DNA of 64,000 bases from a bacterium. GTDB lineage: Bacteria > Hinthialibacterota > Hinthialibacteria > Hinthialibacterales > Hinthialibacteraceae. Location: contig CAXXMV010000006.1 of NCBI GenBank assembly GCA_963662285.2, forward strand, positions 896,001 to 960,000, in the 5' to 3' direction. Position numbers and translations under genes: made by a program. The stretch's first letter is position 1. The number at the start of each line of letters is the position of its first letter. The notes under the pieces were generated by a model. That model was given only the letters and a program-made list of their open reading frames with translations. It was not told the DNA's origin and ran no database searches. Below are positions 1 to 64,000 of this stretch, one piece after another.

Positions 1-1403
1 CCTTGTTCAGGTTTAAAGGCCAGATGCGACTCATCGATTTCAAAGGCGCCGAAAGTCCCATCGTTGCCATTGCCGGTCAGGTCGATTAACTGGTCGCCAT
101 CCACTGAGCGGGACGCCCAATAGGCGATCAATCCATTGGTTTTCATGGCCTCGATATCTTCATCTTCCGGCTTGATTTTTAACAAGTTCAGGATTTCTTC
201 TTCGGTCAGCGCTTTATTCCAGATTTTCATATTTTCCATCTGGCCGTCCAGGTGACGGCTGCCCGGTTCCAGGGCGCCGAGGTACAATGGCGCGTCGCTA
301 TCAAGCGGTTGTCCCGGAGCAGAAGATTCATGCTGCAAAATGCCGTTGTAGTATAGCCTTTTGGTTCCATCATCCGTGCGGACACCAACGATGTGAATCC
401 ATTCATTAGCCGGTGGGACAGGGCCGTTGGCGTGACTGTATCCGCTTACATCTTCGACCAGGAACCTAATCCGGTCGTAAAGATAAAAGGTGAATAAGTT
501 GGGCGCCCCGCCGCGGTTCATGAATACCTGATTTTCGTGCATGCGGTCGAATTTTACCCAAACTTCAAGAGAAAACGCGGATAGATTAAATGGCGTTCCA
601 TCCTCGATCTTGACGTAAGTGCTTTGCCCGTCAAATGAGATTCCACCATCAGGCATGAAGGTCAGATTGCTTTGATCAAGGGTATATGTTACTTTGGCTG
701 CATTGTTGTTTCCGGCCAGGTCATTAACCGTGTTATCTTCAACCGAACGTTGCGACCAATAAGATATCAAGCCATCTGATTTCATTTGATCGATATTCTC
801 ATCAGCGGGTTGAGTGGCAAGCAATGCGGCGATTTCGGCTTCGCTAAGCGCGCGGTTCCAGATGCGTAAATTTTCCAGCATCCCATTTAGGTGCCGATCT
901 CCCGGTTCCAACGCGCCAATCATTAAAGGTTCTTCACCATAACGAGTGACTGCTTCCCAGGCGGTTTCAGCAACCAGAATGCCATTATAATACAGTCGCA
1001 CAAAGGCTCCATCAAAGACGCCGGCCACATGCACCCATTCGCCTGCGGGGAAGATTTCGGTTATGGCTGATTCATGGCCATTATCAACATTCTCGACCAG
1101 AAAACGTCCGTTGCCGTTATCGGCGTATAGAGTGAAATATTCTCCTCCGGCGCCCCGTCCGGCGATTTGCTGGCGGCCAGAGTTGTCGCGTAAATTGACC
1201 CAGGTTTCCACTGTAATCGCGTCAACGTTGAAATCATCGACTGTCGTCACCTGTAAAAATTCCGTAGTTCCATTGAGCGAGATGCCGCGTTCCGGTTTCC
1301 AGGTGAGTTTAGATTCATCCAACTGAGCCTGACAGACTGAACTTAAACCCATAATGAATAAACCAACGAAAGTTACGCTCCATATTCTTTGCCAATGTTT
1401 CAT
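1..1403 (-). CDS. Secreted protein with tandem LamG-like (concanavalin A jellyroll) domains; runs off the window edge
   Basis: Not in the ORF track because it has no stop in the window. Manual translation from ATG 1403 (RBS AAAGGAG upstream) gives signal peptide MKHWQRIWSVTFVGLFIMGLSSVCQA. Two repeats follow with LamG hallmarks: ITVETWV..EWVHVAGVFDG..RLYYNG..LMIGA..G.LENLRIWNRALSEAEI and FSLEVWV..EWIHIVGV..RLYYNG..LYLGA..MKIWNKALTEEEI. A third repeat begins at the edge. Confidence 0.85.
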   Translation of the reverse strand, partial: MKHWQRIWSVTFVGLFIMGLSSVCQAQLDESKLTWKPERGISLNGTTEFLQVTTVDDFNVDAITVETWVNLRDNSGRQQIAGRGAGGEYFTLYADNGNGRFLVENVDNGHESAITEIFPAGEWVHVAGVFDGAFVRLYYNGILVAETAWEAVTRYGEEPLMIGALEPGDRHLNGMLENLRIWNRALSEAEIAALLATQPADENIDQMKSDGLISYWSQRSVEDNTVNDLAGNNNAAKVTYTLDQSNLTFMPDGGISFDGQSTYVKIEDGTPFNLSAFSLEVWVKFDRMHENQVFMNRGGAPNLFTFYLYDRIRFLVEDVSGYSHANGPVPPANEWIHIVGVRTDDGTKRLYYNGILQHESSAPGQPLDSDAPLYLGALEPGSRHLDGQMENMKIWNKALTEEEILNLLKIKPEDEDIEAMKTNGLIAYWASRSVDGDQLIDLTGNGNDGTFGAFEIDESHLAFKPEQ

Positions 1404-1451
1404 CGTATTCTCCTTTCGATATAAGCATCCTTATTCATTAAATAAAAATAA

Positions 1452-2003
1452 TTAAGGCCCGAATCGGTATATATCTCCATCGCTTCGCAATCCATTGCTT
1501 AAATCAAACCACAACAGGTATTGTTTTTCGGTGGATTCAAAATCCTGATCCGGCCCGAAACTCATGATACACCATCCACCTTTTTGCTGTTTGATGGATG
1601 CCATGGCCGGATGGTCGAACCAGGTACTCGTACGACGGTGGTTCATAGTGTCCGGTCCCCAAAATGGATAAACCGCGTTTGGTTCAATATCTATGGTGTT
1701 AAAAACATCCCGCACGCTGGCTGACATATATGCCACTGGAGTGGTTAAGCGTTTGAAGCGTAATTGCCGTGGATTGATAAACGTAGTGGAATCTGGCCAA
1801 TAGGTATTGGGGTATGAACCTTCATCGATCATGTACATTTCTATAGCTGTTCCGATAGCTTTCATGTTGCTTTCGGTAGCGGCCACTTTAGCGCGAACCT
1901 GAGCATTGAGAAAATTGGGTACGGCGATGGCTGCCAGGATGCCAATGATTGCTACAACGATCAGTAATTCGATTAGGGTAAAACTGAATTGTCTATTATG
2001 CAT
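1452..2003 (-). CDS. Prepilin-type N-terminal cleavage/methylation domain protein (T2SS GspG-like pseudopilin)
   Basis: FTLIELLIVVAIIGILAAIAVPNF class III signal with E5, LTTPVAY and SFGPD motifs, C-terminal FDLSNGLRSDGDI. Confidence 0.85.
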   Translation of the reverse strand: MHNRQFSFTLIELLIVVAIIGILAAIAVPNFLNAQVRAKVAATESNMKAIGTAIEMYMIDEGSYPNTYWPDSTTFINPRQLRFKRLTTPVAYMSASVRDVFNTIDIEPNAVYPFWGPDTMNHRRTSTWFDHPAMASIKQQKGGWCIMSFGPDQDFESTEKQYLLWFDLSNGLRSDGDIYRFGP

Positions 2004-2110
2004 CTCAATTTCCTGATAAAGATTTATTCATTGAAGAATCGTATGAATTTTTAGAATGTTGCCAGAATCGATTGTATCATAGATTAATTGTTAATACTCA
2101 ACTTATTTCT

Positions 2111-2917
2111 CTATTCGATAATATTATTGGCAGAATTGTACTGTTGATCAAAGGCCTTTTGCCAATCTTCAATGCTACTGTCTTCAGGCAATTCTATACC
2201 TGTAAGAATTTTAAGCGCTTGTTCAATGTCATGCCTATAGATTGATTCATTATTCTTGATCAGGACTTCTAAAAGAATCGGAAAATCTATTTTGGGAGCG
2301 CCATTTTTTGCCAGTATTTCTGTTAGTTGTACTGCGGTGTAAATACTGGCTTGCGAAACAATTTGGCGAAGCTCTGCTAGATCAGTTGGATTGCTTTTTA
2401 TTTGTTGAACTAAAGAGCGCCCGGGGCCATACTCGCTCCAATTGATAATGAATTCCGCGCGCGTCCTGTTGTGATTAGTCCACAATGAAAAACATAATAA
2501 ACTGGCTAAAGCGATGCCGCCGGTTATTGAAACGGTAATGTATTTAATTCTTTGTTTCTTATCCCATTTGTTGCGAACATTTTTATTTGCAGTATTTATT
2601 GCGAGAAGGATAGGGGGGATTAAAAGAAATAAAGAAAGGAATGGTATATAAATAACTAAACCAATAATTATCACGCTAAAACCAATCAGGATGGCTCGAT
2701 ATCTTATTGGCAGTCCCCATGTATGAGGTATGTGTTTATTTGCGGCATCACAGGCAGTTACAAACCAAATTACCGGAAACAAAATCCAAAGAGTGAATGG
2801 TGGAAGAAAGTAATCGAAATAGGCCATAGCGCAGATGTTGCATGCAGAAGCCGAAACAGGGCATCCAATTATTATCGCAATACCAACTAGTTGTATAAGA
2901 TGTTTTCTACTCATCAA
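2111..2917 (-). CDS. Hypothetical membrane protein (several TM segments, helical C-terminal domain)
   Basis: 268-aa ORF with RBS AAGGAG, hydrophobic stretches and an AT-rich sequence. Confidence 0.6.
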   Translation of the reverse strand: MMSRKHLIQLVGIAIIIGCPVSASACNICAMAYFDYFLPPFTLWILFPVIWFVTACDAANKHIPHTWGLPIRYRAILIGFSVIIIGLVIYIPFLSLFLLIPPILLAINTANKNVRNKWDKKQRIKYITVSITGGIALASLLCFSLWTNHNRTRAEFIINWSEYGPGRSLVQQIKSNPTDLAELRQIVSQASIYTAVQLTEILAKNGAPKIDFPILLEVLIKNNESIYRHDIEQALKILTGIELPEDSSIEDWQKAFDQQYNSANNIIE

Positions 2918-2984
2918 TACTTCTCCTTACTAAATGTTGAGAAGTTCTTAGGCTAAATTATCATCGATATTTTCTTGCATGAAG

Positions 2985-3007
2985 GTCATTTTGAGAATAG
3001 TCATCTC
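2985..3007. repeat. 23-bp direct repeat, copy 1 (GTCATTTTGAGAATAGTCATCTC)
   Basis: Matches 7823-7845 at 22 of 23 positions. Confidence 0.7.
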
Positions 3008-3064
3008 CTCGAAGATATTAGAGCGATTATCAAAAATATTTTCGATTTATTTTCACGTTTGATC

Positions 3065-3098
3065 TTCGTAGAAGCCAATCTTCTCTGGCTTCTACGAA
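3065..3098. terminator. Hairpin downstream of the GH42-like gene, likely terminator
   Basis: TTCGTAGAAGCCA-N8-TGGCTTCTACGAA, perfect 13-bp stem; no strong U-tract. Confidence 0.45.
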
Positions 3099-3113
3099 TA
3101 GCCAATCATAACA

Positions 3114-5459
3114 TTATTGTGAAATACGAATAATGGAATACGGTTCTAAGGAATATGTTTTTCCATCAGGCAAACTCACATCAACACAGGCGTCTCCATA
3201 ATTGATAGCAAGGATGCAACCATCTTGCTGGATGCTGAAAAACACCTTGTCGGGGTGTTGAATGCGTAGCGCCTTTTGGGTAAGCGGGTGAAGTTGATTC
3301 ACCGACAGCAGTACAGTATTGACATAGTCGCCATACAGGCCGGGCGGTTCCATGTCGCCGGGGAAGCGGTGAAACGCTCCCTGCCCTGTATCGCCCCTCG
3401 CCCATTTCTTGAATGTGGTGCTCTTCCCGTTCACTGTTTCCAGATCACCTTTGGGGAAAGATGGATATATTACCGTTCCGCCTTTACGCATCCAGGCGTC
3501 GATTATTTCAAGAACATCGTCATCGATAATCTTACCCCAGGCGAAGATGAATACTTTGTATCGATCCAAAAAGCCATCACGAATCAAGGTCTCATTCAGG
3601 TAATCCACCTCGACATGCTTACGGATTTCCCGAGCGCGTGGATTGAAGCCCCAGGCGTACAAATGGCGAAACGTTCCTTCATCCAATTGGTTCATGGTTT
3701 CGGGATAGTAAATCGCCGCATCAATAACGGGGTCTTGCCGGGTATCGAGTATCGAAAAATGTTCCAACCATTTTTGGATGGCCAGGGGATGATTAAAAAT
3801 ATTGGAATGATAGGTAAAGAAATGATCGCCGTTGGTCACGGTGGTGTTGAATAGACGTCCAACCGTCCCACGGGCGGTGTGAGAACTGGCCGGTTCAAAT
3901 CCCAGATCGACGCCATATAACCGCGCCGCGGTGGCCGCTAAACGTGTTGCAAAAAAATTCTGTTGAAAACTATCAGTTTCATTGGTCAAGCGAATGCCGC
4001 CGTCAATGGCGATCATAGACTTGGTTTGATCAACGTAATCGGTACCCGCTTCGAGAAAGCCCCACCCGCCAGCGGATTGATAGATATTTGTATCGGGCAT
4101 GGCATTGCGGGCCTGCTGCGCCCACCAATCGCACCACTTAGACATTGAACTGGTATACCAACGCGCCATATCCAGACGACGGCGTTTGGAATAACAGTTC
4201 ATGGGAAGCACAGTTTTGACTTCATCAAATGCCGTAAAGTTTTTGTCCCATGCTACATTGAGTTGTTTGATGTTCTTATATTGATCCTTTACGTATCGTT
4301 GGAAATCTAACTGCGCATAGGGGTCGCCCGCCCAATAGCCGATGTGAATATGCATGGCCTGACCTTTGTAGCCCCAGTTGCCGCCTGCTGGATACTGTGA
4401 TTCCCCATAGTTGCCGCTTGGTCCCAGGCGCACGCCTTGCAGAACCTTCATGGGTTCGTAATGCTTACCAAAGGCATTCAAGACGCGGATAACGTGTTTT
4501 TTATGATGAGGGCTCCAGATACTCTGGATGGGGTTGGATATACCATGCTCCAGGCATTCAAAACCGACGTTCTCATCGCTATTAATGAACCATTCCGGCA
4601 ATGAATAGGCCGAACCGACTATCAATAGCGGAAACCATTTCAATCCATACTGACCGAGTTTTTCTACTACTGCATCATAAAAACTAAAATCGAAGCGCCC
4701 CAGTTCCGGCTCGATCAAATTCCATTTAACGTAGGATTCAATGGCGTTGAATCCCAATACTTTCGCCAGAGGCGCCAGTTCGTGCAGCGCGTCTATTGAA
4801 GATTTAAGCGCTGTGCTATCCGACAAAACCGCTACTCCCGCCGAACAGACGATATCCATCGGTCTCTTTAATTGAACCATAGGCTCAACCTCAACCGGAA
4901 CGGATTGTATGGCCCGCTGCCAGTCGTCTTCGGAAAAATCGTCATGGATCAGGATACTTTTCAAATACTGTAATCCGGTGATTTTAATATGAGGTTTTTC
5001 AGACTCTTTCCATAGCGAAGGTTTTATAGAATTAAATTGAAAAAAAGCGCTTCTGACGCGTTTTGTGTTTAATCGGGTATATGACGCATAGCGGGCTGCA
5101 TTACTCCACTGCCCATTGAAACGATCATCGGACAAGATGCTGCATTCGATAACGCCCGCCTCTAAATCGTGGAATTGCACTTCGATAACAATGGATTGAC
5201 TATCCTGGCAGATAAGCGCATCGGCTTGAAAATCCCATGATGGTTTCACATAGGGATCACTGGTAAGAGGTTGAATCAAGACTCTGTAATCGTCGAAAGT
5301 TTTTGATTGATAATCTGAAGCATTCAATAACCGCAATGCCTGAGAAGATTCAATGGCTTGCGAAGAGAATAGAACACAAGGTTTATTTCCACAATAAACG
5401 GTGTTGCATGTAACCGCGAACAAAAAAACAGATATTAAATAATAACAATGTTTTCCCAT
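3114..5459 (-). CDS. Secreted glycoside hydrolase, GH42/GH14-like TIM barrel (beta-galactosidase-like)
   Basis: Signal peptide; ESYVKWNLIEPELGRFDFSFYD..LPEWF; LGPSGNYGE; LNVAW..F..F; C-terminal region resembling the GH42 trimerisation domain. Confidence 0.7.
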   Translation of the reverse strand: MGKHCYYLISVFLFAVTCNTVYCGNKPCVLFSSQAIESSQALRLLNASDYQSKTFDDYRVLIQPLTSDPYVKPSWDFQADALICQDSQSIVIEVQFHDLEAGVIECSILSDDRFNGQWSNAARYASYTRLNTKRVRSAFFQFNSIKPSLWKESEKPHIKITGLQYLKSILIHDDFSEDDWQRAIQSVPVEVEPMVQLKRPMDIVCSAGVAVLSDSTALKSSIDALHELAPLAKVLGFNAIESYVKWNLIEPELGRFDFSFYDAVVEKLGQYGLKWFPLLIVGSAYSLPEWFINSDENVGFECLEHGISNPIQSIWSPHHKKHVIRVLNAFGKHYEPMKVLQGVRLGPSGNYGESQYPAGGNWGYKGQAMHIHIGYWAGDPYAQLDFQRYVKDQYKNIKQLNVAWDKNFTAFDEVKTVLPMNCYSKRRRLDMARWYTSSMSKWCDWWAQQARNAMPDTNIYQSAGGWGFLEAGTDYVDQTKSMIAIDGGIRLTNETDSFQQNFFATRLAATAARLYGVDLGFEPASSHTARGTVGRLFNTTVTNGDHFFTYHSNIFNHPLAIQKWLEHFSILDTRQDPVIDAAIYYPETMNQLDEGTFRHLYAWGFNPRAREIRKHVEVDYLNETLIRDGFLDRYKVFIFAWGKIIDDDVLEIIDAWMRKGGTVIYPSFPKGDLETVNGKSTTFKKWARGDTGQGAFHRFPGDMEPPGLYGDYVNTVLLSVNQLHPLTQKALRIQHPDKVFFSIQQDGCILAINYGDACVDVSLPDGKTYSLEPYSIIRISQ

Positions 5460-5689
5460 GATGCCTCCATATTATTGTTATAACATAAGAACGCTTGATT
5501 GTATAACAAACGTTCTATATAAGTGAAGAGGTTATCATGCCCGATGTTGATATATCACAACATCCGGTTATTTCGGGTCGCCTTGTTTAATCCAATCGAT
5601 ATCGAATGCTGTCATAGCGACAAGCGTTAGTGTAAGTAATAGGTATACTCGAATCACTGTTTTTCTTATCAATTAATACTTGGTTATAT

Positions 5690-7690
5690 TCATTCAACTT
5701 TTTCACAGATGATATTAGTCAGTTTTAAGCCCAGGCCTTCAGATTTTTCATTCTTGTCAATCAACTTAAACATAAGGTTGTTCTGGCCTTGATCCAATTG
5801 CAGCGTTCCAATATATTTTTCAGGAGCGTTTTCAATATCGGCGCTGTAAAGATCCAATGCGGGGCCTACCGGCGCCTCATCCATGAACATCTGCACGATT
5901 CCCTGATCGGGGCCTTTCACTAAATCAAGGCTTATTTTGTAGGTTCCCGCTGTGGGGAGTTCACAGCTGAAACTGATTGAATGAAGTCCGAACATGGCTT
6001 GACCATTTGTGCTCATAGAAAGATAACGTATATCTTTATTATTGACGTCTTTGCCAGACTCTTTCTTAAGAGTTGCATTTCTAAGCGAGAACGAATAGAT
6101 CGGTGTGTTCCACCATACGGCGAAAATGATCTTTTGCGGATCAATAACCTTTCGCTCTTCAACCGGCGCTAATGCAAAATCACAAGTTGGCCGTTCCATT
6201 GAATAGAGATAAGTCACGCCGCAGTAGTCATTCAATATATCGTTATTGGTTGGAGCGTGCTCTATGGTTTGTAATATATTTTCTTTGTAAGCGTAGGCGT
6301 CTCCCAGCATGATGCGGTAGCCGCCGGTACGTCCCAGGTGTTTTTTGTAGCCCAGGCATCCGCTTAGTGGAAAAGCCCTACTTGTTTCCCAGCGTCCTGG
6401 AACATCGTACCATCCGCCATTATAAAAATCCTCCGACCCTGTTCCATGAACTACCAATTCGCCGTCAATGGTTGTCTGATCGTCGCCCTCGAAGAAAGGC
6501 GTCACGCCTGATTCAAATCCCTGCGATTGCTGGATAACGCCAACTATATGCCCCTGTCCTTTTGTATCAATAAAGGTAAACGGTTTTCCTTTAGTAGTAG
6601 GATTCTCTCTGCGCCATAGCGCATAGAATTTCGCTTCGTTTTTCTTTCTGGCTATAGGCGTATAGAGAATCTCTGCTTCAACAGAGACTTCTTGGTTCAT
6701 TCCCGGTTCGGCGACAAGTTCTATTCTGGCAGACTTATCGTATGGCATGGGGAAATAACAATAGTTAGCGTCGTCGGATGTACCGATGAGTAATGATTTT
6801 GTTGCAGGTTCTCCCCAGGCGTATCCGAAGAAGTCCGCGACAGGGCAATTGATTGCAGGTTTATCATCATTATCCCAGTAGGCCCGAATGGTAATATCGC
6901 GGTTTTTTCCGATAAACGCTTCCGCAGGATTCATGCGGATGCCAACGATTCTTCCCGGTTGTTTCATGTCAAAAACCGTTGCAGTTTTTCCTGGTTGCAG
7001 GGTGACTCTGGATGTGAATTTTTTTATCGAACCTTCATCTGGAGCAATAAAAGCACTGATATCTTTCCCGGCTAAACTGAATAGAGTCTTGGCTTTCTCA
7101 ATTTTTTTAATCTCTGTTGCATCAGGATTTGCAGAAAATGTTTTTATCCCAATATCTAGAGGATAATTTGCGTAATTGATTTGATAGAATTGGATTTTCT
7201 CGGCTCTGATAAATACTTTGCAGGATTTTTCATAACTCAATGGGACGTAACTATAGAAGCCTCCAGCGCCATACCCGGCCAGCGGGCGTGGAAATGTTGG
7301 GTGGTTTCCCATAAAAAGTTCGCGGAATTTCACCGTTATTCGAGGCTGATCTTCTCCATCAAAGTAGAACTCCATCACATCATCGGTCGGGGTTGGAGTC
7401 CATATCCGGTAAATGACGCCGGGGCCTTTCAAGTCGGCCAAAACCAATCCCCCTTCTTCCTTGCGCACGAAAGAATATTGTCCGCCGAATCCATCATTGT
7501 TGCCGCCCGTCCGGTCGTAGCTCGATATGGATGCCGCCTTGATTGATTGCTTCAACATGCCCAGGCAGTCGATCCGGTATAATTCATCAATTCCGGGCGT
7601 TAAGCCTTCATCAGCTGAAGAAACGGCGCCTAAAGTGAAGACCATTAAAACTAAAAAAACTACTGAATTTAATCGTATGTGAGAGTTCAT
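5690..7690 (-). CDS. DUF2961 / GH172-family glycoside hydrolase with C-terminal accessory domain
   Basis: SSYDRTGGNND, GPGVIYRIW, FEGDD, HGTGSEDFYNGGW. Start placed at ATG 7690 (signal peptide, RBS) rather than 7774. Confidence 0.8.
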   Translation of the reverse strand: MNSHIRLNSVVFLVLMVFTLGAVSSADEGLTPGIDELYRIDCLGMLKQSIKAASISSYDRTGGNNDGFGGQYSFVRKEEGGLVLADLKGPGVIYRIWTPTPTDDVMEFYFDGEDQPRITVKFRELFMGNHPTFPRPLAGYGAGGFYSYVPLSYEKSCKVFIRAEKIQFYQINYANYPLDIGIKTFSANPDATEIKKIEKAKTLFSLAGKDISAFIAPDEGSIKKFTSRVTLQPGKTATVFDMKQPGRIVGIRMNPAEAFIGKNRDITIRAYWDNDDKPAINCPVADFFGYAWGEPATKSLLIGTSDDANYCYFPMPYDKSARIELVAEPGMNQEVSVEAEILYTPIARKKNEAKFYALWRRENPTTKGKPFTFIDTKGQGHIVGVIQQSQGFESGVTPFFEGDDQTTIDGELVVHGTGSEDFYNGGWYDVPGRWETSRAFPLSGCLGYKKHLGRTGGYRIMLGDAYAYKENILQTIEHAPTNNDILNDYCGVTYLYSMERPTCDFALAPVEERKVIDPQKIIFAVWWNTPIYSFSLRNATLKKESGKDVNNKDIRYLSMSTNGQAMFGLHSISFSCELPTAGTYKISLDLVKGPDQGIVQMFMDEAPVGPALDLYSADIENAPEKYIGTLQLDQGQNNLMFKLIDKNEKSEGLGLKLTNIICEKVE

Positions 7691-7822
7691 TTTTAGCCTT
7701 TCCTGCCGGTTTATTATTTTCAAAATAAATAGGACTGTTTTGCAGCGCTGGTCCCTTATTTTATAATTGCTCATCAGTCATAATTTCTCAGGGTAAATCA
7801 CCACTGATTTTTTTTCAAAAGA

Positions 7823-7859
7823 GTCATGTTGAGAATAGTCATCTCTACAATGATGTCAA
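7823..7859 (-). promoter_or_regulatory. Putative sigma70 promoter for the DUF2961 gene, containing copy 2 of the 23-bp repeat
   Basis: Minus strand TTGACA(7859-7854)-16 bp-TATTCT(7837-7832); 7823-7845 repeats 2985-3007. Confidence 0.5.
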
Positions 7860-7941
7860 GCAATCTTTTTAATTTAGTGAAACGAAATTAATTTATTATA
7901 ATAGAGATTAAAGCAAACTGTTATTTTAGGAAATAGAGGTA

Positions 7942-9000
7942 ATGATAATGAAAATAAGTAAATTCGCGGCTCTTCTGCTATTTTCTTTGGTATTTGTATT
8001 GATTGCAGATTTTGGATGTATTGCGGAATCTGAAACAGATGCAAAACAACCGAAGGGCAATCCCGCGCCAAAACCGTTGTTTCGCGATCTGGTGTTTGAC
8101 GGCGCTGCTGATCCGGTATTGTGCTGGAACCGCCAGGAGAACAAATGGTTCATGTTCTACACCAATCGCCGGGCGAATCTTTCTGATGCTCCAGGCGTCT
8201 CCTGGGTGCATGGCACTCATATAGGCATTGCTGAATCATCGGACAATGGCGCAACCTGGAAATACCGGGGCATCGCTGACATTAAGTTTGGCGAAGGCGA
8301 CGTAACCTACTGGGCGCCCGAAGTGATCGAACATGCCGGAACCTATCACATGTATCTAACTTATGTACCGGGGATTTTCAACGATTGGAACGCCCCGCGT
8401 GACATAGTGCATTTAACCAGTAAGAATCTCATAAAGTGGGATTATCAATCAACCTTAAAACTTTCTTCCGGTAGAGTTATTGACGCCTGCGTATTTCAAC
8501 TTTCCAATGGAACATGGCGCATGTGGTACAACAATGAAGTAGATCACAAATCTATTTATTATGCCGATAGCCCGGATTTGTACAGTTGGGATGACATGGG
8601 AAAAGCCATCGGAGATCAGCCCGGCGAGGGGCCGATAGTTTTTCGATGGAAAGACGCTTATTGGATGGTGGTTGATGTGTGGCAAGGTCTTGGAATTTAC
8701 CGTTCAACGGATTGCTTGAATTGGAAGCGGCAAGCGGCCAATCTGCTAGAAACTCCGGGGCAGGGAACTGATGATAAAGTGAAAGGCGGTCACCCGGATG
8801 TTGTTGTAAGCGGGGATCGGGCTTTTCTATTCTATTTTACCCATCCCGGTCGGCAGGGCGCCGATGCTGAAAAGGATACTTATGAACAGCGCCGCAGTTC
8901 TATCCAGGTCGTAGAACTTGAATATAACAACGGTGAGATAACCTGTGATCGTGACAAACCAACAAAGATTTACCTAAAACCGGATTCAAAGAAAAATTAA
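7942..9000 (+). CDS. Secreted GH43-like five-bladed beta-propeller glycosidase
   Basis: Signal peptide; DGAADP, YWAPEV, VIDACV, GEGP motifs. Confidence 0.75.
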   Translation: MIMKISKFAALLLFSLVFVLIADFGCIAESETDAKQPKGNPAPKPLFRDLVFDGAADPVLCWNRQENKWFMFYTNRRANLSDAPGVSWVHGTHIGIAESSDNGATWKYRGIADIKFGEGDVTYWAPEVIEHAGTYHMYLTYVPGIFNDWNAPRDIVHLTSKNLIKWDYQSTLKLSSGRVIDACVFQLSNGTWRMWYNNEVDHKSIYYADSPDLYSWDDMGKAIGDQPGEGPIVFRWKDAYWMVVDVWQGLGIYRSTDCLNWKRQAANLLETPGQGTDDKVKGGHPDVVVSGDRAFLFYFTHPGRQGADAEKDTYEQRRSSIQVVELEYNNGEITCDRDKPTKIYLKPDSKKN

Positions 9001-9017
9001 CCTGCAAAAGTCTAGTC

Positions 9018-9051
9018 GTAGGGTGGGCTAAAAGCGACAGCGTAGCCCACC
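9018..9051 (+). repeat. GTAG-type REP-like palindrome
   Basis: GTAG-GGTGGGCTA-AAAGCGACAGCG-TAGCCCACC between convergent genes; relatives at 15432 and 21415. Confidence 0.7.
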
Positions 9052-9070
9052 AAGTTTCACTAATGTCATC

Positions 9071-10045
9071 TCATCCGAAAGCCCTCTTCAAGCATTCCGC
9101 AGCTTCCCGGTGGGCCGCTTTGGCTTGGCTGGTAATTCCGCCCATACCCCAAAACGGGTGGATCATTCCGTTGTAGCGTGAGCACTGAACCGAAACTCCC
9201 GCTTCATGCAGGCGTTTGGCGTAAGCCTCTCCTTCATCGCGCAGTGGATCAAATTCCGCTGTAACCACCAAAGCCGGAGGCAGTCCGCTGAGATCATCCG
9301 CCAGCAAGGGCGAAGCGTAAGGGGATTCGGCTGATGCAGAACCCATATACAACCTTCGAAACCATTCCATCATACTTTTGGTGAGAAAATAACCCTCAGC
9401 ATATTGGCTGTAAGAATCCGTGTCAAACGAAACCATGTTAGTCACCGGATAAATCAGCATTTGAAATACTAAAGGAAGATCGCCATTCTCTTTGGCTTTG
9501 ATCGAGGTTACGGCTGACAGGTTGCCGCCTGCGCTGTCTCCGCCAACTGCAATCCGGTTGGGATCGCCATTATAACGAGCGATGTTTTGGTGCACCCATT
9601 TCGCCGCTGCATAGGCGTCATCCGCCGCTGCGGGAAACGGATGTTCCGGCGCCAGGCGGTAATCCACCGAGACGACTATGCAGTTCACTAAATTGCACAT
9701 AGAGCGGCAGGGAGAATCATGGGTGTCTAAATTGCAAATCACCCAGCCTCCGCCATGATAATAAACCAGTACCGGAAAAGGCCCGTCTCCTGCTGGCGTG
9801 TATATGCGAGCATTGAGTTTATGAGTTACAAGGTCGATTTCGATATCTTCAACTGAATGCACATCTTCAGTGACGCTATTCATCGAACTTATGCCCGATA
9901 AAGCCGCGATGCGGGCGTCGGCCACTGGAATATCCTCAAACAACGGGGCGTTCTGTTTCTTGATTTCTTCAATGCACGCTTTTATATCCGGATCTAAGAT
10001 TCCACCGCTTAAATGCTTTTGTATGATTTGTAATGAACCGCTCAT
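9071..10045 (-). CDS. Alpha/beta hydrolase, HSL-family esterase/lipase (Aes-like)
   Basis: HGGGW oxyanion motif, GDSAGG nucleophile, DPLRDEG, GMIHPF. Confidence 0.9.
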   Translation of the reverse strand: MSGSLQIIQKHLSGGILDPDIKACIEEIKKQNAPLFEDIPVADARIAALSGISSMNSVTEDVHSVEDIEIDLVTHKLNARIYTPAGDGPFPVLVYYHGGGWVICNLDTHDSPCRSMCNLVNCIVVSVDYRLAPEHPFPAAADDAYAAAKWVHQNIARYNGDPNRIAVGGDSAGGNLSAVTSIKAKENGDLPLVFQMLIYPVTNMVSFDTDSYSQYAEGYFLTKSMMEWFRRLYMGSASAESPYASPLLADDLSGLPPALVVTAEFDPLRDEGEAYAKRLHEAGVSVQCSRYNGMIHPFWGMGGITSQAKAAHREAAECLKRAFG

Positions 10046-10156
10046 TCATATCTCCAATCAGTATGTTGTTGATTATTTACATTGATTATTTACTATGTGT
10101 CAAGATTTAGGGGTTTTCCTCTTTATGAATTATGAAAAATATGTTATTAATGTAGT

Positions 10157-11407
10157 ATGAAAATAAATCGAAAATCATTTATAAGCGCCGCAGGTACAGG
10201 GCTTTTAGCCATAGCATCATACAAAACCTCCGAAGCCAATAAGAGAAGAATATCGACTGCGATACTGGATAAGGCTGCTGCGCGTCGCGTGTTGAATGTT
10301 GATGATATCAAAGCGCCGGTCAAGATCGCTTCGATTGAGTTATTCAGGTTCGGTAACGAACATTTCGTAAAAACAACTTCAACCGATGGAGCCATAGGTT
10401 TCGCAATAACTAACAATCGCGTCGCGTATCTATATCCACTGCTCGAACAGACCGTCATTCCGTACTTTATCGGCGCAGACGCTCGCAATCTCGAAGACCT
10501 GATTGACGGTATTTATTTATTCAACAGTAATTACAAACTACAGGGACTGGCGTTATGGTGCTGTGTTGCCTGGGTGGAATTCAGCATCCTGGATATGCTG
10601 GGTAAGATTTTAGATAAACCCATCGGCGCTCTATTGGGCGGTATTATCAACAAAGAGATTCCGGTATATTGCGCCAGCGGCAACCGGAATACATCTCCTC
10701 AAGAAGAAGCCGATATATTAAAAAAACTGGTTGATGATAATGGAGTAAAAGCAGTCAAATTCAAAGTGGGCGGGCGTATGAGCAACAACGCCGATTCGAT
10801 TCTCGGACGCACAGAATCTTTGATCCCGCTGGTTCGAAAAGTATTAGGCGACCATATCACCATTCACGCCGATTCAAACGGTTCCTATGATGCTCCCAAG
10901 GCGATTGAAATCGGTAAGATGCTCGAGGATATCGATGCCCATTTCTTTGAAGAACCTTGTCCCTTCGATCATCTGGAAGATACTAGAAAAGTAGCCGACG
11001 CATTAAATATTCCCATCGCGGGCGGCGAATGCGAAAGCAGTCATCAACGCTTCCGCTGGATGATCGAAAATAACGCAGTCCAGGTAGTGCAGCCCGATCT
11101 GCATTATTATGGTGGATTTATTCGCTCCCAACGGGTCGCCCGGATGGCGGCGGCGGCGGGAAGCCCCATTACCTTGCACATGGGCGGCAGCGGAGTTGGT
11201 TTTGTTGAAGTGCTTCAGTTCGCTTCTTGTACTCCGAACGCTGGAAAATTCCAGGAATTTAAAGGCAACTTAAAAAAACTCAGTCAATGGTATGATCCAC
11301 CGCTTAGATTAAAGGACGGCGCCATCAATATCCCCGAAGGACCGGGAATGGGGATTAACGCCAATCCAGATTTTCTGCAAAAAGCCAGACGGATTATCCC
11401 TGGTTGA
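10157..11407 (+). CDS. Mandelate racemase/muconate lactonizing enzyme family (enolase superfamily) protein with Tat-like leader
   Basis: KFKVG, HADSN, FFEEP, AGGECE, QPD, PEGPGMG; N-terminal NRKSFI plus hydrophobic stretch. Confidence 0.85.
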   Translation: MKINRKSFISAAGTGLLAIASYKTSEANKRRISTAILDKAAARRVLNVDDIKAPVKIASIELFRFGNEHFVKTTSTDGAIGFAITNNRVAYLYPLLEQTVIPYFIGADARNLEDLIDGIYLFNSNYKLQGLALWCCVAWVEFSILDMLGKILDKPIGALLGGIINKEIPVYCASGNRNTSPQEEADILKKLVDDNGVKAVKFKVGGRMSNNADSILGRTESLIPLVRKVLGDHITIHADSNGSYDAPKAIEIGKMLEDIDAHFFEEPCPFDHLEDTRKVADALNIPIAGGECESSHQRFRWMIENNAVQVVQPDLHYYGGFIRSQRVARMAAAAGSPITLHMGGSGVGFVEVLQFASCTPNAGKFQEFKGNLKKLSQWYDPPLRLKDGAINIPEGPGMGINANPDFLQKARRIIPG

Positions 11408-11467
11408 GGGAATGGTGAACATCTGTAATCCGCAATTCTATAACATAATATCAAGGGATTCTCAACT

Positions 11468-12451
11468 ATGCTAAAAACTTGTGTGATTCAATTCATCCTC
11501 ATCCTGGGTTTATCATCCTACGCGTTGGCGGTCGCGCCTGAATATTCAATAGTAGACAAGGGCGTTATCATCCAAGGCGTTGATGGAACAAATCCAATTA
11601 TTTATGATAACGATTGGTGGGATGATGTATTCGACAACAACTATCTATGGGCGCAAGTTCATCTAGGTAAAGCCGATTTACGGGGCAATATCGTTACCCG
11701 TGATATGTGGGATCATCCAAAATATATCTATTCCATGAAAAAATGCGTCGATAATGCCCATAAAGCGCTTCGAGAAGCGAAAGACAGTGGTTTGAAAATC
11801 AACCAGCCCATAACTCCGGGGTCAGACCGCGTGTTGACTTGCCCAGCCAGCGGTAAAATTGAAGATACTAAATCATATCCAACTCCGGGCAGTCGTTTAA
11901 TCGTCCAGCAAGCCAAAAAAGCCTCCAGCAATAAACCACTGGTCATTATCGCTGGAGGTCCTCTAACCACAATCGCCAACGCCTTACTGACCAATCCTGA
12001 AATAGCTGACCGCATTATCGTTTTCGCCTTAAGTATTCATTCCTATGCTTATAACGGAAAAGATGGCTGGAGTGGATATATCGTGGCCAAAAAAACTCGA
12101 ATGGTTGAATGGGCTACTGGTTCGTTCTGGGATAAAAATTCTGTTTTCGCTCCGAAACACTTTGAAAATCTGCCGGACAATCCCTTCTGCAAAGATATGA
12201 AGTGCCTCATTAACACCGAATTAGGTCAACTCAATCAGCTGGGCGACGGCGCCCCGTTGGTTTGGCTCTACAACACCAAATGCTGGAACGGAGCAAAAAT
12301 CAGAAAAGCCGTCTGGAACAAAAAAAAGGTAGATTTCATCGAAGACAAAGAAGGCGACATTCTCGATATCCCGAAAGCCAACACCGACCTAGACGAAAGC
12401 CGCAAAGAATTCTTCCGCGTAATATCTGATACCAACCTGTTTAATAATTAA
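11468..12451 (+). CDS. Secreted nucleoside-hydrolase-like protein
   Basis: Signal peptide; IIYDNDW; IIAGGPLTTIANALLTNPEIADRI resembles the IU-nucleoside hydrolase fold. Confidence 0.6.
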   Translation: MLKTCVIQFILILGLSSYALAVAPEYSIVDKGVIIQGVDGTNPIIYDNDWWDDVFDNNYLWAQVHLGKADLRGNIVTRDMWDHPKYIYSMKKCVDNAHKALREAKDSGLKINQPITPGSDRVLTCPASGKIEDTKSYPTPGSRLIVQQAKKASSNKPLVIIAGGPLTTIANALLTNPEIADRIIVFALSIHSYAYNGKDGWSGYIVAKKTRMVEWATGSFWDKNSVFAPKHFENLPDNPFCKDMKCLINTELGQLNQLGDGAPLVWLYNTKCWNGAKIRKAVWNKKKVDFIEDKEGDILDIPKANTDLDESRKEFFRVISDTNLFNN

Positions 12452-12618
12452 ATTCAATAATTTCATAAAACTCAATAGATATTTGGGAAATAATTGAGTC
12501 TGATCAGAATAACGTTATAGGTCAACTTCAGGAGGAGATGAAGGAATAATATTAAGCAGTTTTGCGATCAAATCAGGGATATCATCTACCACAACGCGCC
12601 AAAGGCGCTCATGTTTGA

Positions 12619-13470
12619 TATCACCATATTCATGAGCCAACACATGCCGTTGTCCGTGATGCGCGAAACCAACATCCCATCCCCGATGCTAAAGTCATTC
12701 TCAAAAACCAGCAGGGTAATATTTTTGATAAAGTTATCCAAACCGACGAAATGGGATTTTTTAAGGTCGATAATATTCAAGCAGGTATTTATCAACTTTT
12801 TTCAGAAGCGGATGGTTACGCTCAACAGGAAAACCAATTCATAACCATTGAATCAGACAAACCAAATGTCGTGGATATCTTGCTGTACCCAAGCGCAATA
12901 CTAAAGGGGATCGTCTTGGATGATCAACAACAACCTATTACCGGCGCCTCTCTTTATTTACAGAGTGAAATGGTTAAAGCCGATATTGCAAGTTTTCCTC
13001 CTCAATTAGAATCGCTGAGAGTCTATGAAAGTGATATCAATGGCCAGTTTGAAATCCCTGCTGTATCAATTAACGGCGATGCATTGATAGCGACTCATGC
13101 CTCTTTGGCTCCAGTACTCTATCAACTGCAACCCGATTGGAAAAATAACAGTGAGTCTTTGATTATTTACATGAATCATGGCGGGAGTATTGCAGGAAGC
13201 GTGATTGATGAAAACAATAACCCATTGTCGCAATCTGAGATCATATATTACAATCAACTGGATTTTCCCTGGCTGGTAGGACAAACTTCAACTAGGGAAG
13301 ATGGAACTTTTCGCCTAGATAATCTTTCTCCGGTTATGCTGACATTACATTGCTTCTCCGTAAAGTCAGAGCAGACTAGTCAACATAGCCAAAAGTTCAT
13401 GGTAAAGCAAAACCAGGTTACAACATTACAGTTTCAATTGAGCAACTCATCATCAATGACGAAACAGTAA
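12619..13470 (+). pseudogene. 5'-truncated carboxypeptidase-regulatory-like (transthyretin-fold) repeat protein
   Basis: The frame of ORF 12751..13470 stays open upstream (..VVRDARNQHPIPDAKVIL..) to TGA at 12616 without a start or signal peptide. Three G-x-V-x-D..P-I/L repeats are present. Confidence 0.55.
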
Positions 13471-13846
13471 AAAGGTCTAAAAGAATTATTTTGTCCATTG
13501 TGGGTTGTCGATGCTTAATCATGGTGCTAAAAATTTGGTAAGAGTTTTTTGTTAAAGAGTTCCCCATGATGATAATCTGCTGTACTGTGGATATATTCTA
13601 CAATTCCTCCACAAATTCATAGACGGTAGTTCCATATTATCTAAATGACTGGCATAATAAAATCAGGAATTAATACTATGTATAAATTAAACATATATGT
13701 TATAACATATTGAAAAATTTAAATTTATGCATCAACCATATAACAGTTATATTACTCTCTTGTTTTATGAATATTATATGATGAATGCCTTTCCCCTATC
13801 GGAAGATAGCTAGTTTTCAATTTATTACGTTTTTTGACTGAAGGAG

Positions 13847-15358
13847 ATGTTAATGAAAAAGATCATGCTGATTTATCCTCCATACGAACGGTTTCGCGGG
13901 ACATCTTTCGCGCATTTCCCCATCGGTCTTGGTTTTTTGGCCACCATGTTAAATAACAACGGCTATGAAGCCCGTATTTATAACGCCGATTTCGGGCCGG
14001 TTGAAACTGAATGTTTCGGTGAAAGAGATATAGTAAGCCGCACCAAAACCCAGGATATTTTCAGCTGCAACGCATTGGATGATAATCATTATATCTGGAA
14101 GGAAATCCGGCAACGTTTATCGGACTATCAACCGGATATGGTGGGGATTTATACCACGACGGTCGCTTATCCTATCGTCTTAAAGATTCTATCCATCGTC
14201 AAAGAGATGAATAGCGATTGCGTCACCATACTTGGCGGCCCGCACCCCACTGTCTTACCCGACAAAGTGATGGAGATCGAGTATGTCGATTTTCTGTTAA
14301 TGGGCGAAGCGGAATTCACCTTGCCGAAACTGTGCGACGAGATCAAAAATGGCGCCCGTAATTTCCAATCGATTGCTGGATTGGGATATCGTGATAATGG
14401 TAATGTGATTATCAATAAAGATTATGCCTTCAACGACAATATTGGTGAACTGCCAGTTGTGGACCGGGAAGTGGTTTTCGACCGGGAAACCTATCCCAAT
14501 AACGTTTTGGGTGGAACCATCCTTGGCAGCAGAGGGTGTCCCCACCGCTGTACTTTTTGCGCCAGCGTTTCGATTTGGAAACGCCATATTCGCTATCTGT
14601 CTGTTGAAAATATCATTGCCGAATTAAAGCAATTAAAAGAAAAATACAAATTAACCCGCTTCTCTTTTTATGATGATACTTTTACCAGTCATGCCAAAAA
14701 AGCCAGAGAATTTTGTGAAAAACTGATCGAAGAAAAAATCGACCTCAATTGGACCTGTCTTACACGGGCTGATTTGATCAATGAACCGATGTTGGATTTA
14801 CTCAAGCGCTCTGGTTGCACGGCTATTTCCGTCGGCATCGAATCGGGCAGCGACCGGGTTTTGAAGGCTATGAAGAAGGGCATCACAACCGAAACCATTC
14901 GTAATGCAGTTCGTTTAATTAAACGACATCAAATGGAATTTTATGCATTTTTTATTGTAGGTTTGCCATACGAAAAAGCTGAAGATATTCGTATGACTAT
15001 CGACATCATTAAAGAGATCAAACCAGATCACATGAACCTCAGTACGTTTTTTCCCTATCCCGGAACCGAAGCGCATGAGGAAACCGTCAAACTTGGCATG
15101 CTGGACGCCGATTATGATTGGGCTACGAATTTAGAAATTGGTCATCACAGTATGCACAATTGTTTTACGCCCCATATTCCCAAAGAGGAATTCAAAACCC
15201 TGGTGGTTGAAGCGCTCGAAACCGCCCGTCAAGCCAATGCTGTGACCTTGCAAAAACGATTGAATAGCTATTGGCAGCGTAAAGGATACTATCTGAAGCA
15301 TCCGGAATACCTGGTGAAAAGATTCTTTGCTATTGTCAGAGGGAAAACCAGTTCCTAG
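13847..15358 (+). CDS. Cobalamin-binding radical SAM protein (class B methyltransferase-like)
   Basis: PIGLGFLA, ILGGPHPT, GEAE B12-binding domain; SRGCPHRCTFC CxxxCxxC; FYDDTF; GIESGS; RBS GAAGGAG. Confidence 0.9.
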   Translation: MLMKKIMLIYPPYERFRGTSFAHFPIGLGFLATMLNNNGYEARIYNADFGPVETECFGERDIVSRTKTQDIFSCNALDDNHYIWKEIRQRLSDYQPDMVGIYTTTVAYPIVLKILSIVKEMNSDCVTILGGPHPTVLPDKVMEIEYVDFLLMGEAEFTLPKLCDEIKNGARNFQSIAGLGYRDNGNVIINKDYAFNDNIGELPVVDREVVFDRETYPNNVLGGTILGSRGCPHRCTFCASVSIWKRHIRYLSVENIIAELKQLKEKYKLTRFSFYDDTFTSHAKKAREFCEKLIEEKIDLNWTCLTRADLINEPMLDLLKRSGCTAISVGIESGSDRVLKAMKKGITTETIRNAVRLIKRHQMEFYAFFIVGLPYEKAEDIRMTIDIIKEIKPDHMNLSTFFPYPGTEAHEETVKLGMLDADYDWATNLEIGHHSMHNCFTPHIPKEEFKTLVVEALETARQANAVTLQKRLNSYWQRKGYYLKHPEYLVKRFFAIVRGKTSS

Positions 15359-15431
15359 AGTATACTTTGTTTGAAGGCTGATCATGAAAAGTGATAACAA
15401 CATTTTGGGGAATTAATGGGCAGTCAAAAAA

Positions 15432-15464
15432 GTAAGATAGGACAAAGCGACCGCGTGTCCCATC
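15432..15464 (+). repeat. Degenerate GTAG-type REP-like palindrome
   Basis: GTAA-GATAGGACA-AAGCGACCGCG-TGTCCCATC, same architecture as 9018-9051. Confidence 0.55.
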
Positions 15465-15678
15465 GTTTTATTGGATGTAATCATTATAGCAAAAAAATCT
15501 AAAATCTTTGACTATGATTTTAAATCGTATATACGTTTCTCCATATCTTGATTGATGCTTTTCAAAAAATATAAGTGATCTATTTCAGAATATAGGCTAA
15601 ACTCCAACTTTATCAAAAAATAGAATTCCTCCCCCACCCCACAAGAATCCCAAAACCCCAAAATCACTGCTATGATGG

Positions 15679-18204
15679 TTGATTATGAATCAACTACAGC
15701 CAATCAATCATAATCAGACTTTATCCGATGTTGTGCGTTCGTTTGCGCGTCGCGGGGATGATGACGCGCTATGTTTTTTTAATGGATTTCGGATTTTCCG
15801 TTATTCATACCGGGAGGTCTATGATTTATCGCTGCGTTGCGCGGCTTATTTCAGAGATAAGGGCGTCGGTCGGGGCGACCGGGTTTTGATTTGGGCTTCT
15901 AACCGTCCTGAGTGGGGCGTGGTGTTCTGCGCCTGCGCATTGAGCGGCGTGGTGCTTGTCCCGCTGGACGCCCGCAATACTGAGGATTTCGCGGTTCGGG
16001 TGGGGCGGGAAACCGAAGCCAAATTGATTGTGCGAAGCCGGGTGAGACGCGATCCGGGGCTGCCTATTCCAACTGTGTTTGTTGAAGACCTGTTCGAGTT
16101 TCTCAAGGCCTATGATCCCGCAGAAATCACGGAACAGGTTAAGCCCGGTGATCCGCTGGAGATTCTATATACATCAGGCACCACCGGGAATCCCAAGGGA
16201 GTCGTTTTGACTCATGGCAATATCGTCGCAAACCTGAGTGATATTCTTCAACTTATTCCGGTTGACCAATCATACCGTCTGCTCTCGGTATTGCCGCTGA
16301 GCCACGCCCTGGAGCAGATGGCCGGGTTCTGGGCGCCGCTGGCGGCGGGAGGCTCGGTGCTTTATTTGCAGGCCATGAAGCCGTCCGCCTTGTTTCAGGC
16401 CTTTCAACGCGACCGTATCACCGTCATGATTCTGGTGCCCCGGCTGCTGGCGCTGCTCAAGCACCGCATCGAGAATACTCTGCAAGAAAAACACCTGACA
16501 GGTTATCTGAAATTAGGTTTAAGCCTATCTCCCTTGATGCCGGTATGGCTCAGGAAGATTTATTTCTATCCCATCCACAAAGGTTTCAATCCAAAATTCA
16601 ACCTCTTCGTAGTCGGCGGCTCATCATTACCGCATGATGTCGAACAGTTCTGGAGAGCCATTGGCTTTGAATTGCTGCAAGGCTACGGGCTGACCGAAAC
16701 CAGCCCTGTTTTGGCGGCTAGTGGTATCGGTGGCGCCAGAATGGGTTCGGTGGGTCATGCGCTGAGCAGCGTCAAGTTGCGCATGGGCGGCGATGGAGAA
16801 ATCCTCGCCCAAGGCCCCAACGTCTTCGGCGGCTATTACCAGAATCAAAAGGCCACTGATGAGGTCTTCGAGGATGGCTGGTTCAAAACGGGCGATATCG
16901 GCGAACAAGACCAGGACGGTTTTCTATATATCAAAAGCCGCAAAAAAGACATCATCGTCACCCCGGACGGCCTCAATGTATATCCCGAAGATATCGAAAG
17001 CATCATGGATACTGATGCCGCAATCAAGGAAGCCTGCGTGATCGGTATCGGAGAGCATCAAGAGAAAATCCACGCTGTGGTTCAGTGGCATGAAACAGTA
17101 GCCGATGGAGACGCCGTCATCCAGCGCGTCAACCTTCAGTTGCCGCCGGAGCAGCGCATCGAATCATGGAGCGAGTGGACTGAAAACGAGTTTCCCAAAA
17201 CCACCACGCTTAAAATAAAAAAGAATCTGGTTCGCCAGAAAATCGCTGATCAAGGCGATAAGCCTGATTCCCCCCAACCAGTGCAGGGAACCATGTTGCA
17301 GCAGATAATCTGCGAAATCGCCGATATCCCGCTTAAGTCCTTATACCCCGAAGCAAAATTGGGAGACGACCTGGGGCTGAGTTCTATCGGGCGGGTTGAA
17401 TTGATCACCCGGCTCGAAGAGGAATACCGCATCGATATTGATGATGACGTGGTGACTCCAGATACCACGGTAGCCGGATTGGATCAAATCATAATCCAGA
17501 AAAAAGGCGCCGCACAAGACATCTGTTTCCGGCGTTCGACCTTGTCGCCAATATGCCGCGCAGTGCGATGGGCTTTCGACCGCATGGTAGTGCGAAACTT
17601 AATGAGGATTTATTGCGACGTCGAATGCAGCGGCCTGGAAAACCTGGGCGGCTTGAATGACGGGCCATACCTGATTGTATCCAACCACACCAGCCACATT
17701 GATACTCCACTGATTCGTATGACATTACCGCCGCATATCGGCGACCGCATCTGTCCCGCAGCCTGGAGGGAGTATTTCAACGCGGAAGGCCGCCCGTTGC
17801 ATATAAGGATCGGCAAATGGATGGCCTGGCAGATAGCCACTATTTTCTTCAATATTTTCCCCTTCCCCCAAACCGCCGCCTACCGAAAGAGCATGTCCTA
17901 CGCCGGGGAACTGGTAGACAAGGGGTGGAGCGTGTTGTTCTATCCCGAAGGCGGTCGCACCATTGATGGCGATTGGAAAGAATTCCGCGAGGGAATCGGC
18001 ATCCTCTCCAGTAATTTAAGCGTCCCCATAATACCGGTAGCCATCCTGGGAGGAGAAAAAATCCTACCCGCAGGCGCCGCGATCCCAAAACGCAACAAAG
18101 TAAAAATAGCCTTCGGACGTCCCTTCTGCGTAGATCACGCCCACTATAAAGAAATAGCCGATCAGGTAAAACAAGAAATGCGGGCGCTATGGGAAACGCT
18201 GTAA
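15679..18204 (+). CDS. Aas-like fusion: AMP-dependent acyl ligase + acyl carrier domain + PlsC-type acyltransferase
   Basis: YTSGTTGNPKG, QGYGLTE, WFKTGDIG; carrier motif LGDDLGLSSIGRVEL; NHTSHID (HX4D) and FYPEGGRT. Start may be ATG 15685. Confidence 0.85.
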   Translation: MIMNQLQPINHNQTLSDVVRSFARRGDDDALCFFNGFRIFRYSYREVYDLSLRCAAYFRDKGVGRGDRVLIWASNRPEWGVVFCACALSGVVLVPLDARNTEDFAVRVGRETEAKLIVRSRVRRDPGLPIPTVFVEDLFEFLKAYDPAEITEQVKPGDPLEILYTSGTTGNPKGVVLTHGNIVANLSDILQLIPVDQSYRLLSVLPLSHALEQMAGFWAPLAAGGSVLYLQAMKPSALFQAFQRDRITVMILVPRLLALLKHRIENTLQEKHLTGYLKLGLSLSPLMPVWLRKIYFYPIHKGFNPKFNLFVVGGSSLPHDVEQFWRAIGFELLQGYGLTETSPVLAASGIGGARMGSVGHALSSVKLRMGGDGEILAQGPNVFGGYYQNQKATDEVFEDGWFKTGDIGEQDQDGFLYIKSRKKDIIVTPDGLNVYPEDIESIMDTDAAIKEACVIGIGEHQEKIHAVVQWHETVADGDAVIQRVNLQLPPEQRIESWSEWTENEFPKTTTLKIKKNLVRQKIADQGDKPDSPQPVQGTMLQQIICEIADIPLKSLYPEAKLGDDLGLSSIGRVELITRLEEEYRIDIDDDVVTPDTTVAGLDQIIIQKKGAAQDICFRRSTLSPICRAVRWAFDRMVVRNLMRIYCDVECSGLENLGGLNDGPYLIVSNHTSHIDTPLIRMTLPPHIGDRICPAAWREYFNAEGRPLHIRIGKWMAWQIATIFFNIFPFPQTAAYRKSMSYAGELVDKGWSVLFYPEGGRTIDGDWKEFREGIGILSSNLSVPIIPVAILGGEKILPAGAAIPKRNKVKIAFGRPFCVDHAHYKEIADQVKQEMRALWETL

Positions 18205-18343
18205 CTCGCAAAAAAATCCTTCTCAGTATAAGTGTTGTTATTAATACGTATTGGCGAATTGCTGTTGCTGAAAATATTGTATTATGATATATTTGGTTTA
18301 ATCATTGTTGTGTATAACTTTTTACATCATCCAGGGGGGATTC

Positions 18344-21300
18344 ATGAGAACAACAACACGACTGATTATATCTAATCCAATCATTTGTTTGATCATATTA
18401 TTAACCTATGCTTCCAGCGCAGTTTGCTCCACTCTTGATATGATGGCTGATATATCGAAGCCAGTAGTTACCGAATTCGCGGAATATCAACCTGAATTGA
18501 TTGATATCACACCATCGGTTGAGCCATACAAAATCGCTGATGATTTCAGTAATGTTTGGAATTTCGATCAATTTCAATTTTCGGATGAACAAAAGCGGTT
18601 GCTTCTCGAAAATGGTTTCGTCGCCGTGCAAAGCGATGATAAGGAGATGTATGAGATTTACAACCGGGCGCTTAAAGAGAATACGCCTATCTTTGTTACG
18701 GTAGACGCCCTGCTTCATGCTTTCCACGAACAATTCGATTACATTCTGCGCACCCTCGAAACCGACAGGTTCATTTCTCATATACAACAGATGACCATCG
18801 CCCTGATCGATGGCTCATTGGAGCAATATAACGAGGCCGCCGATTCCCGCGTTAAAGAAGCAGCGCGCAAAAACCTCGCCTTTTTCTGTGTTGCGCTTGC
18901 CATGCTTGATGCTGACTATGCTGCTCCCGCATTGGTCGCGGAACTGGTTGCGTCTGAATTGCAACTCATCGACGCTCACAATAGCATGACGCATTCTCCG
19001 TTGCGTGGTTATGCGGAAGACTACACCCAGTACGTCCCGCGTGGGCACTATACTCTTTCAGAAGACCTGAAGCGCTATTTCCGCGCCATGATGTGGTATG
19101 GCCGAAGCACGTTTCATAACAAGGAAACAGCATTCTTAGGCATTACGCATGACATGGCGGAAATGGAAACCATTCAGGCCTTGCTGGTTACTCAATTGAT
19201 GAACATATCATCCATAGGCGACAATTCGGTTTTGGATCTATGGCGACAAGTATACCTTCCCACAGTCTTCTTCGTCGGCCAATCCGATAACCTTAATATC
19301 GACGATTACACCAGCGCTGCGCTGGATGTCTACGGCGCAGATTTCACCACCCTACCCGTAGATCAATTCAGCGACGCTGATAACCTGGATGCTTTCATGA
19401 ATTACCCCACCCGCCCGGCGTCGCAAATCAGCGCGGATGTCTGGGGCGGTGGATTCAGCATCATGGGTCAGCGTTTTATCCCCGATTCCTACATTATTGA
19501 TAAACTGAATTTTCTTGAAGAAGCCCGTTTACCCAGCGGTTTGGATGTCATGTCCGTATTAGGCTCAGAGCGCGCCAAAGAGATACTGACTCAATCCGGT
19601 TTATACACAGAGATGTATGCAGAGAAGCATGATAAATTGTACCAGGAATTCTTGGATAAAGATGAATCAGTCTGGGCCCAAAATGTATATTGGAACTGGT
19701 TATATTGCTTAATGCCCATGCTGGCCGACAAGGAAGAAGGCTTCCCCTTTTTCATGCAGAACGACGCATGGCGCGACAAGGATTTATCCTGCGCCCTGGG
19801 TTCATGGGCTGAACTGCGGCACGATACGATTTTATATGCCCGGCCTAGTGCTGTCGGTAGTGCGGATAACTCATCTAATGCTTACAAATCGGAGTACGTC
19901 GAACCAAATCCCTGGGCTTTTGGTCGTCTAGCATCCTTAGTGCGCTATACCATTGATGGACTAAATAATCTTAACCTTATTAAAGATTTCAAATTTTCGG
20001 ATAGAATAAATGATCTGTATGAGATTTCATCATCATTACAAACTATCTCTTTGAAAGAACTGACAAACCAACCTTTAACAATCAATGAATGTAAATTTAT
20101 CCGTGGAATTGGAGATCCTTTGACATTGTTGTGTACTATCTTTGACGAGGAAGATGATAATTATTTTCCTGATGTACGTCCCGATGGAGAGAACATGGAT
20201 GATATGTCGTTAATTGCTGATATCCATACTGACTTGATAATTGGAGAAGCCTTGGAAATTGGCGTAGGTCGCCCATTAACGATATACGTCATAATCGGAG
20301 AAGGGGATAATTTGTCGATTTCCGTGGGATCAGCTTTTTCCTATTACGAATTCGGTCAACCCATGAATGACCGGCTGACCGATGAAGCATGGCGTAAAAT
20401 GCTGAATGAATCAGAGCAGCCGCCGCAACCAAGTTGGGTGAGCAGTTATATGGGAAATAATAATACACCGGATAATATTGATAAGAACGATAGGATAAAG
20501 AGGATATCCTCACCTGTTAGAGAAATGAATTATCTCATTTCGCCCTCTCTGCTTGCACAAGGAGAAAATCTAACGGCCCGGTTTGTTTTTGATGCAACAG
20601 AAATATATAGAAATATCGAATACTATGAAAAATATAATTATCCTTGCTATATACCCGGTATGGATTCTTACTTCGTCCAAATTATTTTAGGGGATCGTAT
20701 TCTAGTTATTGAACTCGAAGAAGATGTTCTAACCGATGAACCTTTCGATTATTCCGCCGTCATAAATACGGACGACTGGCCAACCGGAACCTATGATCTA
20801 TTATTCTATAGCCCCACCAATCTAGCGATTTACGCAAACAAGCAGTTCACGGTTTATGAAAGCGTCGAGCAAATTCCTACCTTAACTCCAACATTCACCC
20901 AGACGCCAACTCCAACTCTAACACCTATACCAACCGCGCCCCCTAATCCGGTTTATATGACGGATACCATGAATGATTCCCAATCGATAGTCTATGATTT
21001 CGATCCACCCTGGCAACGGGATATCATTATTCGTTGGGATTTCACGAAACAATATCAGAGTTATATGATAATGGTGAAAGTAAATGATAATGGTGAATTC
21101 CAGAATCTAGGCGAAACTGTCGGGAGTGAGAATTTCTTCGAGTGGAGCATCGATAATAAATATGGCCAAATCATTGCAGAAGAGTTTTTGGATGGACCTC
21201 AACTAAATACCGATTACACCTTCTCCATCTATGGGAGCAATAGGCGTTACTATTGGTTTTTATGTGAATCTTTCACCTTTCATTATAAAATTGATCAAAC

Positions 21301-21406
21301 GGCGCCCACGCCCACATTAACTCCATCCCAGACGCCAACACTCACGCCGACACCTACGCCGACATTGCCCCTGGTCAGCGTTGATGATTGGTTTTTATAT
21401 GATTGA
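18344..21406 (+). CDS. Secreted DUF3160-domain protein with Thr/Pro linkers and C-terminal VDDWFLYD tail
   Basis: LLENGFV, FVTVDALLHAFH, DYTQYVPRGHYT..YFRAMMWYG and LGSWAELRHDTILY match my recollection of DUF3160; two (TPT)n linkers; start at ATG 18344 after a G-rich RBS. Confidence 0.75.
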   Translation: MRTTTRLIISNPIICLIILLTYASSAVCSTLDMMADISKPVVTEFAEYQPELIDITPSVEPYKIADDFSNVWNFDQFQFSDEQKRLLLENGFVAVQSDDKEMYEIYNRALKENTPIFVTVDALLHAFHEQFDYILRTLETDRFISHIQQMTIALIDGSLEQYNEAADSRVKEAARKNLAFFCVALAMLDADYAAPALVAELVASELQLIDAHNSMTHSPLRGYAEDYTQYVPRGHYTLSEDLKRYFRAMMWYGRSTFHNKETAFLGITHDMAEMETIQALLVTQLMNISSIGDNSVLDLWRQVYLPTVFFVGQSDNLNIDDYTSAALDVYGADFTTLPVDQFSDADNLDAFMNYPTRPASQISADVWGGGFSIMGQRFIPDSYIIDKLNFLEEARLPSGLDVMSVLGSERAKEILTQSGLYTEMYAEKHDKLYQEFLDKDESVWAQNVYWNWLYCLMPMLADKEEGFPFFMQNDAWRDKDLSCALGSWAELRHDTILYARPSAVGSADNSSNAYKSEYVEPNPWAFGRLASLVRYTIDGLNNLNLIKDFKFSDRINDLYEISSSLQTISLKELTNQPLTINECKFIRGIGDPLTLLCTIFDEEDDNYFPDVRPDGENMDDMSLIADIHTDLIIGEALEIGVGRPLTIYVIIGEGDNLSISVGSAFSYYEFGQPMNDRLTDEAWRKMLNESEQPPQPSWVSSYMGNNNTPDNIDKNDRIKRISSPVREMNYLISPSLLAQGENLTARFVFDATEIYRNIEYYEKYNYPCYIPGMDSYFVQIILGDRILVIELEEDVLTDEPFDYSAVINTDDWPTGTYDLLFYSPTNLAIYANKQFTVYESVEQIPTLTPTFTQTPTPTLTPIPTAPPNPVYMTDTMNDSQSIVYDFDPPWQRDIIIRWDFTKQYQSYMIMVKVNDNGEFQNLGETVGSENFFEWSIDNKYGQIIAEEFLDGPQLNTDYTFSIYGSNRRYYWFLCESFTFHYKIDQTAPTPTLTPSQTPTLTPTPTPTLPLVSVDDWFLYD

Positions 21407-21414
21407 TAAAGATA

Positions 21415-21447
21415 GATGGGATACGGTTTAGCTATGACCCATCTTAC
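21415..21447 (-). repeat. Degenerate GTAG-type REP-like palindrome
   Basis: Minus strand GTAA-GATGGGTC-ATAGCTAAACCGT-ATCCCATC. Confidence 0.5.
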
Positions 21448-21451
21448 TTGG

Positions 21452-21647
21452 CAAGCGGATCAGCGGTTTGATGAACACTTGGAAGAGTTGAAGAAAGGCC
21501 GTTAAAATGGGCGTCCCTTTGAAAGAGGTCATGAAAGAAATTTCCTCTGAACGCCAAAAATGCATACAGGCCAAAGCGGACGAATATATCAAAGAATATC
21601 AGACCCTTCAGGAGTTGCGTAAAGGGCGTAAATCGCCAACCAGATAA
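21452..21647 (+). pseudogene. Remnant of a RelE/HigB-type toxin (C-terminus only) plus XRE antitoxin (N-terminus only)
   Basis: ..QADQRFDEHLEELKKGR* (stop 21503-21505), then ATG 21507 MGVPLKEVMKEISSERQKCIQAKADEYIKEYQTLQELRKG, which stops where the HTH should start. Confidence 0.65.
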
Positions 21648-21689
21648 TATGCAGCCAAAAAATAAGCGCACGAGTATGACATCATTGTT

Positions 21690-22130
21690 TTACCTAAATA
21701 TTTTATCGAGATGATGTCGCAGATGGCGCAGGTAGTCTTTTACTATGAAATCCAAAGTCACCGGCTCTGCTTTTCCGATGTTGCATGGAGCGCTGGCGGC
21801 CTGGTCGGGAAGGCATTGGCACACGCGGCATAAGTGATGGTTGTAAGCCGCCCAAAGCGTCACCAACGCATCCCAGGGCATTCCGTTGTATTGCTGAATC
21901 CTCACCCATTCATTTTGGTCGTAAATTGGAAACTGATCGGCTGCGCCATACGCAGCCCGGACAAAGCGCTGGTGGTTGTTGGCTGCCGAGTCTATTAGAT
22001 GTCCCAGAATCTCTTTTTTCGACCATGCAGTGGTTGAGGATTTAATCTCAACATCATTCTGATTCATGCGGGATAATTTTGGTTCAAACGTCTCAATGGT
22101 AGAACGGATTTGGGTTGAGGCGTCTTTCAT
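21690..22130 (-). CDS. DinB-family protein
   Basis: WSKKEILGHLIDSAANNHQRFVRA; DYLRHLRHHL. Confidence 0.85.
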   Translation of the reverse strand: MKDASTQIRSTIETFEPKLSRMNQNDVEIKSSTTAWSKKEILGHLIDSAANNHQRFVRAAYGAADQFPIYDQNEWVRIQQYNGMPWDALVTLWAAYNHHLCRVCQCLPDQAASAPCNIGKAEPVTLDFIVKDYLRHLRHHLDKIFR

Positions 22131-22228
22131 GGCAGGTTCCTTTCATTTCATAACATGATAAAAGATATAATGATATTGAGGATGATTATCAACAGCATTC
22201 TTACTTCAATCCCTAATCAGGGATGTAT

Positions 22229-23344
22229 TCAATATAAGTCCCATCCAATCACATCGGTGGTAAAATCACGGGAAAGAATGTAAAAAGCCACTTCGGGACG
22301 GTAATACAATGGGTCGTTAGGTAGTTCAACCATTGGTGAATAACCGATTAGCGCCCACTCTCCTTCCTCCAATTCAAATCCAAAACTATCCGGCCAATTA
22401 GTACCTGCATCGCCGCCCTCAAGTTCTGGATCATTATCACAATATAAGTAAGTCATAGGCTGGTCGGGTAGAAATTCATTCCAAGTCGTCCGGCTATTGA
22501 AAACCAGTGAAGGGTGAAACGGGTCTTCCGGGATTTCATCCAGATATCCGAAATGCACCAAAGGTTTTAACACGCTGTTTTTGGTGCGTTCTCCTCCTTC
22601 CACGCCTTCAAAGACATCATCAATTCGTTGTATTAGATGGCTATCATCATCCCAGAAATCAACCAGAAGAACGCCTTTTTCAGTGCGCAGTCTTTCAATA
22701 GCTCTCCCGATCTGCATCATATTTTCTTTAGATTTTTGGAGATATTCTTCAGCATTTTTCGGTTGAGATATAACTTGACTTTTATGAACGGTGAGATTTC
22801 GAGTTCGTGATCGGTCATAGGTTTTATTCTCTCCCGGACTGATCAAAACCCACTCATCCATCTGTACATAAAGGCTTAACATGAGTGTGAAATAATCAGT
22901 CTGATATTTTGTTTCGTTGATATTAATTGTGCTTTCTTCATCAAAATATATATAAGTATTAAAATCTGGATCGGAATCCTCTGGAATAAAAGGATCAATG
23001 GGTATTACATCCAAATAGCCGAAATGAACCAATGGCTGTAAGACGTCGAGCATGGTTCTGGGTCGGTCGCTTGGATTGCCGACATTTTCAAATTCTTCAT
23101 GCAGCCGCTTTTGACCGATTTCCGAATCATCGTCGATCAGGTCTACAAGTTTAACGCCTCGCTCTTCTTCAAAGCGGATAATAGCATCGCCGATTTTCAG
23201 CATATCACTCAATGCTTGTTCCACTTGGGAATTGGTCTCTTGAGATACAGCATTCAATGAAAATAAACAGTAGATACACATGCAAACAATAATCTGAAAT
23301 ATACAAATAGACTGATGTACCTGTTTAACTTCTTGAGATTGCAT
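22229..23344 (-). CDS. Secreted protein with two tandem pseudopilin-head-like domains and C-terminal VIGWDLY tail
   Basis: Sec-type signal; internal duplication (IG.AI....E.GV.LVD..DDD..VL.PLVHFGYLD.IP.DPF..EW.LI). Confidence 0.65.
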   Translation of the reverse strand: MQSQEVKQVHQSICIFQIIVCMCIYCLFSLNAVSQETNSQVEQALSDMLKIGDAIIRFEEERGVKLVDLIDDDSEIGQKRLHEEFENVGNPSDRPRTMLDVLQPLVHFGYLDVIPIDPFIPEDSDPDFNTYIYFDEESTININETKYQTDYFTLMLSLYVQMDEWVLISPGENKTYDRSRTRNLTVHKSQVISQPKNAEEYLQKSKENMMQIGRAIERLRTEKGVLLVDFWDDDSHLIQRIDDVFEGVEGGERTKNSVLKPLVHFGYLDEIPEDPFHPSLVFNSRTTWNEFLPDQPMTYLYCDNDPELEGGDAGTNWPDSFGFELEEGEWALIGYSPMVELPNDPLYYRPEVAFYILSRDFTTDVIGWDLY

Positions 23345-23934
23345 AATAACATCTCCTTAAGTCATTGAGGATTTGACGTAATCTATATTGATAAATCCCT
23401 CTTGGCATAATTAAATTTCTGCATGATTCGATAGAGGTTATCAAAAGGTTATACTTATTTGAAGTAAAATTTTGTTTGAATTCTCGTCTTTGGAGGATTA
23501 TTTACCAACCTCATAAACGCACGATGTTTTTGATACATCTTTAGATAAAGAGATTAAATAGTCGGTCGAGCAATTGTTGGGGTGAAGATAGATAATACGA
23601 TAACTAACTATATAGGAACTTATACCACCTACGACGTTTAGCCTTCTATGTACATCTTTTCTGGTGATTTGTGCAGTTAACCTTTAATAAAAGGCTGGAC
23701 GAGAAGTAAATCAATAGTATAATTTATAGCGCTATAGAGTTCATTATGGCCATAAAATGGAAATATTTTGCCAATAGATGGTAGATGCATAATGTCATAT
23801 CCAAATTATCGGCCTGAATTCGCCAAATAATGTAAGCAAATCGTTTCAATAACAATAAATTAACTTAATTGATCTTTTTAGTATGCTAAAATAGTATTCC
23901 AGAGTCATTTTTAACATAAATAAAGGCGGTACAG

Positions 23935-26900
23935 ATGAAAACAGGATTCCGACCACAAGCCCAGGGTCTTTATGACCCATCTCAGGAGCATGATAGCTGC
24001 GGCGTAGGGTTTGTAGCCAATATTAAAGGCGTTAAATCTCATGATTTGGTTACTAATGCTTTGCAGGTGTTAGTTAACTTGGCGCATCGCGGCGCCGCTG
24101 GCAGCGATCCTGAGACTGGTGATGGCGCTGGCATTATAATGCAGATGCCGGATTTGTTTTTGCGTAAAGTCACCAGTTCACTACCGTTTGATCTTCCTGC
24201 ATTGGGAGAATATGGCGTTGGTATGATGTTTATGCCGATTGATGCCGGACAGCGCAAGTGGTGCGAAGCATTGGTGGAGAACATCATCCAGTATGAAGGC
24301 CAGGAAATCCTTGGGTGGCGCGATGTACCAAATGATGATTGCTATATTGGCAGGGTAGCGCGTTCAGTTAAGCCGTTCATCCGCCAGGTTTTCATCAAAC
24401 GGGGCGCCAATGTTAAAGACCAGGCGGCTTTCGAGCGTAAATTATATATTATCCGTAAAGTTATTGAAAAAGCGGCCCGCGGTTATGATGGCGACGGGTA
24501 TTTCTATATCCCCAGCTTTTCCAGTAAAACCTTGGTTTATAAAGGTTTGCTACTAGCTGAACAGGTGGGCATGTTTTATCCTGATCTGAGCGATCCTGAT
24601 CTGACCACCGCTCTGGCTATTGTGCATCAGAGATATAGCACTAATACGTTTCCAACCTGGGACTTGGCGCATCCCTTCCGTTATATAGCTCATAATGGAG
24701 AGATCAACACTTTACGCGGCAATATTAACTGGATGCATGCGCGTCAGTCGTTGTTTAAGAGCGACCTGTACGGCGATGATATCAAAAAACTTTTTCCCAT
24801 TTGCATACCAGGCGGCAGTGATTCAGCTACGCTGGATAATGCTTTAGAACTATTGGTGATGGGCGGTCGCCGGTTGGAGCATGCCGTAATGATGCTTATT
24901 CCCGAGGCATGGAGCGGACATGAGAGCATGTCTCAGACCAAGAAGGATTTCTATGAATATCATTCATGCCTGATGGAGCCGTGGGATGGTCCCGCTTCGG
25001 TGGCGTTTACTGATGGCGTGAATATCGGCGCGGTATTGGACCGTAACGGTTTGCGTCCTTCGCGTTACGTCGTAACCAAAGATGATATGTGCGTTATGGC
25101 TTCTGAAGTGGGCGTTCTGGATATCGCTCCGGAAAACGTCAAGATGAAAGGCCGCCTGCAGCCGGGACGTATGTTCCTGATCGATACAGTTGAAGGCCGA
25201 ATTGTTGATGATGAGGAGATCAAAGAGAAAAGCGCCCAAAGCCAGCCCTATGGCGAGTGGTTGAGCAACAACCGCGTGGTTCTGGATGATCTGACTGTTC
25301 CAGCCGGTTCAGATGATGCGGTATTGTCTAATGAGGCCGTTTTGGCGGTTCAGCAGACCTTCGGATATACCGACGAAGATCAGAAATTCCTCTTAATCCC
25401 CATGGCGCGTGATGGCAAAGAACCGCTGGGTTCAATGGGCAACGATACTCCGCTGGCGGTCTTGTCTGATCGTCCACAATTGCTTTATAACTACTTCAAG
25501 CAATTGTTCGCGCAGGTCACTAATCCCCCTATCGATCCGATTCGTGAAGATTTGGTAATGTCGTTAGTAACATATATCGGCAGTGAACTTAATATACTGG
25601 ATCAAACGCCGGAACACTGCCATCGATTGAAACTGACTTGCCCGATTCTGACTAATGAAGAAATGGCCAAGATCAAATATAGTCTTGATGGTCAGATAAA
25701 ATCCAAAACCTTAAGCAGCCTTTTCCCGGTTGATGAGGGTGAAGCGGGTCTCGATAAAGCCATGGACCGTCTGTGCGAGGAAGTTTCGCTGGCGGTTGAT
25801 GATGGCATTGGCATTATTGTTCTGAGCGACCGTGGAGTGGATCAGAACCATGTTCCCATCCCGGCTTTGTTGGCCTGTTCCGGAGTACACCATCACTTGA
25901 TCCGTGAAGGCACGCGAACTCAAGTCGGCATTATTATTGAATCCGGAGAGCCGCGTGAGGTAATGCACTTCGCCTTGTTAGCGGGATATGGCGCGGGGGC
26001 CGTTAATCCATACGTCGCGATGGACATGGTCGAACAATTGGTTGAAGACGACCGGGTCGAAGGAGTGCAGGATAAGAAAACAGCAGTTCAAAATTACATT
26101 AAAGCGATAAAAAAAGGTCTGCTCAAAGTCTTATCGAAAATGGGCATCTGCACATTGCAAAGTTATCGCGGCGCTCAAATCTTTGAAGCAATCGGCCTGA
26201 ACAGTAGTGTTATTAAAAAATATTTCACAGGGTCTGCATCACGCCTGGGCGGCATCCCCATAGATGTTATTGCTAAAGAATCGCTGATGCGCCATAACTA
26301 CGGCTTCCCCGATAGAGCGGTTAAAAATCCTGACCTTGATCTTGGCGGCGCCTATCAGTGGCGGCGTGAAGGCGAACATCACATGGTCAACCCGGACATA
26401 GTGGCTAAGTTGCAACATGCTGTGCGCACCGATAACTATGATGTCTTCAAGGAATACGCCCGGATCGCCAATGACGAATCACGAAAACGAAGCACGATTC
26501 GCGGGATGCTGGAATTCCAGTTCGCCGATAAGCCTTTACCGTTGGAAGAGGTCGAACATGAATCGGAAATAGTGAAACGTTTTGTAACCGGCGCCATGTC
26601 GTTCGGTTCTATCAGCAAGGAAGCCCATGAAACCCTGGCTATCGCCATGAACCGTTTGGGCGGCAAGAGCAATACCGGCGAGGGCGGGGAAGACCCGGAA
26701 CGTTTCAAGCGCCTGCCCAACGGCGACAGCAAACGCAGCGCCATTAAGCAGGTGGCCTCCGGCCGTTTCGGCGTGACTAATGAGTATCTGACCAATGCCG
26801 ATGAGTTGCAGATCAAGATGGCGCAAGGCGCCAAGCCCGGCGAGGGTGGACAGTTGCCCGGTCATAAAGTTAATGAGGTAATAGCCAAGGTACGGCATTC

Positions 26901-28443
26901 GACGCCGGGGGTTACGCTGATTTCTCCTCCTCCTCATCACGATATCTATTCGATTGAAGATCTGGCGCAGTTGATTCATGATTTGAAGAATGCCAATCCG
27001 CAAGCGCGCATCTCGGTTAAACTGGTTTCTGAAGTGGGCGTTGGAACTGTGGCGGCGGGAGTTTCCAAAGGAAAAGCCGATCACGTATTGGTAAGCGGCG
27101 ACTGCGGCGGGACGGGAGCTTCGCCTTTGTCGTCGATTAAACACGCTGGCCTGCCCTGGGAACTGGGGCTTTCAGAGACGCAGCAGGTTCTGGTTAAGAA
27201 CGACCTGCGCTCGCGTATTGTGGTCCAGACTGACGGGCAGATGAAAACCGGACGCGACGTGGTAATCGCTGGAATCCTCGGCGCTGAAGAGGTTGGTTTC
27301 GCCACCCTGGCCCTGGTAGCGTCGGGTTGCATTATGATGCGTAAATGCCATTTGAATACCTGCCCGGTCGGCGTGGCGACTCAGAATGAAGAGTTGAGAA
27401 AATTATTTACCGGCAAACCGGAGCATGTGGTCAATTTCTTTACCTATATCGCCAGACAAGCGCGTGAGATTATGGCGCAACTTGGCGTCCGTAAATTTGA
27501 AGATTTGGTGGGTTGCACCGAATTGTTGACTCCGGATGAGAAAATTGATCATTGGAAAGGCAAGTACCTTGATCTGGCTAAAATTCTGGAGAAGCCGGAT
27601 GTTGATTTTGGCGTTCGGTGCACGGAGAAGCAGGATCACGGTCTTGATAAAGCATTGGATAATAAACTGATTGAATTGGCTCAAGAGGCTATAGAGAATC
27701 AAAAACCGGTTGAGATTAATCTTCCTATCAGAAATATCAACCGGACGGTTGGAGTAACCTTGAGCCATGAAATCACTAAAAGATACGGCATCAAGGGTCT
27801 GCCCGAAGATACTATTAATATCAAATTCAACGGTTCCGCTGGACAGAGTTTTGGCGCATTCCTGGCCAATGGAGTTAGCATGACGGTTGAAGGCGACGCT
27901 AATGACTATACCGGCAAAGGAATGACGGGAGGCCGCTTGGTTGTTTATCCTCCTAAGCAATCTTCTTTTGTTGCTGAAGATAATATTCTGGTAGGCAACG
28001 TTGTCTTGTATGGCGCTACGGGCGGAGAATGTTATTTCCGCGGCGTGGCGGGCGAGCGTTTCTGCGTCAGAAACAGCGGCGCCTATGCGGTGGTTGAAGG
28101 CGTAGGCGATCATGGCTGCGAGTATATGACAGGTGGTCGTACTGTAATTCTGGGCGAGGTCGGACGAAACTTCGGCGCTGGCATGAGCGGCGGCATCGCT
28201 TACATTTATGATAAGAGCCAGACTTTCGCAAAACTATGCAATCATTCCATGATCGATCTGGATAAACTGGATGATCAGGAAAGCATCATGGAATTGCGCG
28301 GCATGATCGAGCGTCATCTGCATTATACCGATAGTTCTGCGGCGCAAGATATATTGGATAATTGGGATCAAAGTTTGACGCAATTCGTCAAAGTAATGCC
28401 TAAGGAATATAAGCGATATCTGATGGAGATAGAGCAGGCTTAA
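23935..28443 (+). CDS. gltB: Glutamate synthase large subunit
   Basis: EHDSCGVGF (catalytic Cys), [56 protein letters not shown]; 1502 aa. Confidence 0.98.
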
Positions 28444-28444
28444 C

Positions 28445-28489
28445 AATCCCCTCTTTTTAGTTCTTCCCCAGGTTTGGGGTAGAGGGGTT
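28445..28489. repeat. REP-like palindrome of the CCCCA(A/G)G(C/T)TTGGGG family in the gltB-gltD spacer
   Basis: AATCCCCTC..TTCCCCAGGTTTGGGGTAGAGGGGTT; its reverse complement resembles 47032-47074. Confidence 0.55.
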
Positions 28490-28530
28490 TCTGGCATCGT
28501 ATTTAGAGTACTTAAAAACAGAGGTGTATC

Positions 28531-29958
28531 ATGGGTAAAGTAACTGGTTTTTTGGAGGTGGATCGCGAACTACCTCAGAATATTCCTGTAGAGGAACGTA
28601 TAAAGAATAATAATGAATTTCATAATAAACCATCTGAAGAGGAGCTTAAAAAGCAAGGCTCCCGATGCATGGATTGCGGCGTACCAACCTGCCATTGGGG
28701 TTGTCCTTTAGGCAATATTATCCCCGATTGGAATGACCGTATATATAGGGGGCGTTGGAAAGAGGCTCTGGACCGGCTTCATAAAACCAATAATTTCCCG
28801 GAATTTACCGGACGTCTGTGTCCCGCGCCCTGCGAAGCGTCATGCGTTCTTTCTATAAATAAAGATGCTGTGACTATTAAAGAGATTGAACTTAATATCA
28901 TTGAGCATGGTTTTAAGGAAGGCTGGGTAGTTGCAAAGCCTCCATTGCAAGAGACGGGCAAGAGCGTCGCTGTAGTCGGGTCTGGTCCATCGGGTATGGC
29001 GGCGGCCCAGCAGTTGCGTCGTCTGGGTCATAAAGTGACTCTATTCGAGAAGAGCGCGAATATTGGCGGCTTGCTGCGTTATGGCATCCCTGATTTCAAG
29101 TTAGAGAAGCATATCATAGAGCGCCGGGTTGCTCAAATGGTGGAAGAGGGCGTTGAGATTAAGACCGGCGTTAATGTTGGAGTGGATATAACTGCTGATC
29201 AATTGAAAGCTAATTTTGATGCGGTCTGTTTGACGGGCGGCGCCATGAAGGCGCGCGATCTTCCCATTGAAGGCCGTGATCTGGTTGGCATCTATCAGGC
29301 GATGGAGTTTCTGGTTCCCAATAATAAAAAGGTCGCTGGAGAAGAACTGGCTGATGGAGAATTTATTTCAGCGCATGGCAAGCGCGTCTTAGTGATTGGC
29401 GGCGGCGATACCGGCGCTGATTGCGTGGGCGTCTCTAACCGGCATGGCGCTAAAAGCGTAATGCAAATAGAGATCATGCCTAAGCCTCCGCTGGAACGCA
29501 CTGATAAAATGCCGTGGCCTAACTGGCCCTTTATCCTGCGCACCTCCACTTCTCACGAAGAGGGCGTTGAGCGGGATTGGAGCATCATGTCCAAGCGCTT
29601 CGTTGGTTCGGATGGAAAACTGGAGAAGGTTGAAGCGGTGCGGGTGCAGACTGAAACTGATGAGCAGGGGCGTTTGAAATTCGTTGAGGTTCCCGGAAGC
29701 GATTTCGCCATTGAAGCGGATATTGTTTTACTGGCTATGGGTTTCACCGGCCCGGTTCAGGAAGGCATGTTGAATGACCTGGGAGTGGAGTATAACGAGC
29801 GCGGCGCAGTTAAAATCGATGACAACCGTATGACCAGCATCCCCGGCGTGTTCTCGGCGGGAGATATGAGCCGCGGCGCCTCATTAGTGGTCTGGTGCAT
29901 CGCGGACGGCCGTGAAACTGCGAAAGCCATTGATGACTACTTGATGAAGGATGATTAG
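28531..29958 (+). CDS. gltD: Glutamate synthase small subunit
   Basis: RCMDCGVPTCHWGCP, NNFPEFTGRLCPAPCE, GSGPSG, GGGDTGADC. Confidence 0.97.
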   Translation: MGKVTGFLEVDRELPQNIPVEERIKNNNEFHNKPSEEELKKQGSRCMDCGVPTCHWGCPLGNIIPDWNDRIYRGRWKEALDRLHKTNNFPEFTGRLCPAPCEASCVLSINKDAVTIKEIELNIIEHGFKEGWVVAKPPLQETGKSVAVVGSGPSGMAAAQQLRRLGHKVTLFEKSANIGGLLRYGIPDFKLEKHIIERRVAQMVEEGVEIKTGVNVGVDITADQLKANFDAVCLTGGAMKARDLPIEGRDLVGIYQAMEFLVPNNKKVAGEELADGEFISAHGKRVLVIGGGDTGADCVGVSNRHGAKSVMQIEIMPKPPLERTDKMPWPNWPFILRTSTSHEEGVERDWSIMSKRFVGSDGKLEKVEAVRVQTETDEQGRLKFVEVPGSDFAIEADIVLLAMGFTGPVQEGMLNDLGVEYNERGAVKIDDNRMTSIPGVFSAGDMSRGASLVVWCIADGRETAKAIDDYLMKDD

Positions 29959-30010
29959 TTATATCTAGATTAGTCTTCACCCTAGGGGATGAAGAATCAG
30001 AAGTGATTGA

Positions 30011-30051
30011 ATCAAGGGCTGACCGCATTGCGATCTTGCCCTTGCCACCCG
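30011..30051. repeat. CAAGGGC..GCCCTTG hairpin repeat (family C)
   Basis: ATCAAGGGCTGACCGCATTGCGATCTTGCCCTTGCCACCCG, nearly identical to 60754-60794. Confidence 0.75.
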
Positions 30052-30107
30052 CCATTGATGAAGGATGATGCATAGTTTGAGTGATTCTTAATATAAAGTT
30101 AAAGCGT

Positions 30108-30140
30108 AAAGCCCCTAAAAAATGGGGCTTTATTTATTTT
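30108..30140. terminator. Intrinsic terminator, probably bidirectional (gltD / tRNA-Asn)
   Basis: AAAGCCCC-N8-GGGGCTTT followed by a T-rich tract. Confidence 0.6.
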
Positions 30141-30317
30141 CATGGTTTTATAATTATCGAATTGTTAAATTACTGGTATTCAATTCAACGTAATATATAT
30201 AAAAGAAGAGTGTATTTTAGTCTGAATCAAGGAAAACCTATACTTTATGTTTAGCCAGAACTATTAAATATAGGGAGATTGTTGAGGTAATTGTAATTAA
30301 TTCGAGGCAAAAAAAAA

Positions 30318-30391
30318 CTCCCCCGGTTGGACTCGAACCAACAACACTGCGGTTAACAGCCGCATGCTCTGCCGAATTGAGCTACAGGGGA
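30318..30391 (-). tRNA. tRNA-Asn (GTT), CCA not encoded
   Basis: Minus strand TCCCCTG TAGCTCAATTCGGCAGAGC A TGCGG CTGTTAA CCGCA GTGTT GTTGG TTCGAGT CCAAC CGGGGGA G folds into a complete cloverleaf. Confidence 0.95.
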
Positions 30392-30766
30392 ATATTTTTG
30401 TTTTTTTATATGCACAGTAAGGATATTATTTACAAACTCCTTGCGAGCAGTGAATAGATTAGACATTTCCAAATTATAGTCAAGTCTTCAATATCATAGA
30501 TAGAGATTTTTTTGAATTTATCTGCAAATTTATTGTATTACCCGAAAATAGCAACGATATAGCGAATCAATACCGGTTGGATGTTCGAATATTCGGGTGA
30601 AAGTCCATAATCCAATATTGGTAAATTAAAATAGCCATTTTTGGTATTGCAGAAGCCATTTGAGATCAAATATGTATAATGGCATGGTGTTTTATTGTCA
30701 ATTTTAATTGTTATTTCATTATTCTTGTTAAAAACCATTATTTTCTAAAACGAGAGGGAAAAACAA

Positions 30767-32476
30767 ATGGATAGCGAAACCACAGTACAAACCATAAGTA
30801 TGTCGGCTTTATTAATCGGCTTAATAGGCGGGCTCTCTCTCTTCCTGTACGGCATGGAACAGATGACGACCTCCATGAAAGTAATGGCTGGTGGAGGATT
30901 GAAGACGCTTTTATCCAAAATGACGTCCAACCGCTTCAAAGCGGCGTTAACCGGGGCGTTTGTGACGGCGGTAGTCAACTCTTCAACGGTTACTACGGTT
31001 TTGGTTGTCGGATTTATTTCGGCGGGGCTGATTACCCTCACTCAATCGATCGGGCTTATTATGGGCGCCAATATCGGATCGACCATCACCGCCCAGGTAA
31101 TCGCATTCAAAGTTACTAAATACTCATTGCTGCTTATCGGGGCTGGTTATATCTGGAATATGGCGGCGCGTAATGAAAATCAGAGTCATTACAGCACCAT
31201 GCTTATGGGTTTGGGCATGCTGTTTTTCGGCATGTCGATCATGAGCGAAGCCACCAGGCCGCTGCATTCATACCCCCCATTTATCGATTTGATGAAAATG
31301 ATGGACGCTCCATTATTGGGGATACTGATAGGAGCGGTATTCACGGCGATTATCCATAGTTCAGGAGCAACGACTGGCATCATAATTGTTTTGGCAAGCC
31401 AGGGATTCGTCACCTTGGACGCTGGAATCGCCCTGGCTTTCGGCGCCAACATTGGAACCTGCGCCACAGCTTTAGTGGCATCCATAGGTAAGCCCCGGGC
31501 GGCGGTTCAAGCGGCGATGGTGCATATTATATTTAATGCAGCCGGTTGTTTGTTATGGATTTTCTTTATTCCCTATTTAGCTGCGCTGGTGAGGTTTATC
31601 TCGCCGACTTCTCCTGAATTGGAGGGGATCGCCCGTTTAGCAGCGGAAACCCCCCGGCAAATTGCCAATGCCCATACTTTCTTTAATGTAGCTAATACCT
31701 TCATTTTTATCGGTTTAGTTAAACCGATGGCCCGACTGGTGGAGTATTTGATTCCGATCAAAATTGAACCGGAACCAAAAGTCGCTAAACCGAAATTTCT
31801 GGATGATGCATTGATCGGCACGCCCGATCTGGCCTTAGACCGGGTTCGGCTTGAACTGGTTCGCATGGGAGAACACACGTTGAAAATGGTGGTCAGTTCG
31901 ATTCCCATCGTCATGCGAGGTAGCAAGGCTGAGATTGAAACCATTCCCAAGATGGATGATGATATCGACGCCCTGCATGAAGCCATCCTGGATTATATAC
32001 GACGGGTATCTCAGGAAGAACTTACCGAGAGACACCACGAATGCGCTAACAATTATATGGCGTGCACCAATTATTTTGAGAACATCGGCGACACTCTGGA
32101 AATTAATCTGTGCACCATGGCCCGCGACCGCCTTAAACTGGGCGTGGTAATTGGAGATAAAGAACTGGATATCCTGCTGCCTATTGTAGGGAAAGTTAAA
32201 GAATGTTTGTATAAAGTGGTTCGCGGCATCACTGATTCAGATGCTGATATTATGGAATCAGTTGTCAATGAAAAACATCTACTACGTCAACTGGTCAACG
32301 ACGCCAAAGCGCAATTAATCGAAAATATGACCGGACACGACAAACATAGCGTTCATACTTACCGGATTCTGCTGGAAGCGGTTGAGAACCTGCGGCGGTG
32401 TTACTACTTCACCAAGAAAATTGCTAAATCTGAACTTAAATACATCTCTCCTGAACGGGAAAAAGCGGTTGAATAG
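30767..32476 (+). CDS. Na+/phosphate cotransporter family protein with PhoU-like C-terminus (NptA/YjbB-like)
   Basis: GGLSLFLYGM, VNSSTVTT..GANIGST, HSSGATT..GANIGT, IANAHTFFN; helical cytoplasmic tail. Confidence 0.9.
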   Translation: MDSETTVQTISMSALLIGLIGGLSLFLYGMEQMTTSMKVMAGGGLKTLLSKMTSNRFKAALTGAFVTAVVNSSTVTTVLVVGFISAGLITLTQSIGLIMGANIGSTITAQVIAFKVTKYSLLLIGAGYIWNMAARNENQSHYSTMLMGLGMLFFGMSIMSEATRPLHSYPPFIDLMKMMDAPLLGILIGAVFTAIIHSSGATTGIIIVLASQGFVTLDAGIALAFGANIGTCATALVASIGKPRAAVQAAMVHIIFNAAGCLLWIFFIPYLAALVRFISPTSPELEGIARLAAETPRQIANAHTFFNVANTFIFIGLVKPMARLVEYLIPIKIEPEPKVAKPKFLDDALIGTPDLALDRVRLELVRMGEHTLKMVVSSIPIVMRGSKAEIETIPKMDDDIDALHEAILDYIRRVSQEELTERHHECANNYMACTNYFENIGDTLEINLCTMARDRLKLGVVIGDKELDILLPIVGKVKECLYKVVRGITDSDADIMESVVNEKHLLRQLVNDAKAQLIENMTGHDKHSVHTYRILLEAVENLRRCYYFTKKIAKSELKYISPEREKAVE

Positions 32477-32638
32477 TGGATAGTGTTTTTTTTTATTTTC
32501 ATCATCACACTAAATGGCGGGATATTATATTGTCAAAATTTTGTTGTCAATATAGAATACTCCATGTGGTAATAGATTAATTAAATCTGGTCAGATTATC
32601 GTTTCATTTGGGTAATCTCGAAATAAGGGAGTTTTGTA

Positions 32639-33784
32639 ATGAGACATTTTATTGTTGTTGCATTCTTTTTAGTATTGGCCATTGCCGGGAGTTCTTACTC
32701 TCAAGAAGATCAGGTTCTTCAAGTAACTGATTTTGAAGATGAACTGGAATGGGTGTATAGCGGCGGGTCAATCATGTACTCATTTGTAGAATATCAACCC
32801 TTTTATGATGATACCATCACCCCTCATAGTGGGGAAGCATCATTGTTGGTTGAGTACGACAATACGGGGGGGGAATGGCAGTGGTCGCAAATTAATTTTC
32901 CCGGTGAACTCGGAGCGGTTGATGCAACGGGGATGACCGAACTGCATATCTTTGTCTATGTTGTTCCAGGAAGCACGGGGTATTCTGATACTGGATTTGA
33001 AATGCGCATTGAAGCGGGTGGGGCTAACCTCGGTTTTCAATCTACGGATGTTACCGGCGAATGGGTGGAACTGGTCTGGCCGATTGATACATTGACCTCA
33101 ACCGGTAATCTGGGCGCATTGACCTACTTTGGAGGATTTATTGCTCCCCGTGGTGACATTTCCGGGCAGGTTTATATTGATGATATATATTTCACCCGTC
33201 CTGCTGATGTCCCTGAAGTAGAAATAGTGACTATTTACGGATTCAATGAAGAGGATCCTGATACACTTTTAACAGCTGGTTGGATTTCGGATGATGCCGG
33301 TCTTTCGGTTCCACTATTAGGTGAGGGTGAAGTTGAACCTTCCGAAGGATCCAACTATATGGCGTTTACGCTTGGCGAAGGATGGACCAATGTCATCCGC
33401 ACCGAAAGCGCATTAGAAGACTTTGACCGCTGGGGTGATGTCAAGGAAATCATGGTTGACGCCCGTATGAGTGAAGCGGTTGTCGGGTGGGGCGCCCAGT
33501 CTGCATTAGTTATCCAAACCGGCAGTGGGGGTTGGGATCAGTATGCAGAGGCGTCTTATAGGTATGCGGTAGATGAGTGGCAAACGCTGGTTTGGGTTGT
33601 GGATATGGAAAAACATGCTGCTGCTTTTGTTGAACCTGCTGAAGGGGAAGATGCTCCCTGGATGATTATTCGTTTCTCAACCAATAACGGAAGTGAGGAT
33701 GCCGGGAAATTGGTATTCTTCGATAATTTCCGGGTTGTCGTTACTAAGCAGGCGGCTGCTGTTCAAGAGTGGAGTTTATATTAG
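32639..33784 (+). CDS. Acidic secreted protein with two carbohydrate-binding-like beta-sandwich domains and VQEWSLY tail
   Basis: Signal peptide; two modules, DFE..HSGEASL..W..L.W..VYIDDIYF and GFNE..SEGSNY..WQTLVW..VFFDNFRV. Confidence 0.65.
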   Translation: MRHFIVVAFFLVLAIAGSSYSQEDQVLQVTDFEDELEWVYSGGSIMYSFVEYQPFYDDTITPHSGEASLLVEYDNTGGEWQWSQINFPGELGAVDATGMTELHIFVYVVPGSTGYSDTGFEMRIEAGGANLGFQSTDVTGEWVELVWPIDTLTSTGNLGALTYFGGFIAPRGDISGQVYIDDIYFTRPADVPEVEIVTIYGFNEEDPDTLLTAGWISDDAGLSVPLLGEGEVEPSEGSNYMAFTLGEGWTNVIRTESALEDFDRWGDVKEIMVDARMSEAVVGWGAQSALVIQTGSGGWDQYAEASYRYAVDEWQTLVWVVDMEKHAAAFVEPAEGEDAPWMIIRFSTNNGSEDAGKLVFFDNFRVVVTKQAAAVQEWSLY

Positions 33785-33823
33785 TAGAAATTTCACAAAA
33801 TAGATGCCTTTATTATTAATGCG

Positions 33824-33848
33824 GAAATACACTACCCTTGGCGCCCGA
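33824..33848. repeat. Half copy of family C hairpin repeat
   Basis: GAAATACACTACCCTTGGCGCCCGA versus AAAATACACTGCCCTTGGCACCCGA ending at 47230. Confidence 0.6.
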
Positions 33849-33885
33849 GTGGTAATGTCTAAACCTGCATGTAGAAAGAATCCCA

Positions 33886-33916
33886 TTGACATATTATCGT
33901 AAAATTACGATAATAT
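33886..33916 (+). promoter_or_regulatory. Sigma70 promoter with overlapping palindromic operator (likely antitoxin autorepression site)
   Basis: TTGACA(33886)-17 bp-GATAAT(33909); ATATTATCGTAA-AA-TTACGATAATAT with perfect 12-bp arms, 33891-33916. Confidence 0.8.
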
Positions 33917-33977
33917 AGAAAGAAGAAGTTAATTTGTTATATGCCGAAGTTCGAGGTTTTCTTCTATCAGGAGGGTC

Positions 33978-34295
33978 ATGATAATGGCGGCAAAAGGACG
34001 AAACGCGGTTTCGCTTATCAAGGAATTAGTGAAGGATGATGCTGGATTTGAGCAATATCATCAGGAAGCGCATGTTAACGTAACGGTCGCTCAAATGATC
34101 TATGACGCCCGTAAGGAAGCCGGATTAACTCAAACTGAATTAGCCAAAATGGTTGGAACAACGCAATCTGTGATTTCTCAGTTAGAGGATGCGGACTATG
34201 AAGGACACTCTTTGACCATGTTGCAAAGGGTTGCGGTGGTTCTTCATAAAAAAGTAGATGTTCGTTTGGTTCCAGAGCCGATGCTCAAATCTTAA
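33978..34295 (+). CDS. XRE-family HTH regulator, HigA-like orphan antitoxin
   Basis: IYDARKEAGLTQTELAKMVGTTQSVISQLEDADYEGHSL; RBS spacing favours ATG 33984. Confidence 0.85.
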   Translation: MIMAAKGRNAVSLIKELVKDDAGFEQYHQEAHVNVTVAQMIYDARKEAGLTQTELAKMVGTTQSVISQLEDADYEGHSLTMLQRVAVVLHKKVDVRLVPEPMLKS

Positions 34296-34312
34296 TAATC
34301 TCAACCTACTTT

Positions 34313-35965
34313 TTAGATTTGCAATTCTCCTCTTGAATTCGCCGCGCCAATTTTTTTAATCAACATATCTGCCTCTTTTAAATCATTATCTGTTTTAAAG
34401 GGAGGTAAATTATCTAGTATATGCTGAGCTTTTTTATTCTGATTAATATCTATCAGGCATCGAGCCATTGTTAAATAGGGTTGGAGAGTTTCACTTTTTT
34501 TCTCTTGCTTCTGAAATATATCAAAAATGTTTTGAGCCAAGTCCGGGTCATCTGATTTGAATGAATATTCAATTATTTGGCTCGCAATTGCGCCTGAGCC
34601 GGGTTGTTTTTCAATAACTTTATGAAGATGCGAAATCGCTATAGATTTTTTTCCTGCAGCCCACAAATGAGCTGACTCACGTATAGCATGAAGCGCTTGA
34701 TAACGTGGATGAACGGGCAGTTTAACTCTAAAGTAGGTGCGGTCTTCATCGAAATCAAATATTGCCTGCGGGGAACCGTTTTCTTTCATAATTCTTATTA
34801 TTTTAGGTATACCGGTTCCCCTTCTTTCAGCCAATCTCAATTCTTTGAGAAATTCACCTATACGTCGATTTCTGGCAGGTACCGGAGGAACTGAATTATC
34901 GGAATCAAAATGCTCTAGTTTGATTCCCGGCATAGGTCCGGGATAACTGATGATTTCCATTCTATCCGGATATAAATAAACTTTGGTTGGTTCGGGAGGG
35001 AAATCATATCCTCTATGGTATATTGCATTTACAATAGCTTCTTCCATAGCCTGGTATGGGTATGGAAATGTTCTTTCGACTTCAGCTCGACCAGGTATTT
35101 TCTGTAATAAACTTCCACCAAGTCCTTCAAGATAATTAAGGCATGATTTTATCTGTTGAGCTAGTGGACCTACGAATTTTCTTTCTTCAATTAAATCACC
35201 GCCAGCATCATCGCCAAATTGAACAACTTCGATAAAGGCGCCTTCAAAAAACATCTCGGGCGATTCATTAAAAAAAAGCAAGGCGACATTTCGTGGAACT
35301 TCATGGTTATTAATTGGAATGGTTAGATGTAATTTTCTATAAGTGTCATGCGCTTCAATCGATAGATCGTTGTTGGCTAAATAACTTCTGATATCGATCA
35401 GGAATTGTTTGACCAAAGGTAGAGAAATATCTTCCACTTTACTATTTAAGTTCCGTCTTGAATCATAAGGAATCTTAGCGGCTTGTTCGAGTAATTGACG
35501 TTTCAAATCACCGGTTGCTTCAATTGAAGATGATCCGGAACGTATGTAGTATGTTGTCCCTGTCCTATCGCGTTTTGGCGCCTCGTAAGGTCGATTATCA
35601 CCAGCTGGCGCCCATATTATAACAATACTTTGGCCTTGAAATTCCTCTATTTGAACAATGGGTATATATTCAGGAGAAATAAAACCTTTACTATTTCCTA
35701 CAATCTCTCTTTGGATTTTATCAAGGTCGCAGTTGTTTAAGCCTGTTGGTGGTAAAATAGCATTGCCATTCTGATCTGTTTTTACGCCAATAATAATGTA
35801 ACCTCCATTGAGGTTTAGAAAATCATTGGCATATGCGCAGATCGTATTTATGGTAGATTTCTTTACTACTTCATTCCAAGACTCTTTAAATTCAAGCCGG
35901 GTCTGCTCAATAGATTTTTGGTGTAGTAAATCTGATATATTCAATGGGATTGCTTTGTCCGCCAT
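34313..35965 (-). CDS. Schlafen/AlbA_2 domain + HATPase_c_4 protein with helical C-terminal domain
   Basis: EQTRLEFKESW, ICAYAND..GGYIIIGV, YYIRSGSS; AMEEAIVNAIYHRGY, RNRRIGEFLKELRLAERRGTGIPKI; AT-rich. Confidence 0.85.
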   Translation of the reverse strand: MADKAIPLNISDLLHQKSIEQTRLEFKESWNEVVKKSTINTICAYANDFLNLNGGYIIIGVKTDQNGNAILPPTGLNNCDLDKIQREIVGNSKGFISPEYIPIVQIEEFQGQSIVIIWAPAGDNRPYEAPKRDRTGTTYYIRSGSSSIEATGDLKRQLLEQAAKIPYDSRRNLNSKVEDISLPLVKQFLIDIRSYLANNDLSIEAHDTYRKLHLTIPINNHEVPRNVALLFFNESPEMFFEGAFIEVVQFGDDAGGDLIEERKFVGPLAQQIKSCLNYLEGLGGSLLQKIPGRAEVERTFPYPYQAMEEAIVNAIYHRGYDFPPEPTKVYLYPDRMEIISYPGPMPGIKLEHFDSDNSVPPVPARNRRIGEFLKELRLAERRGTGIPKIIRIMKENGSPQAIFDFDEDRTYFRVKLPVHPRYQALHAIRESAHLWAAGKKSIAISHLHKVIEKQPGSGAIASQIIEYSFKSDDPDLAQNIFDIFQKQEKKSETLQPYLTMARCLIDINQNKKAQHILDNLPPFKTDNDLKEADMLIKKIGAANSRGELQI

Positions 35966-36073
35966 AAGTAATAATCACCGTAGTTGAGTAGTTTTCATAA
36001 TAAACGAAAATGGTTATTAGAACCGCTCAAGTTATTTTATCGAATACATTATAATGAAGTTATTCTCATTATC

Positions 36074-36106
36074 AAAAAAAAAGCCCGAATACGTTCGGGC
36101 TTTTTT
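36074..36106. terminator. Intrinsic terminator after leuB
   Basis: A9-GCCCGAA-TACG-TTCGGGC-T6. Confidence 0.8.
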
Positions 36107-36124
36107 AGAATATATTCACATTAC

Positions 36125-37210
36125 TTACATATCCTGAACGCGTTGGGCGATGGCGTCGCCGATTTTGGTTGTGGAGTATCCCGCTTCCTGGATGTCTTTG
36201 ACGCTTAGGCCGGGGAGTTCGCCGCTGCCGAGGAAATCGGAGATGGCTTGATCGAGCATCTTGGCTGCTTTGTCTTCGCCCAGGTGTTCGAGCATCATCT
36301 GTCCGGCGCTGATGCAGGCGATGGGGTTGATGACGTTCTGGTTGGTGTATTTAGGCGCTGAACCGCCGATGGGTTCGAACATGGATGTTCCGCCTTCATC
36401 GGGATTGATGTTGCCGCCGGCTGCAACGCCCATGCCGCCCTGAACCATAGCGCCCAGGTCGGTAATGATGTCGCCGAACATATTACCGGTAACGATGACG
36501 TCGAACCATTCAGGATTCTTGACGAACCACATGGTGGTGGCGTCGATGTGAGCATAGTCGCGTTTGATGCCGGGATAGGATTTCTTGCCCATATCGTGGA
36601 AAGCGCGTTCCCATAGATCGAAAACATAGGTTAGTACATTAGTTTTTCCACAGAGGGTTAGAGTGTTGGTTTTGTTGCGTTTTTTGGTGTATTCATAAGC
36701 GTATTTCAAGCAACGGTCAACTTCGAAACGAGTATAAACCATTTCTTGAATAGCCACTTCGTTAGGAGTGTCTTTTTTGATGATGCCGCCGCTGCCGGTG
36801 TAGATGCCGGCGCTGTTTTCGCGTATAACGACAAAATCAATATCTTCCGGACCTTTGTCTTTAATCGGAGTCCAAACGCCGGGATAGAGTTTAACTGGAC
36901 GAAGATTGATATATTGATCTAATTCAAAGCGAAGGCGAAGCAGAATGCCTTTTTCTAGGATGCCCGGTTTAACGTCGGGGTGTCCAATAGCGCCGAGATA
37001 AATAGCATGGAACTTACTCAGTTCCTCGGATGCGCTGTCGGGAAGCACTTCGTTGGTCTTCATGTAGCGGTCGCCGCCGAAGTCGAAATCCTGGTATTCA
37101 CACTTGAAACCAGCTTTTTCTTCTAATACTTTAAGAACTTTTACGCCTTCCCGGATTACTTCCGGTCCTGTTCCGTCGCCGCCCATGACGGCAATCTTAT
37201 AGGTATTCAT
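36125..37210 (-). CDS. leuB: 3-isopropylmalate dehydrogenase
   Basis: [51 protein letters not shown]; ATG 37210 with RBS GGAGG. Confidence 0.85.
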
Positions 37211-37396
37211 TGAAACCTCCAAAGAACTTACGATTCGAAATTAAAACATGAGTTGTAAATAATACTTGCCGGAGGATGATTCTAGAAGTGATGCGAATTT
37301 TTTTATTGTAATTTGTGCAGGCAATTAGAGATTGTTTTTTATACGAGAGGACGGGAAAAAATCATATTGCACTGATTGTCATTAAATTATTATTAA

Positions 37397-38017
37397 TTAC
37401 AGATCGTTGACATTGCCGGGTTGTCCGGCGAATCCCTGACCGAGGATGCCTTTGTCGCAGGTCATGATATCGCCAATGCTAATTAGACCATTGGATGAAT
37501 CATAGGCCATCCATCCCATAAGGCGTTGGGGTGATTGGATATACCATCGATCCGGTCCGGGGCTGCGTGCGACGTAGCGTGCGGTTGGATCGGCGTTGGA
37601 GGCGGCGCCCTGGTTATTGACTTGCCGCATATAGGCGATATTGCGGTAATGGTAGACTCCATCCATTACCGCTTCCCAGGCGGCGCTGTTTGGACCGGGG
37701 TTCTCTATGGGTACGAATGGATCGAAAAAAGCGCTGGAAGAGATATAAGAGTTAGGTGTGGTAAGCGATCCCCATACCCGGAATCCCCGTTGATATACTC
37801 CGGCGTTAGCCCATTCGTTGGGATCAAGAATGCTGCGGTTATGATCCAGGGAATACATTTCCAGCGCAGTTCGTATGCTGCGTAGATCCGCCAGGGATCG
37901 GGATATTTTGGCGCGCACCTGAGCGTTTAAGAAATTTGGAACTGCGATAGCCGCCAGGATGCCGATGATGGCGACAACGATCAACAGTTCGATCAAAGTA
38001 AAGGCTTTTGGTTTCAT
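37397..38017 (-). CDS. Prepilin-type N-terminal cleavage/methylation domain protein (GspG-like pseudopilin)
   Basis: KAFTLIELLIVVAIIGILAAIAVPNFLNAQVRAK, LTTPNSY, DPF, SPGPD, YDSSNGLISIGDI. Confidence 0.85.
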   Translation of the reverse strand: MKPKAFTLIELLIVVAIIGILAAIAVPNFLNAQVRAKISRSLADLRSIRTALEMYSLDHNRSILDPNEWANAGVYQRGFRVWGSLTTPNSYISSSAFFDPFVPIENPGPNSAAWEAVMDGVYHYRNIAYMRQVNNQGAASNADPTARYVARSPGPDRWYIQSPQRLMGWMAYDSSNGLISIGDIMTCDKGILGQGFAGQPGNVNDL

Positions 38018-38212
38018 TTTTATTTCCTACTACTAGAAAATGCATAACTAATTCAAATTGATTTTCACATATTGATTGAGTTGATGTCAATACAATTCTT
38101 GAGGAGATTAAAGATTGTTCAGGTTTAATCCCGTTTCGGCTAGCGCTTTTACGATGCATTGGTTATAGTGTTTTCTTCGCATATTTTATTTAATTTCTAG
38201 GGTGATCAGGCT

Positions 38213-40369
38213 ATGATGCTTTGGAATGCCAAGATAACAAATAACAAATATTATTGCGCAATTTGTTCCTTGATTGCGCTAATTGCTTTGATATCGGTAC
38301 CGGAAGCATATTCAGTTCAAGTCGGGACGACTGCGCTTTATGGATTATTCGAGACTCCTTTCTCCGTCTCTCTGCCGTATGAAAATCCCTTCGACGCCTC
38401 TGATATTAAAGTAGATGCTGAAATAAAAAGAGATGGCGGGAGTCCGTCCACGGTTCCCTGTTTTAATGATGGTGATGTCTGGAAACTGCGTTATACGCCT
38501 TCGCAAGCGGGTGAATATACCTACCAAATCAAAGCTGAAACTGCGACTGATTCAGAAATATGCGCCCAAGGTAGTTTTACAGTTGAAGAAGCCCAACACC
38601 GGGGATTTCTCCGTATAGGTGAACATTCAAAGCGCCATTTTGTATTTGAAAATGGTGAATCTTATTTCGCTTTGGGCGAGAATATGGGTTGGGTGCAATG
38701 GAGTAACAGTGCGCAATTGGATATCTGGATTGGATACCTGGATGAATGTGAAGAAGCGGGAATCAATTGGATCCGCATCTGGATGTGCCCCTGGGGTAAA
38801 ACCGAATTGACATGGACGCCCAAAGACGGGCGGTATCATGGATATAAACAATATGATTTAGAAAATGCACGGGCCATAGACGGAATCTTTCGTGAAGCGC
38901 AAAAGCGCGGTATATACATCCAGTGGGTTATAAATCACCACGGGCAGTATTCCATCGATACTAATCCCGAATGGCAGAATAATCCTTTCAATACCCAAAA
39001 TGGCGGATTTCTGGAAAATCCGTGGGAATTTTTTACTAATGAAGAAGCCAAACGTCACTACCGCAACCGTTTGCGATATCTGGCGGCGCGATGGGGGTAT
39101 AGCACGCATTTATTATCGTGGGAATTCTGGAATGAAGTCAATTTGACAACCAATTATGATTTTCCGGTTGTTAAAGCATGGCATGAGGAAATGGCTGATT
39201 ATCTGCGGGGAATTGATCCTTATGACCATCTCCTAAGCACCAGTACCAGCCGTGATTTTGATCCCATGTTTCAAACAAAGGGCATGGATTTCATCCAGTC
39301 GCACGCATATACCAGCGGTTTGATTGAAAAATTGGAATTAATTTCAAAAAAATGCGTCGATGAATATCCCGATATTCCACACTTTTTTTCAGAGATGGCC
39401 TATGATTGGCGAGGTCCGACCAAGGGTGATGACACAGGAATCAGTCTGCATAATCAACTGTGGGCTTCGGTTCATGCTACAGCTGATGCAGGAACGGCGA
39501 TGACCTGGTGGTGGGATAACTGGGTTCGACCCAAGAACCTATATTATCATTTCAGGGCGTTGGCCAATTATGTTGAAGGTATTGATTGGGATAAGGAAAA
39601 TCTGCTTCCCATGCAATACAGTGTTGAATATAAAGAAGAAAACAGCGAAGACTTTTTCTTTAAGCCTCCGGTTGATTGGGGCAATTCACGCCGTACGAGG
39701 TTTACAATCAAAGAAAATGGTGAAGTGGAAGGTCTGGAAGAATGCACCAGTTTTGTTCATGGCCTCAATCACCGTGATATGGCGCCAAACCCGATATTTG
39801 CTATTAATACCAATGAATCGATAGAATTTGGATTGCAGATTGACCGTGTTTCAATGAATGGCGCGTCGTGTATTATTGAGCTAGATGGTGAACAAGTCTT
39901 TCAGCGGGTATTCGCTTCAGGGGAAAATGATTCTACAATGAGCGAAGATGGGAAAGTCTCCATTACGGTTCCCCCTGGACGACATAACATATTTGTTAAA
40001 AATACAGGACGGGATTGGTTTGAAGTGAAATATTATTGGGTAGGGGATTTTATCCAAAGACCCAAAGCATATATTCGCGGAAATAAAGATCGAATTTTAG
40101 TATGGGTTCATGATCGGTTGCATCAACTGGCGTATCTTTCATCTAATGAAAAGCCGGAACCTATAGTTGCAACGAGTTTAACGTTGCCGGAAATTCGTGA
40201 AGGAGAGTACCAGGTAGAACCTTTTGATCCCTATACCGGGGAAGCCGGACAGATAAAATCGGTCTTCGCCGGAGATAGTGGTCTGGTTGTTTACATCCCA
40301 TCGTTTGAAAAAGATTTGGCGTTCCGTATTCGTCGTACACCAACGGCGGTCGGGATTCCTCTCCGATAA
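38213..40369 (+). CDS. Secreted DUF5060 + GH5-like glycoside hydrolase (mannanase/cellulase-like)
   Basis: YENPFD..WKLRYTP..GEY; RYLAARWGYS..WEFWNE; DPYDHLLSTS; QSHAY; FFSE. Confidence 0.75.
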   Translation: MMLWNAKITNNKYYCAICSLIALIALISVPEAYSVQVGTTALYGLFETPFSVSLPYENPFDASDIKVDAEIKRDGGSPSTVPCFNDGDVWKLRYTPSQAGEYTYQIKAETATDSEICAQGSFTVEEAQHRGFLRIGEHSKRHFVFENGESYFALGENMGWVQWSNSAQLDIWIGYLDECEEAGINWIRIWMCPWGKTELTWTPKDGRYHGYKQYDLENARAIDGIFREAQKRGIYIQWVINHHGQYSIDTNPEWQNNPFNTQNGGFLENPWEFFTNEEAKRHYRNRLRYLAARWGYSTHLLSWEFWNEVNLTTNYDFPVVKAWHEEMADYLRGIDPYDHLLSTSTSRDFDPMFQTKGMDFIQSHAYTSGLIEKLELISKKCVDEYPDIPHFFSEMAYDWRGPTKGDDTGISLHNQLWASVHATADAGTAMTWWWDNWVRPKNLYYHFRALANYVEGIDWDKENLLPMQYSVEYKEENSEDFFFKPPVDWGNSRRTRFTIKENGEVEGLEECTSFVHGLNHRDMAPNPIFAINTNESIEFGLQIDRVSMNGASCIIELDGEQVFQRVFASGENDSTMSEDGKVSITVPPGRHNIFVKNTGRDWFEVKYYWVGDFIQRPKAYIRGNKDRILVWVHDRLHQLAYLSSNEKPEPIVATSLTLPEIREGEYQVEPFDPYTGEAGQIKSVFAGDSGLVVYIPSFEKDLAFRIRRTPTAVGIPLR

Positions 40370-40413
40370 ACTCAAAACGGTCTCCACGAAGAGACCTAGG
40401 AGGATTCGTTTCC

Positions 40414-43389
40414 ATGTTTGAATGGATGAATAAGCACAAGAAAGACATCATGGCCTACACATTGTGGTTGGTCATACCCTCGTTTATTGTTTTGTATGGT
40501 TATGGGGAGTGCCAAAGCCCTCAGCGCTTTGAATGGGTGGCTAAGGTTAATGGAGAGAAGATCAATGAGATTGTATGGTCTCAATGGTTGAATAATATCC
40601 AGGACCGCTATCGCCAGTATGGCCAGGAAATTGACCAGGATAAACTGCAAGCGCAAGCCTTGGATGCATTGATTACAATGTCGCTCAATAAGCAGAAGGC
40701 CGATAAGTTTGGCATTGCCACTATCGACCAGGAAGTGGCGGAGGCTATTACAGCCTTACCTTATTTCAAAGATAAGGGCGGCAACTTCGATGTTAATATG
40801 TTCCGGGGAATTCTATCGCAATTTGATAAGAATCCCATCCAATTTGAAGAAGAACAGCGCGAACAACTCACTCGAACCAAAGTTCGTTCTTTAATCTCAA
40901 ATTCCATCTTCCCCGCAGCCAGCACCGTTAAACGCACTGAAGAACGGGAAAAGCAGAAGGTCGAGGTTGATTACCTGGTCTTTGAGCCTTCACAGTATGT
41001 TGATGATGTTGCGCCTGATGCAGACCAGATGAAGACTTTCTTCGAGAAAAACGTGGAAGATTATCGCATCTCCGAACAGCGTGATGTCGAATACGCCCGT
41101 TTTTATCCTGCTCAGTTTGTCAGGGAAGCTACTTATACGGAATACCAATTAACTCGCTTCTTTGAAGAGAATCGCGAAAAGTATCGCATTTCTGATTCTG
41201 TCATGGTGGAGTATTTGACCTACCGCACCGCAGATTTCTCTGACAAAGCGGAAGTCGACGAAGCCAAAATCGAGCAGCATTTCGAGGCTCATAAGTCGTC
41301 TTATAATCATCCTGAGCAAGTCAAAATCCGTTATATCGTGCAACCGATGGAAGATTTGCTTGGTACGCAAGACGTCTCAGAAGAAGAGATCAAAAAATTC
41401 TACGACGAGAACATCCAGCGTTATACACATAAAGAACAGGTTGAAGCCAGCCATATTCTTTTGAAAGTGGCGCCCGACGCCAGCGCGGACGATGATGAAG
41501 CGGTCAAAAACCGCATTCTGGAAATCCGTGATGAAATTGCCAAAGGTTTGTCGTTTGAAGATGCGGCTATCAAGTATTCAGAAGGTCCCAGCGCGCCTAA
41601 AGGCGGAGAACTGGGAACATTTGGCCGTGGCCGGATGGTTCCGCCATTCGAGAAAGCGGCTTTTGAATTGCCTCTCGGGCAAGTATCCGAACCGGTAAAA
41701 ACCCGTTTCGGGTATCACCTGATCAAAGTATCTGACCGTAAAGAAGAAGGCATCGATGCGCTGGAAACAGTCAGTGATGACATCGCAAAATTAGTTAAGA
41801 GAAGAAAAGCGATTGATGCGTTCCGTCTGGAGATGGAAGCATTGGATTCGCTTGATTCGCTTGAAGGACGATACGAGATTAAATCCACCGATTGGATTGC
41901 GCGCGGTGGAGACATTGAAGGTTTGACCTCCGGCGAGCGGTCGATGGTGAGTACGGTTGCCTTCAGCGCAAATAAAGAGAAAAAAATATTAGTCGCTGGT
42001 TATCATACCAACGATAACGTTTTTGCCGTTGAGCGTGTAGGACGGATGGAAAAACGGGCCATGACGTTAGAAGAGGCTCGTGAAAAAGTTGTTGAAGAAG
42101 CAAAAGTTGCTGTTGCCGAAGAACTGGCCAAAGCAGCCGCTCAAGCGGATATTGCTCGAATCAAGAGCGCTTCATTGGCGTTGGATGTTATTGCTTCTGA
42201 ACGCAACTTGACTTTGGAAACCACAGATTACTTCAGCAGAGACGCCGCATCGGTTAAAGGTTTCGGCGCCAGGCCTACCGAGTTGATGAGCATCGCCTTC
42301 ACATTGAACGAAGGCGAATCAGGCGGCCCGGTTAAAATATCATCCGGTTATAATATCTTTCGCCTGGTGGCTCGTAATCCTGAACATATTCCAGAGATTA
42401 ATGAAGTTATTCAGGATGTTCAGAGAGATTGTTTGCAGAAGGAATCTGAACAACTGGCTCGTTTGGCTGCACAAAAATTTGGCGATGACCTTTATAACAG
42501 CCAGTCATCAATTGATAAGATTGCGGCTGCGCAAAAAATTGATTGGGGAACAACGGGATTGTTTACCATGCAGGATCCTATTCCCGGCATCGGTCAGCAA
42601 ATGGTATTGAATTATAACGCATTCCAGTTAGAAGGCGTTGGAGAGATTTCCGATCCACTACCAGTCACTCCCCGTCAGTCCTATGGTCAAAATGATAAGC
42701 AGCCCGTGCAGGCTTATTACATTCTACGCTTGACCGAGATCAAGGAATCCTATCTTCCAGAGATGTCCGAAGTGGCAGAGGATGTTGAAAAAGATTACCG
42801 CTTGCTGTTGGCTGAGGACGTTGCTGAAAAACATGCCGCTGAAGCGCTTGATCAGATCAAGCAGAAGATTTCATCTGCATCACCACTATCAGCGACTAAG
42901 GCTGTAGAATTGAAAGAGTTTGAAGATGTTGATAACGCAAAGACTATAGCCAAGGGCGGAAAATATCGCGATTCAACTTCCATCACTGGAAATGGCTACG
43001 TCGCCGGTATTGGCGGCAAACCGTGGTCTTTCACAAAAACCGCACTTGCTTTGAAAGCAGGTCAGGTTTCCGGTCTGGTTAAGTGTTATAGAGATAAAAA
43101 AGATAAAGATGGCGCCCGTGTTCAGGGACCATTGCTGGGCGTGTATATTCTGCAAGTTCTAGGTAAATCCGCTGTGGATGAAACAAGCGCTCCAAGCAAG
43201 GTCAGCGAACAATTGCAGAACAGCTTCAAGTCCATAGCTTTTGACGCCTGGATCGATGAAGTCAGCGCCGAAGCTACTGCCAATATCGAATACAACCGCA
43301 AGTTCTTGTATCCTGAAGAAGATGAAGATGCAGTTGTGGATGAAGAAGGTATGGAAGAAAAAAGTGCATCGGATGCTTCCACTTCTTAA
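40414..43389 (+). CDS. Extended PpiD/SurA-like periplasmic chaperone with parvulin PPIase domain
   Basis: N-terminal TM anchor, VAKVNGEKI SurA_N region, ASHILL..FEDAAIKYSEGPSAPKGGELG..MVPPFEKAAF..VSEPVKTRFGYHLIKV; 991 aa. Confidence 0.85.
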   Translation: MFEWMNKHKKDIMAYTLWLVIPSFIVLYGYGECQSPQRFEWVAKVNGEKINEIVWSQWLNNIQDRYRQYGQEIDQDKLQAQALDALITMSLNKQKADKFGIATIDQEVAEAITALPYFKDKGGNFDVNMFRGILSQFDKNPIQFEEEQREQLTRTKVRSLISNSIFPAASTVKRTEEREKQKVEVDYLVFEPSQYVDDVAPDADQMKTFFEKNVEDYRISEQRDVEYARFYPAQFVREATYTEYQLTRFFEENREKYRISDSVMVEYLTYRTADFSDKAEVDEAKIEQHFEAHKSSYNHPEQVKIRYIVQPMEDLLGTQDVSEEEIKKFYDENIQRYTHKEQVEASHILLKVAPDASADDDEAVKNRILEIRDEIAKGLSFEDAAIKYSEGPSAPKGGELGTFGRGRMVPPFEKAAFELPLGQVSEPVKTRFGYHLIKVSDRKEEGIDALETVSDDIAKLVKRRKAIDAFRLEMEALDSLDSLEGRYEIKSTDWIARGGDIEGLTSGERSMVSTVAFSANKEKKILVAGYHTNDNVFAVERVGRMEKRAMTLEEAREKVVEEAKVAVAEELAKAAAQADIARIKSASLALDVIASERNLTLETTDYFSRDAASVKGFGARPTELMSIAFTLNEGESGGPVKISSGYNIFRLVARNPEHIPEINEVIQDVQRDCLQKESEQLARLAAQKFGDDLYNSQSSIDKIAAAQKIDWGTTGLFTMQDPIPGIGQQMVLNYNAFQLEGVGEISDPLPVTPRQSYGQNDKQPVQAYYILRLTEIKESYLPEMSEVAEDVEKDYRLLLAEDVAEKHAAEALDQIKQKISSASPLSATKAVELKEFEDVDNAKTIAKGGKYRDSTSITGNGYVAGIGGKPWSFTKTALALKAGQVSGLVKCYRDKKDKDGARVQGPLLGVYILQVLGKSAVDETSAPSKVSEQLQNSFKSIAFDAWIDEVSAEATANIEYNRKFLYPEEDEDAVVDEEGMEEKSASDASTS

Positions 43390-43430
43390 GTAAATCTGGT
43401 TAGTATTATTCATTACAGCATAAAAATTAT

Positions 43431-43466
43431 TTCCCTGTTTGCTTTGGCGGACAGGGAATTTTTTTT
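43431..43466 (+). terminator. Intrinsic terminator
   Basis: TTCCCTGT..ACAGGGAA followed by T8. Confidence 0.7.
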
Positions 43467-43567
43467 ACGTGCTTTTAGATTCTTATTACTTTGGGAGGGG
43501 CTGTTCCCAAATCTCAAAATAAATACAATATAATATCCATATATCAACGGGAAAGATTAAGACGCTA

Positions 43568-44293
43568 ATGAACGGATTCTTTATCACCGGTACTGATACA
43601 GAAATCGGCAAGACGCTGATAACCGCATTATTGACGCTTGGCCTGAGAAGACGGGGCGTTGATGTTGGTCCGGTAAAGCCTATTGCATCCGGTGGGATTG
43701 AGGTGGATGGCGTATTGGCATCTCCTGATGCGCTGGTATATAAGAAATTTTCAGGGATCGACGAAACGGTTCATAATCTTTGTCCTGTATGCTTCAAACA
43801 TCCCGCCTCGCCTCATCTGGCTGCGGAAATGGAAGGCCAGGTTATTGATCCTCAAATAGCGATTGAAGCGCTGCAAATTTTACATGAGAAATATCAGGCG
43901 CTTATGGTTGAAGGCATCGGCGGATGGCTGGTTCCCATAACCTATGATTATTCGATTGCTGATTTCGCAGTCGACCTGAATATGCCGGTAATTTTAGTAT
44001 CCGCCAATAAGTTAGGGACGCTTAATCATACGTTACTGACCATCGAATCGATTCGTAAAAGGGGATTGAAACTGGCTGGCGTTATCATAACCCATCCCGC
44101 ACCGCCTGCGGATCAGCATATTGCGCTTAATAATATTGAAACAATTGAACGTATTGGAAAAACCAAAATCCTGGGTAATATTCCTTACCTGGGTCAGGAT
44201 ATAGAACAGAAAGAGAACGCGGCTTCATTATGGCCGCAGATTAAGGATGCATTTCAGTGGCAGACAATTCACCAACTACTCAACATTCAATAG
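43568..44293 (+). CDS. bioD: Dethiobiotin synthase
   Basis: FITGTDTEIGKT, KPIASG, PASPHLAA, VEGIGG, LGTLNHTLLT. Confidence 0.95.
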   Translation: MNGFFITGTDTEIGKTLITALLTLGLRRRGVDVGPVKPIASGGIEVDGVLASPDALVYKKFSGIDETVHNLCPVCFKHPASPHLAAEMEGQVIDPQIAIEALQILHEKYQALMVEGIGGWLVPITYDYSIADFAVDLNMPVILVSANKLGTLNHTLLTIESIRKRGLKLAGVIITHPAPPADQHIALNNIETIERIGKTKILGNIPYLGQDIEQKENAASLWPQIKDAFQWQTIHQLLNIQ

Positions 44294-45639
44294 AAAAAAT
44301 CAAGCAATGGAGAGAATGGGATCAGCAATACGTATGGCATCCATTCACTCAGATGAAAGAATATGCTCAAGAACCGCCGCTTATCATTTCGCATGGTGAG
44401 GGGGCTTATCTTTATGACATCAACGGCGACTGTTATTTCGACGGCAACTCGTCATTATGGGTTAACCTGCACGGCCACGCCCGTGTGGAGATTACCGAAG
44501 CCATTACATCACAAGCGGAGAAGATCGCCCACTCAACCCTGTTGGGTCAGGGTAACATTCCCTCTATCGAGTTCGCCAAACGCTTGATCGATATTGCGCC
44601 GGATGGTTTGGCCAAGGTCTTTTATTCCGACAATGGATCGACCGCCAATGAAGTGGCGCTCAAAATGGCTTTCCAATATTGGCGGCAAAATGACCAGCAT
44701 CAAAAGAGCAAATTCATCACCTTCGATAACGCCTATCATGGCGACACTATCGGCAGCGTCAGCCTGGGCGGAATTAATCTGTTCCACCATATCTTCGGTG
44801 ATTTACTGTTTGAGCGGTACAGCATCCCATACCCGGTTTATTCCAAATATACTGCGACGGAATCTCCTGAGACGGTCGCTCAACCCTCGCTGGATGCCTG
44901 TGAGAAACTGCTCAAAGAACATAGCGGACAGATGGCGGCTTTGATTGTCGAACCGCTGATCCAGGGGGCTTCGGGCATCCGAACGGCGCCTCCAGGCTTC
45001 CATAAGTCTCTGCGTGAATTATGCACCAGGTATGATGTGCTGATGATATGCGATGAAGTATTCGTCGGCTTTGGACGCACCGGAACTATGTTCGCCTGCC
45101 AGCAGGAAAACGTCTCTCCCGATTTCATGTGTCTGGCCAAGGGAATCAGCGGCGGCTATCTGCCATTGGCGGCGACTTTGACCACTCAGCGGGTGTTTGA
45201 TGGCTTCTTAGGCGACTACTCGGAATACAGAACCTTTTTCCACGGCCATAGTTATACCGGAAATCAATTGGGCTGTGCGGCAGCGTTGGCCAGTCTGGAT
45301 ATCTTTGAAAAGGATGATACGCTTAACACTGTCAAGCCGGTGTATGAACATCTGGAGAAACGGCTCGATGCGCTCTATGCATCCAGCGACCATGTCGGCG
45401 ACATTCATCAACGCGGCCCATCGGCTGGCGTGGATATCGTCCGCAGCCGCAGCCGGAATGAAGAGTATGCATTGGAAGAGAAGACCGGCGCCAAACTCTG
45501 CTATGCCTTACGTAGGCATAAAATCTGGCTGCGTCCATTAGGAAACACCCTGGTTATCATCCCGCCGCTGATAACCACCATAAAACAGATCGACTATCTG
45601 ATGGACGCCATAGAAAAATGTTTAGAGGATGTGTTGTGA
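44257..45639 (+). CDS. bioA: Adenosylmethionine-8-amino-7-oxononanoate (DAPA) aminotransferase
   Basis: [60 protein letters not shown]; overlaps bioD. Confidence 0.95.
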
Positions 45640-45728
45640 TTCCTCTCCCAAGATTGGGAGAGGTTAGGTGAGGGTTGATAACGGGCCAATGTCATTAAGT
45701 TAACCGTGTTGTACCCTCTCCCGCCGGG

Positions 45729-46172
45729 CTACTCTCCGTACACAAATCAAAAGAGGAGAATGAAACGGGGAGCATCATAGAATGGGGAGCATCGGCTTCT
45801 AGCCGGTGTGTCAAATAGAATAGAATGAGTCCTATTACGCATAATCATTTCCATGGAGATAGGAGGATGAAAAAGGAATAACCGATTTGTGTTGTGATGC
45901 CGGATCACGTGCACATCCTCCTTACGCTATTGGAAATTCCAAACCTTGGATATCATTCGATCACAACAATACTTCATAGCATTAAAAGTTATTCATCAAT
46001 AGAAGCAAACCAGTTAGGAAGGGATTGGGCTACCGGCTAGAAGCCGATGCTCCCCTTTTTGATGTTCCCCTTTTTGATGCTCTCTGGTTATTGATAGAGT
46101 GTTTTTTTCAGTTGATCAGAGGTAGGCGTGTTGCCACTGCTTCAATTTCACAACAATGTGTACGGAGAGTAG
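45729..46172. mobile_element. Non-autonomous element B with perfect 16-bp terminal inverted repeats, nested in element A
   Basis: CTACTCTCCGTACACA / TGTGTACGGAGAGTAG; flanks CCCGCCGGG / TCCGCAGGA look like an eroded 9-bp duplication (6/9) at the centre of A's palindrome. Confidence 0.8.
45784..46055 (+). pseudogene. RAYT (REP-associated HUH/Y1 transposase) fragment between an inverted REP pair
   Basis: Perfect 24-bp inverted pair GGGGAGCATCGGCTTCTAGCCGGT (45784-45807) and 46032-46055. The frame between them reads HFHGDR..*PICVVMPDHVHILL..ILHSIKSYSSIEANQ (HUH motif); the catalytic Tyr region is absent. Confidence 0.8.
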
Positions 46173-46310
46173 TCCGCAGGAAAGGTTAGGGTGAGGGGGA
46201 TGTACAAAACAACTTAAGTTAATAACATTGGATAACGGGCGCCCCCGCAAACGCCATACTGTTAGATAGAGCTGTAAGCAAAATATATCAAAAAAGAGGG
46301 TTATAAAATC

Positions 46311-46697
46311 ATGACAAAACGTTTATTCGCGCCAAAAGACGGACCTGCCCCGGTTGGTCCATATTCACCTGCCGTAGCAGCTAATGGATTCCTGTTTGTA
46401 TCCGGTCAAATTCCTTTGAATCCCGCCACTGGAGAACTGGTGACTGATTCTTTTGAGAATCAGGTTCGACAGACTTTAGATAACTTAAAGAGCGTAGTCG
46501 AATCAGCGGGAATCACGCTGAATGAAGTAGTCAAAGTAACCATTTTTGTGGTTGACCTGGCTAATTTCGGCGAACTAAACCAGATATATGAGGAATACTT
46601 CAGCCAGAGCAAACCAGCCCGCGCCTGCGTCCAGGCCGCCGCTCTGCCCAAGGGAGTAGATGTAGAAATCGAAGCGGTTGCTTATTTGCCTGAGTAA
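46311..46697 (+). CDS. ridA: RidA / YjgF / UK114 family enamine deaminase
   Basis: PVGPYSPAV, FVSGQIP, VVKVTIF, PARACV, LPKGVDVEIEAVA. Confidence 0.9.
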   Translation: MTKRLFAPKDGPAPVGPYSPAVAANGFLFVSGQIPLNPATGELVTDSFENQVRQTLDNLKSVVESAGITLNEVVKVTIFVVDLANFGELNQIYEEYFSQSKPARACVQAAALPKGVDVEIEAVAYLPE

Positions 46698-46723
46698 TAA
46701 ATTGTTAATAAAAAAGGGGCGTG

Positions 46724-46757
46724 TGGGCGCCAAGGGCAATATCCTTTCTGCCCTTGA
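46724..46757. repeat. Family C hairpin repeat (left, inverted relative to 47196-47230)
   Basis: TGGGCGCCAAGGGCAATATCCTTTCTGCCCTTGA. Confidence 0.7.
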
Positions 46758-46913
46758 CTGACAACAATGACGAAAAGTAATCAAACCTATGATCCTATAA
46801 ACGGCGGTTAATTTTGACAATGTAGAAGTAAGTCATTTTCAATCAGCTAGATAAGAGATTATTATTAATTTATCCGCATAACCCGGAAGGTGAAATTACT
46901 ATAGTGGAGATTT

Positions 46914-46973
46914 GTTTGCGCGAGCGCCTTCTATCAACCCTCACCTAACCTCTCCCAATCTTGGGAGAGGGAT
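46914..46973. repeat. Uninterrupted REP-like repeat (empty-site counterpart of 45640-46252)
   Basis: ..TATCAACCCTCACCTAACCTCTCCCAATCTTGGGAGAGGGAT is the reverse complement of the left part of the interrupted copy. Confidence 0.8.
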
Positions 46974-47031
46974 GTATAACCAAAGTGTTTTGAATAACTA
47001 AGTCTAAACGATCTAAACGCTTATATCCAAA

Positions 47032-47074
47032 ATCCCTCTCCCCCAAGTTTGGGGGAGAATTCAAGAGGGGGTTG
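47032..47074. repeat. REP-like palindrome of the CCCCAAGTTTGGGG family
   Basis: ATCCCTCTCCCCCAAGTTTGGGGGAGAATTCAAGAGGGGGTTG. Confidence 0.65.
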
Positions 47075-47195
47075 TTTTCTATAACTAGAGATTTTCCAAT
47101 TAACTTTAGAATGATAATCTAACCGCCGTTTTCAGATTCTGTTTTCCGTGTGGATCGTTGGTGGGAATTATTGTTATAAAAAGAAGTGGACTAAA

Positions 47196-47230
47196 TCAAG
47201 GGCAGAAAATACACTGCCCTTGGCACCCGA
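47196..47230. repeat. Family C hairpin repeat (right)
   Basis: TCAAGGGCAGAAAATACACTGCCCTTGGCACCCGA. Confidence 0.7.
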
Positions 47231-47240
47231 CGCTACTTTT

Positions 47241-47290
47241 CCAAGGGAGTAGATGTAGAAATCGAAGCGGTTGCTTATATACCGGAGTAA
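47241..47290 (+). repeat. Direct duplicate of the ridA 3' end (att-like)
   Basis: 47/50 identical to 46648-46697, first 38 bp exact; encodes ..AYIPE* versus ..AYLPE*. Confidence 0.85.
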
Positions 47291-47312
47291 TTAATCGATT
47301 GGTTAGTCAAAC

Positions 47313-47340
47313 AAAAAAGGGGCGCGAATGTTCGCGCCCC
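47313..47340 (-). terminator. Intrinsic terminator
   Basis: Minus strand GGGGCGCGAA-CA-TTCGCGCCCC-T6. Confidence 0.75.
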
Positions 47341-47366
47341 TCAGCATTATAAGTAATAGTGTAAAA

Positions 47367-48440
47367 TCAGAATTTAACTTCAACCGATTTCAGCATTTTA
47401 TCGATGCTGGCTTCATCTTGAGTTATGGGTTCAATCTTCATCAGTTTCCATCGCTCGCGGTGAGAAGTCATGTCGCCCGGTTTTAGTTGGGTTAGAGGAC
47501 CAATCGACTCGACTTCCATCATCTCATTATTGGTGAAAATCTCGACGGAGCAGCCCATGTCGGGATATTCGGCGCCTTCGAAATAATCCAGATTCTTGAC
47601 GAAGAGCATTTCGTCCAGGGCGTAAGCCACCCAATTCTGGGTGTATGATAATCCTAACTTGAACTTAACGCTGTTGTTCTTATCTTGTTTGATGGTGATG
47701 TATTTATTCATCAGTTTCAAACGGGGATCGACCATATCAGTGTAACTCCAGGTCACTAAAGCCCGTTCCGGCAGCCAATGCTCCGGGCCATGCGGGGCGT
47801 ATTTGGGGTTGGGAGAGACGCAAATTCCGCCAGTTTCCATAACAGTCAGCACCCACGGAGCAAGTTTATAAGTTTTTAATCCACAGTTGGTTAGACGATG
47901 CATCAGAGTTATCTCGCCATTCTCCTCCATCGTAATTTCCATTTGCTTGCGAAAGCGGAGTATCTTACGGAATTCAGGATCATTGGCTTTCTTTTCGATA
48001 TCCTCGAAAGACATCGATTTACGCAGTGAATCATCCAGAATCTCGATAGGAGAAGTCAGCAAAAGAGTATTACCATCGATCTTGGCGTCGATTTCGTAAT
48101 TATCCTGATAGTAAGTGATATCGGCGGTTTCCGGTGCGACCCATAAACGATGACCGCCAAAACTATTCCACTCATCTCCGCCCACCACGCCAGCGGTTTC
48201 TTCAGTGATGCATAGCAGATTTTTTCCACCGACAAAACCATAGCGTAGCAAACGGGGACCGATATCAGCCACTGCGATCAGTTCCACTTCACCATTGCTA
48301 ATACGATAACACTTGTCCCATCCTTTGAATGATATCTTTTCAATTTTCACTGTTCCTGCTCCTGAAGGCAATGCCATAATCATTAGTAATACTACGCATA
48401 ACAACATGCCAAGCACGTTACGGATATTAATTCTCTTCAT
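47367..48440 (-). CDS. Secreted hypothetical protein, DUF4380 / galactose-mutarotase-like beta-supersandwich
   Basis: Signal peptide; DIGPRLLRYG, FGGHRLWVAPE, YPDMGCSVEIF, EVESIGPL..LKPG...H.E.W. Confidence 0.6.
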   Translation of the reverse strand: MKRINIRNVLGMLLCVVLLMIMALPSGAGTVKIEKISFKGWDKCYRISNGEVELIAVADIGPRLLRYGFVGGKNLLCITEETAGVVGGDEWNSFGGHRLWVAPETADITYYQDNYEIDAKIDGNTLLLTSPIEILDDSLRKSMSFEDIEKKANDPEFRKILRFRKQMEITMEENGEITLMHRLTNCGLKTYKLAPWVLTVMETGGICVSPNPKYAPHGPEHWLPERALVTWSYTDMVDPRLKLMNKYITIKQDKNNSVKFKLGLSYTQNWVAYALDEMLFVKNLDYFEGAEYPDMGCSVEIFTNNEMMEVESIGPLTQLKPGDMTSHRERWKLMKIEPITQDEASIDKMLKSVEVKF

Positions 48441-48589
48441 AATGAACCTCCTGAGTGATTACATACTATCGCTCATTAAGCGACTTTAGAATTGTCTCAT
48501 ATTTTTTACCAGCTTTCGACTGCCACAGGCTTTTTTGCATTAACTTTTGATTTTTACATGCTTGCTGTTCTCTAATAAAACGCGCTAAG

Positions 48590-50637
48590 ATGTTAAGCAT
48601 CAAAATAATGGGGAAATTCATGCGCTATTTTACTCGTTTAGGTCTATTACTAATCCCGGCTATGGTATTAATATCAGGGTGTTCCAAGAATAAGGATCGT
48701 CCCAATATCCTGCTGTTTACTCTGGATACTTTGCGATCCGATGCAGTCGGCTGCTATGGGAACGCTCAAATCAAAACTCCCAATCTTGATAAATTGGCTC
48801 ATGAAGGCGTAATCTTCCAAGACGCCATGTGCCAGATTCCCGCAACTCTTACTTCTCATACCGCCATAATGACTGGTCGCAATCCCAAAACCACTGGCGT
48901 CCGATTCAGAACTGGACATGTACCCGCTTTTGAAGAGACCCTGGCGGAACGCTTTAAGTCTTGCGGGTATCAGACGGCGGCCTTTATCAGCAGTTCAGTG
49001 TTAGCGCCTGAATATGGTTTGAATCAGGGATTCGACCAATATGAAATGGGAAGGTTAGCAAAGCAAGAAGAGAAATCCAGTTTTGAACGTAAAGCGCAAG
49101 AGACCATTGATCAGGCTATTTCATATATTACTAAAAATAAGAATAATAAGCCTTTTTTTATCTGGGTACACTTATATGATCCCCACAGCGCCCTACTCAG
49201 CGCCAGCGCCTTATTCGACTATGTATGACCCTGAATATCAAGGCTTTATGCGCGGCGGCGTTAAAGAAATTACCCGTCTACATGCATCTAAAGGCAAAGG
49301 CGCGTCATCGCGGGACTTGCGTCATATACGTGCGCTCTATGATGGTGAAGTGGCTTACATGGATCACCAGATCGGGCGTTTGATCGCCGTCTTGCAAGAG
49401 ATGAATATACTCGATAAAACTGTTATAGCAGCTATGGCGGATCATGGAGAAAACCTTGGGGAAAGCGGTCGTTTCTTCCATGGCGACGACCTTTATCAGC
49501 CATCCACTCATATTCCCTTCATCATGCGCTATCCAGAACAAATAATCCAAGGCGCTAAAATAGATCAACTGGTCCAAAGCATCGACCTGTTTCCCACCCT
49601 GATGGAAATAACTGATATCCCTATGATTGCAGGCATCGAAGGAACCTCTCTGCTGCCGTTAATTGCCCCTGAAGCTCAAACTGCGCAGGATATGAAACCG
49701 GGATTTCTCGAAACTGAAACCGATCCATCAGTGAATGGCAATAAACTATACGGGTTTACGGACTGAAACGCATAAATACATTTATAATTCAGCCAAGCGC
49801 CGTTCTGATGTCCCGTTGGGCGTTTTTTGCGAAATTCCTCTAACAGGGCCTTCATTGGTTATGCTGCGCATCAAGGGCGACCCATCGGTTCGCTTGATGG
49901 CGCATATCCGCTATCGCACTAAAGCGCTCTATCAAAGCCGGGATTTTCAGGCGCTGGCTGAGTTGAATACCACAATGGTTCACGCCGAAACGCCGGGAGT
50001 GGAAGCGTTGCAAAAAGAGGCCTTGAAACAGAAGAACTTTCTGCCCACGCCTGATGGCTGGCGTTTGCAAATGACGCCTGATATTTACCGCATCGCCCGT
50101 AATTATGGCATAACCAATGGCTGGCCGGTGGACTGGATGGTTTTAGAGGGAGTCGGCGTTGACGCTTCGTTGCCGTTTAATCAGAAAAGCGGATCATTCA
50201 CTATCGATCAGATCGAACTCTATGCCCCCAAATTGAGTTTTCGTAAATCTCCACGATACCGCAACCCATTCTGGGTGTTGGAGGATTTCGAAGGTAGTTC
50301 ACAAGGACTGCAAGATGCAAGACAGGGCGCCCCTCATTCTCTGAAGACGCAATGGCCGCATGAAGACCTTTTCGTAGGTAGACGTCAGCAAAATATCACC
50401 ATTACTTTCAACGATTCACCCGATGAGATCGATGAGTTATATAACCTTAAATCCGATGCTGCGGAACAGCAAAATCTTGTTAGAACCAAGCCCGTTAGTG
50501 AACCGGATCAGCAAATTATCTTTAATTCACGGTCTCTGTTGGATGCATGGATCAAACGTGAATCCGGTGATATTGACATCATGGAACTTGACTCTTCACA
50601 ACTGGAAGCGCTGGAAGCATTGGGATATACCAAATAA
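48590..50637 (+). pseudogene. Sulfatase / alkaline-phosphatase-superfamily lipoprotein gene with two +1 frameshifts
   Basis: PNILLFTLDTLRSD, HLYDPH, YDGEVAYMD, ADHGE, HG, SIDLFPT, ELYNLKSD..EQ.NL and LEALGY are spread over three ORFs. Removing one base near 49187 and one near 49755 restores DPHAPY and KLYGLRTETHKYI. Confidence 0.8.
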
Positions 50638-50677
50638 CAATACTAATGATTGATTGCATGTTCTTTTCATTCTTTTG

Positions 50678-50719
50678 ATAACTACTTATTAATAACTACT
50701 TATTAATAACTGCTTAATA
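50678..50719. repeat. 14-bp tandem repeat x3 (ATAACTACTTATTA)
   Basis: Two exact copies plus ATAACTGCTTAATA. Confidence 0.75.
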
Positions 50720-50875
50720 ATTTTATGTTCAAAATCTCTTCCTGAAAACAAAATATTAAAAAAAATCACTAAGCTAAGCAGTTGATTTAACTTGCCTAAT
50801 GGTAATTATGTGTAAAATTATTTATACGTATATTTGACTTTTGATATTAAACTTACCAATATATAGATATATATA

Positions 50876-50899
50876 AGACTAGATGATATCATCTAGTCT
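50876..50899. promoter_or_regulatory. Perfect 24-bp palindrome just upstream of the RBS (candidate operator or 5'-UTR hairpin)
   Basis: AGACTAGATGAT|ATCATCTAGTCT, 7 bp before AAAGGAG of the 50921 gene. Confidence 0.6.
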
Positions 50900-50920
50900 A
50901 TTTCTGAAAGGAGTTTTCTT

Positions 50921-51967
50921 ATGAGAAAACTATTTGGTTTTTTGGTTTTGGCTGCTCTTGTTGCAGCTCCAGTAATCGGTTTTGCGCAAGGCACTAATTC
51001 AGGCGCAACCATAACAGTACCTTTTGTTGCTAATACGCCAGTTATCGATGGTCAGATTTCTGATGGCGAATGGGCTATGGTTGGCGTTGCCGAAGGTACA
51101 TGGTCTTCGCATGATAGTGATGCTGTTGCTACTATGGCTACTACAGTTAAAGTATGCTATAGCGTTGATGCTGTTTATTTTCTTTATGAATGTGAAGATG
51201 AACTGGTACAATCCATAGCTACTGGTACTGAGCGTTTACAGGGAATGACTGATGTTGACGGTCAAATGGATGGTACTTTTCCATGGCAAGGCGAGACTGA
51301 TTATGTAGCTCTTTACGTTGATCCATCCAACTATGCTGATGATGCTCCTGATGCTGAATTATACAGTTACGCCATCCAGTGGGAACCTTCAATCACTGCC
51401 AAGAATGAAAAAGATGCTGCTGGCAATAGTTATTTTTACACCGAATCCGGTAAATGGGGCGGTTTCAGAGCTCTCTTAAATCCTCCAGTTGTTGATGCTA
51501 ATGGCGCAACTCATTTTTGGGGTGGCGGCGGAGCATGGGACGGCCAAGGCATCGAAATCGTTGATGGCGCTACAGCTGATGGATTTATTTGTGAAGTTAA
51601 AGTTCCCTGGGCAAGTTTCAATGGTTATTGGAGACGCTCAATGGAAAGTGGCATAGATTTAGGCGATAATTTGTACGAAGCTTTCATCAATGGTGGTGAT
51701 ACTGATCCTTACCTGTCAGAGTGGGGCGGTATGAAAGTGCTTAATATTGCTGCAGACGATACAGTGACGCCTGTTGGATCAGGTATCGTATCAGGCATGC
51801 CAATGGAAGGAACTACCTGGAAAGTACAATTCTGCCGTTTCTCGAATGGCGCATTGGGTTATGTAAACTGGGTTGGCGACACTGGCGGATTCGTAAGCCG
51901 TCCATTCGGAAACCTGGTATTTGGACCTGCCTCCGGCAGCGCTGTTGAAAATGCAATGCTTCACTAG
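50921..51967 (+). CDS. Acidic secreted CBM9/DOMON-like protein with VENAMLH tail
   Basis: Signal peptide; PVIDGQISDGEW, VKVCYS.DAVYFLYECED, CEVKVPW, WKVQFCR. Confidence 0.65.
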   Translation: MRKLFGFLVLAALVAAPVIGFAQGTNSGATITVPFVANTPVIDGQISDGEWAMVGVAEGTWSSHDSDAVATMATTVKVCYSVDAVYFLYECEDELVQSIATGTERLQGMTDVDGQMDGTFPWQGETDYVALYVDPSNYADDAPDAELYSYAIQWEPSITAKNEKDAAGNSYFYTESGKWGGFRALLNPPVVDANGATHFWGGGGAWDGQGIEIVDGATADGFICEVKVPWASFNGYWRRSMESGIDLGDNLYEAFINGGDTDPYLSEWGGMKVLNIAADDTVTPVGSGIVSGMPMEGTTWKVQFCRFSNGALGYVNWVGDTGGFVSRPFGNLVFGPASGSAVENAMLH

Positions 51968-52002
51968 AATTAATTGCTTAGTACTTATGATTAAAAACAA
52001 GA

Positions 52003-52038
52003 GAACGGTATGCCTTAGGGCATACCGTTCATTTTTTT
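52003..52038. terminator. Intrinsic terminator between convergent genes
   Basis: GAACGGTATGCC-TTAG-GGCATACCGTTC-A-T7. Confidence 0.8.
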
Positions 52039-52058
52039 CAATATTAATCACAGATACT

Positions 52059-53414
52059 TTATTGATGATCAACGTTTTTCTTAAAACGGGGCAGTTTACG
52101 GGAATACAAAAAGAGTTGCATCATCATGAGGGATGATGCGAGCATCATGACGGCTAGGATATAGAAGGTGGCGTGGAATCCCAACCAGCGGTACAGGCCA
52201 TATCCTAACATGGGAGCGATTATTCCCCGGATTCCCCAATTTACGTGATGGATGCTGGTGTAAACCGGGGCGTCATCATCAGTCTTGCAGAAGAACAGGC
52301 AACCCAGCATAAAGTTCATCTTGCCGCCAGCGAATAGAAATCCGATCAATGCGGAAGCGATGTATACCAGTTTCATATCCCAGGCGAAAGCGTATAGCAA
52401 TGGATGAAGAATCCAGATGCCATGCAGCACCATGCGCTGCCACATTGGATTGGGCTGCCGGTCGATTGTACGCCCCCACCAACGCAGCGTCAGGACTCCG
52501 ACGATATTGTGAATAACTCCGGCGGTCAGCGCAATTTGAAGATAATTGGCTTGCAGCACATCGACGACGTATAGTACGTATATCGGCGTTCCCGCCAGAT
52601 TGGCCAATCCCCCGATGAAAAAAGCAATCTCATAACGGATGAAGAGATTGTCTGATTTCAGGGTTGATATTATTTCTTTATATGAAACTAAGGTTTTGCG
52701 CTTGGCGCCAAGTTCTGAAATCTTTTCGTTGATTCGGGAAAGACAATAGGCGCCCAGCAATCCGCAAATAGCGGCAAAGGGAAAGATGTAGCGATAATAG
52801 TATGGATTAATATCCAGCAGTTTGCCCGCCGCCAGCGAAGTGAACACCGTTGCGATAAGCGCATAGGAACGAACATGTCCGGTTATGGTTCCACGGTGGG
52901 AATCGGGGTAAACGTTCTTAAGCAAGGCGGCGTACATCGGTACGTGCATAAATATGAAAAATAGCCCGGTGGCGGCGATGCAGCAAAAAACCAAAGGACT
53001 GAATCCCCAGGCCAGCAGGATAAAAATCATTTTGCAGGGGATCGACATGCATAGGATATAGGAAATATTGCGGCGCGTCCTGATCAGGTGGGGCATAGCG
53101 AAACTGAATAATGGCCCGATATGAACAAAAACCATGATCAGCACTAATTGGAATTCAGATATGCCGATAGTTTTACGCGCCACAAATCCCAGCATGTCGT
53201 AACAAATGCCGATAAAGATTCCTTCCAGCATCATGTAACGGACGTCCCAAAAATAAGCGGATTGGGCGCGCCGGGGCAGCGAAGCAACAAAGGACATGCC
53301 GGTTTTTCCAGTTCTTAAAGCATAATAATATAATAATAAAATATAGAATACGAGCAGGTAGAGGAAAACCAAACCCTCATGCCATGAAGATATCTCTTTG
53401 CGCCATAACATCAA
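52059..53414 (-). CDS. MFS-type transporter
   Basis: About 12 hydrophobic segments; YPDSHRG and WWGRTIDR loop motifs. Confidence 0.75.
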   Translation of the reverse strand: MMLWRKEISSWHEGLVFLYLLVFYILLLYYYALRTGKTGMSFVASLPRRAQSAYFWDVRYMMLEGIFIGICYDMLGFVARKTIGISEFQLVLIMVFVHIGPLFSFAMPHLIRTRRNISYILCMSIPCKMIFILLAWGFSPLVFCCIAATGLFFIFMHVPMYAALLKNVYPDSHRGTITGHVRSYALIATVFTSLAAGKLLDINPYYYRYIFPFAAICGLLGAYCLSRINEKISELGAKRKTLVSYKEIISTLKSDNLFIRYEIAFFIGGLANLAGTPIYVLYVVDVLQANYLQIALTAGVIHNIVGVLTLRWWGRTIDRQPNPMWQRMVLHGIWILHPLLYAFAWDMKLVYIASALIGFLFAGGKMNFMLGCLFFCKTDDDAPVYTSIHHVNWGIRGIIAPMLGYGLYRWLGFHATFYILAVMMLASSLMMMQLFLYSRKLPRFKKNVDHQ

Positions 53415-53734
53415 ACGTCATGTAATATTTCTTCAATATTCTTCGTTTTCAGCTTCTTGTTCTATCAGTTTAGCGGATCAATATAATATGGTGATTATGA
53501 TAAACTATTGGATTCATAAAAGGGAAGCACCCTGGTATTAATTACTGATAATGATAAGGTTAACCCAACCTTACAATGAATCCGCATCTCAGTTAATATC
53601 GATGATTAGCACAATTTAATAATATAAGGAGGTGCTTTTGGAAAAATAATATATATTTATCCTGTATTGGTTTACTAATTGAAAACAAAAAATTTATAAT
53701 GTTGAAATATTTTAATGAAAAAGGAGAGTAAAAA

Positions 53735-55294
53735 ATGAAACGAGTTTTATTCGTGTTGTGCGGCATTGCGCTGATTGCAGCGCCTTCGTTCGCCACAACA
53801 AAAACAGTTGGAAAATCCGGCGCCGACTTCACGAGCATTCAGGCGGCTATCGATTCATTTACTGAAGCGGAAGTTACTGATGGAACTCCTGATGTTGTCG
53901 AAATCATTGACGGCGAAATGTATGATGAACAGGTTATTATCGGAAATTTGATACCTGATCCTGATGGTTTATCGGAAGGATATCTGGATGATGCCATTGA
54001 TCTGGCCCTGAGAAGCGATTCATTTACACTTAAGGGAGCCGATCCTGAAAATCGTCCCAGCATCAATCCAATAGAAGCTGAATTTGCCTCTTATGGCGTT
54101 TTCACCAATGATTCGGGCGATAATTTCGTCGCCACTTTGTCTTTTATGGGAAAAGATATCAATATCGAAAATATTGAAATTCTTCAGGCATCTGAAATCA
54201 ACGATGATCAGTATGGCATGAATGGCCAGGCTGGCAACATGGTCTTCAAGAATGTACTGTTCGCCCATTCCGGCGCCAAGGCGCCTGGCGAAGCCTTCGT
54301 CAACTTGAATAATGACATCTATATCGCTGATAAAGGTTTTGATAACTCTTATACATTCATTGACTGCACTTTTGATGCTGCAGTTGACGGCGCGAGAAAC
54401 GACAACGTCGATACATTCTACTTCCACGGTTACGGTCAGGGAGATGCTGATGAAGCAGGTATCAACATAGAAGATGTCAGCGTTAATGTAGTATTCGAAG
54501 GATGCTCCTTTTTAAATAGCGATACAATAACCGCTATTCGCGGTAATGCCCAAGCCAACCATGTTTCGTTTAGCAATTGCTTTATTTCCAACAACAAGCA
54601 AGGTTTGATAGGTTCAGGTAAGGGAACATTTACGGTTGATAGCAGCATCTTTTACAACAACCAGCAGAATGGCGGTGATGCGGATAATGACTATACCTGT
54701 TTAGGAACTACCGGACGTAGTGGATTTACTCCAGCATTGACAGTTACAAACTCACTGTTCGTCGATAACTTATCCGCAGATGCAGATAGTCTGGCAGGTC
54801 TCCTCGGTTTTGAATTCCGCGCGGCAGCCATCCGTATTAAAAATGATGGAACCGACCCGGATATCACTATAGAAAATTGCACGTTTGTGAACAATCCTAT
54901 TGCGATTCGTTTTACTGATGGCAGTGGACGTCCTCGAAGCGCTTCCGTAAACAATAACATTTTCCAGAATTGCAATTCTTCCATTCTAACGGCGGATGAC
55001 GCCGCCGACAGTTATTTCAATTCAGTAGCAGACGGCGATCCAGTTACTGCACTGGTTGTTAGCGGCGCTAATAACGTTTTTGACGGCAACAACGCCGTTG
55101 TAGAAGACGCAGCGTTATTGCCAAACGTTTCGCTCGAAGGAACTGAAGCATCAGTGACATTCAATAATCCTTCAATTGATCCCAGCGATCCATTCTCCGG
55201 ACCTCCATACACCGTCGCATCAGGCGCGCCAGCCGATGTAGGCGCTAACCTGGGTGGAACTACAGCTGTTAGTGAATTTATGATTTTTGAATAA
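53735..55294 (+). CDS. Acidic secreted parallel beta-helix (pectin-lyase-like) protein with VSEFMIFE tail
   Basis: Signal peptide; VGKSGADFTSIQAAID..Y.EQVII; repeated FIDCTF, FEGCSF, FSNCFI, IENCTFVNN, VNNNIFQN strands. Confidence 0.7.
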   Translation: MKRVLFVLCGIALIAAPSFATTKTVGKSGADFTSIQAAIDSFTEAEVTDGTPDVVEIIDGEMYDEQVIIGNLIPDPDGLSEGYLDDAIDLALRSDSFTLKGADPENRPSINPIEAEFASYGVFTNDSGDNFVATLSFMGKDINIENIEILQASEINDDQYGMNGQAGNMVFKNVLFAHSGAKAPGEAFVNLNNDIYIADKGFDNSYTFIDCTFDAAVDGARNDNVDTFYFHGYGQGDADEAGINIEDVSVNVVFEGCSFLNSDTITAIRGNAQANHVSFSNCFISNNKQGLIGSGKGTFTVDSSIFYNNQQNGGDADNDYTCLGTTGRSGFTPALTVTNSLFVDNLSADADSLAGLLGFEFRAAAIRIKNDGTDPDITIENCTFVNNPIAIRFTDGSGRPRSASVNNNIFQNCNSSILTADDAADSYFNSVADGDPVTALVVSGANNVFDGNNAVVEDAALLPNVSLEGTEASVTFNNPSIDPSDPFSGPPYTVASGAPADVGANLGGTTAVSEFMIFE

Positions 55295-55317
55295 GCCTGA
55301 TATTAGTAGTTATAATC

Positions 55318-55352
55318 AAGCCCGCCTTCGGTTTTGTTGGCGGGCTTTTTTT
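55318..55352 (+). terminator. Intrinsic terminator
   Basis: AAGCCCGCC..GGCGGGCTT followed by a T-tract. Confidence 0.8.
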
Positions 55353-55380
55353 ATGCTAAAAAATAAATTACAAAAAAAGA

Positions 55381-55413
55381 TTGACATGCTGTATATATCG
55401 TAGTACGATATAT
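55381..55413 (+). promoter_or_regulatory. Sigma70 promoter with overlapping palindromic operator (likely PadR autoregulation)
   Basis: TTGACA(55381)-17 bp-TACGAT(55404); ATATATCGTA-G-TACGATATAT, 55393-55413. Confidence 0.8.
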
Positions 55414-55443
55414 CGGGTAGCGTCATAAAGAGGTGAACCAGAG

Positions 55444-55824
55444 ATGAAAAAAAAACAAGAGAAGACCAATATTCCACTGAATCATACTGATTTTCATATC
55501 CTGGTCTCACTGGCTGATGAAGAGCGCCACGGATATGGAATAATGCAGGAAGTTCAAAACCGTACCGATGGGAGCATACGACTAGGACCGGGCACGCTCT
55601 ATGGCGCCATCAAGCGGTTGCTCGATTTAAAATATATTGAAGAATCCGATCAGCGCCCTGATGCGGAGAACGACGATGAACGCCGCCGATGTTACTACCG
55701 TCTAACCGGACTTGGTCGAGATGTTGCGATACTCGAAGCCGAACGCTTGTCTTCAGTAGTGAAGCAGGCTCAAGCGAAACGGTTGATCGGTCTAAGAGCA
55801 TTGAAACCGGAAAATGCATCATGA
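55444..55824 (+). CDS. PadR-family transcriptional regulator
   Basis: FHILVSL..ERHGYGIMQEV..LGPGTLYGAIKRL..ERRRCYYRLTGLG. Confidence 0.92.
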   Translation: MKKKQEKTNIPLNHTDFHILVSLADEERHGYGIMQEVQNRTDGSIRLGPGTLYGAIKRLLDLKYIEESDQRPDAENDDERRRCYYRLTGLGRDVAILEAERLSSVVKQAQAKRLIGLRALKPENAS

Positions 55825-56276
55825 AAACAACCAGTATCCATACAAAACTCTATCGGTGTTTGATGAAATTGTATCCATACCAGTTTCGTGATTCATTTGG
55901 CGATGAAATGGAAATGGTTTTTTGCGATATGATTCGTGACCGCAATCATGAGGGTAAGGGGAAATTGCTGCTATGGTTAGAGATCATCCCGGATGTTCTT
56001 CTATCCGTGATCGAGCAGCATTGGAATAAACCTAAGAGAAGGGAAGGGAAAATGAGTTTGACTTTTACCAGTATCTTATCAGCAGAAAAAATCGGACAAC
56101 TAATGTTGGAAATGGCCGCAGTTCTATTGGTAGCTGCTTTGATGACGAAACCCGATCCAGTATCGCAAATCATGGTGGCGGTTCCCGCGTTTATTTTATG
56201 TCAAATCGTTTTTTGGTGGATGTCCAAATCTCGTAAACCTATTTTTCGCAAAAAATCGAAAGGAGATTCAAAATGA
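55821..56276 (+). CDS. PadR-associated small membrane protein with TatC-like C-terminal hairpin
   Basis: ATGA overlap with padR; LYRCLMKLYPYQFRDSFGDEMEMVF prefix typical of PadR partners; AALMTKPDPVSQIMVAVP. Confidence 0.65.
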   Translation: MKTTSIHTKLYRCLMKLYPYQFRDSFGDEMEMVFCDMIRDRNHEGKGKLLLWLEIIPDVLLSVIEQHWNKPKRREGKMSLTFTSILSAEKIGQLMLEMAAVLLVAALMTKPDPVSQIMVAVPAFILCQIVFWWMSKSRKPIFRKKSKGDSK

Positions 56277-56500
56277 TACCCATCGGCCCCATTGAGATTC
56301 TTGTCATATTATGTATTGCGTTACCTGGAATTTTTGTATACCGCCGGACTCAAGCCAGAACAATTCCGGTAGGTTCTTCCTGTGAATCTGGTAGTTTAAC
56401 TGCACGGCGTCATCTGTATATTAAAATTGTTCAAATCATAGTCGTAGTCTTTATAGTATATTGTCTGGAGAAAAGTATTTTTCCTGAATTTATCTTATGA
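56273..56500 (+). CDS. Small membrane protein with TatA-like N-terminus
   Basis: RBS AAGGAG, ATGA overlap, MIPIGPIEILVILCIAL. Confidence 0.55.
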   Translation: MIPIGPIEILVILCIALPGIFVYRRTQARTIPVGSSCESGSLTARRHLYIKIVQIIVVVFIVYCLEKSIFPEFIL

Positions 56501-56512
56501 TTTTAAAACTCT

Positions 56513-56558
56513 TTCATGGGATGCGAAATGAGGAATAATCTATTTCGTATCCCGTGAA
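56513..56558. terminator. Long hairpin between convergent genes
   Basis: TTCATGGGATGCGAAAT..ATTTCGTATCCCGTGAA, 17-bp stem with G-U pairs. Confidence 0.5.
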
Positions 56559-56580
56559 TCGAACTGTATAAGAAAAATAA

Positions 56581-59500
56581 TCAGGAGATTTTTGTAGAAA
56601 TGATATGCTGAAGAATTTGGTTAAGTTCTTCCATGTGATATGGTTTAGTTACAACGCCGCAAAAACCATAATCTTGATAATTAGCCATTATGGGGTCGCT
56701 GGAATAACCACTGGAAACAAGAGCTTTAACATCAGGATCAATTTTCAAAAGTTGCCCAACTGCTTCCTCCCCTCCCATACCGCCAGGTATGGTTAAATCC
56801 ATGATTACAACATCAAACTTGTTATCTGTTTTTAATGCTTCCGTATAAGATTTAGTGGCTTCCACTCCATCATTTGCGCACTCAACTTCATAGCCAATGT
56901 TTTGAAGTATGTCCCTGGTAACATCCAGGATCAATTGCTCATCATCCATAATCAGAATATGTCCCTGTCCGGTAAATTCCTTGATTGCATTCACTTTTGT
57001 AGATTTTTCAATTTTGTTTGAGGAAGCAGGAAGATAAATTGTAAATACGGTTCCTTTTTCAGGGGAATGAGCGAAAATTGTTCCACCATGTTTACTGATT
57101 ATAGAAAAAGAAGTTGCTAATCCCAGGCCGCTGCCTTTTTCTTTGGTGGTAAAATATGGATCAAATATCTTTGACAAATGCTCTTTCGCAATTCCAATTC
57201 CTTGATCGTGGATTGAAAGCCTGACATAATCTCCGGCTAGTAAATTTAGCGTATGTTCATCTCTATCATCTTTAAGGGTTACGTTTTCACCTTTGATGAT
57301 GATTTCACCGCCTTTCGGCATCGCTTGGATCGCATTAATAATTAAATTTTGAATTACTTGACTTAATTGCCCTTTATCGACTTCTACAAGCAACAAATCA
57401 TCGACAAAATCATATTTACAACGCACTTTTGAACCACTAAGCGTAAACGAACAGGTTTTTCTGACAATTTCTTCGATGGAAGCAGTTTTTTTAACTGGAT
57501 CGCCTCCTTTGGAGAAGGTCAATAATTGCTGGGTTAAATCTTTGGCTCTCAGTGAAGCCAGTTCTGCTTGTGATAAACGCTTAAAGATTTCACTACTTGG
57601 ATCCAGTAGATATTTAGCAAGAGAGATATTTCCTATAATGGATGTTAAAAGATTATTGAAATCATGCGCAATCCCACCTGCGAGAATGCCAACGGATTCT
57701 AATTTTTTAACTTTTAATAATTCTTCTTCAATTTGTTTTCTTTCAGTAATATCACGGTCAATTCCCCGGTAACCAACAAATTTGCCATCGCTGTCATAGA
57801 AGGGTAATCCACATGATTCGAGGATAACTTTATGGTTATCTTTATGGAGACTAACATTAATCAAATGATTAAAAGGTTTTTCAGCTTTAACATATTCATT
57901 CAATCTTGAAGCGATTTTTGGCGCTTCATCAGTAGGCATGAGATCAAATATAGAATTCCCCAGTAATTCTTCCGGATCATAGCCTAAAACATTTTTAACC
58001 TGTGGACTAACATAGGTAAAAAGCGAATTTATATCTGTTTCCCAAATCCAATCAGATGTGGTTTCAACCAAAGAGCGAAAACGCTCTTCACTTTTCTTCA
58101 ATTCAGATTCCACATGAATTTTTTCTGTTATATCTTCAATTAAACCATCATAATAGATAATCTTACCGGATTGATCTTTGACTACATTGGCTGAAACTGA
58201 TCCCCAAATAGTTGTTCCATCTTTCTTTGTAAATTGAAATTGTTCATCAATAACTTGACCTTGTGATAATAGTTTGTCTGAAAACTTAGCCCGCATACTT
58301 GGATTAATATAAAGGTCAGATACGTTAATTTGCAAAAAATCCTCAACAGATTCATAACCAAACATTTTTGCGATGGCATGATTGGCGGTAATAAAACGAC
58401 CTTTTGGGCCAGGCGTGTTTCGATATAATCCAATGGGAATGTTAGAAATTAAGCTGCGGTAACGTTCTTCGCTTTCTTGCAATTCGCTTTCAAACCGTTT
58501 TCTTTCTGATATATCATTTTGTAAATCATCCAACGTATCGCTTAATATATTCGCCATATCATTGAAGGAAATGGCAAGTTCACCGATTTCATCGTTGCTC
58601 TTGATGCTGGCTCGATGTTTTAGATTGCCTGAGCGAATTTCTTTAGTGGCTCTGGTTAGAGTCTTGATGGGAGAAATCACATAAATCCAAATAAGCAAAA
58701 CAATCACTAAAAATAAAACTAAGCTAATAAAAACTGCACCCAAAATAAAATTCCTTTGAAATTCCGGCAGCATTTTAACAATTTCATTATGGGGAACAAC
58801 AATCGCAAAATACCAATCCTGAAAATCAAGATCATAAGCGAATAAATAGTTTAATTCATCATTTTCGTGGAATGATTCGATATGGATTTTCTTATTGGAC
58901 GGTTCTTTATTTACAATTCCAGAAATAACATGGGCGAGTTCCAGATTGCTTAATTCTGTAAAATGTAAGGCCGAACCCATTTTAGCCGTTTTTTGCAGTC
59001 GATTTAAATGATTAGGATGAATGACAATGTTTTTCTTTTTATCAAAAATAAATCCATAACCGGTGTTATAATATTTTTTACTCAGAATCTCTTTATAGAT
59101 ATCATCTAAAATAACATCATGGCCCACAATTCCCAGAAATGCGCCACCAATGTAAATAGGAGTAATTAAACTGGTCATCCAATGTTTCCAAATGGAATCA
59201 TAATAAGGAGCAGTCCATCGAGTTGATTGATCAGGATTGTTGATCGGTTCGGCAATATTGTAAAAAATATCTTGGGTAAAATCATGATCCGGTTCGATTT
59301 CCATAGCCCAGTCGTGTTTGTAAATCCGGATAAGTTGATGTCTGGTGATTAGGTACATATTAAATACGAAAGAGGAAATCCCCCTAGCGTATTCTTCAAA
59401 GCAAGATTCAGTTGATATGATTATCTGCTTAATCTCATCATTGAGTTCTGATTTTGACGACAAGAAAATAGCTGAAATATCATCATCTGGATATGCGTTT

Positions 59501-59844
59501 AAGTTTGTTCTGAGGGCGCCGTTGATATGTTGGAATTTTCTGTCGAAGTCCTGTAATTCGAGTTGAGTCGGCGTATGGGATAACCACTTTTTTATACGGT
59601 CTCGAGATTTGACGCCCAAGTTCTCAATTTTGCCGAAATGCTCCTGGATATCTTCTCCTTCATCAATAGCAAGAACGCTAATTGATTCATGCATATTGCT
59701 AACGACTTGTTTTTCAAGGATTTTTTGTGCAATAAAACCGACCAGCAGGAAAAATAGCAAAAATACTAGGGCGAAAACAAAGATCAATTTTTGCGTTAGA
59801 TTAAAAGTGAAACCTTGATTTAAGTTTTTTTGAGATAAATTCAT
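56581..59844 (-). CDS. Hybrid sensor histidine kinase (Cache-HAMP-PAS-PAS-HisKA-HATPase-REC)
   Basis: WTAPYYD Cache motif, DEIGELAISFNDM HAMP, two PAS domains, GGIAHDFNNLL, NLIINA, DQGIGI, GSGLGL, ILIMDDE..VIMDLTIPGGMGG. Confidence 0.92.
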   Translation of the reverse strand: MNLSQKNLNQGFTFNLTQKLIFVFALVFLLFFLLVGFIAQKILEKQVVSNMHESISVLAIDEGEDIQEHFGKIENLGVKSRDRIKKWLSHTPTQLELQDFDRKFQHINGALRTNLNAYPDDDISAIFLSSKSELNDEIKQIIISTESCFEEYARGISSFVFNMYLITRHQLIRIYKHDWAMEIEPDHDFTQDIFYNIAEPINNPDQSTRWTAPYYDSIWKHWMTSLITPIYIGGAFLGIVGHDVILDDIYKEILSKKYYNTGYGFIFDKKKNIVIHPNHLNRLQKTAKMGSALHFTELSNLELAHVISGIVNKEPSNKKIHIESFHENDELNYLFAYDLDFQDWYFAIVVPHNEIVKMLPEFQRNFILGAVFISLVLFLVIVLLIWIYVISPIKTLTRATKEIRSGNLKHRASIKSNDEIGELAISFNDMANILSDTLDDLQNDISERKRFESELQESEERYRSLISNIPIGLYRNTPGPKGRFITANHAIAKMFGYESVEDFLQINVSDLYINPSMRAKFSDKLLSQGQVIDEQFQFTKKDGTTIWGSVSANVVKDQSGKIIYYDGLIEDITEKIHVESELKKSEERFRSLVETTSDWIWETDINSLFTYVSPQVKNVLGYDPEELLGNSIFDLMPTDEAPKIASRLNEYVKAEKPFNHLINVSLHKDNHKVILESCGLPFYDSDGKFVGYRGIDRDITERKQIEEELLKVKKLESVGILAGGIAHDFNNLLTSIIGNISLAKYLLDPSSEIFKRLSQAELASLRAKDLTQQLLTFSKGGDPVKKTASIEEIVRKTCSFTLSGSKVRCKYDFVDDLLLVEVDKGQLSQVIQNLIINAIQAMPKGGEIIIKGENVTLKDDRDEHTLNLLAGDYVRLSIHDQGIGIAKEHLSKIFDPYFTTKEKGSGLGLATSFSIISKHGGTIFAHSPEKGTVFTIYLPASSNKIEKSTKVNAIKEFTGQGHILIMDDEQLILDVTRDILQNIGYEVECANDGVEATKSYTEALKTDNKFDVVIMDLTIPGGMGGEEAVGQLLKIDPDVKALVSSGYSSDPIMANYQDYGFCGVVTKPYHMEELNQILQHIISTKIS

Positions 59845-60051
59845 ATTTTGGATATTTCAATTTTTTGTTATATATCTCCTGTTTATTCAACATGACTGAT
59901 AGTACAGGATATCAGTTAATTGTATATGTTTGGAGGCAATATAGAACTTATTGTTTACTAATTATTTTATTTAATGTATATATCGTCTTAAGTTTGGTAT
60001 ACATACTTATATATATTTTTATTTATATATAAGCGTTAGCGTGATAAATCA

Positions 60052-60600
60052 TTAAGTTGCAGGCGATATTACATCAGATGCGGCGGTTTTAGGTTTGGGA
60101 GGATTGTCGCTATTGAAATAGTTATTGGAGGTGAACACGAAAAGAAATTCTTTATCCTTTATCTTTATCCCTGCAATATTCCGGTGGAAGGGATCATTCT
60201 CTTCTGATACATTGCAGAGGATTATTACTGACTCGAGAGGTTTAGTGGATTTATAGGATAGCTGCATAACCACAAATGATTCTTCATCTTCTTCGGTTTC
60301 ATGTGACATTTTTAAAAGATCAAATTTCAACTGACGCCCGCCAGACAGAACCTTTATCTTGTTTGAAAGATAATAATACATCAGTGGTTTAATCGCATCG
60401 AGTTCCTTTTGGGTTAGGATCAGATCGCCGTCAGGATCGGCGTTGAACAGTTCCAGGGTGCAAATCAGCGTAAAGCGCAATTCTATATTAATTTCGTTTT
60501 CGCTTATATCGATAGATGAATATGAGAAACTATTCAAATGCGCCGAGGCAAGCGCCGTGAATAAAGCAAGCGATAATAATATCCCCAGACATCGTTTCAT
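60052..60600 (-). CDS. Secreted hypothetical protein (mature N-terminal His, resembling domains that precede HupE/UreJ proteins)
   Basis: Signal peptide ending ASA-H; DPDGDLILT..E EF-hand-like loop; FHRNIA. Confidence 0.5.
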   Translation of the reverse strand: MKRCLGILLSLALFTALASAHLNSFSYSSIDISENEINIELRFTLICTLELFNADPDGDLILTQKELDAIKPLMYYYLSNKIKVLSGGRQLKFDLLKMSHETEEDEESFVVMQLSYKSTKPLESVIILCNVSEENDPFHRNIAGIKIKDKEFLFVFTSNNYFNSDNPPKPKTAASDVISPAT

Positions 60601-60648
60601 GATAAACGCCTTTTGGTTAGAGAGGTTAGTAATATCTCTGTTTATGTG

Positions 60649-60920
60649 ATTCCTACCCCAGGCTTGGGGGAGGTTAGGAGGGGGTTGCGCACCCCCCCCT
60701 CTGACTCCAATGTCATTAAGTTAAGCAATTTTGACCATACAATAGGTGGTTTGATCAAGGGCTGACCGCAATGCGGTCTTGCCCTTGGCACCCAGTAATG
60801 TTATTAACTTAAGTTATTTGAATGTCCCTCTCACACTAACCCTCTCCCGGCGGGAGAGGGGACAACACTTTTAACTTAATGACATTGCCCTCTAACTCCC
60901 CCCAGGCTTGGGGGGAGAAT
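60649..60920. repeat. Bipartite REP-like repeat interrupted by a MITE
   Basis: Removing 60708-60898 reproduces the uninterrupted copy at 62491-62570. Confidence 0.85.
60708..60887. mobile_element. Composite IS4-like MITE (180 bp) with 11-bp target-site duplication
   Basis: Perfect 17-bp TIRs CAATGTCATTAAGTTAA / TTAACTTAATGACATTG; flanks CCCTCTGACTC / CCCTCTAACTC; third internal end at 60796; carries a family C hairpin (60754-60794). Confidence 0.85.
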
Positions 60921-60944
60921 TGGTATTAATCAAGCATTTTTATC

Positions 60945-61289
60945 TTATTGCTTGGAGCCATGTTCAACCGAGACGGTTGTGGTGATTCCACCACGGGCGC
61001 TGAAATGTCCTTCTACTCTCATCCATCGTGGTTGGCAGGCTTCGACCAGGTCATCCAGAATTGTGTTGGTGACCATTTCGTAGAAGATTCCCTCATTACG
61101 GAAATCTAACATATAGTATTTCAGCGCTTTGAGTTCTATGCACTTCTTGTCGGGAGTATATTCAATGATGATGGTTCCAAAATCGGGCAATCCGGTTTTG
61201 GGGCAAACCGAGGTGAATTCCGGGCATTCAATTCTGATATTATAATCCCGGTTGGGAAAGGCGTTATCGAAAGTTTCAAGTTTACTCAT
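60945..61289 (-). CDS. queF: PreQ0 reductase, short type I
   Basis: [40 protein letters not shown]. Confidence 0.93.
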
Positions 61290-61296
61290 ACTTCTC

Positions 61297-62424
61297 TCAC
61301 TTCTTTATTTTATCCCATAGCGGGGATAGATTGGCGATGCGGGCGGCGCGATCGGGCAGCGGGGGCTTGTTCTGATTAATGCCCAGCTGATACCAATAGG
61401 CTACGCTGCACCAGTCATCGGAACGCTCGTATAGTCCCTTGTTCCACCCGATCTGTTGGATCGTCAGTTTCTGCAAACGCTTAAAGCGAATAGGGTCAGT
61501 TACGTGCCAGCGATACAATGATATGTAGTTTGTATTATCATCGACGTTTTCAATCAAGGTGCAGCCGTGATAGAGATGCTGATATTTCCCCAGCCCCCAG
61601 GCGGAGCAGTAGTAATCTTCGGTCCCTGTACCGCAGATGGTGGGGAATTCTTTATCATCATTAATATAGAACTTCATCTCGCCTTCGCCCCACCAATGCG
61701 GCCCCAGGGTGCGTACGCCGATCATGGTTCCGATATAGACTCCCGGCGCATCGATGTTGTCGAGAATGATGTAGTCCTGCAATTCAACCGTAGGGTTTTG
61801 CCGACGCCATTGGGCATGGAACCGTCCGGTGTTATGGGGTAGTTTTTTCAATAAATCATAATCGATCTGGTAAAAGACTGATCCGATATTACTTTCACTA
61901 TCATTCTCCAGAGTAATTTTGGCGCCCTTTGCAAATGGCATGGCGAAGAAGAAATTGAAGCCGCGTCCTTCGGTCATGGATGTTAGTGATGAATAGACCG
62001 GCTGACTGACGCCATGCGCCTGACCTACGAAATCAAGAATGGGAACCTCGACGCTGGGGATATCGGAACCATCCCAATACATGCGCAGAATGGCGTTGCG
62101 GTAATGGTCGTTATTGGGACGAATGGTTATCCAGATATGATTGATCACTCCACAGTCCGGTATATCCATCAGGGTGAGGGTTTCTCCAGGCTTCAGGTTA
62201 TTAAAACAGGGCGCCCCTTTGCGTCCGGCTTTGGCTTGTCCGCCCACTCCCGGCAACCCTTGGGGATTCTCCATAGTTATGGCGCGCGACTCTGCATCAG
62301 TGATTAACGGCAGACTGGATGCCGTCCCCATCGCCAATGGATTTGATACCTGGGATGTCTGACATGAGGTTAAACTAAATAATCCAACGATTATTATTAT
62401 TGTTACAACGGATTTTTTCACCAT
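61297..62424 (-). CDS. DUF2961 / GH172-family glycoside hydrolase, probable lipoprotein
   Basis: [65 protein letters not shown]; ATG 62424 with RBS and lipobox LTSC. Confidence 0.85.
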
Positions 62425-62490
62425 CTTCAATTCTCTCCTTTTATGATATGATGACGTGTTACGTATTGATTTAGTCGATTGAAGCATCAG

Positions 62491-62570
62491 ATCCCTACCC
62501 CAAGCCTGGGGGAGGTTGGGAGGGGGTTGCGCAACCCCCCTCTAACTCCCCCGAGGCTTGGGGGGAGAAT
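62491..62570. repeat. Uninterrupted bipartite REP-like repeat
   Basis: ATCCCTACCCCAAGCCTGGGGGAGGTTGGGAGGGGGTTGCGCAACCCCCCTCTAACTCCCCCGAGGCTTGGGGGGAGAAT: three linked palindromes. Confidence 0.85.
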
Positions 62571-62746
62571 TTGCTTCTCAATACTTTGTGTTATGCAAAG
62601 TTTATATCTGATCGATTCATATGACTAAACTATTACCTAGTCACAATGGTATGAAAGAATAATGTCGATGTGAAGGCTGCGTTTCCAATTGCTGCAATTA
62701 TTGGTGATTAAACAAAATACAATACAAATAGATTGAATGCTAACCT

Positions 62747-64000
62747 ATGATTTTTAATGACTTAAGTAAAACGGAACTAGAATCCCGTTTAAGAGCAGAA
62801 CTGAATCCTCCGCAGTATGAAGCAGTGACTCATACCGGAAGTCCGTTGTTGGTGCTGGCTGGCGCCGGAAGCGGTAAGACGCGGGTTATCACCTACCGCA
62901 TCGCTTATCTCATGGCGGTCGAGGGATTGTCGCCCTGGAATATTCTGGCGGTCACTTTCACCAACAAAGCGGCTAAAGAGATGCGCGACCGGGTCAGCAA
63001 ACTAACCGGCGGCGCTATGCGTGGAACCTGGATCGGAACATTCCATTCCATCTGCACCAGGATATTGCGTCAAGATGGAAAGATTGACGGCATCGATCCG
63101 AACTTCAGCATCTATGACCGCGCCGATCAGACCACTGCCGTCAAACAGGCTAAATCAAAATGCAACTTGGGTGACGACAAAATCCTGAAACCCAATTCGG
63201 TTCTCAACGCAATTTCAAGAGCCAAAAACATGTTCCTCTGGCCTCAAAAATATCAGGAACAAGCCAACAGCCTTTATGAAGAGAACATCGCCAAAATTTA
63301 TAAAGAATATCAAACCATCCTGCGTAATAACAACGCTCTCGATTTTGATGATCTGATAATGAATACCGTACGGCTGCTGGTGCAATATAAAGATGTCGGC
63401 GATGTTTACCGTAAGCGCTTCAAGCATATTATGGTCGACGAGTATCAGGATACCAATCATCCCCAATATTTGTTTATCAAAGAGTTAGCCAAAGAGCATC
63501 ATCAAATATGCGCAGTGGGAGATGACGACCAATCGATCTACCGTTGGCGGGGCGCCAATGTTGAGAATATCCTCAATTTTGAGAAAGATTATCCATCAAT
63601 TCACACAGTGAAATTAGAACAGAATTACCGCTCCACCAAAAATATCCTGTCCGCCGCATCCAGCGTGATACAAATAAATTCGTATCGTCATGAGAAAAAA
63701 CTTTGGACTGACAACACGGATGGAGACAAAGCGGGAATCGTCAATCTGCCTGATGAAGAATCGGAAGCCTTCTGGATTGTCGAAAAAATTCAAAAACTGC
63801 ACAATGATGATAAGGTTCCATTGGGCGACATCGCCGTCTTCTACCGGATCAACGCCCAATCCCGCTTATTTGAAGAGGAATGCATTCGACGAAGCCTGGC
63901 CTATTCTTTGGTCGGCTCAACTGCCTTTTATCAGCGCAAAGAGATCAAAGACGTTATGTCCTACGCGCGGCTGATGATTAACCCGGCTGACTATGCGTCA
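62747..64000 (+). CDS. pcrA: ATP-dependent DNA helicase PcrA/UvrD (runs off the window edge)
   Basis: Manual translation: LNPPQYEAV..VLAGAGSGKTRVITYRIAYL, AVTFTNKAAKEMR, GTFHS, LDFDDL, VDEYQDTN, VGDDDQSIYRWRGA, LEQNYRST. Confidence 0.93.
   Translation, partial: MIFNDLSKTELESRLRAELNPPQYEAVTHTGSPLLVLAGAGSGKTRVITYRIAYLMAVEGLSPWNILAVTFTNKAAKEMRDRVSKLTGGAMRGTWIGTFHSICTRILRQDGKIDGIDPNFSIYDRADQTTAVKQAKSKCNLGDDKILKPNSVLNAISRAKNMFLWPQKYQEQANSLYEENIAKIYKEYQTILRNNNALDFDDLIMNTVRLLVQYKDVGDVYRKRFKHIMVDEYQDTNHPQYLFIKELAKEHHQICAVGDDDQSIYRWRGANVENILNFEKDYPSIHTVKLEQNYRSTKNILSAASSVIQINSYRHEKKLWTDNTDGDKAGIVNLPDEESEAFWIVEKIQKLHNDDKVPLGDIAVFYRINAQSRLFEEECIRRSLAYSLVGSTAFYQRKEIKDVMSYARLMINPADYAS

What the first reader, a model, noticed from the sequence alone, without database searches (positions are those of the whole stretch)
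18344..55294. Shared short C-terminal tail on five unrelated secreted proteins: candidate undescribed sorting/secretion signal
Seen: five otherwise non-homologous proteins with N-terminal signal peptides end in alignable tails: ..LVS-VDDWFLYD* (21406), ..TTD-VIGWDLY* (22229), ..AAA-VQEWSLY* (33784), ..GSA-VENAMLH* (51967) and ..TTA-VSEFMIFE* (55294). The consensus is V-x-x-[W/F/A]-x-[L/I]-[Y/F/H]-(D/E)-stop after a short small-residue or Thr/Pro linker. It has no TM helix and no basic cluster. Carriers look strongly acidic, whereas other signal-peptide enzymes here (GH42-like, both GH172, GH43-like, nucleoside hydrolase-like) lack the tail, which gives an internal control. The GH5-like protein ends ..TPTAVGIPLR, possibly a degenerate version. 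Known: portable C-terminal tags mark substrates of dedicated export or anchoring systems (T9SS CTD, PEP-CTERM/exosortase, LPXTG/sortase), and this motif matches none of them. Inference: a lineage-specific outer-membrane export or surface-attachment signal, perhaps read by a T2SS-like machine. I recall similar tails in Sumerlaeota/Hinthialibacterota proteins but know of no characterised function.
Basis: partly seen in the sequence, partly recalled or inferred. Interest (0 to 1): 0.85.

Follow-up and report, generated by a model that had tools for sequence, protein, structure and literature searches.

The report
Short tryptophan tail tags exported proteins
About 180 unrelated exported, very acidic proteins of this uncultured bacterium end in the same nine-residue tryptophan tail, an undescribed address or docking label shared by two candidate phyla whose reader is still unknown.

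Summary
In the window's genome, 176 of 5,246 ORFs end in [T/V/S]-x-[V/I]-x-[D/N/E]-W-x-[L/I/M/V]-[Y/F/H], within 0-2 residues of the stop. There are 18 internal matches and 0-2 in shuffled tails. 163 of 176 have a signal peptide by a crude predictor. Carriers are very acidic, and the tail follows at least 113 unrelated C-terminal regions.

No Pfam or NCBIfam model covers the tail, and four papers I checked do not mention it. It is clearly present in 33 of 35 genomes of the window's phylum (Hinthialibacterota/OLB16, named by inference). It is also clear in 46 of 75 genomes of a second phylum titled Sumerlaeota. One 18-genome clade there lacks it, and two of its members carry a different short tail, P-[V/A]-E-L-S-V-F-S-A-D.

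In orthologs the tail is replaced by a dockerin or a sortase signal. I read it as a surface-docking or export tag.

This scan noted the tail before on other DNA (e1-4719819, e1-5096131, e1-1212844, e1-5066765).

The parts
21374..21403 (+). Tail VSVDDWFLYD (motif plus one extra Asp) ending the 1033-aa DUF3160 protein (ORF 18305-21406), after a Pro/Thr-rich linker
   Evidence: score 22.5
22232..22258 (-). Tail TDVIGWDLY ending a 371-aa signal-peptide protein with no Pfam family (ORF 22229-23344)
   Evidence: score 17.1
33755..33781 (+). Tail AAVQEWSLY ending a 381-aa signal-peptide protein with no Pfam family (ORF 32639-33784); preceded by an FDNFRVVV last-strand motif
   Evidence: score 20.3
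51938..51964 (+). Weak variant SAVENAMLH (Ala instead of Trp) ending a 348-aa CBM9-like protein (ORF 50921-51967)
   Evidence: score 9.4, below the threshold of 12
55262..55291 (+). Tail TAVSEFMIFE (Phe instead of Trp, plus one extra Glu) ending a 519-aa signal-peptide protein with no Pfam family (ORF 53735-55294)
   Evidence: score 18.6
1..1403 (-). N-terminal part of a sixth carrier (685 aa, ends ..VEVNHWSLY); its tail lies just outside the window (G000:C6:895346-897403)
   Evidence: score 19.4
1452..2003 (-). GspG-like prepilin-type protein (183 aa), 48 bp upstream of the sixth carrier on the same strand; one of 115 such genes in the genome
37397..38017 (-). Second prepilin-type protein in the window (206 aa; N_methyl motif), divergent from the tail-less DUF5060 protein

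Best explanation
The tail is a minimal C-terminal docking or retention tag. Proteins that carry it are exported by Sec, fold, and leave the periplasm. The free-ended nine-residue peptide sits a few residues after the last strand of whatever domain precedes it. Its conserved V/I, W, L/I and terminal aromatic residue then plug into a receptor at the cell surface, which keeps these very acidic exoproteins cell-associated, as a dockerin or a sortase signal does elsewhere. Shown: the motif, its strict terminality, its restriction to signal-peptide acidic proteins, its independence of the preceding fold, its spread over two phyla, and its replacement by anchoring modules in orthologs. Inferred: location outside the periplasm, binding to a receptor, and the retention function. 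The receptor is not identified.
For: (1) 176 terminal against 18 internal matches; shuffles gave 0-2. (2) 163 of 176 have a signal peptide against 1,976 of 5,048 others; only 4 of 176 have a later hydrophobic helix. (3) Compartment-like composition: among signal-peptide proteins without TM helices, 47 of 59 with net charge below -0.10 per residue are tailed, and 0 of 743 above -0.02. By their C-terminal sequences, several of the untailed acidic ones look like outer-membrane barrels ending in Phe. (4) The tail follows 113 unrelated C-terminal clusters. The AF2 model of a propeller carrier (mean pLDDT 89.5) ends its fold at strand 401-408, with the tail as coil at about pLDDT 70. (5) Positional equivalence to anchors: ortholog P0133 of the propeller carries TSP3 repeats plus a dockerin instead of the tail. 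Two DUF3160 orthologs in G069 end in dockerin-like repeats (my reading of the sequence). VIT-vWA orthologs in G079 and G078 end in a motif, a TM helix and an Arg cluster; G079 weakly matches the LPxTATN sortase-signal model. (6) Export as such seems not to need the tail. The 18-genome clade without it still has the pseudopilin family (8-47 pattern hits) and the large TPR-secretin. (7) Trp is the only invariant tail residue in 14 orthologs.
Against: No receptor was found. Cohesin-domain proteins do not track the tail: present in G048-G053, which lack it, and absent by this search in G087, which has it. Nearly all strongly acidic non-barrel exported proteins carry the tail, which looks more like a general export signal (as the T9SS CTD is in Bacteroidota) than like a tag on a subset. 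31 of 176 carry one or two extra residues after the aromatic, so a strict carboxylate clamp is unlikely. Location of the carriers is inferred from composition only. The signal-peptide calls come from a crude home-made predictor that also flags 39% of all other ORFs.
Confidence: 0.38

Rival explanations
1. Export signal for a secretin/pseudopilus machine. The disordered terminal peptide hooks onto a (pseudo)pilin and the growing filament carries the folded protein through a secretin. [quoted passage not shown]
For: The genome has 8 secretin genes, at least 3 T2SS clusters, a T4P and a Tad locus, and 115 GspG-like prepilin-type genes. 24 of 176 carriers have such a gene as immediate neighbour, against 63 of 1,068 control signal-peptide proteins (odds ratio 2.5, p 6e-4; 23 of 26 adjacent pairs on the same strand). 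The propeller-plus-pilin pair appears to lie on the same contig in 5 other assemblies, judged from matching contig lengths. Carrier-pilin-carrier operons recur in the second phylum. The tail marks almost the whole acidic exported class. No T9SS, sortase or exosortase was found. Precedent for a short terminal export peptide read by a pilin: abstracts of PMC9565799 and PMC10120004.
Against: The pseudopilin motif is in 75 of 75 genomes of the second phylum, including the tail-less clade, and its count correlates only weakly with the tail count (rho 0.27). 152 of 176 carriers have no pilin neighbour. Replacement of the tail by dockerin or sortase signals fits an anchor better. Pilin-next-to-enzyme arrangements are noted by this scan in phyla where no such tail is reported (unchecked notes).
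Confidence: 0.3
2. Recognition site for a periplasmic PDZ protease or chaperone (CtpA/Prc-like, tricorn-like S41, HtrA). The tail would be a processing, activation or quality-control handle, not an address.
For: The motif is a free hydrophobic/aromatic C-terminus, the ligand class of PDZ domains (established knowledge, recalled). The genome has four HtrA-like proteases, a CtpA-like S41 protease and a 1,197-aa tricorn-like S41-PDZ protein. The last lies next to a carrier and a pilin gene.
Against: These protease families are widespread in bacteria (the PDZ models matched all 14 control genomes), so they do not explain a lineage-specific tag. Conserved positions reach back nine residues, and the position two before the end is variable, unlike classical PDZ ligands (PDZ rules recalled).
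Confidence: 0.1
3. Receptor-free anchor. The Trp/Tyr-rich end inserts into the outer-membrane interface or binds lipopolysaccharide or cations directly, so no reader gene exists.
For: Trp and Tyr prefer membrane interfaces (established knowledge, recalled). No reader gene was found by any test here. Carriers are very acidic.
Against: Position-specific conservation of T/V/S at -9, V/I at -7 and D/N/E at -5, and a second, quite different 'dialect' (PxELSVFSAD) in a sister clade, look like protein-protein recognition codes. Nine residues with two or three hydrophobic side chains make a weak membrane anchor.
Confidence: 0.08
4. Chance or compositional artefact, or the last strand of a common domain.
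For: About a sixth of carriers share a (F/I)DN(F/V)x(V/I) strand just before the tail (my rough estimate from the listings).
Against: 176 against 0-2 in shuffles; DNA-pattern controls read 0-1 per genome against up to 58 hits; 85 singleton C-terminal regions; conserved in orthologs.
Confidence: 0.01

Closest known systems
Tripartite C-terminal sorting signals with their enzymes (LPXTG/sortase, PEP-CTERM/exosortase, GlyGly-CTERM/rhombosortase, MYXO-CTERM and others)
   Same: Portable, strictly C-terminal, many copies per genome, on signal-peptide proteins of unrelated families, with a short signature motif. It sits exactly where a VIT-vWA ortholog carries a sortase-type signal.
   Different: There is no transmembrane segment and no basic cluster: the protein stops 0-2 residues after the motif. 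No sortase or exosortase gene is in the genome. No family of tripartite ends is in the genome.
T9SS C-terminal domains (type A Por_Secre_tail, FlgD_ig-type)
   Same: Marks a large share of the proteins that leave the periplasm (about 3% of ORFs) and would serve both export and attachment.
   Different: A CTD is a folded domain of about 70-100 residues; this is nine residues. No CTD model hits 25 carriers scanned. FlgD_ig in the genome is only the flagellar FlgD plus two weak hits. SprA_N was not found, but that search's control genomes were also silent.
Type IVb pilus export signal of TcpF/CofJ (binds minor pilin TcpB/CofB)
   Same: A short, disordered, terminal peptide with a critical aromatic residue on a Sec-exported folded protein. 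Carriers are enriched next to pilin-type genes.
   Different: That signal is N-terminal, serves one substrate per pilus operon and is encoded in the operon. Here it is C-terminal, on about 180 proteins scattered over the genome. Binding to a pilin is not shown.
Dockerin-cohesin attachment
   Same: A C-terminal add-on after a linker on secreted proteins. Orthologs of two carrier families carry a dockerin in its place.
   Different: A dockerin is a calcium-binding module of about 60-70 residues (recalled). Cohesin-domain proteins do not co-vary with the tail.
C-terminal beta-signal of outer-membrane barrels and PDZ-binding C-termini (e.g. YxF sensed by DegS)
   Same: A terminal aromatic residue preceded by hydrophobic positions.
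   Different: Among the 25 carriers scanned (11 with any Pfam family) the families found are soluble-domain types: CotH/LTD, lectin-like, peptidase C1, DUF3160, CBM9-like. Separately, one carrier was modelled as a beta-propeller and some others look WD40-like by sequence. By their C-terminal sequences the genome's apparent barrels end in Phe, while tails end in Y 104, F 33, H 25. There is only one Omp85 gene.
Peroxisomal PTS1 (SKL-COOH) and KDEL-type eukaryotic C-terminal codes (recalled, not tested)
   Same: A very short, uncleaved-looking C-terminal peptide code on many unrelated folded proteins.
   Different: Eukaryotic, a different compartment, and read by TPR or membrane receptors. No homology is implied.

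Membership tests
Tripartite C-terminal sorting signals (criteria as listed in Haft's preprint 10.1101/2023.06.07.544157, passages seen) | At the extreme C-terminus, many copies per genome, on proteins with N-terminal signal peptides | tested here: met
   176 ORFs; 163 of 176 with a signal peptide by a crude predictor
Tripartite C-terminal sorting signals | Hydrophobic transmembrane segment after the signature motif | tested here: not met
   ORFs stop 0-2 residues after the motif
Tripartite C-terminal sorting signals | Cluster of basic residues at the end | tested here: not met
   Extensions are E, N, D, Q, R, K, EE, Y or H, one or two residues long, in 31 of 176
Tripartite C-terminal sorting signals | Cognate sorting enzyme in the genome (sortase, exosortase) | tested here: not met
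   PF04203 and PF09721: 0 matches in G000 (92.5% complete), and the controls rang. Rhombosortase, myxosortase and archaeosortase were not searched.
T9SS C-terminal sorting domain | Folded CTD of about 70-100 residues matching PF18962/TIGR04183 or PF13860 | tested here: not met
   No such hit on 5 window carriers (Pfam and NCBIfam) or on 20 random carriers (Pfam). PF13860 in G000 is FlgD plus two weak hits.
T9SS C-terminal sorting domain | T9SS machinery (SprA and others) | tested here: inconclusive
   SprA_N: 0 matches, but none of the 14 control genomes rang either. Other components were not searched.
T4bP-type export signal (TcpF/CofJ) | Short disordered terminal peptide on a Sec-exported protein | tested here: met
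   In the one carrier modelled, the tail is coil at about pLDDT 70 after the last strand. It is C-terminal, not N-terminal.
T4bP-type export signal (TcpF/CofJ) | Binds a minor pilin; necessary and sufficient for export | not testable with these tools
   Needs binding and secretion assays
Dockerin | Duplicated calcium-binding module of about 60-70 residues matching PF00404 | tested here: not met
   The tail is 9 residues; no PF00404 hit on the 25 scanned carriers
Outer-membrane barrel beta-signal | Last strand of a beta-barrel ending in an aromatic residue | tested here: not met
   No scanned carrier matched a barrel family, and the one modelled is a beta-propeller. The tail follows the fold after a short linker.
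T1SS C-terminal secretion signal | Substrates lack an N-terminal signal peptide | tested here: not met
   163 of 176 carriers have a signal peptide by a crude predictor

The most novel reading that the evidence does not exclude
Two uncultured phyla use a peptide code of nine to ten residues at the free C-terminus to sort folded exoproteins. It resembles the peroxisomal PTS1 in logic. It comes in lineage-specific dialects: T-x-V-x-D-W-x-L-Y in most lineages and P-V-E-L-S-V-F-S-A-D in one clade. Its receptor or export route belongs to none of the described bacterial sorting systems. That would be a new class of bacterial protein-sorting system.
Probability: 0.45. Interest if true: 0.88.

Novelty: new variant of a known kind. 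Interest (0 to 1): 0.76.

Why it matters
How folded proteins are chosen for export or surface display in diderm bacteria outside the T9SS is a long-standing open question; T2SS substrates have no known linear signal. Here a linear, nine-residue, easily recognisable tag marks about 3-4% of the proteome in two phyla of polymer-degrading, uncultured bacteria. It gives a ready-made list of the exterior proteome (176 strong and 22 weak carriers in this genome). Of a random 20 carriers, 12 match no Pfam family. If the tag is portable, it could become a compact secretion or display tag.

Tried and rejected
(1) GspG-like pseudopilin family as reader by presence/absence: rejected. Its DNA motif pattern occurs in 75 of 75 genomes of the second phylum, including the tail-less clade, and correlates weakly with the tail count (rho 0.27).

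(2) Structure-based complex test of the conserved neighbour pair (propeller carrier plus its pilin, own alignments): verdict 'no answer', score 0.02 against a mark of 0.32. This is neither for nor against binding. It was a 1:1 test, whereas the TcpB precedent is a trimer.

(3) Cohesin-domain proteins as receptors: G000 has 12 matches to the cohesin model, including a cluster of giant paralogs. But cohesin matches are in 59 of 75 second-phylum genomes without tracking the tail.

(4) TPR-STN-secretin (1,057 aa): homologs in 75 of 75 genomes, so it does not discriminate.

(5) Unknown 642-aa protein inside a T2SS cluster: 0 of 75 with this query.

(6) Extra Omp85 translocator: only one Omp85 gene.

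(7) Sortase and exosortase: absent. SprA_N: not found, with a silent control. FlgD_ig-type CTDs: no expansion in G000 or in tail-less genomes, 0-4 per genome.

(8) A third phylum: two hits in a 1.1-Mb assembly titled Omnitrophota lie inside ORFs and are not at ORF ends, so they are chance hits.

(9) My first map of the second phylum required Thr at -9 and wrongly called many genomes negative (41 of 75 with any hit). The Thr-free pattern corrected this. The correlation used the first map.

(10) Tripartite-signal search in G000: 79 hits, nearly all multi-pass membrane proteins by my helix count, and no shared motif family.

(11) DUF3160 as a tracer family: only 7 of 75 genomes have it, none with the tail.

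Full report
**What is in the window.** Translation confirms the five quoted C-termini at the stated stops. I laid the whole assembly in the script box (7.29 Mb, 8 contigs; the window is C6:896001-960000). From 9,626 ORFs of at least 90 residues I kept 5,246 by longest-first removal of overlaps. A C-terminus depends only on the stop codon, so start-codon errors do not affect the tail counts.

**Is it more than chance.** A first regular expression found 116 ORFs. An iterated position matrix gave a bimodal score distribution: 173 ORFs above 12, 46 between 0 and 12, and about 5,000 below 0.
- With the nine-residue core, 176 ORFs match within two residues of the stop (145 exactly at the end, 30 with one extra residue, 1 with two).
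- There are 18 matches at 2,082,757 internal positions.
- Shuffling each protein's last 40 residues gave 0 hits in 18 of 20 replicates, and 1 and 2 in the others.
- The logo (n = 176) is: -10 P 37; -9 T 114, V 30, S 21; -7 V 135, I 34; -5 D 63, N 41, E 24; -4 W 163, F 9, Y 4; -3 S 55, M 36, E 35; -2 L 107, I 40, M 13, V 11; -1 Y 104, F 33, H 25.
- A further 22 ORFs score 6-12, and all 22 have a signal peptide.
- Four of the five window tails are clear members. VENAMLH is a weak variant. The GH5-like end is not a tail.

**Who carries it.**
- By a crude home-made predictor, 163 of 176 carriers have a signal peptide, against 1,976 of 5,048 other ORFs (odds ratio 19.5). By eye, several of the 13 misses look like signal or Tat peptides that the predictor missed.
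- Only 4 of 176 have a hydrophobic helix beyond the N-terminus.
- Carriers are very acidic: mean net charge -0.083 per residue, against -0.009 for other signal-peptide proteins.
- The link is steep. Among signal-peptide proteins without TM helices, 47 of 59 below -0.10 are tailed, 44 (plus 10 weak) of 77 between -0.10 and -0.08, and 0 of 743 above -0.02. By their C-terminal sequences, several untailed acidic ones look like outer-membrane barrels ending in Phe.
- The window's tail-less signal-peptide enzymes (GH42-like, two GH172/DUF2961, GH43-like, nucleoside-hydrolase-like) are near neutral.
- So the tail marks a compositionally distinct class. I infer this is the proteome that leaves the periplasm.
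- Of 20 randomly drawn carriers (from the 170 outside the window region), 12 match no Pfam family at E 1e-4. The rest are CotH+LTD (4), Laminin_G_3 (1), peptidase C1 (1) and Big_9/cadherin plus a periplasmic-binding fold (1).
- In the window: DUF3160, CBM9-like, and three with no family.

**Not part of a shared domain.** The 150 residues before the tail fall into 113 BLAST clusters, 85 of them singletons. Positions -17 to -13 are rich in L/V/I/F, which I read as the last strand of the preceding fold. Positions -12 to -10 are G/A/E/D/P, so the linker is usually only a few residues, though some carriers have long Pro/Thr linkers. An AlphaFold2 model of one carrier, a YncE-like propeller (14-row alignment, mean pLDDT 89.5), ends its fold with strand 401-408. 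Residues 409-421 are left as coil at about pLDDT 70. In the 14 orthologs, Trp418 is the only invariant tail residue.

**Known models and print.**
- NCBIfam (E up to 1) and Pfam report nothing on the tails of the window carriers. Pfam reports no C-terminal sorting domain on 20 more carriers.
- The paper that names Hinthialibacterota (PMC9324843; term search of the main text) has 0 occurrences of 'C-terminal' or 'secretion'.
- The Sumerlaeota genome paper (PMC8092238; term search) has 0 of 'C-terminal', 'secretion system', 'pilin' or 'type II'.
- Haft's preprint on sorting signals (10.1101/2023.06.07.544157; passages) defines the tripartite design, which this tail lacks, and does not contain 'Sumerlaeota', 'BRC1', 'tryptophan' or 'Trp'.
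- Six full-text searches found no description. Supplements were not read.

**Where else it occurs.**
- A DNA pattern requiring Thr at -9 gives 58 hits in G000, against 1 in each of two shuffles. It hits all 35 genomes of the window's phylum, with reversed-pattern controls of 0-1.
- A stricter pattern scanned over one genome per prokaryote species returned 92 stretches, of which 80 were listed. The assemblies with several hits are titled Candidatus Sumerlaeota, Candidatus Omnitrophota or plain 'bacterium'. Single hits are scattered over common taxa, as chance predicts.
- Two 'Omnitrophota' assemblies have the same size and hit counts as G017 and G026 of the window's phylum, so I take those titles as submitter labels (inference).
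- Four assemblies titled Sumerlaeota belong to a second phylum of 75 genomes.
- My first map of that phylum (41 of 75 with a hit) was too strict. A Thr-free pattern shows 46 of 75 genomes with at least 5 hits and at least 4 above control (up to 52 against 1).
- 24 genomes are at background (0-2 hits): one block of 18 listed together, G046-G063, plus G085, G086, G108, G111, G113 and G114. Five are ambiguous.
- In the window's phylum the same criterion is met by 33 of 35. G001 (2 against 1) and G027 (5 against 2) fail it.
- In 18 fetched loci of nine second-phylum genomes, 25 ORFs end in the tail.
- The phylum name Hinthialibacterota rests on names of close homologs and on earlier notes of this scan, not on a direct label.

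**A second dialect.**
- I looked at fetched loci of tail-less genomes and saw two proteins of G046 ending ..IPVELSAFSAD and ..VPAELSALSAD.
- A DNA pattern for P-[V/A]-E-L-[S/T]-x-[F/L]-[S/T]-A-x-stop gives 14 hits in G046 and 7 in G047. It gives one real-looking hit in G072, one non-tail hit in G058 and none in 71 other genomes. All controls were 0.
- The 22 ORFs recovered are mostly acidic, and 19 of 22 have a signal peptide by the same predictor.
- The core E-L-S-V-F aligns by eye with D-W-S-L-Y (acidic, large hydrophobic, Ser, aliphatic, aromatic).
- I read this as a lineage-specific variant of the same kind of code. That is an inference.

**What replaces the tail in relatives.**
- One ortholog of the propeller carrier (P0133, 662 aa, 44% identity) has a Pro/Thr linker, TSP3 repeats and a dockerin instead.
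- Two DUF3160 orthologs in G069 end in dockerin-like repeats (my reading of the sequence).
- G000's VIT-vWA protein carries the motif internally (..VPVNDWSIH), followed by 139 residues that look like a nuclease OB fold by eye.
- Its orthologs in G079 and G078 end in a motif, a TM helix and an Arg cluster. G079 weakly matches the LPxTATN sortase-signal model (22.5 bits against a cut-off of 32), and both match the 'marine proteobacterial sortase target' family below its cut-off.
- The tail therefore sits where relatives carry anchoring modules.

**Search for a reader.**
- G000 has no sortase or exosortase and no family of tripartite ends. It has one Omp85 and no FlgD_ig-type CTD family. SprA_N gave no hit, but that search's controls were silent.
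- It does have 8 secretin genes in at least three T2SS clusters, plus a T4P locus, a Tad locus and a TPR-STN-secretin locus.
- It also has 115 GspG-like prepilin-type genes with a C-terminal [S/T]-N-G-x-x-S-x-G-D-[I/V] motif.
- These genes are the commonest neighbours of carriers: 24 of 176 against 63 of 1,068 control proteins, with a random mean of 7.3 and a maximum of 17 in 500 permutations. Fisher's test gives p = 6e-4.
- One propeller-pilin pair appears to lie on the same contig in five other assemblies, judged by matching contig lengths.
- But the pilin motif is in 75 of 75 second-phylum genomes, including the tail-less clade.
- Homologs of the large secretin are in 75 of 75. Cohesin matches do not track the tail. 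An unknown protein of one T2SS cluster is in 0 of 75.
- PDZ proteins are four HtrA-like proteases, a CtpA-like protease, a tricorn-like protease, RseP and a beta-helix protein.
- No candidate therefore shows the tail's phyletic pattern.

**Mechanism.**
- I put 0.38 on post-export docking or retention. The grounds are the anchor-for-anchor swaps and the observation that the tail-less clade keeps the export machinery.
- I put 0.30 on a TcpF-like export signal read by a pseudopilin. The grounds are the coverage of almost the whole acidic exported class, the pilin neighbourhood, and the published precedent (abstracts of PMC9565799 and PMC10120004).
- I put 0.10 on a PDZ-protease handle, 0.08 on a receptor-free anchor and about 0.01 on artefact. 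The remainder is for something not yet thought of.
- Shown: the motif, its terminality, its carriers, its distribution and its swaps. Inferred: location, binding and function.

**Relation to earlier notes of this scan.**
- The same tail was noted on another piece of this genome (e1-4719819) and on another genome of the phylum (e1-5096131).
- It was also noted in Sumerlaeota-type genomes (e1-1212844, and e1-5066765, which paired it with a pilin-like gene and a propeller).
- My tests agree with them.
- New here: the genome-wide acidity link, the corrected phyletic map with a tail-less clade, the second dialect, the dockerin and sortase-signal swaps, and a list of excluded readers.

Noticed in passing
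G046 and G047 (second phylum), e.g. L157, L160, L207-L225: A different short C-terminal tail, [I/V]-P-[V/A]-E-L-[S/T]-V-F-[S/T]-A-[D/E/N]-stop, on 22 recovered ORFs. They are mostly acidic and 19 have a signal peptide. It occurs in two genomes that lack the Trp tail, with one copy in G072.
   Followed up: partly
G000:C2:537179-539590 (-), outside the window: An 803-aa VIT-vWA protein carries the Trp motif internally (..VPVNDWSIH), followed by 139 residues that look like a staphylococcal-nuclease-type domain by eye. Orthologs elsewhere end in a sortase-type signal. It may be a fusion after loss of the stop.
   Followed up: partly
G000: 115 genes genome-wide; window 1452-2003 (-) and 37397-38017 (-): A very large family of orphan GspG-like prepilin-type proteins (150-250 aa) with a conserved C-terminal [S/T]NGxxSxGD[I/V] motif. 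The motif is also present at 8-74 pattern hits in all 75 genomes of the second phylum.
   Followed up: partly
G000:C8:420426-423596 (-) and neighbours (locus L189): A 1,057-aa secretin with N-terminal TPR repeats and an STN domain. It sits in a cluster with a PilM/N fusion, a TPR protein and two cohesin-domain proteins. Homologs (1,000-1,900-aa reading frames) are in all 75 genomes of the second phylum.
   Followed up: partly
G000:C2:1568700-1595100 (loci L203, L204): A run of giant acidic secreted paralogs (735-1,522 aa). Most combine a beta-propeller or FG-GAP/Kelch region with a cohesin-like domain. Four of them share the ending ..NDGQIRINLNYPE. The run is flanked by FGE-sulfatase-like genes and two tail carriers.
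   Followed up: no
G000:C3:327247-331306 (locus L205): A 958-aa acidic cohesin-domain protein directly followed by a 384-aa outer-membrane beta-barrel gene. This may be a surface-anchoring pair.
   Followed up: no
window 40414-43389 (+): An unusually long (991 aa) PpiD/SurA-like periplasmic chaperone (SurA_N plus rotamase domains) with a long acidic C-terminal extension.
   Followed up: no
window 34313-35965 (-): A Schlafen AlbA_2 plus HATPase_c_4 protein with a TPR end, a domain pair often annotated as a putative DNA-binding or defence-type protein.
   Followed up: no
Genome-contig loci L003 and L070: Two assemblies titled 'Candidatus Omnitrophota' have the same size and tail counts as G017 and G026 of the window's phylum. 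Public titles for this lineage (Omnitrophota, Sumerlaeota, 'bacterium') look inconsistent.
   Followed up: partly
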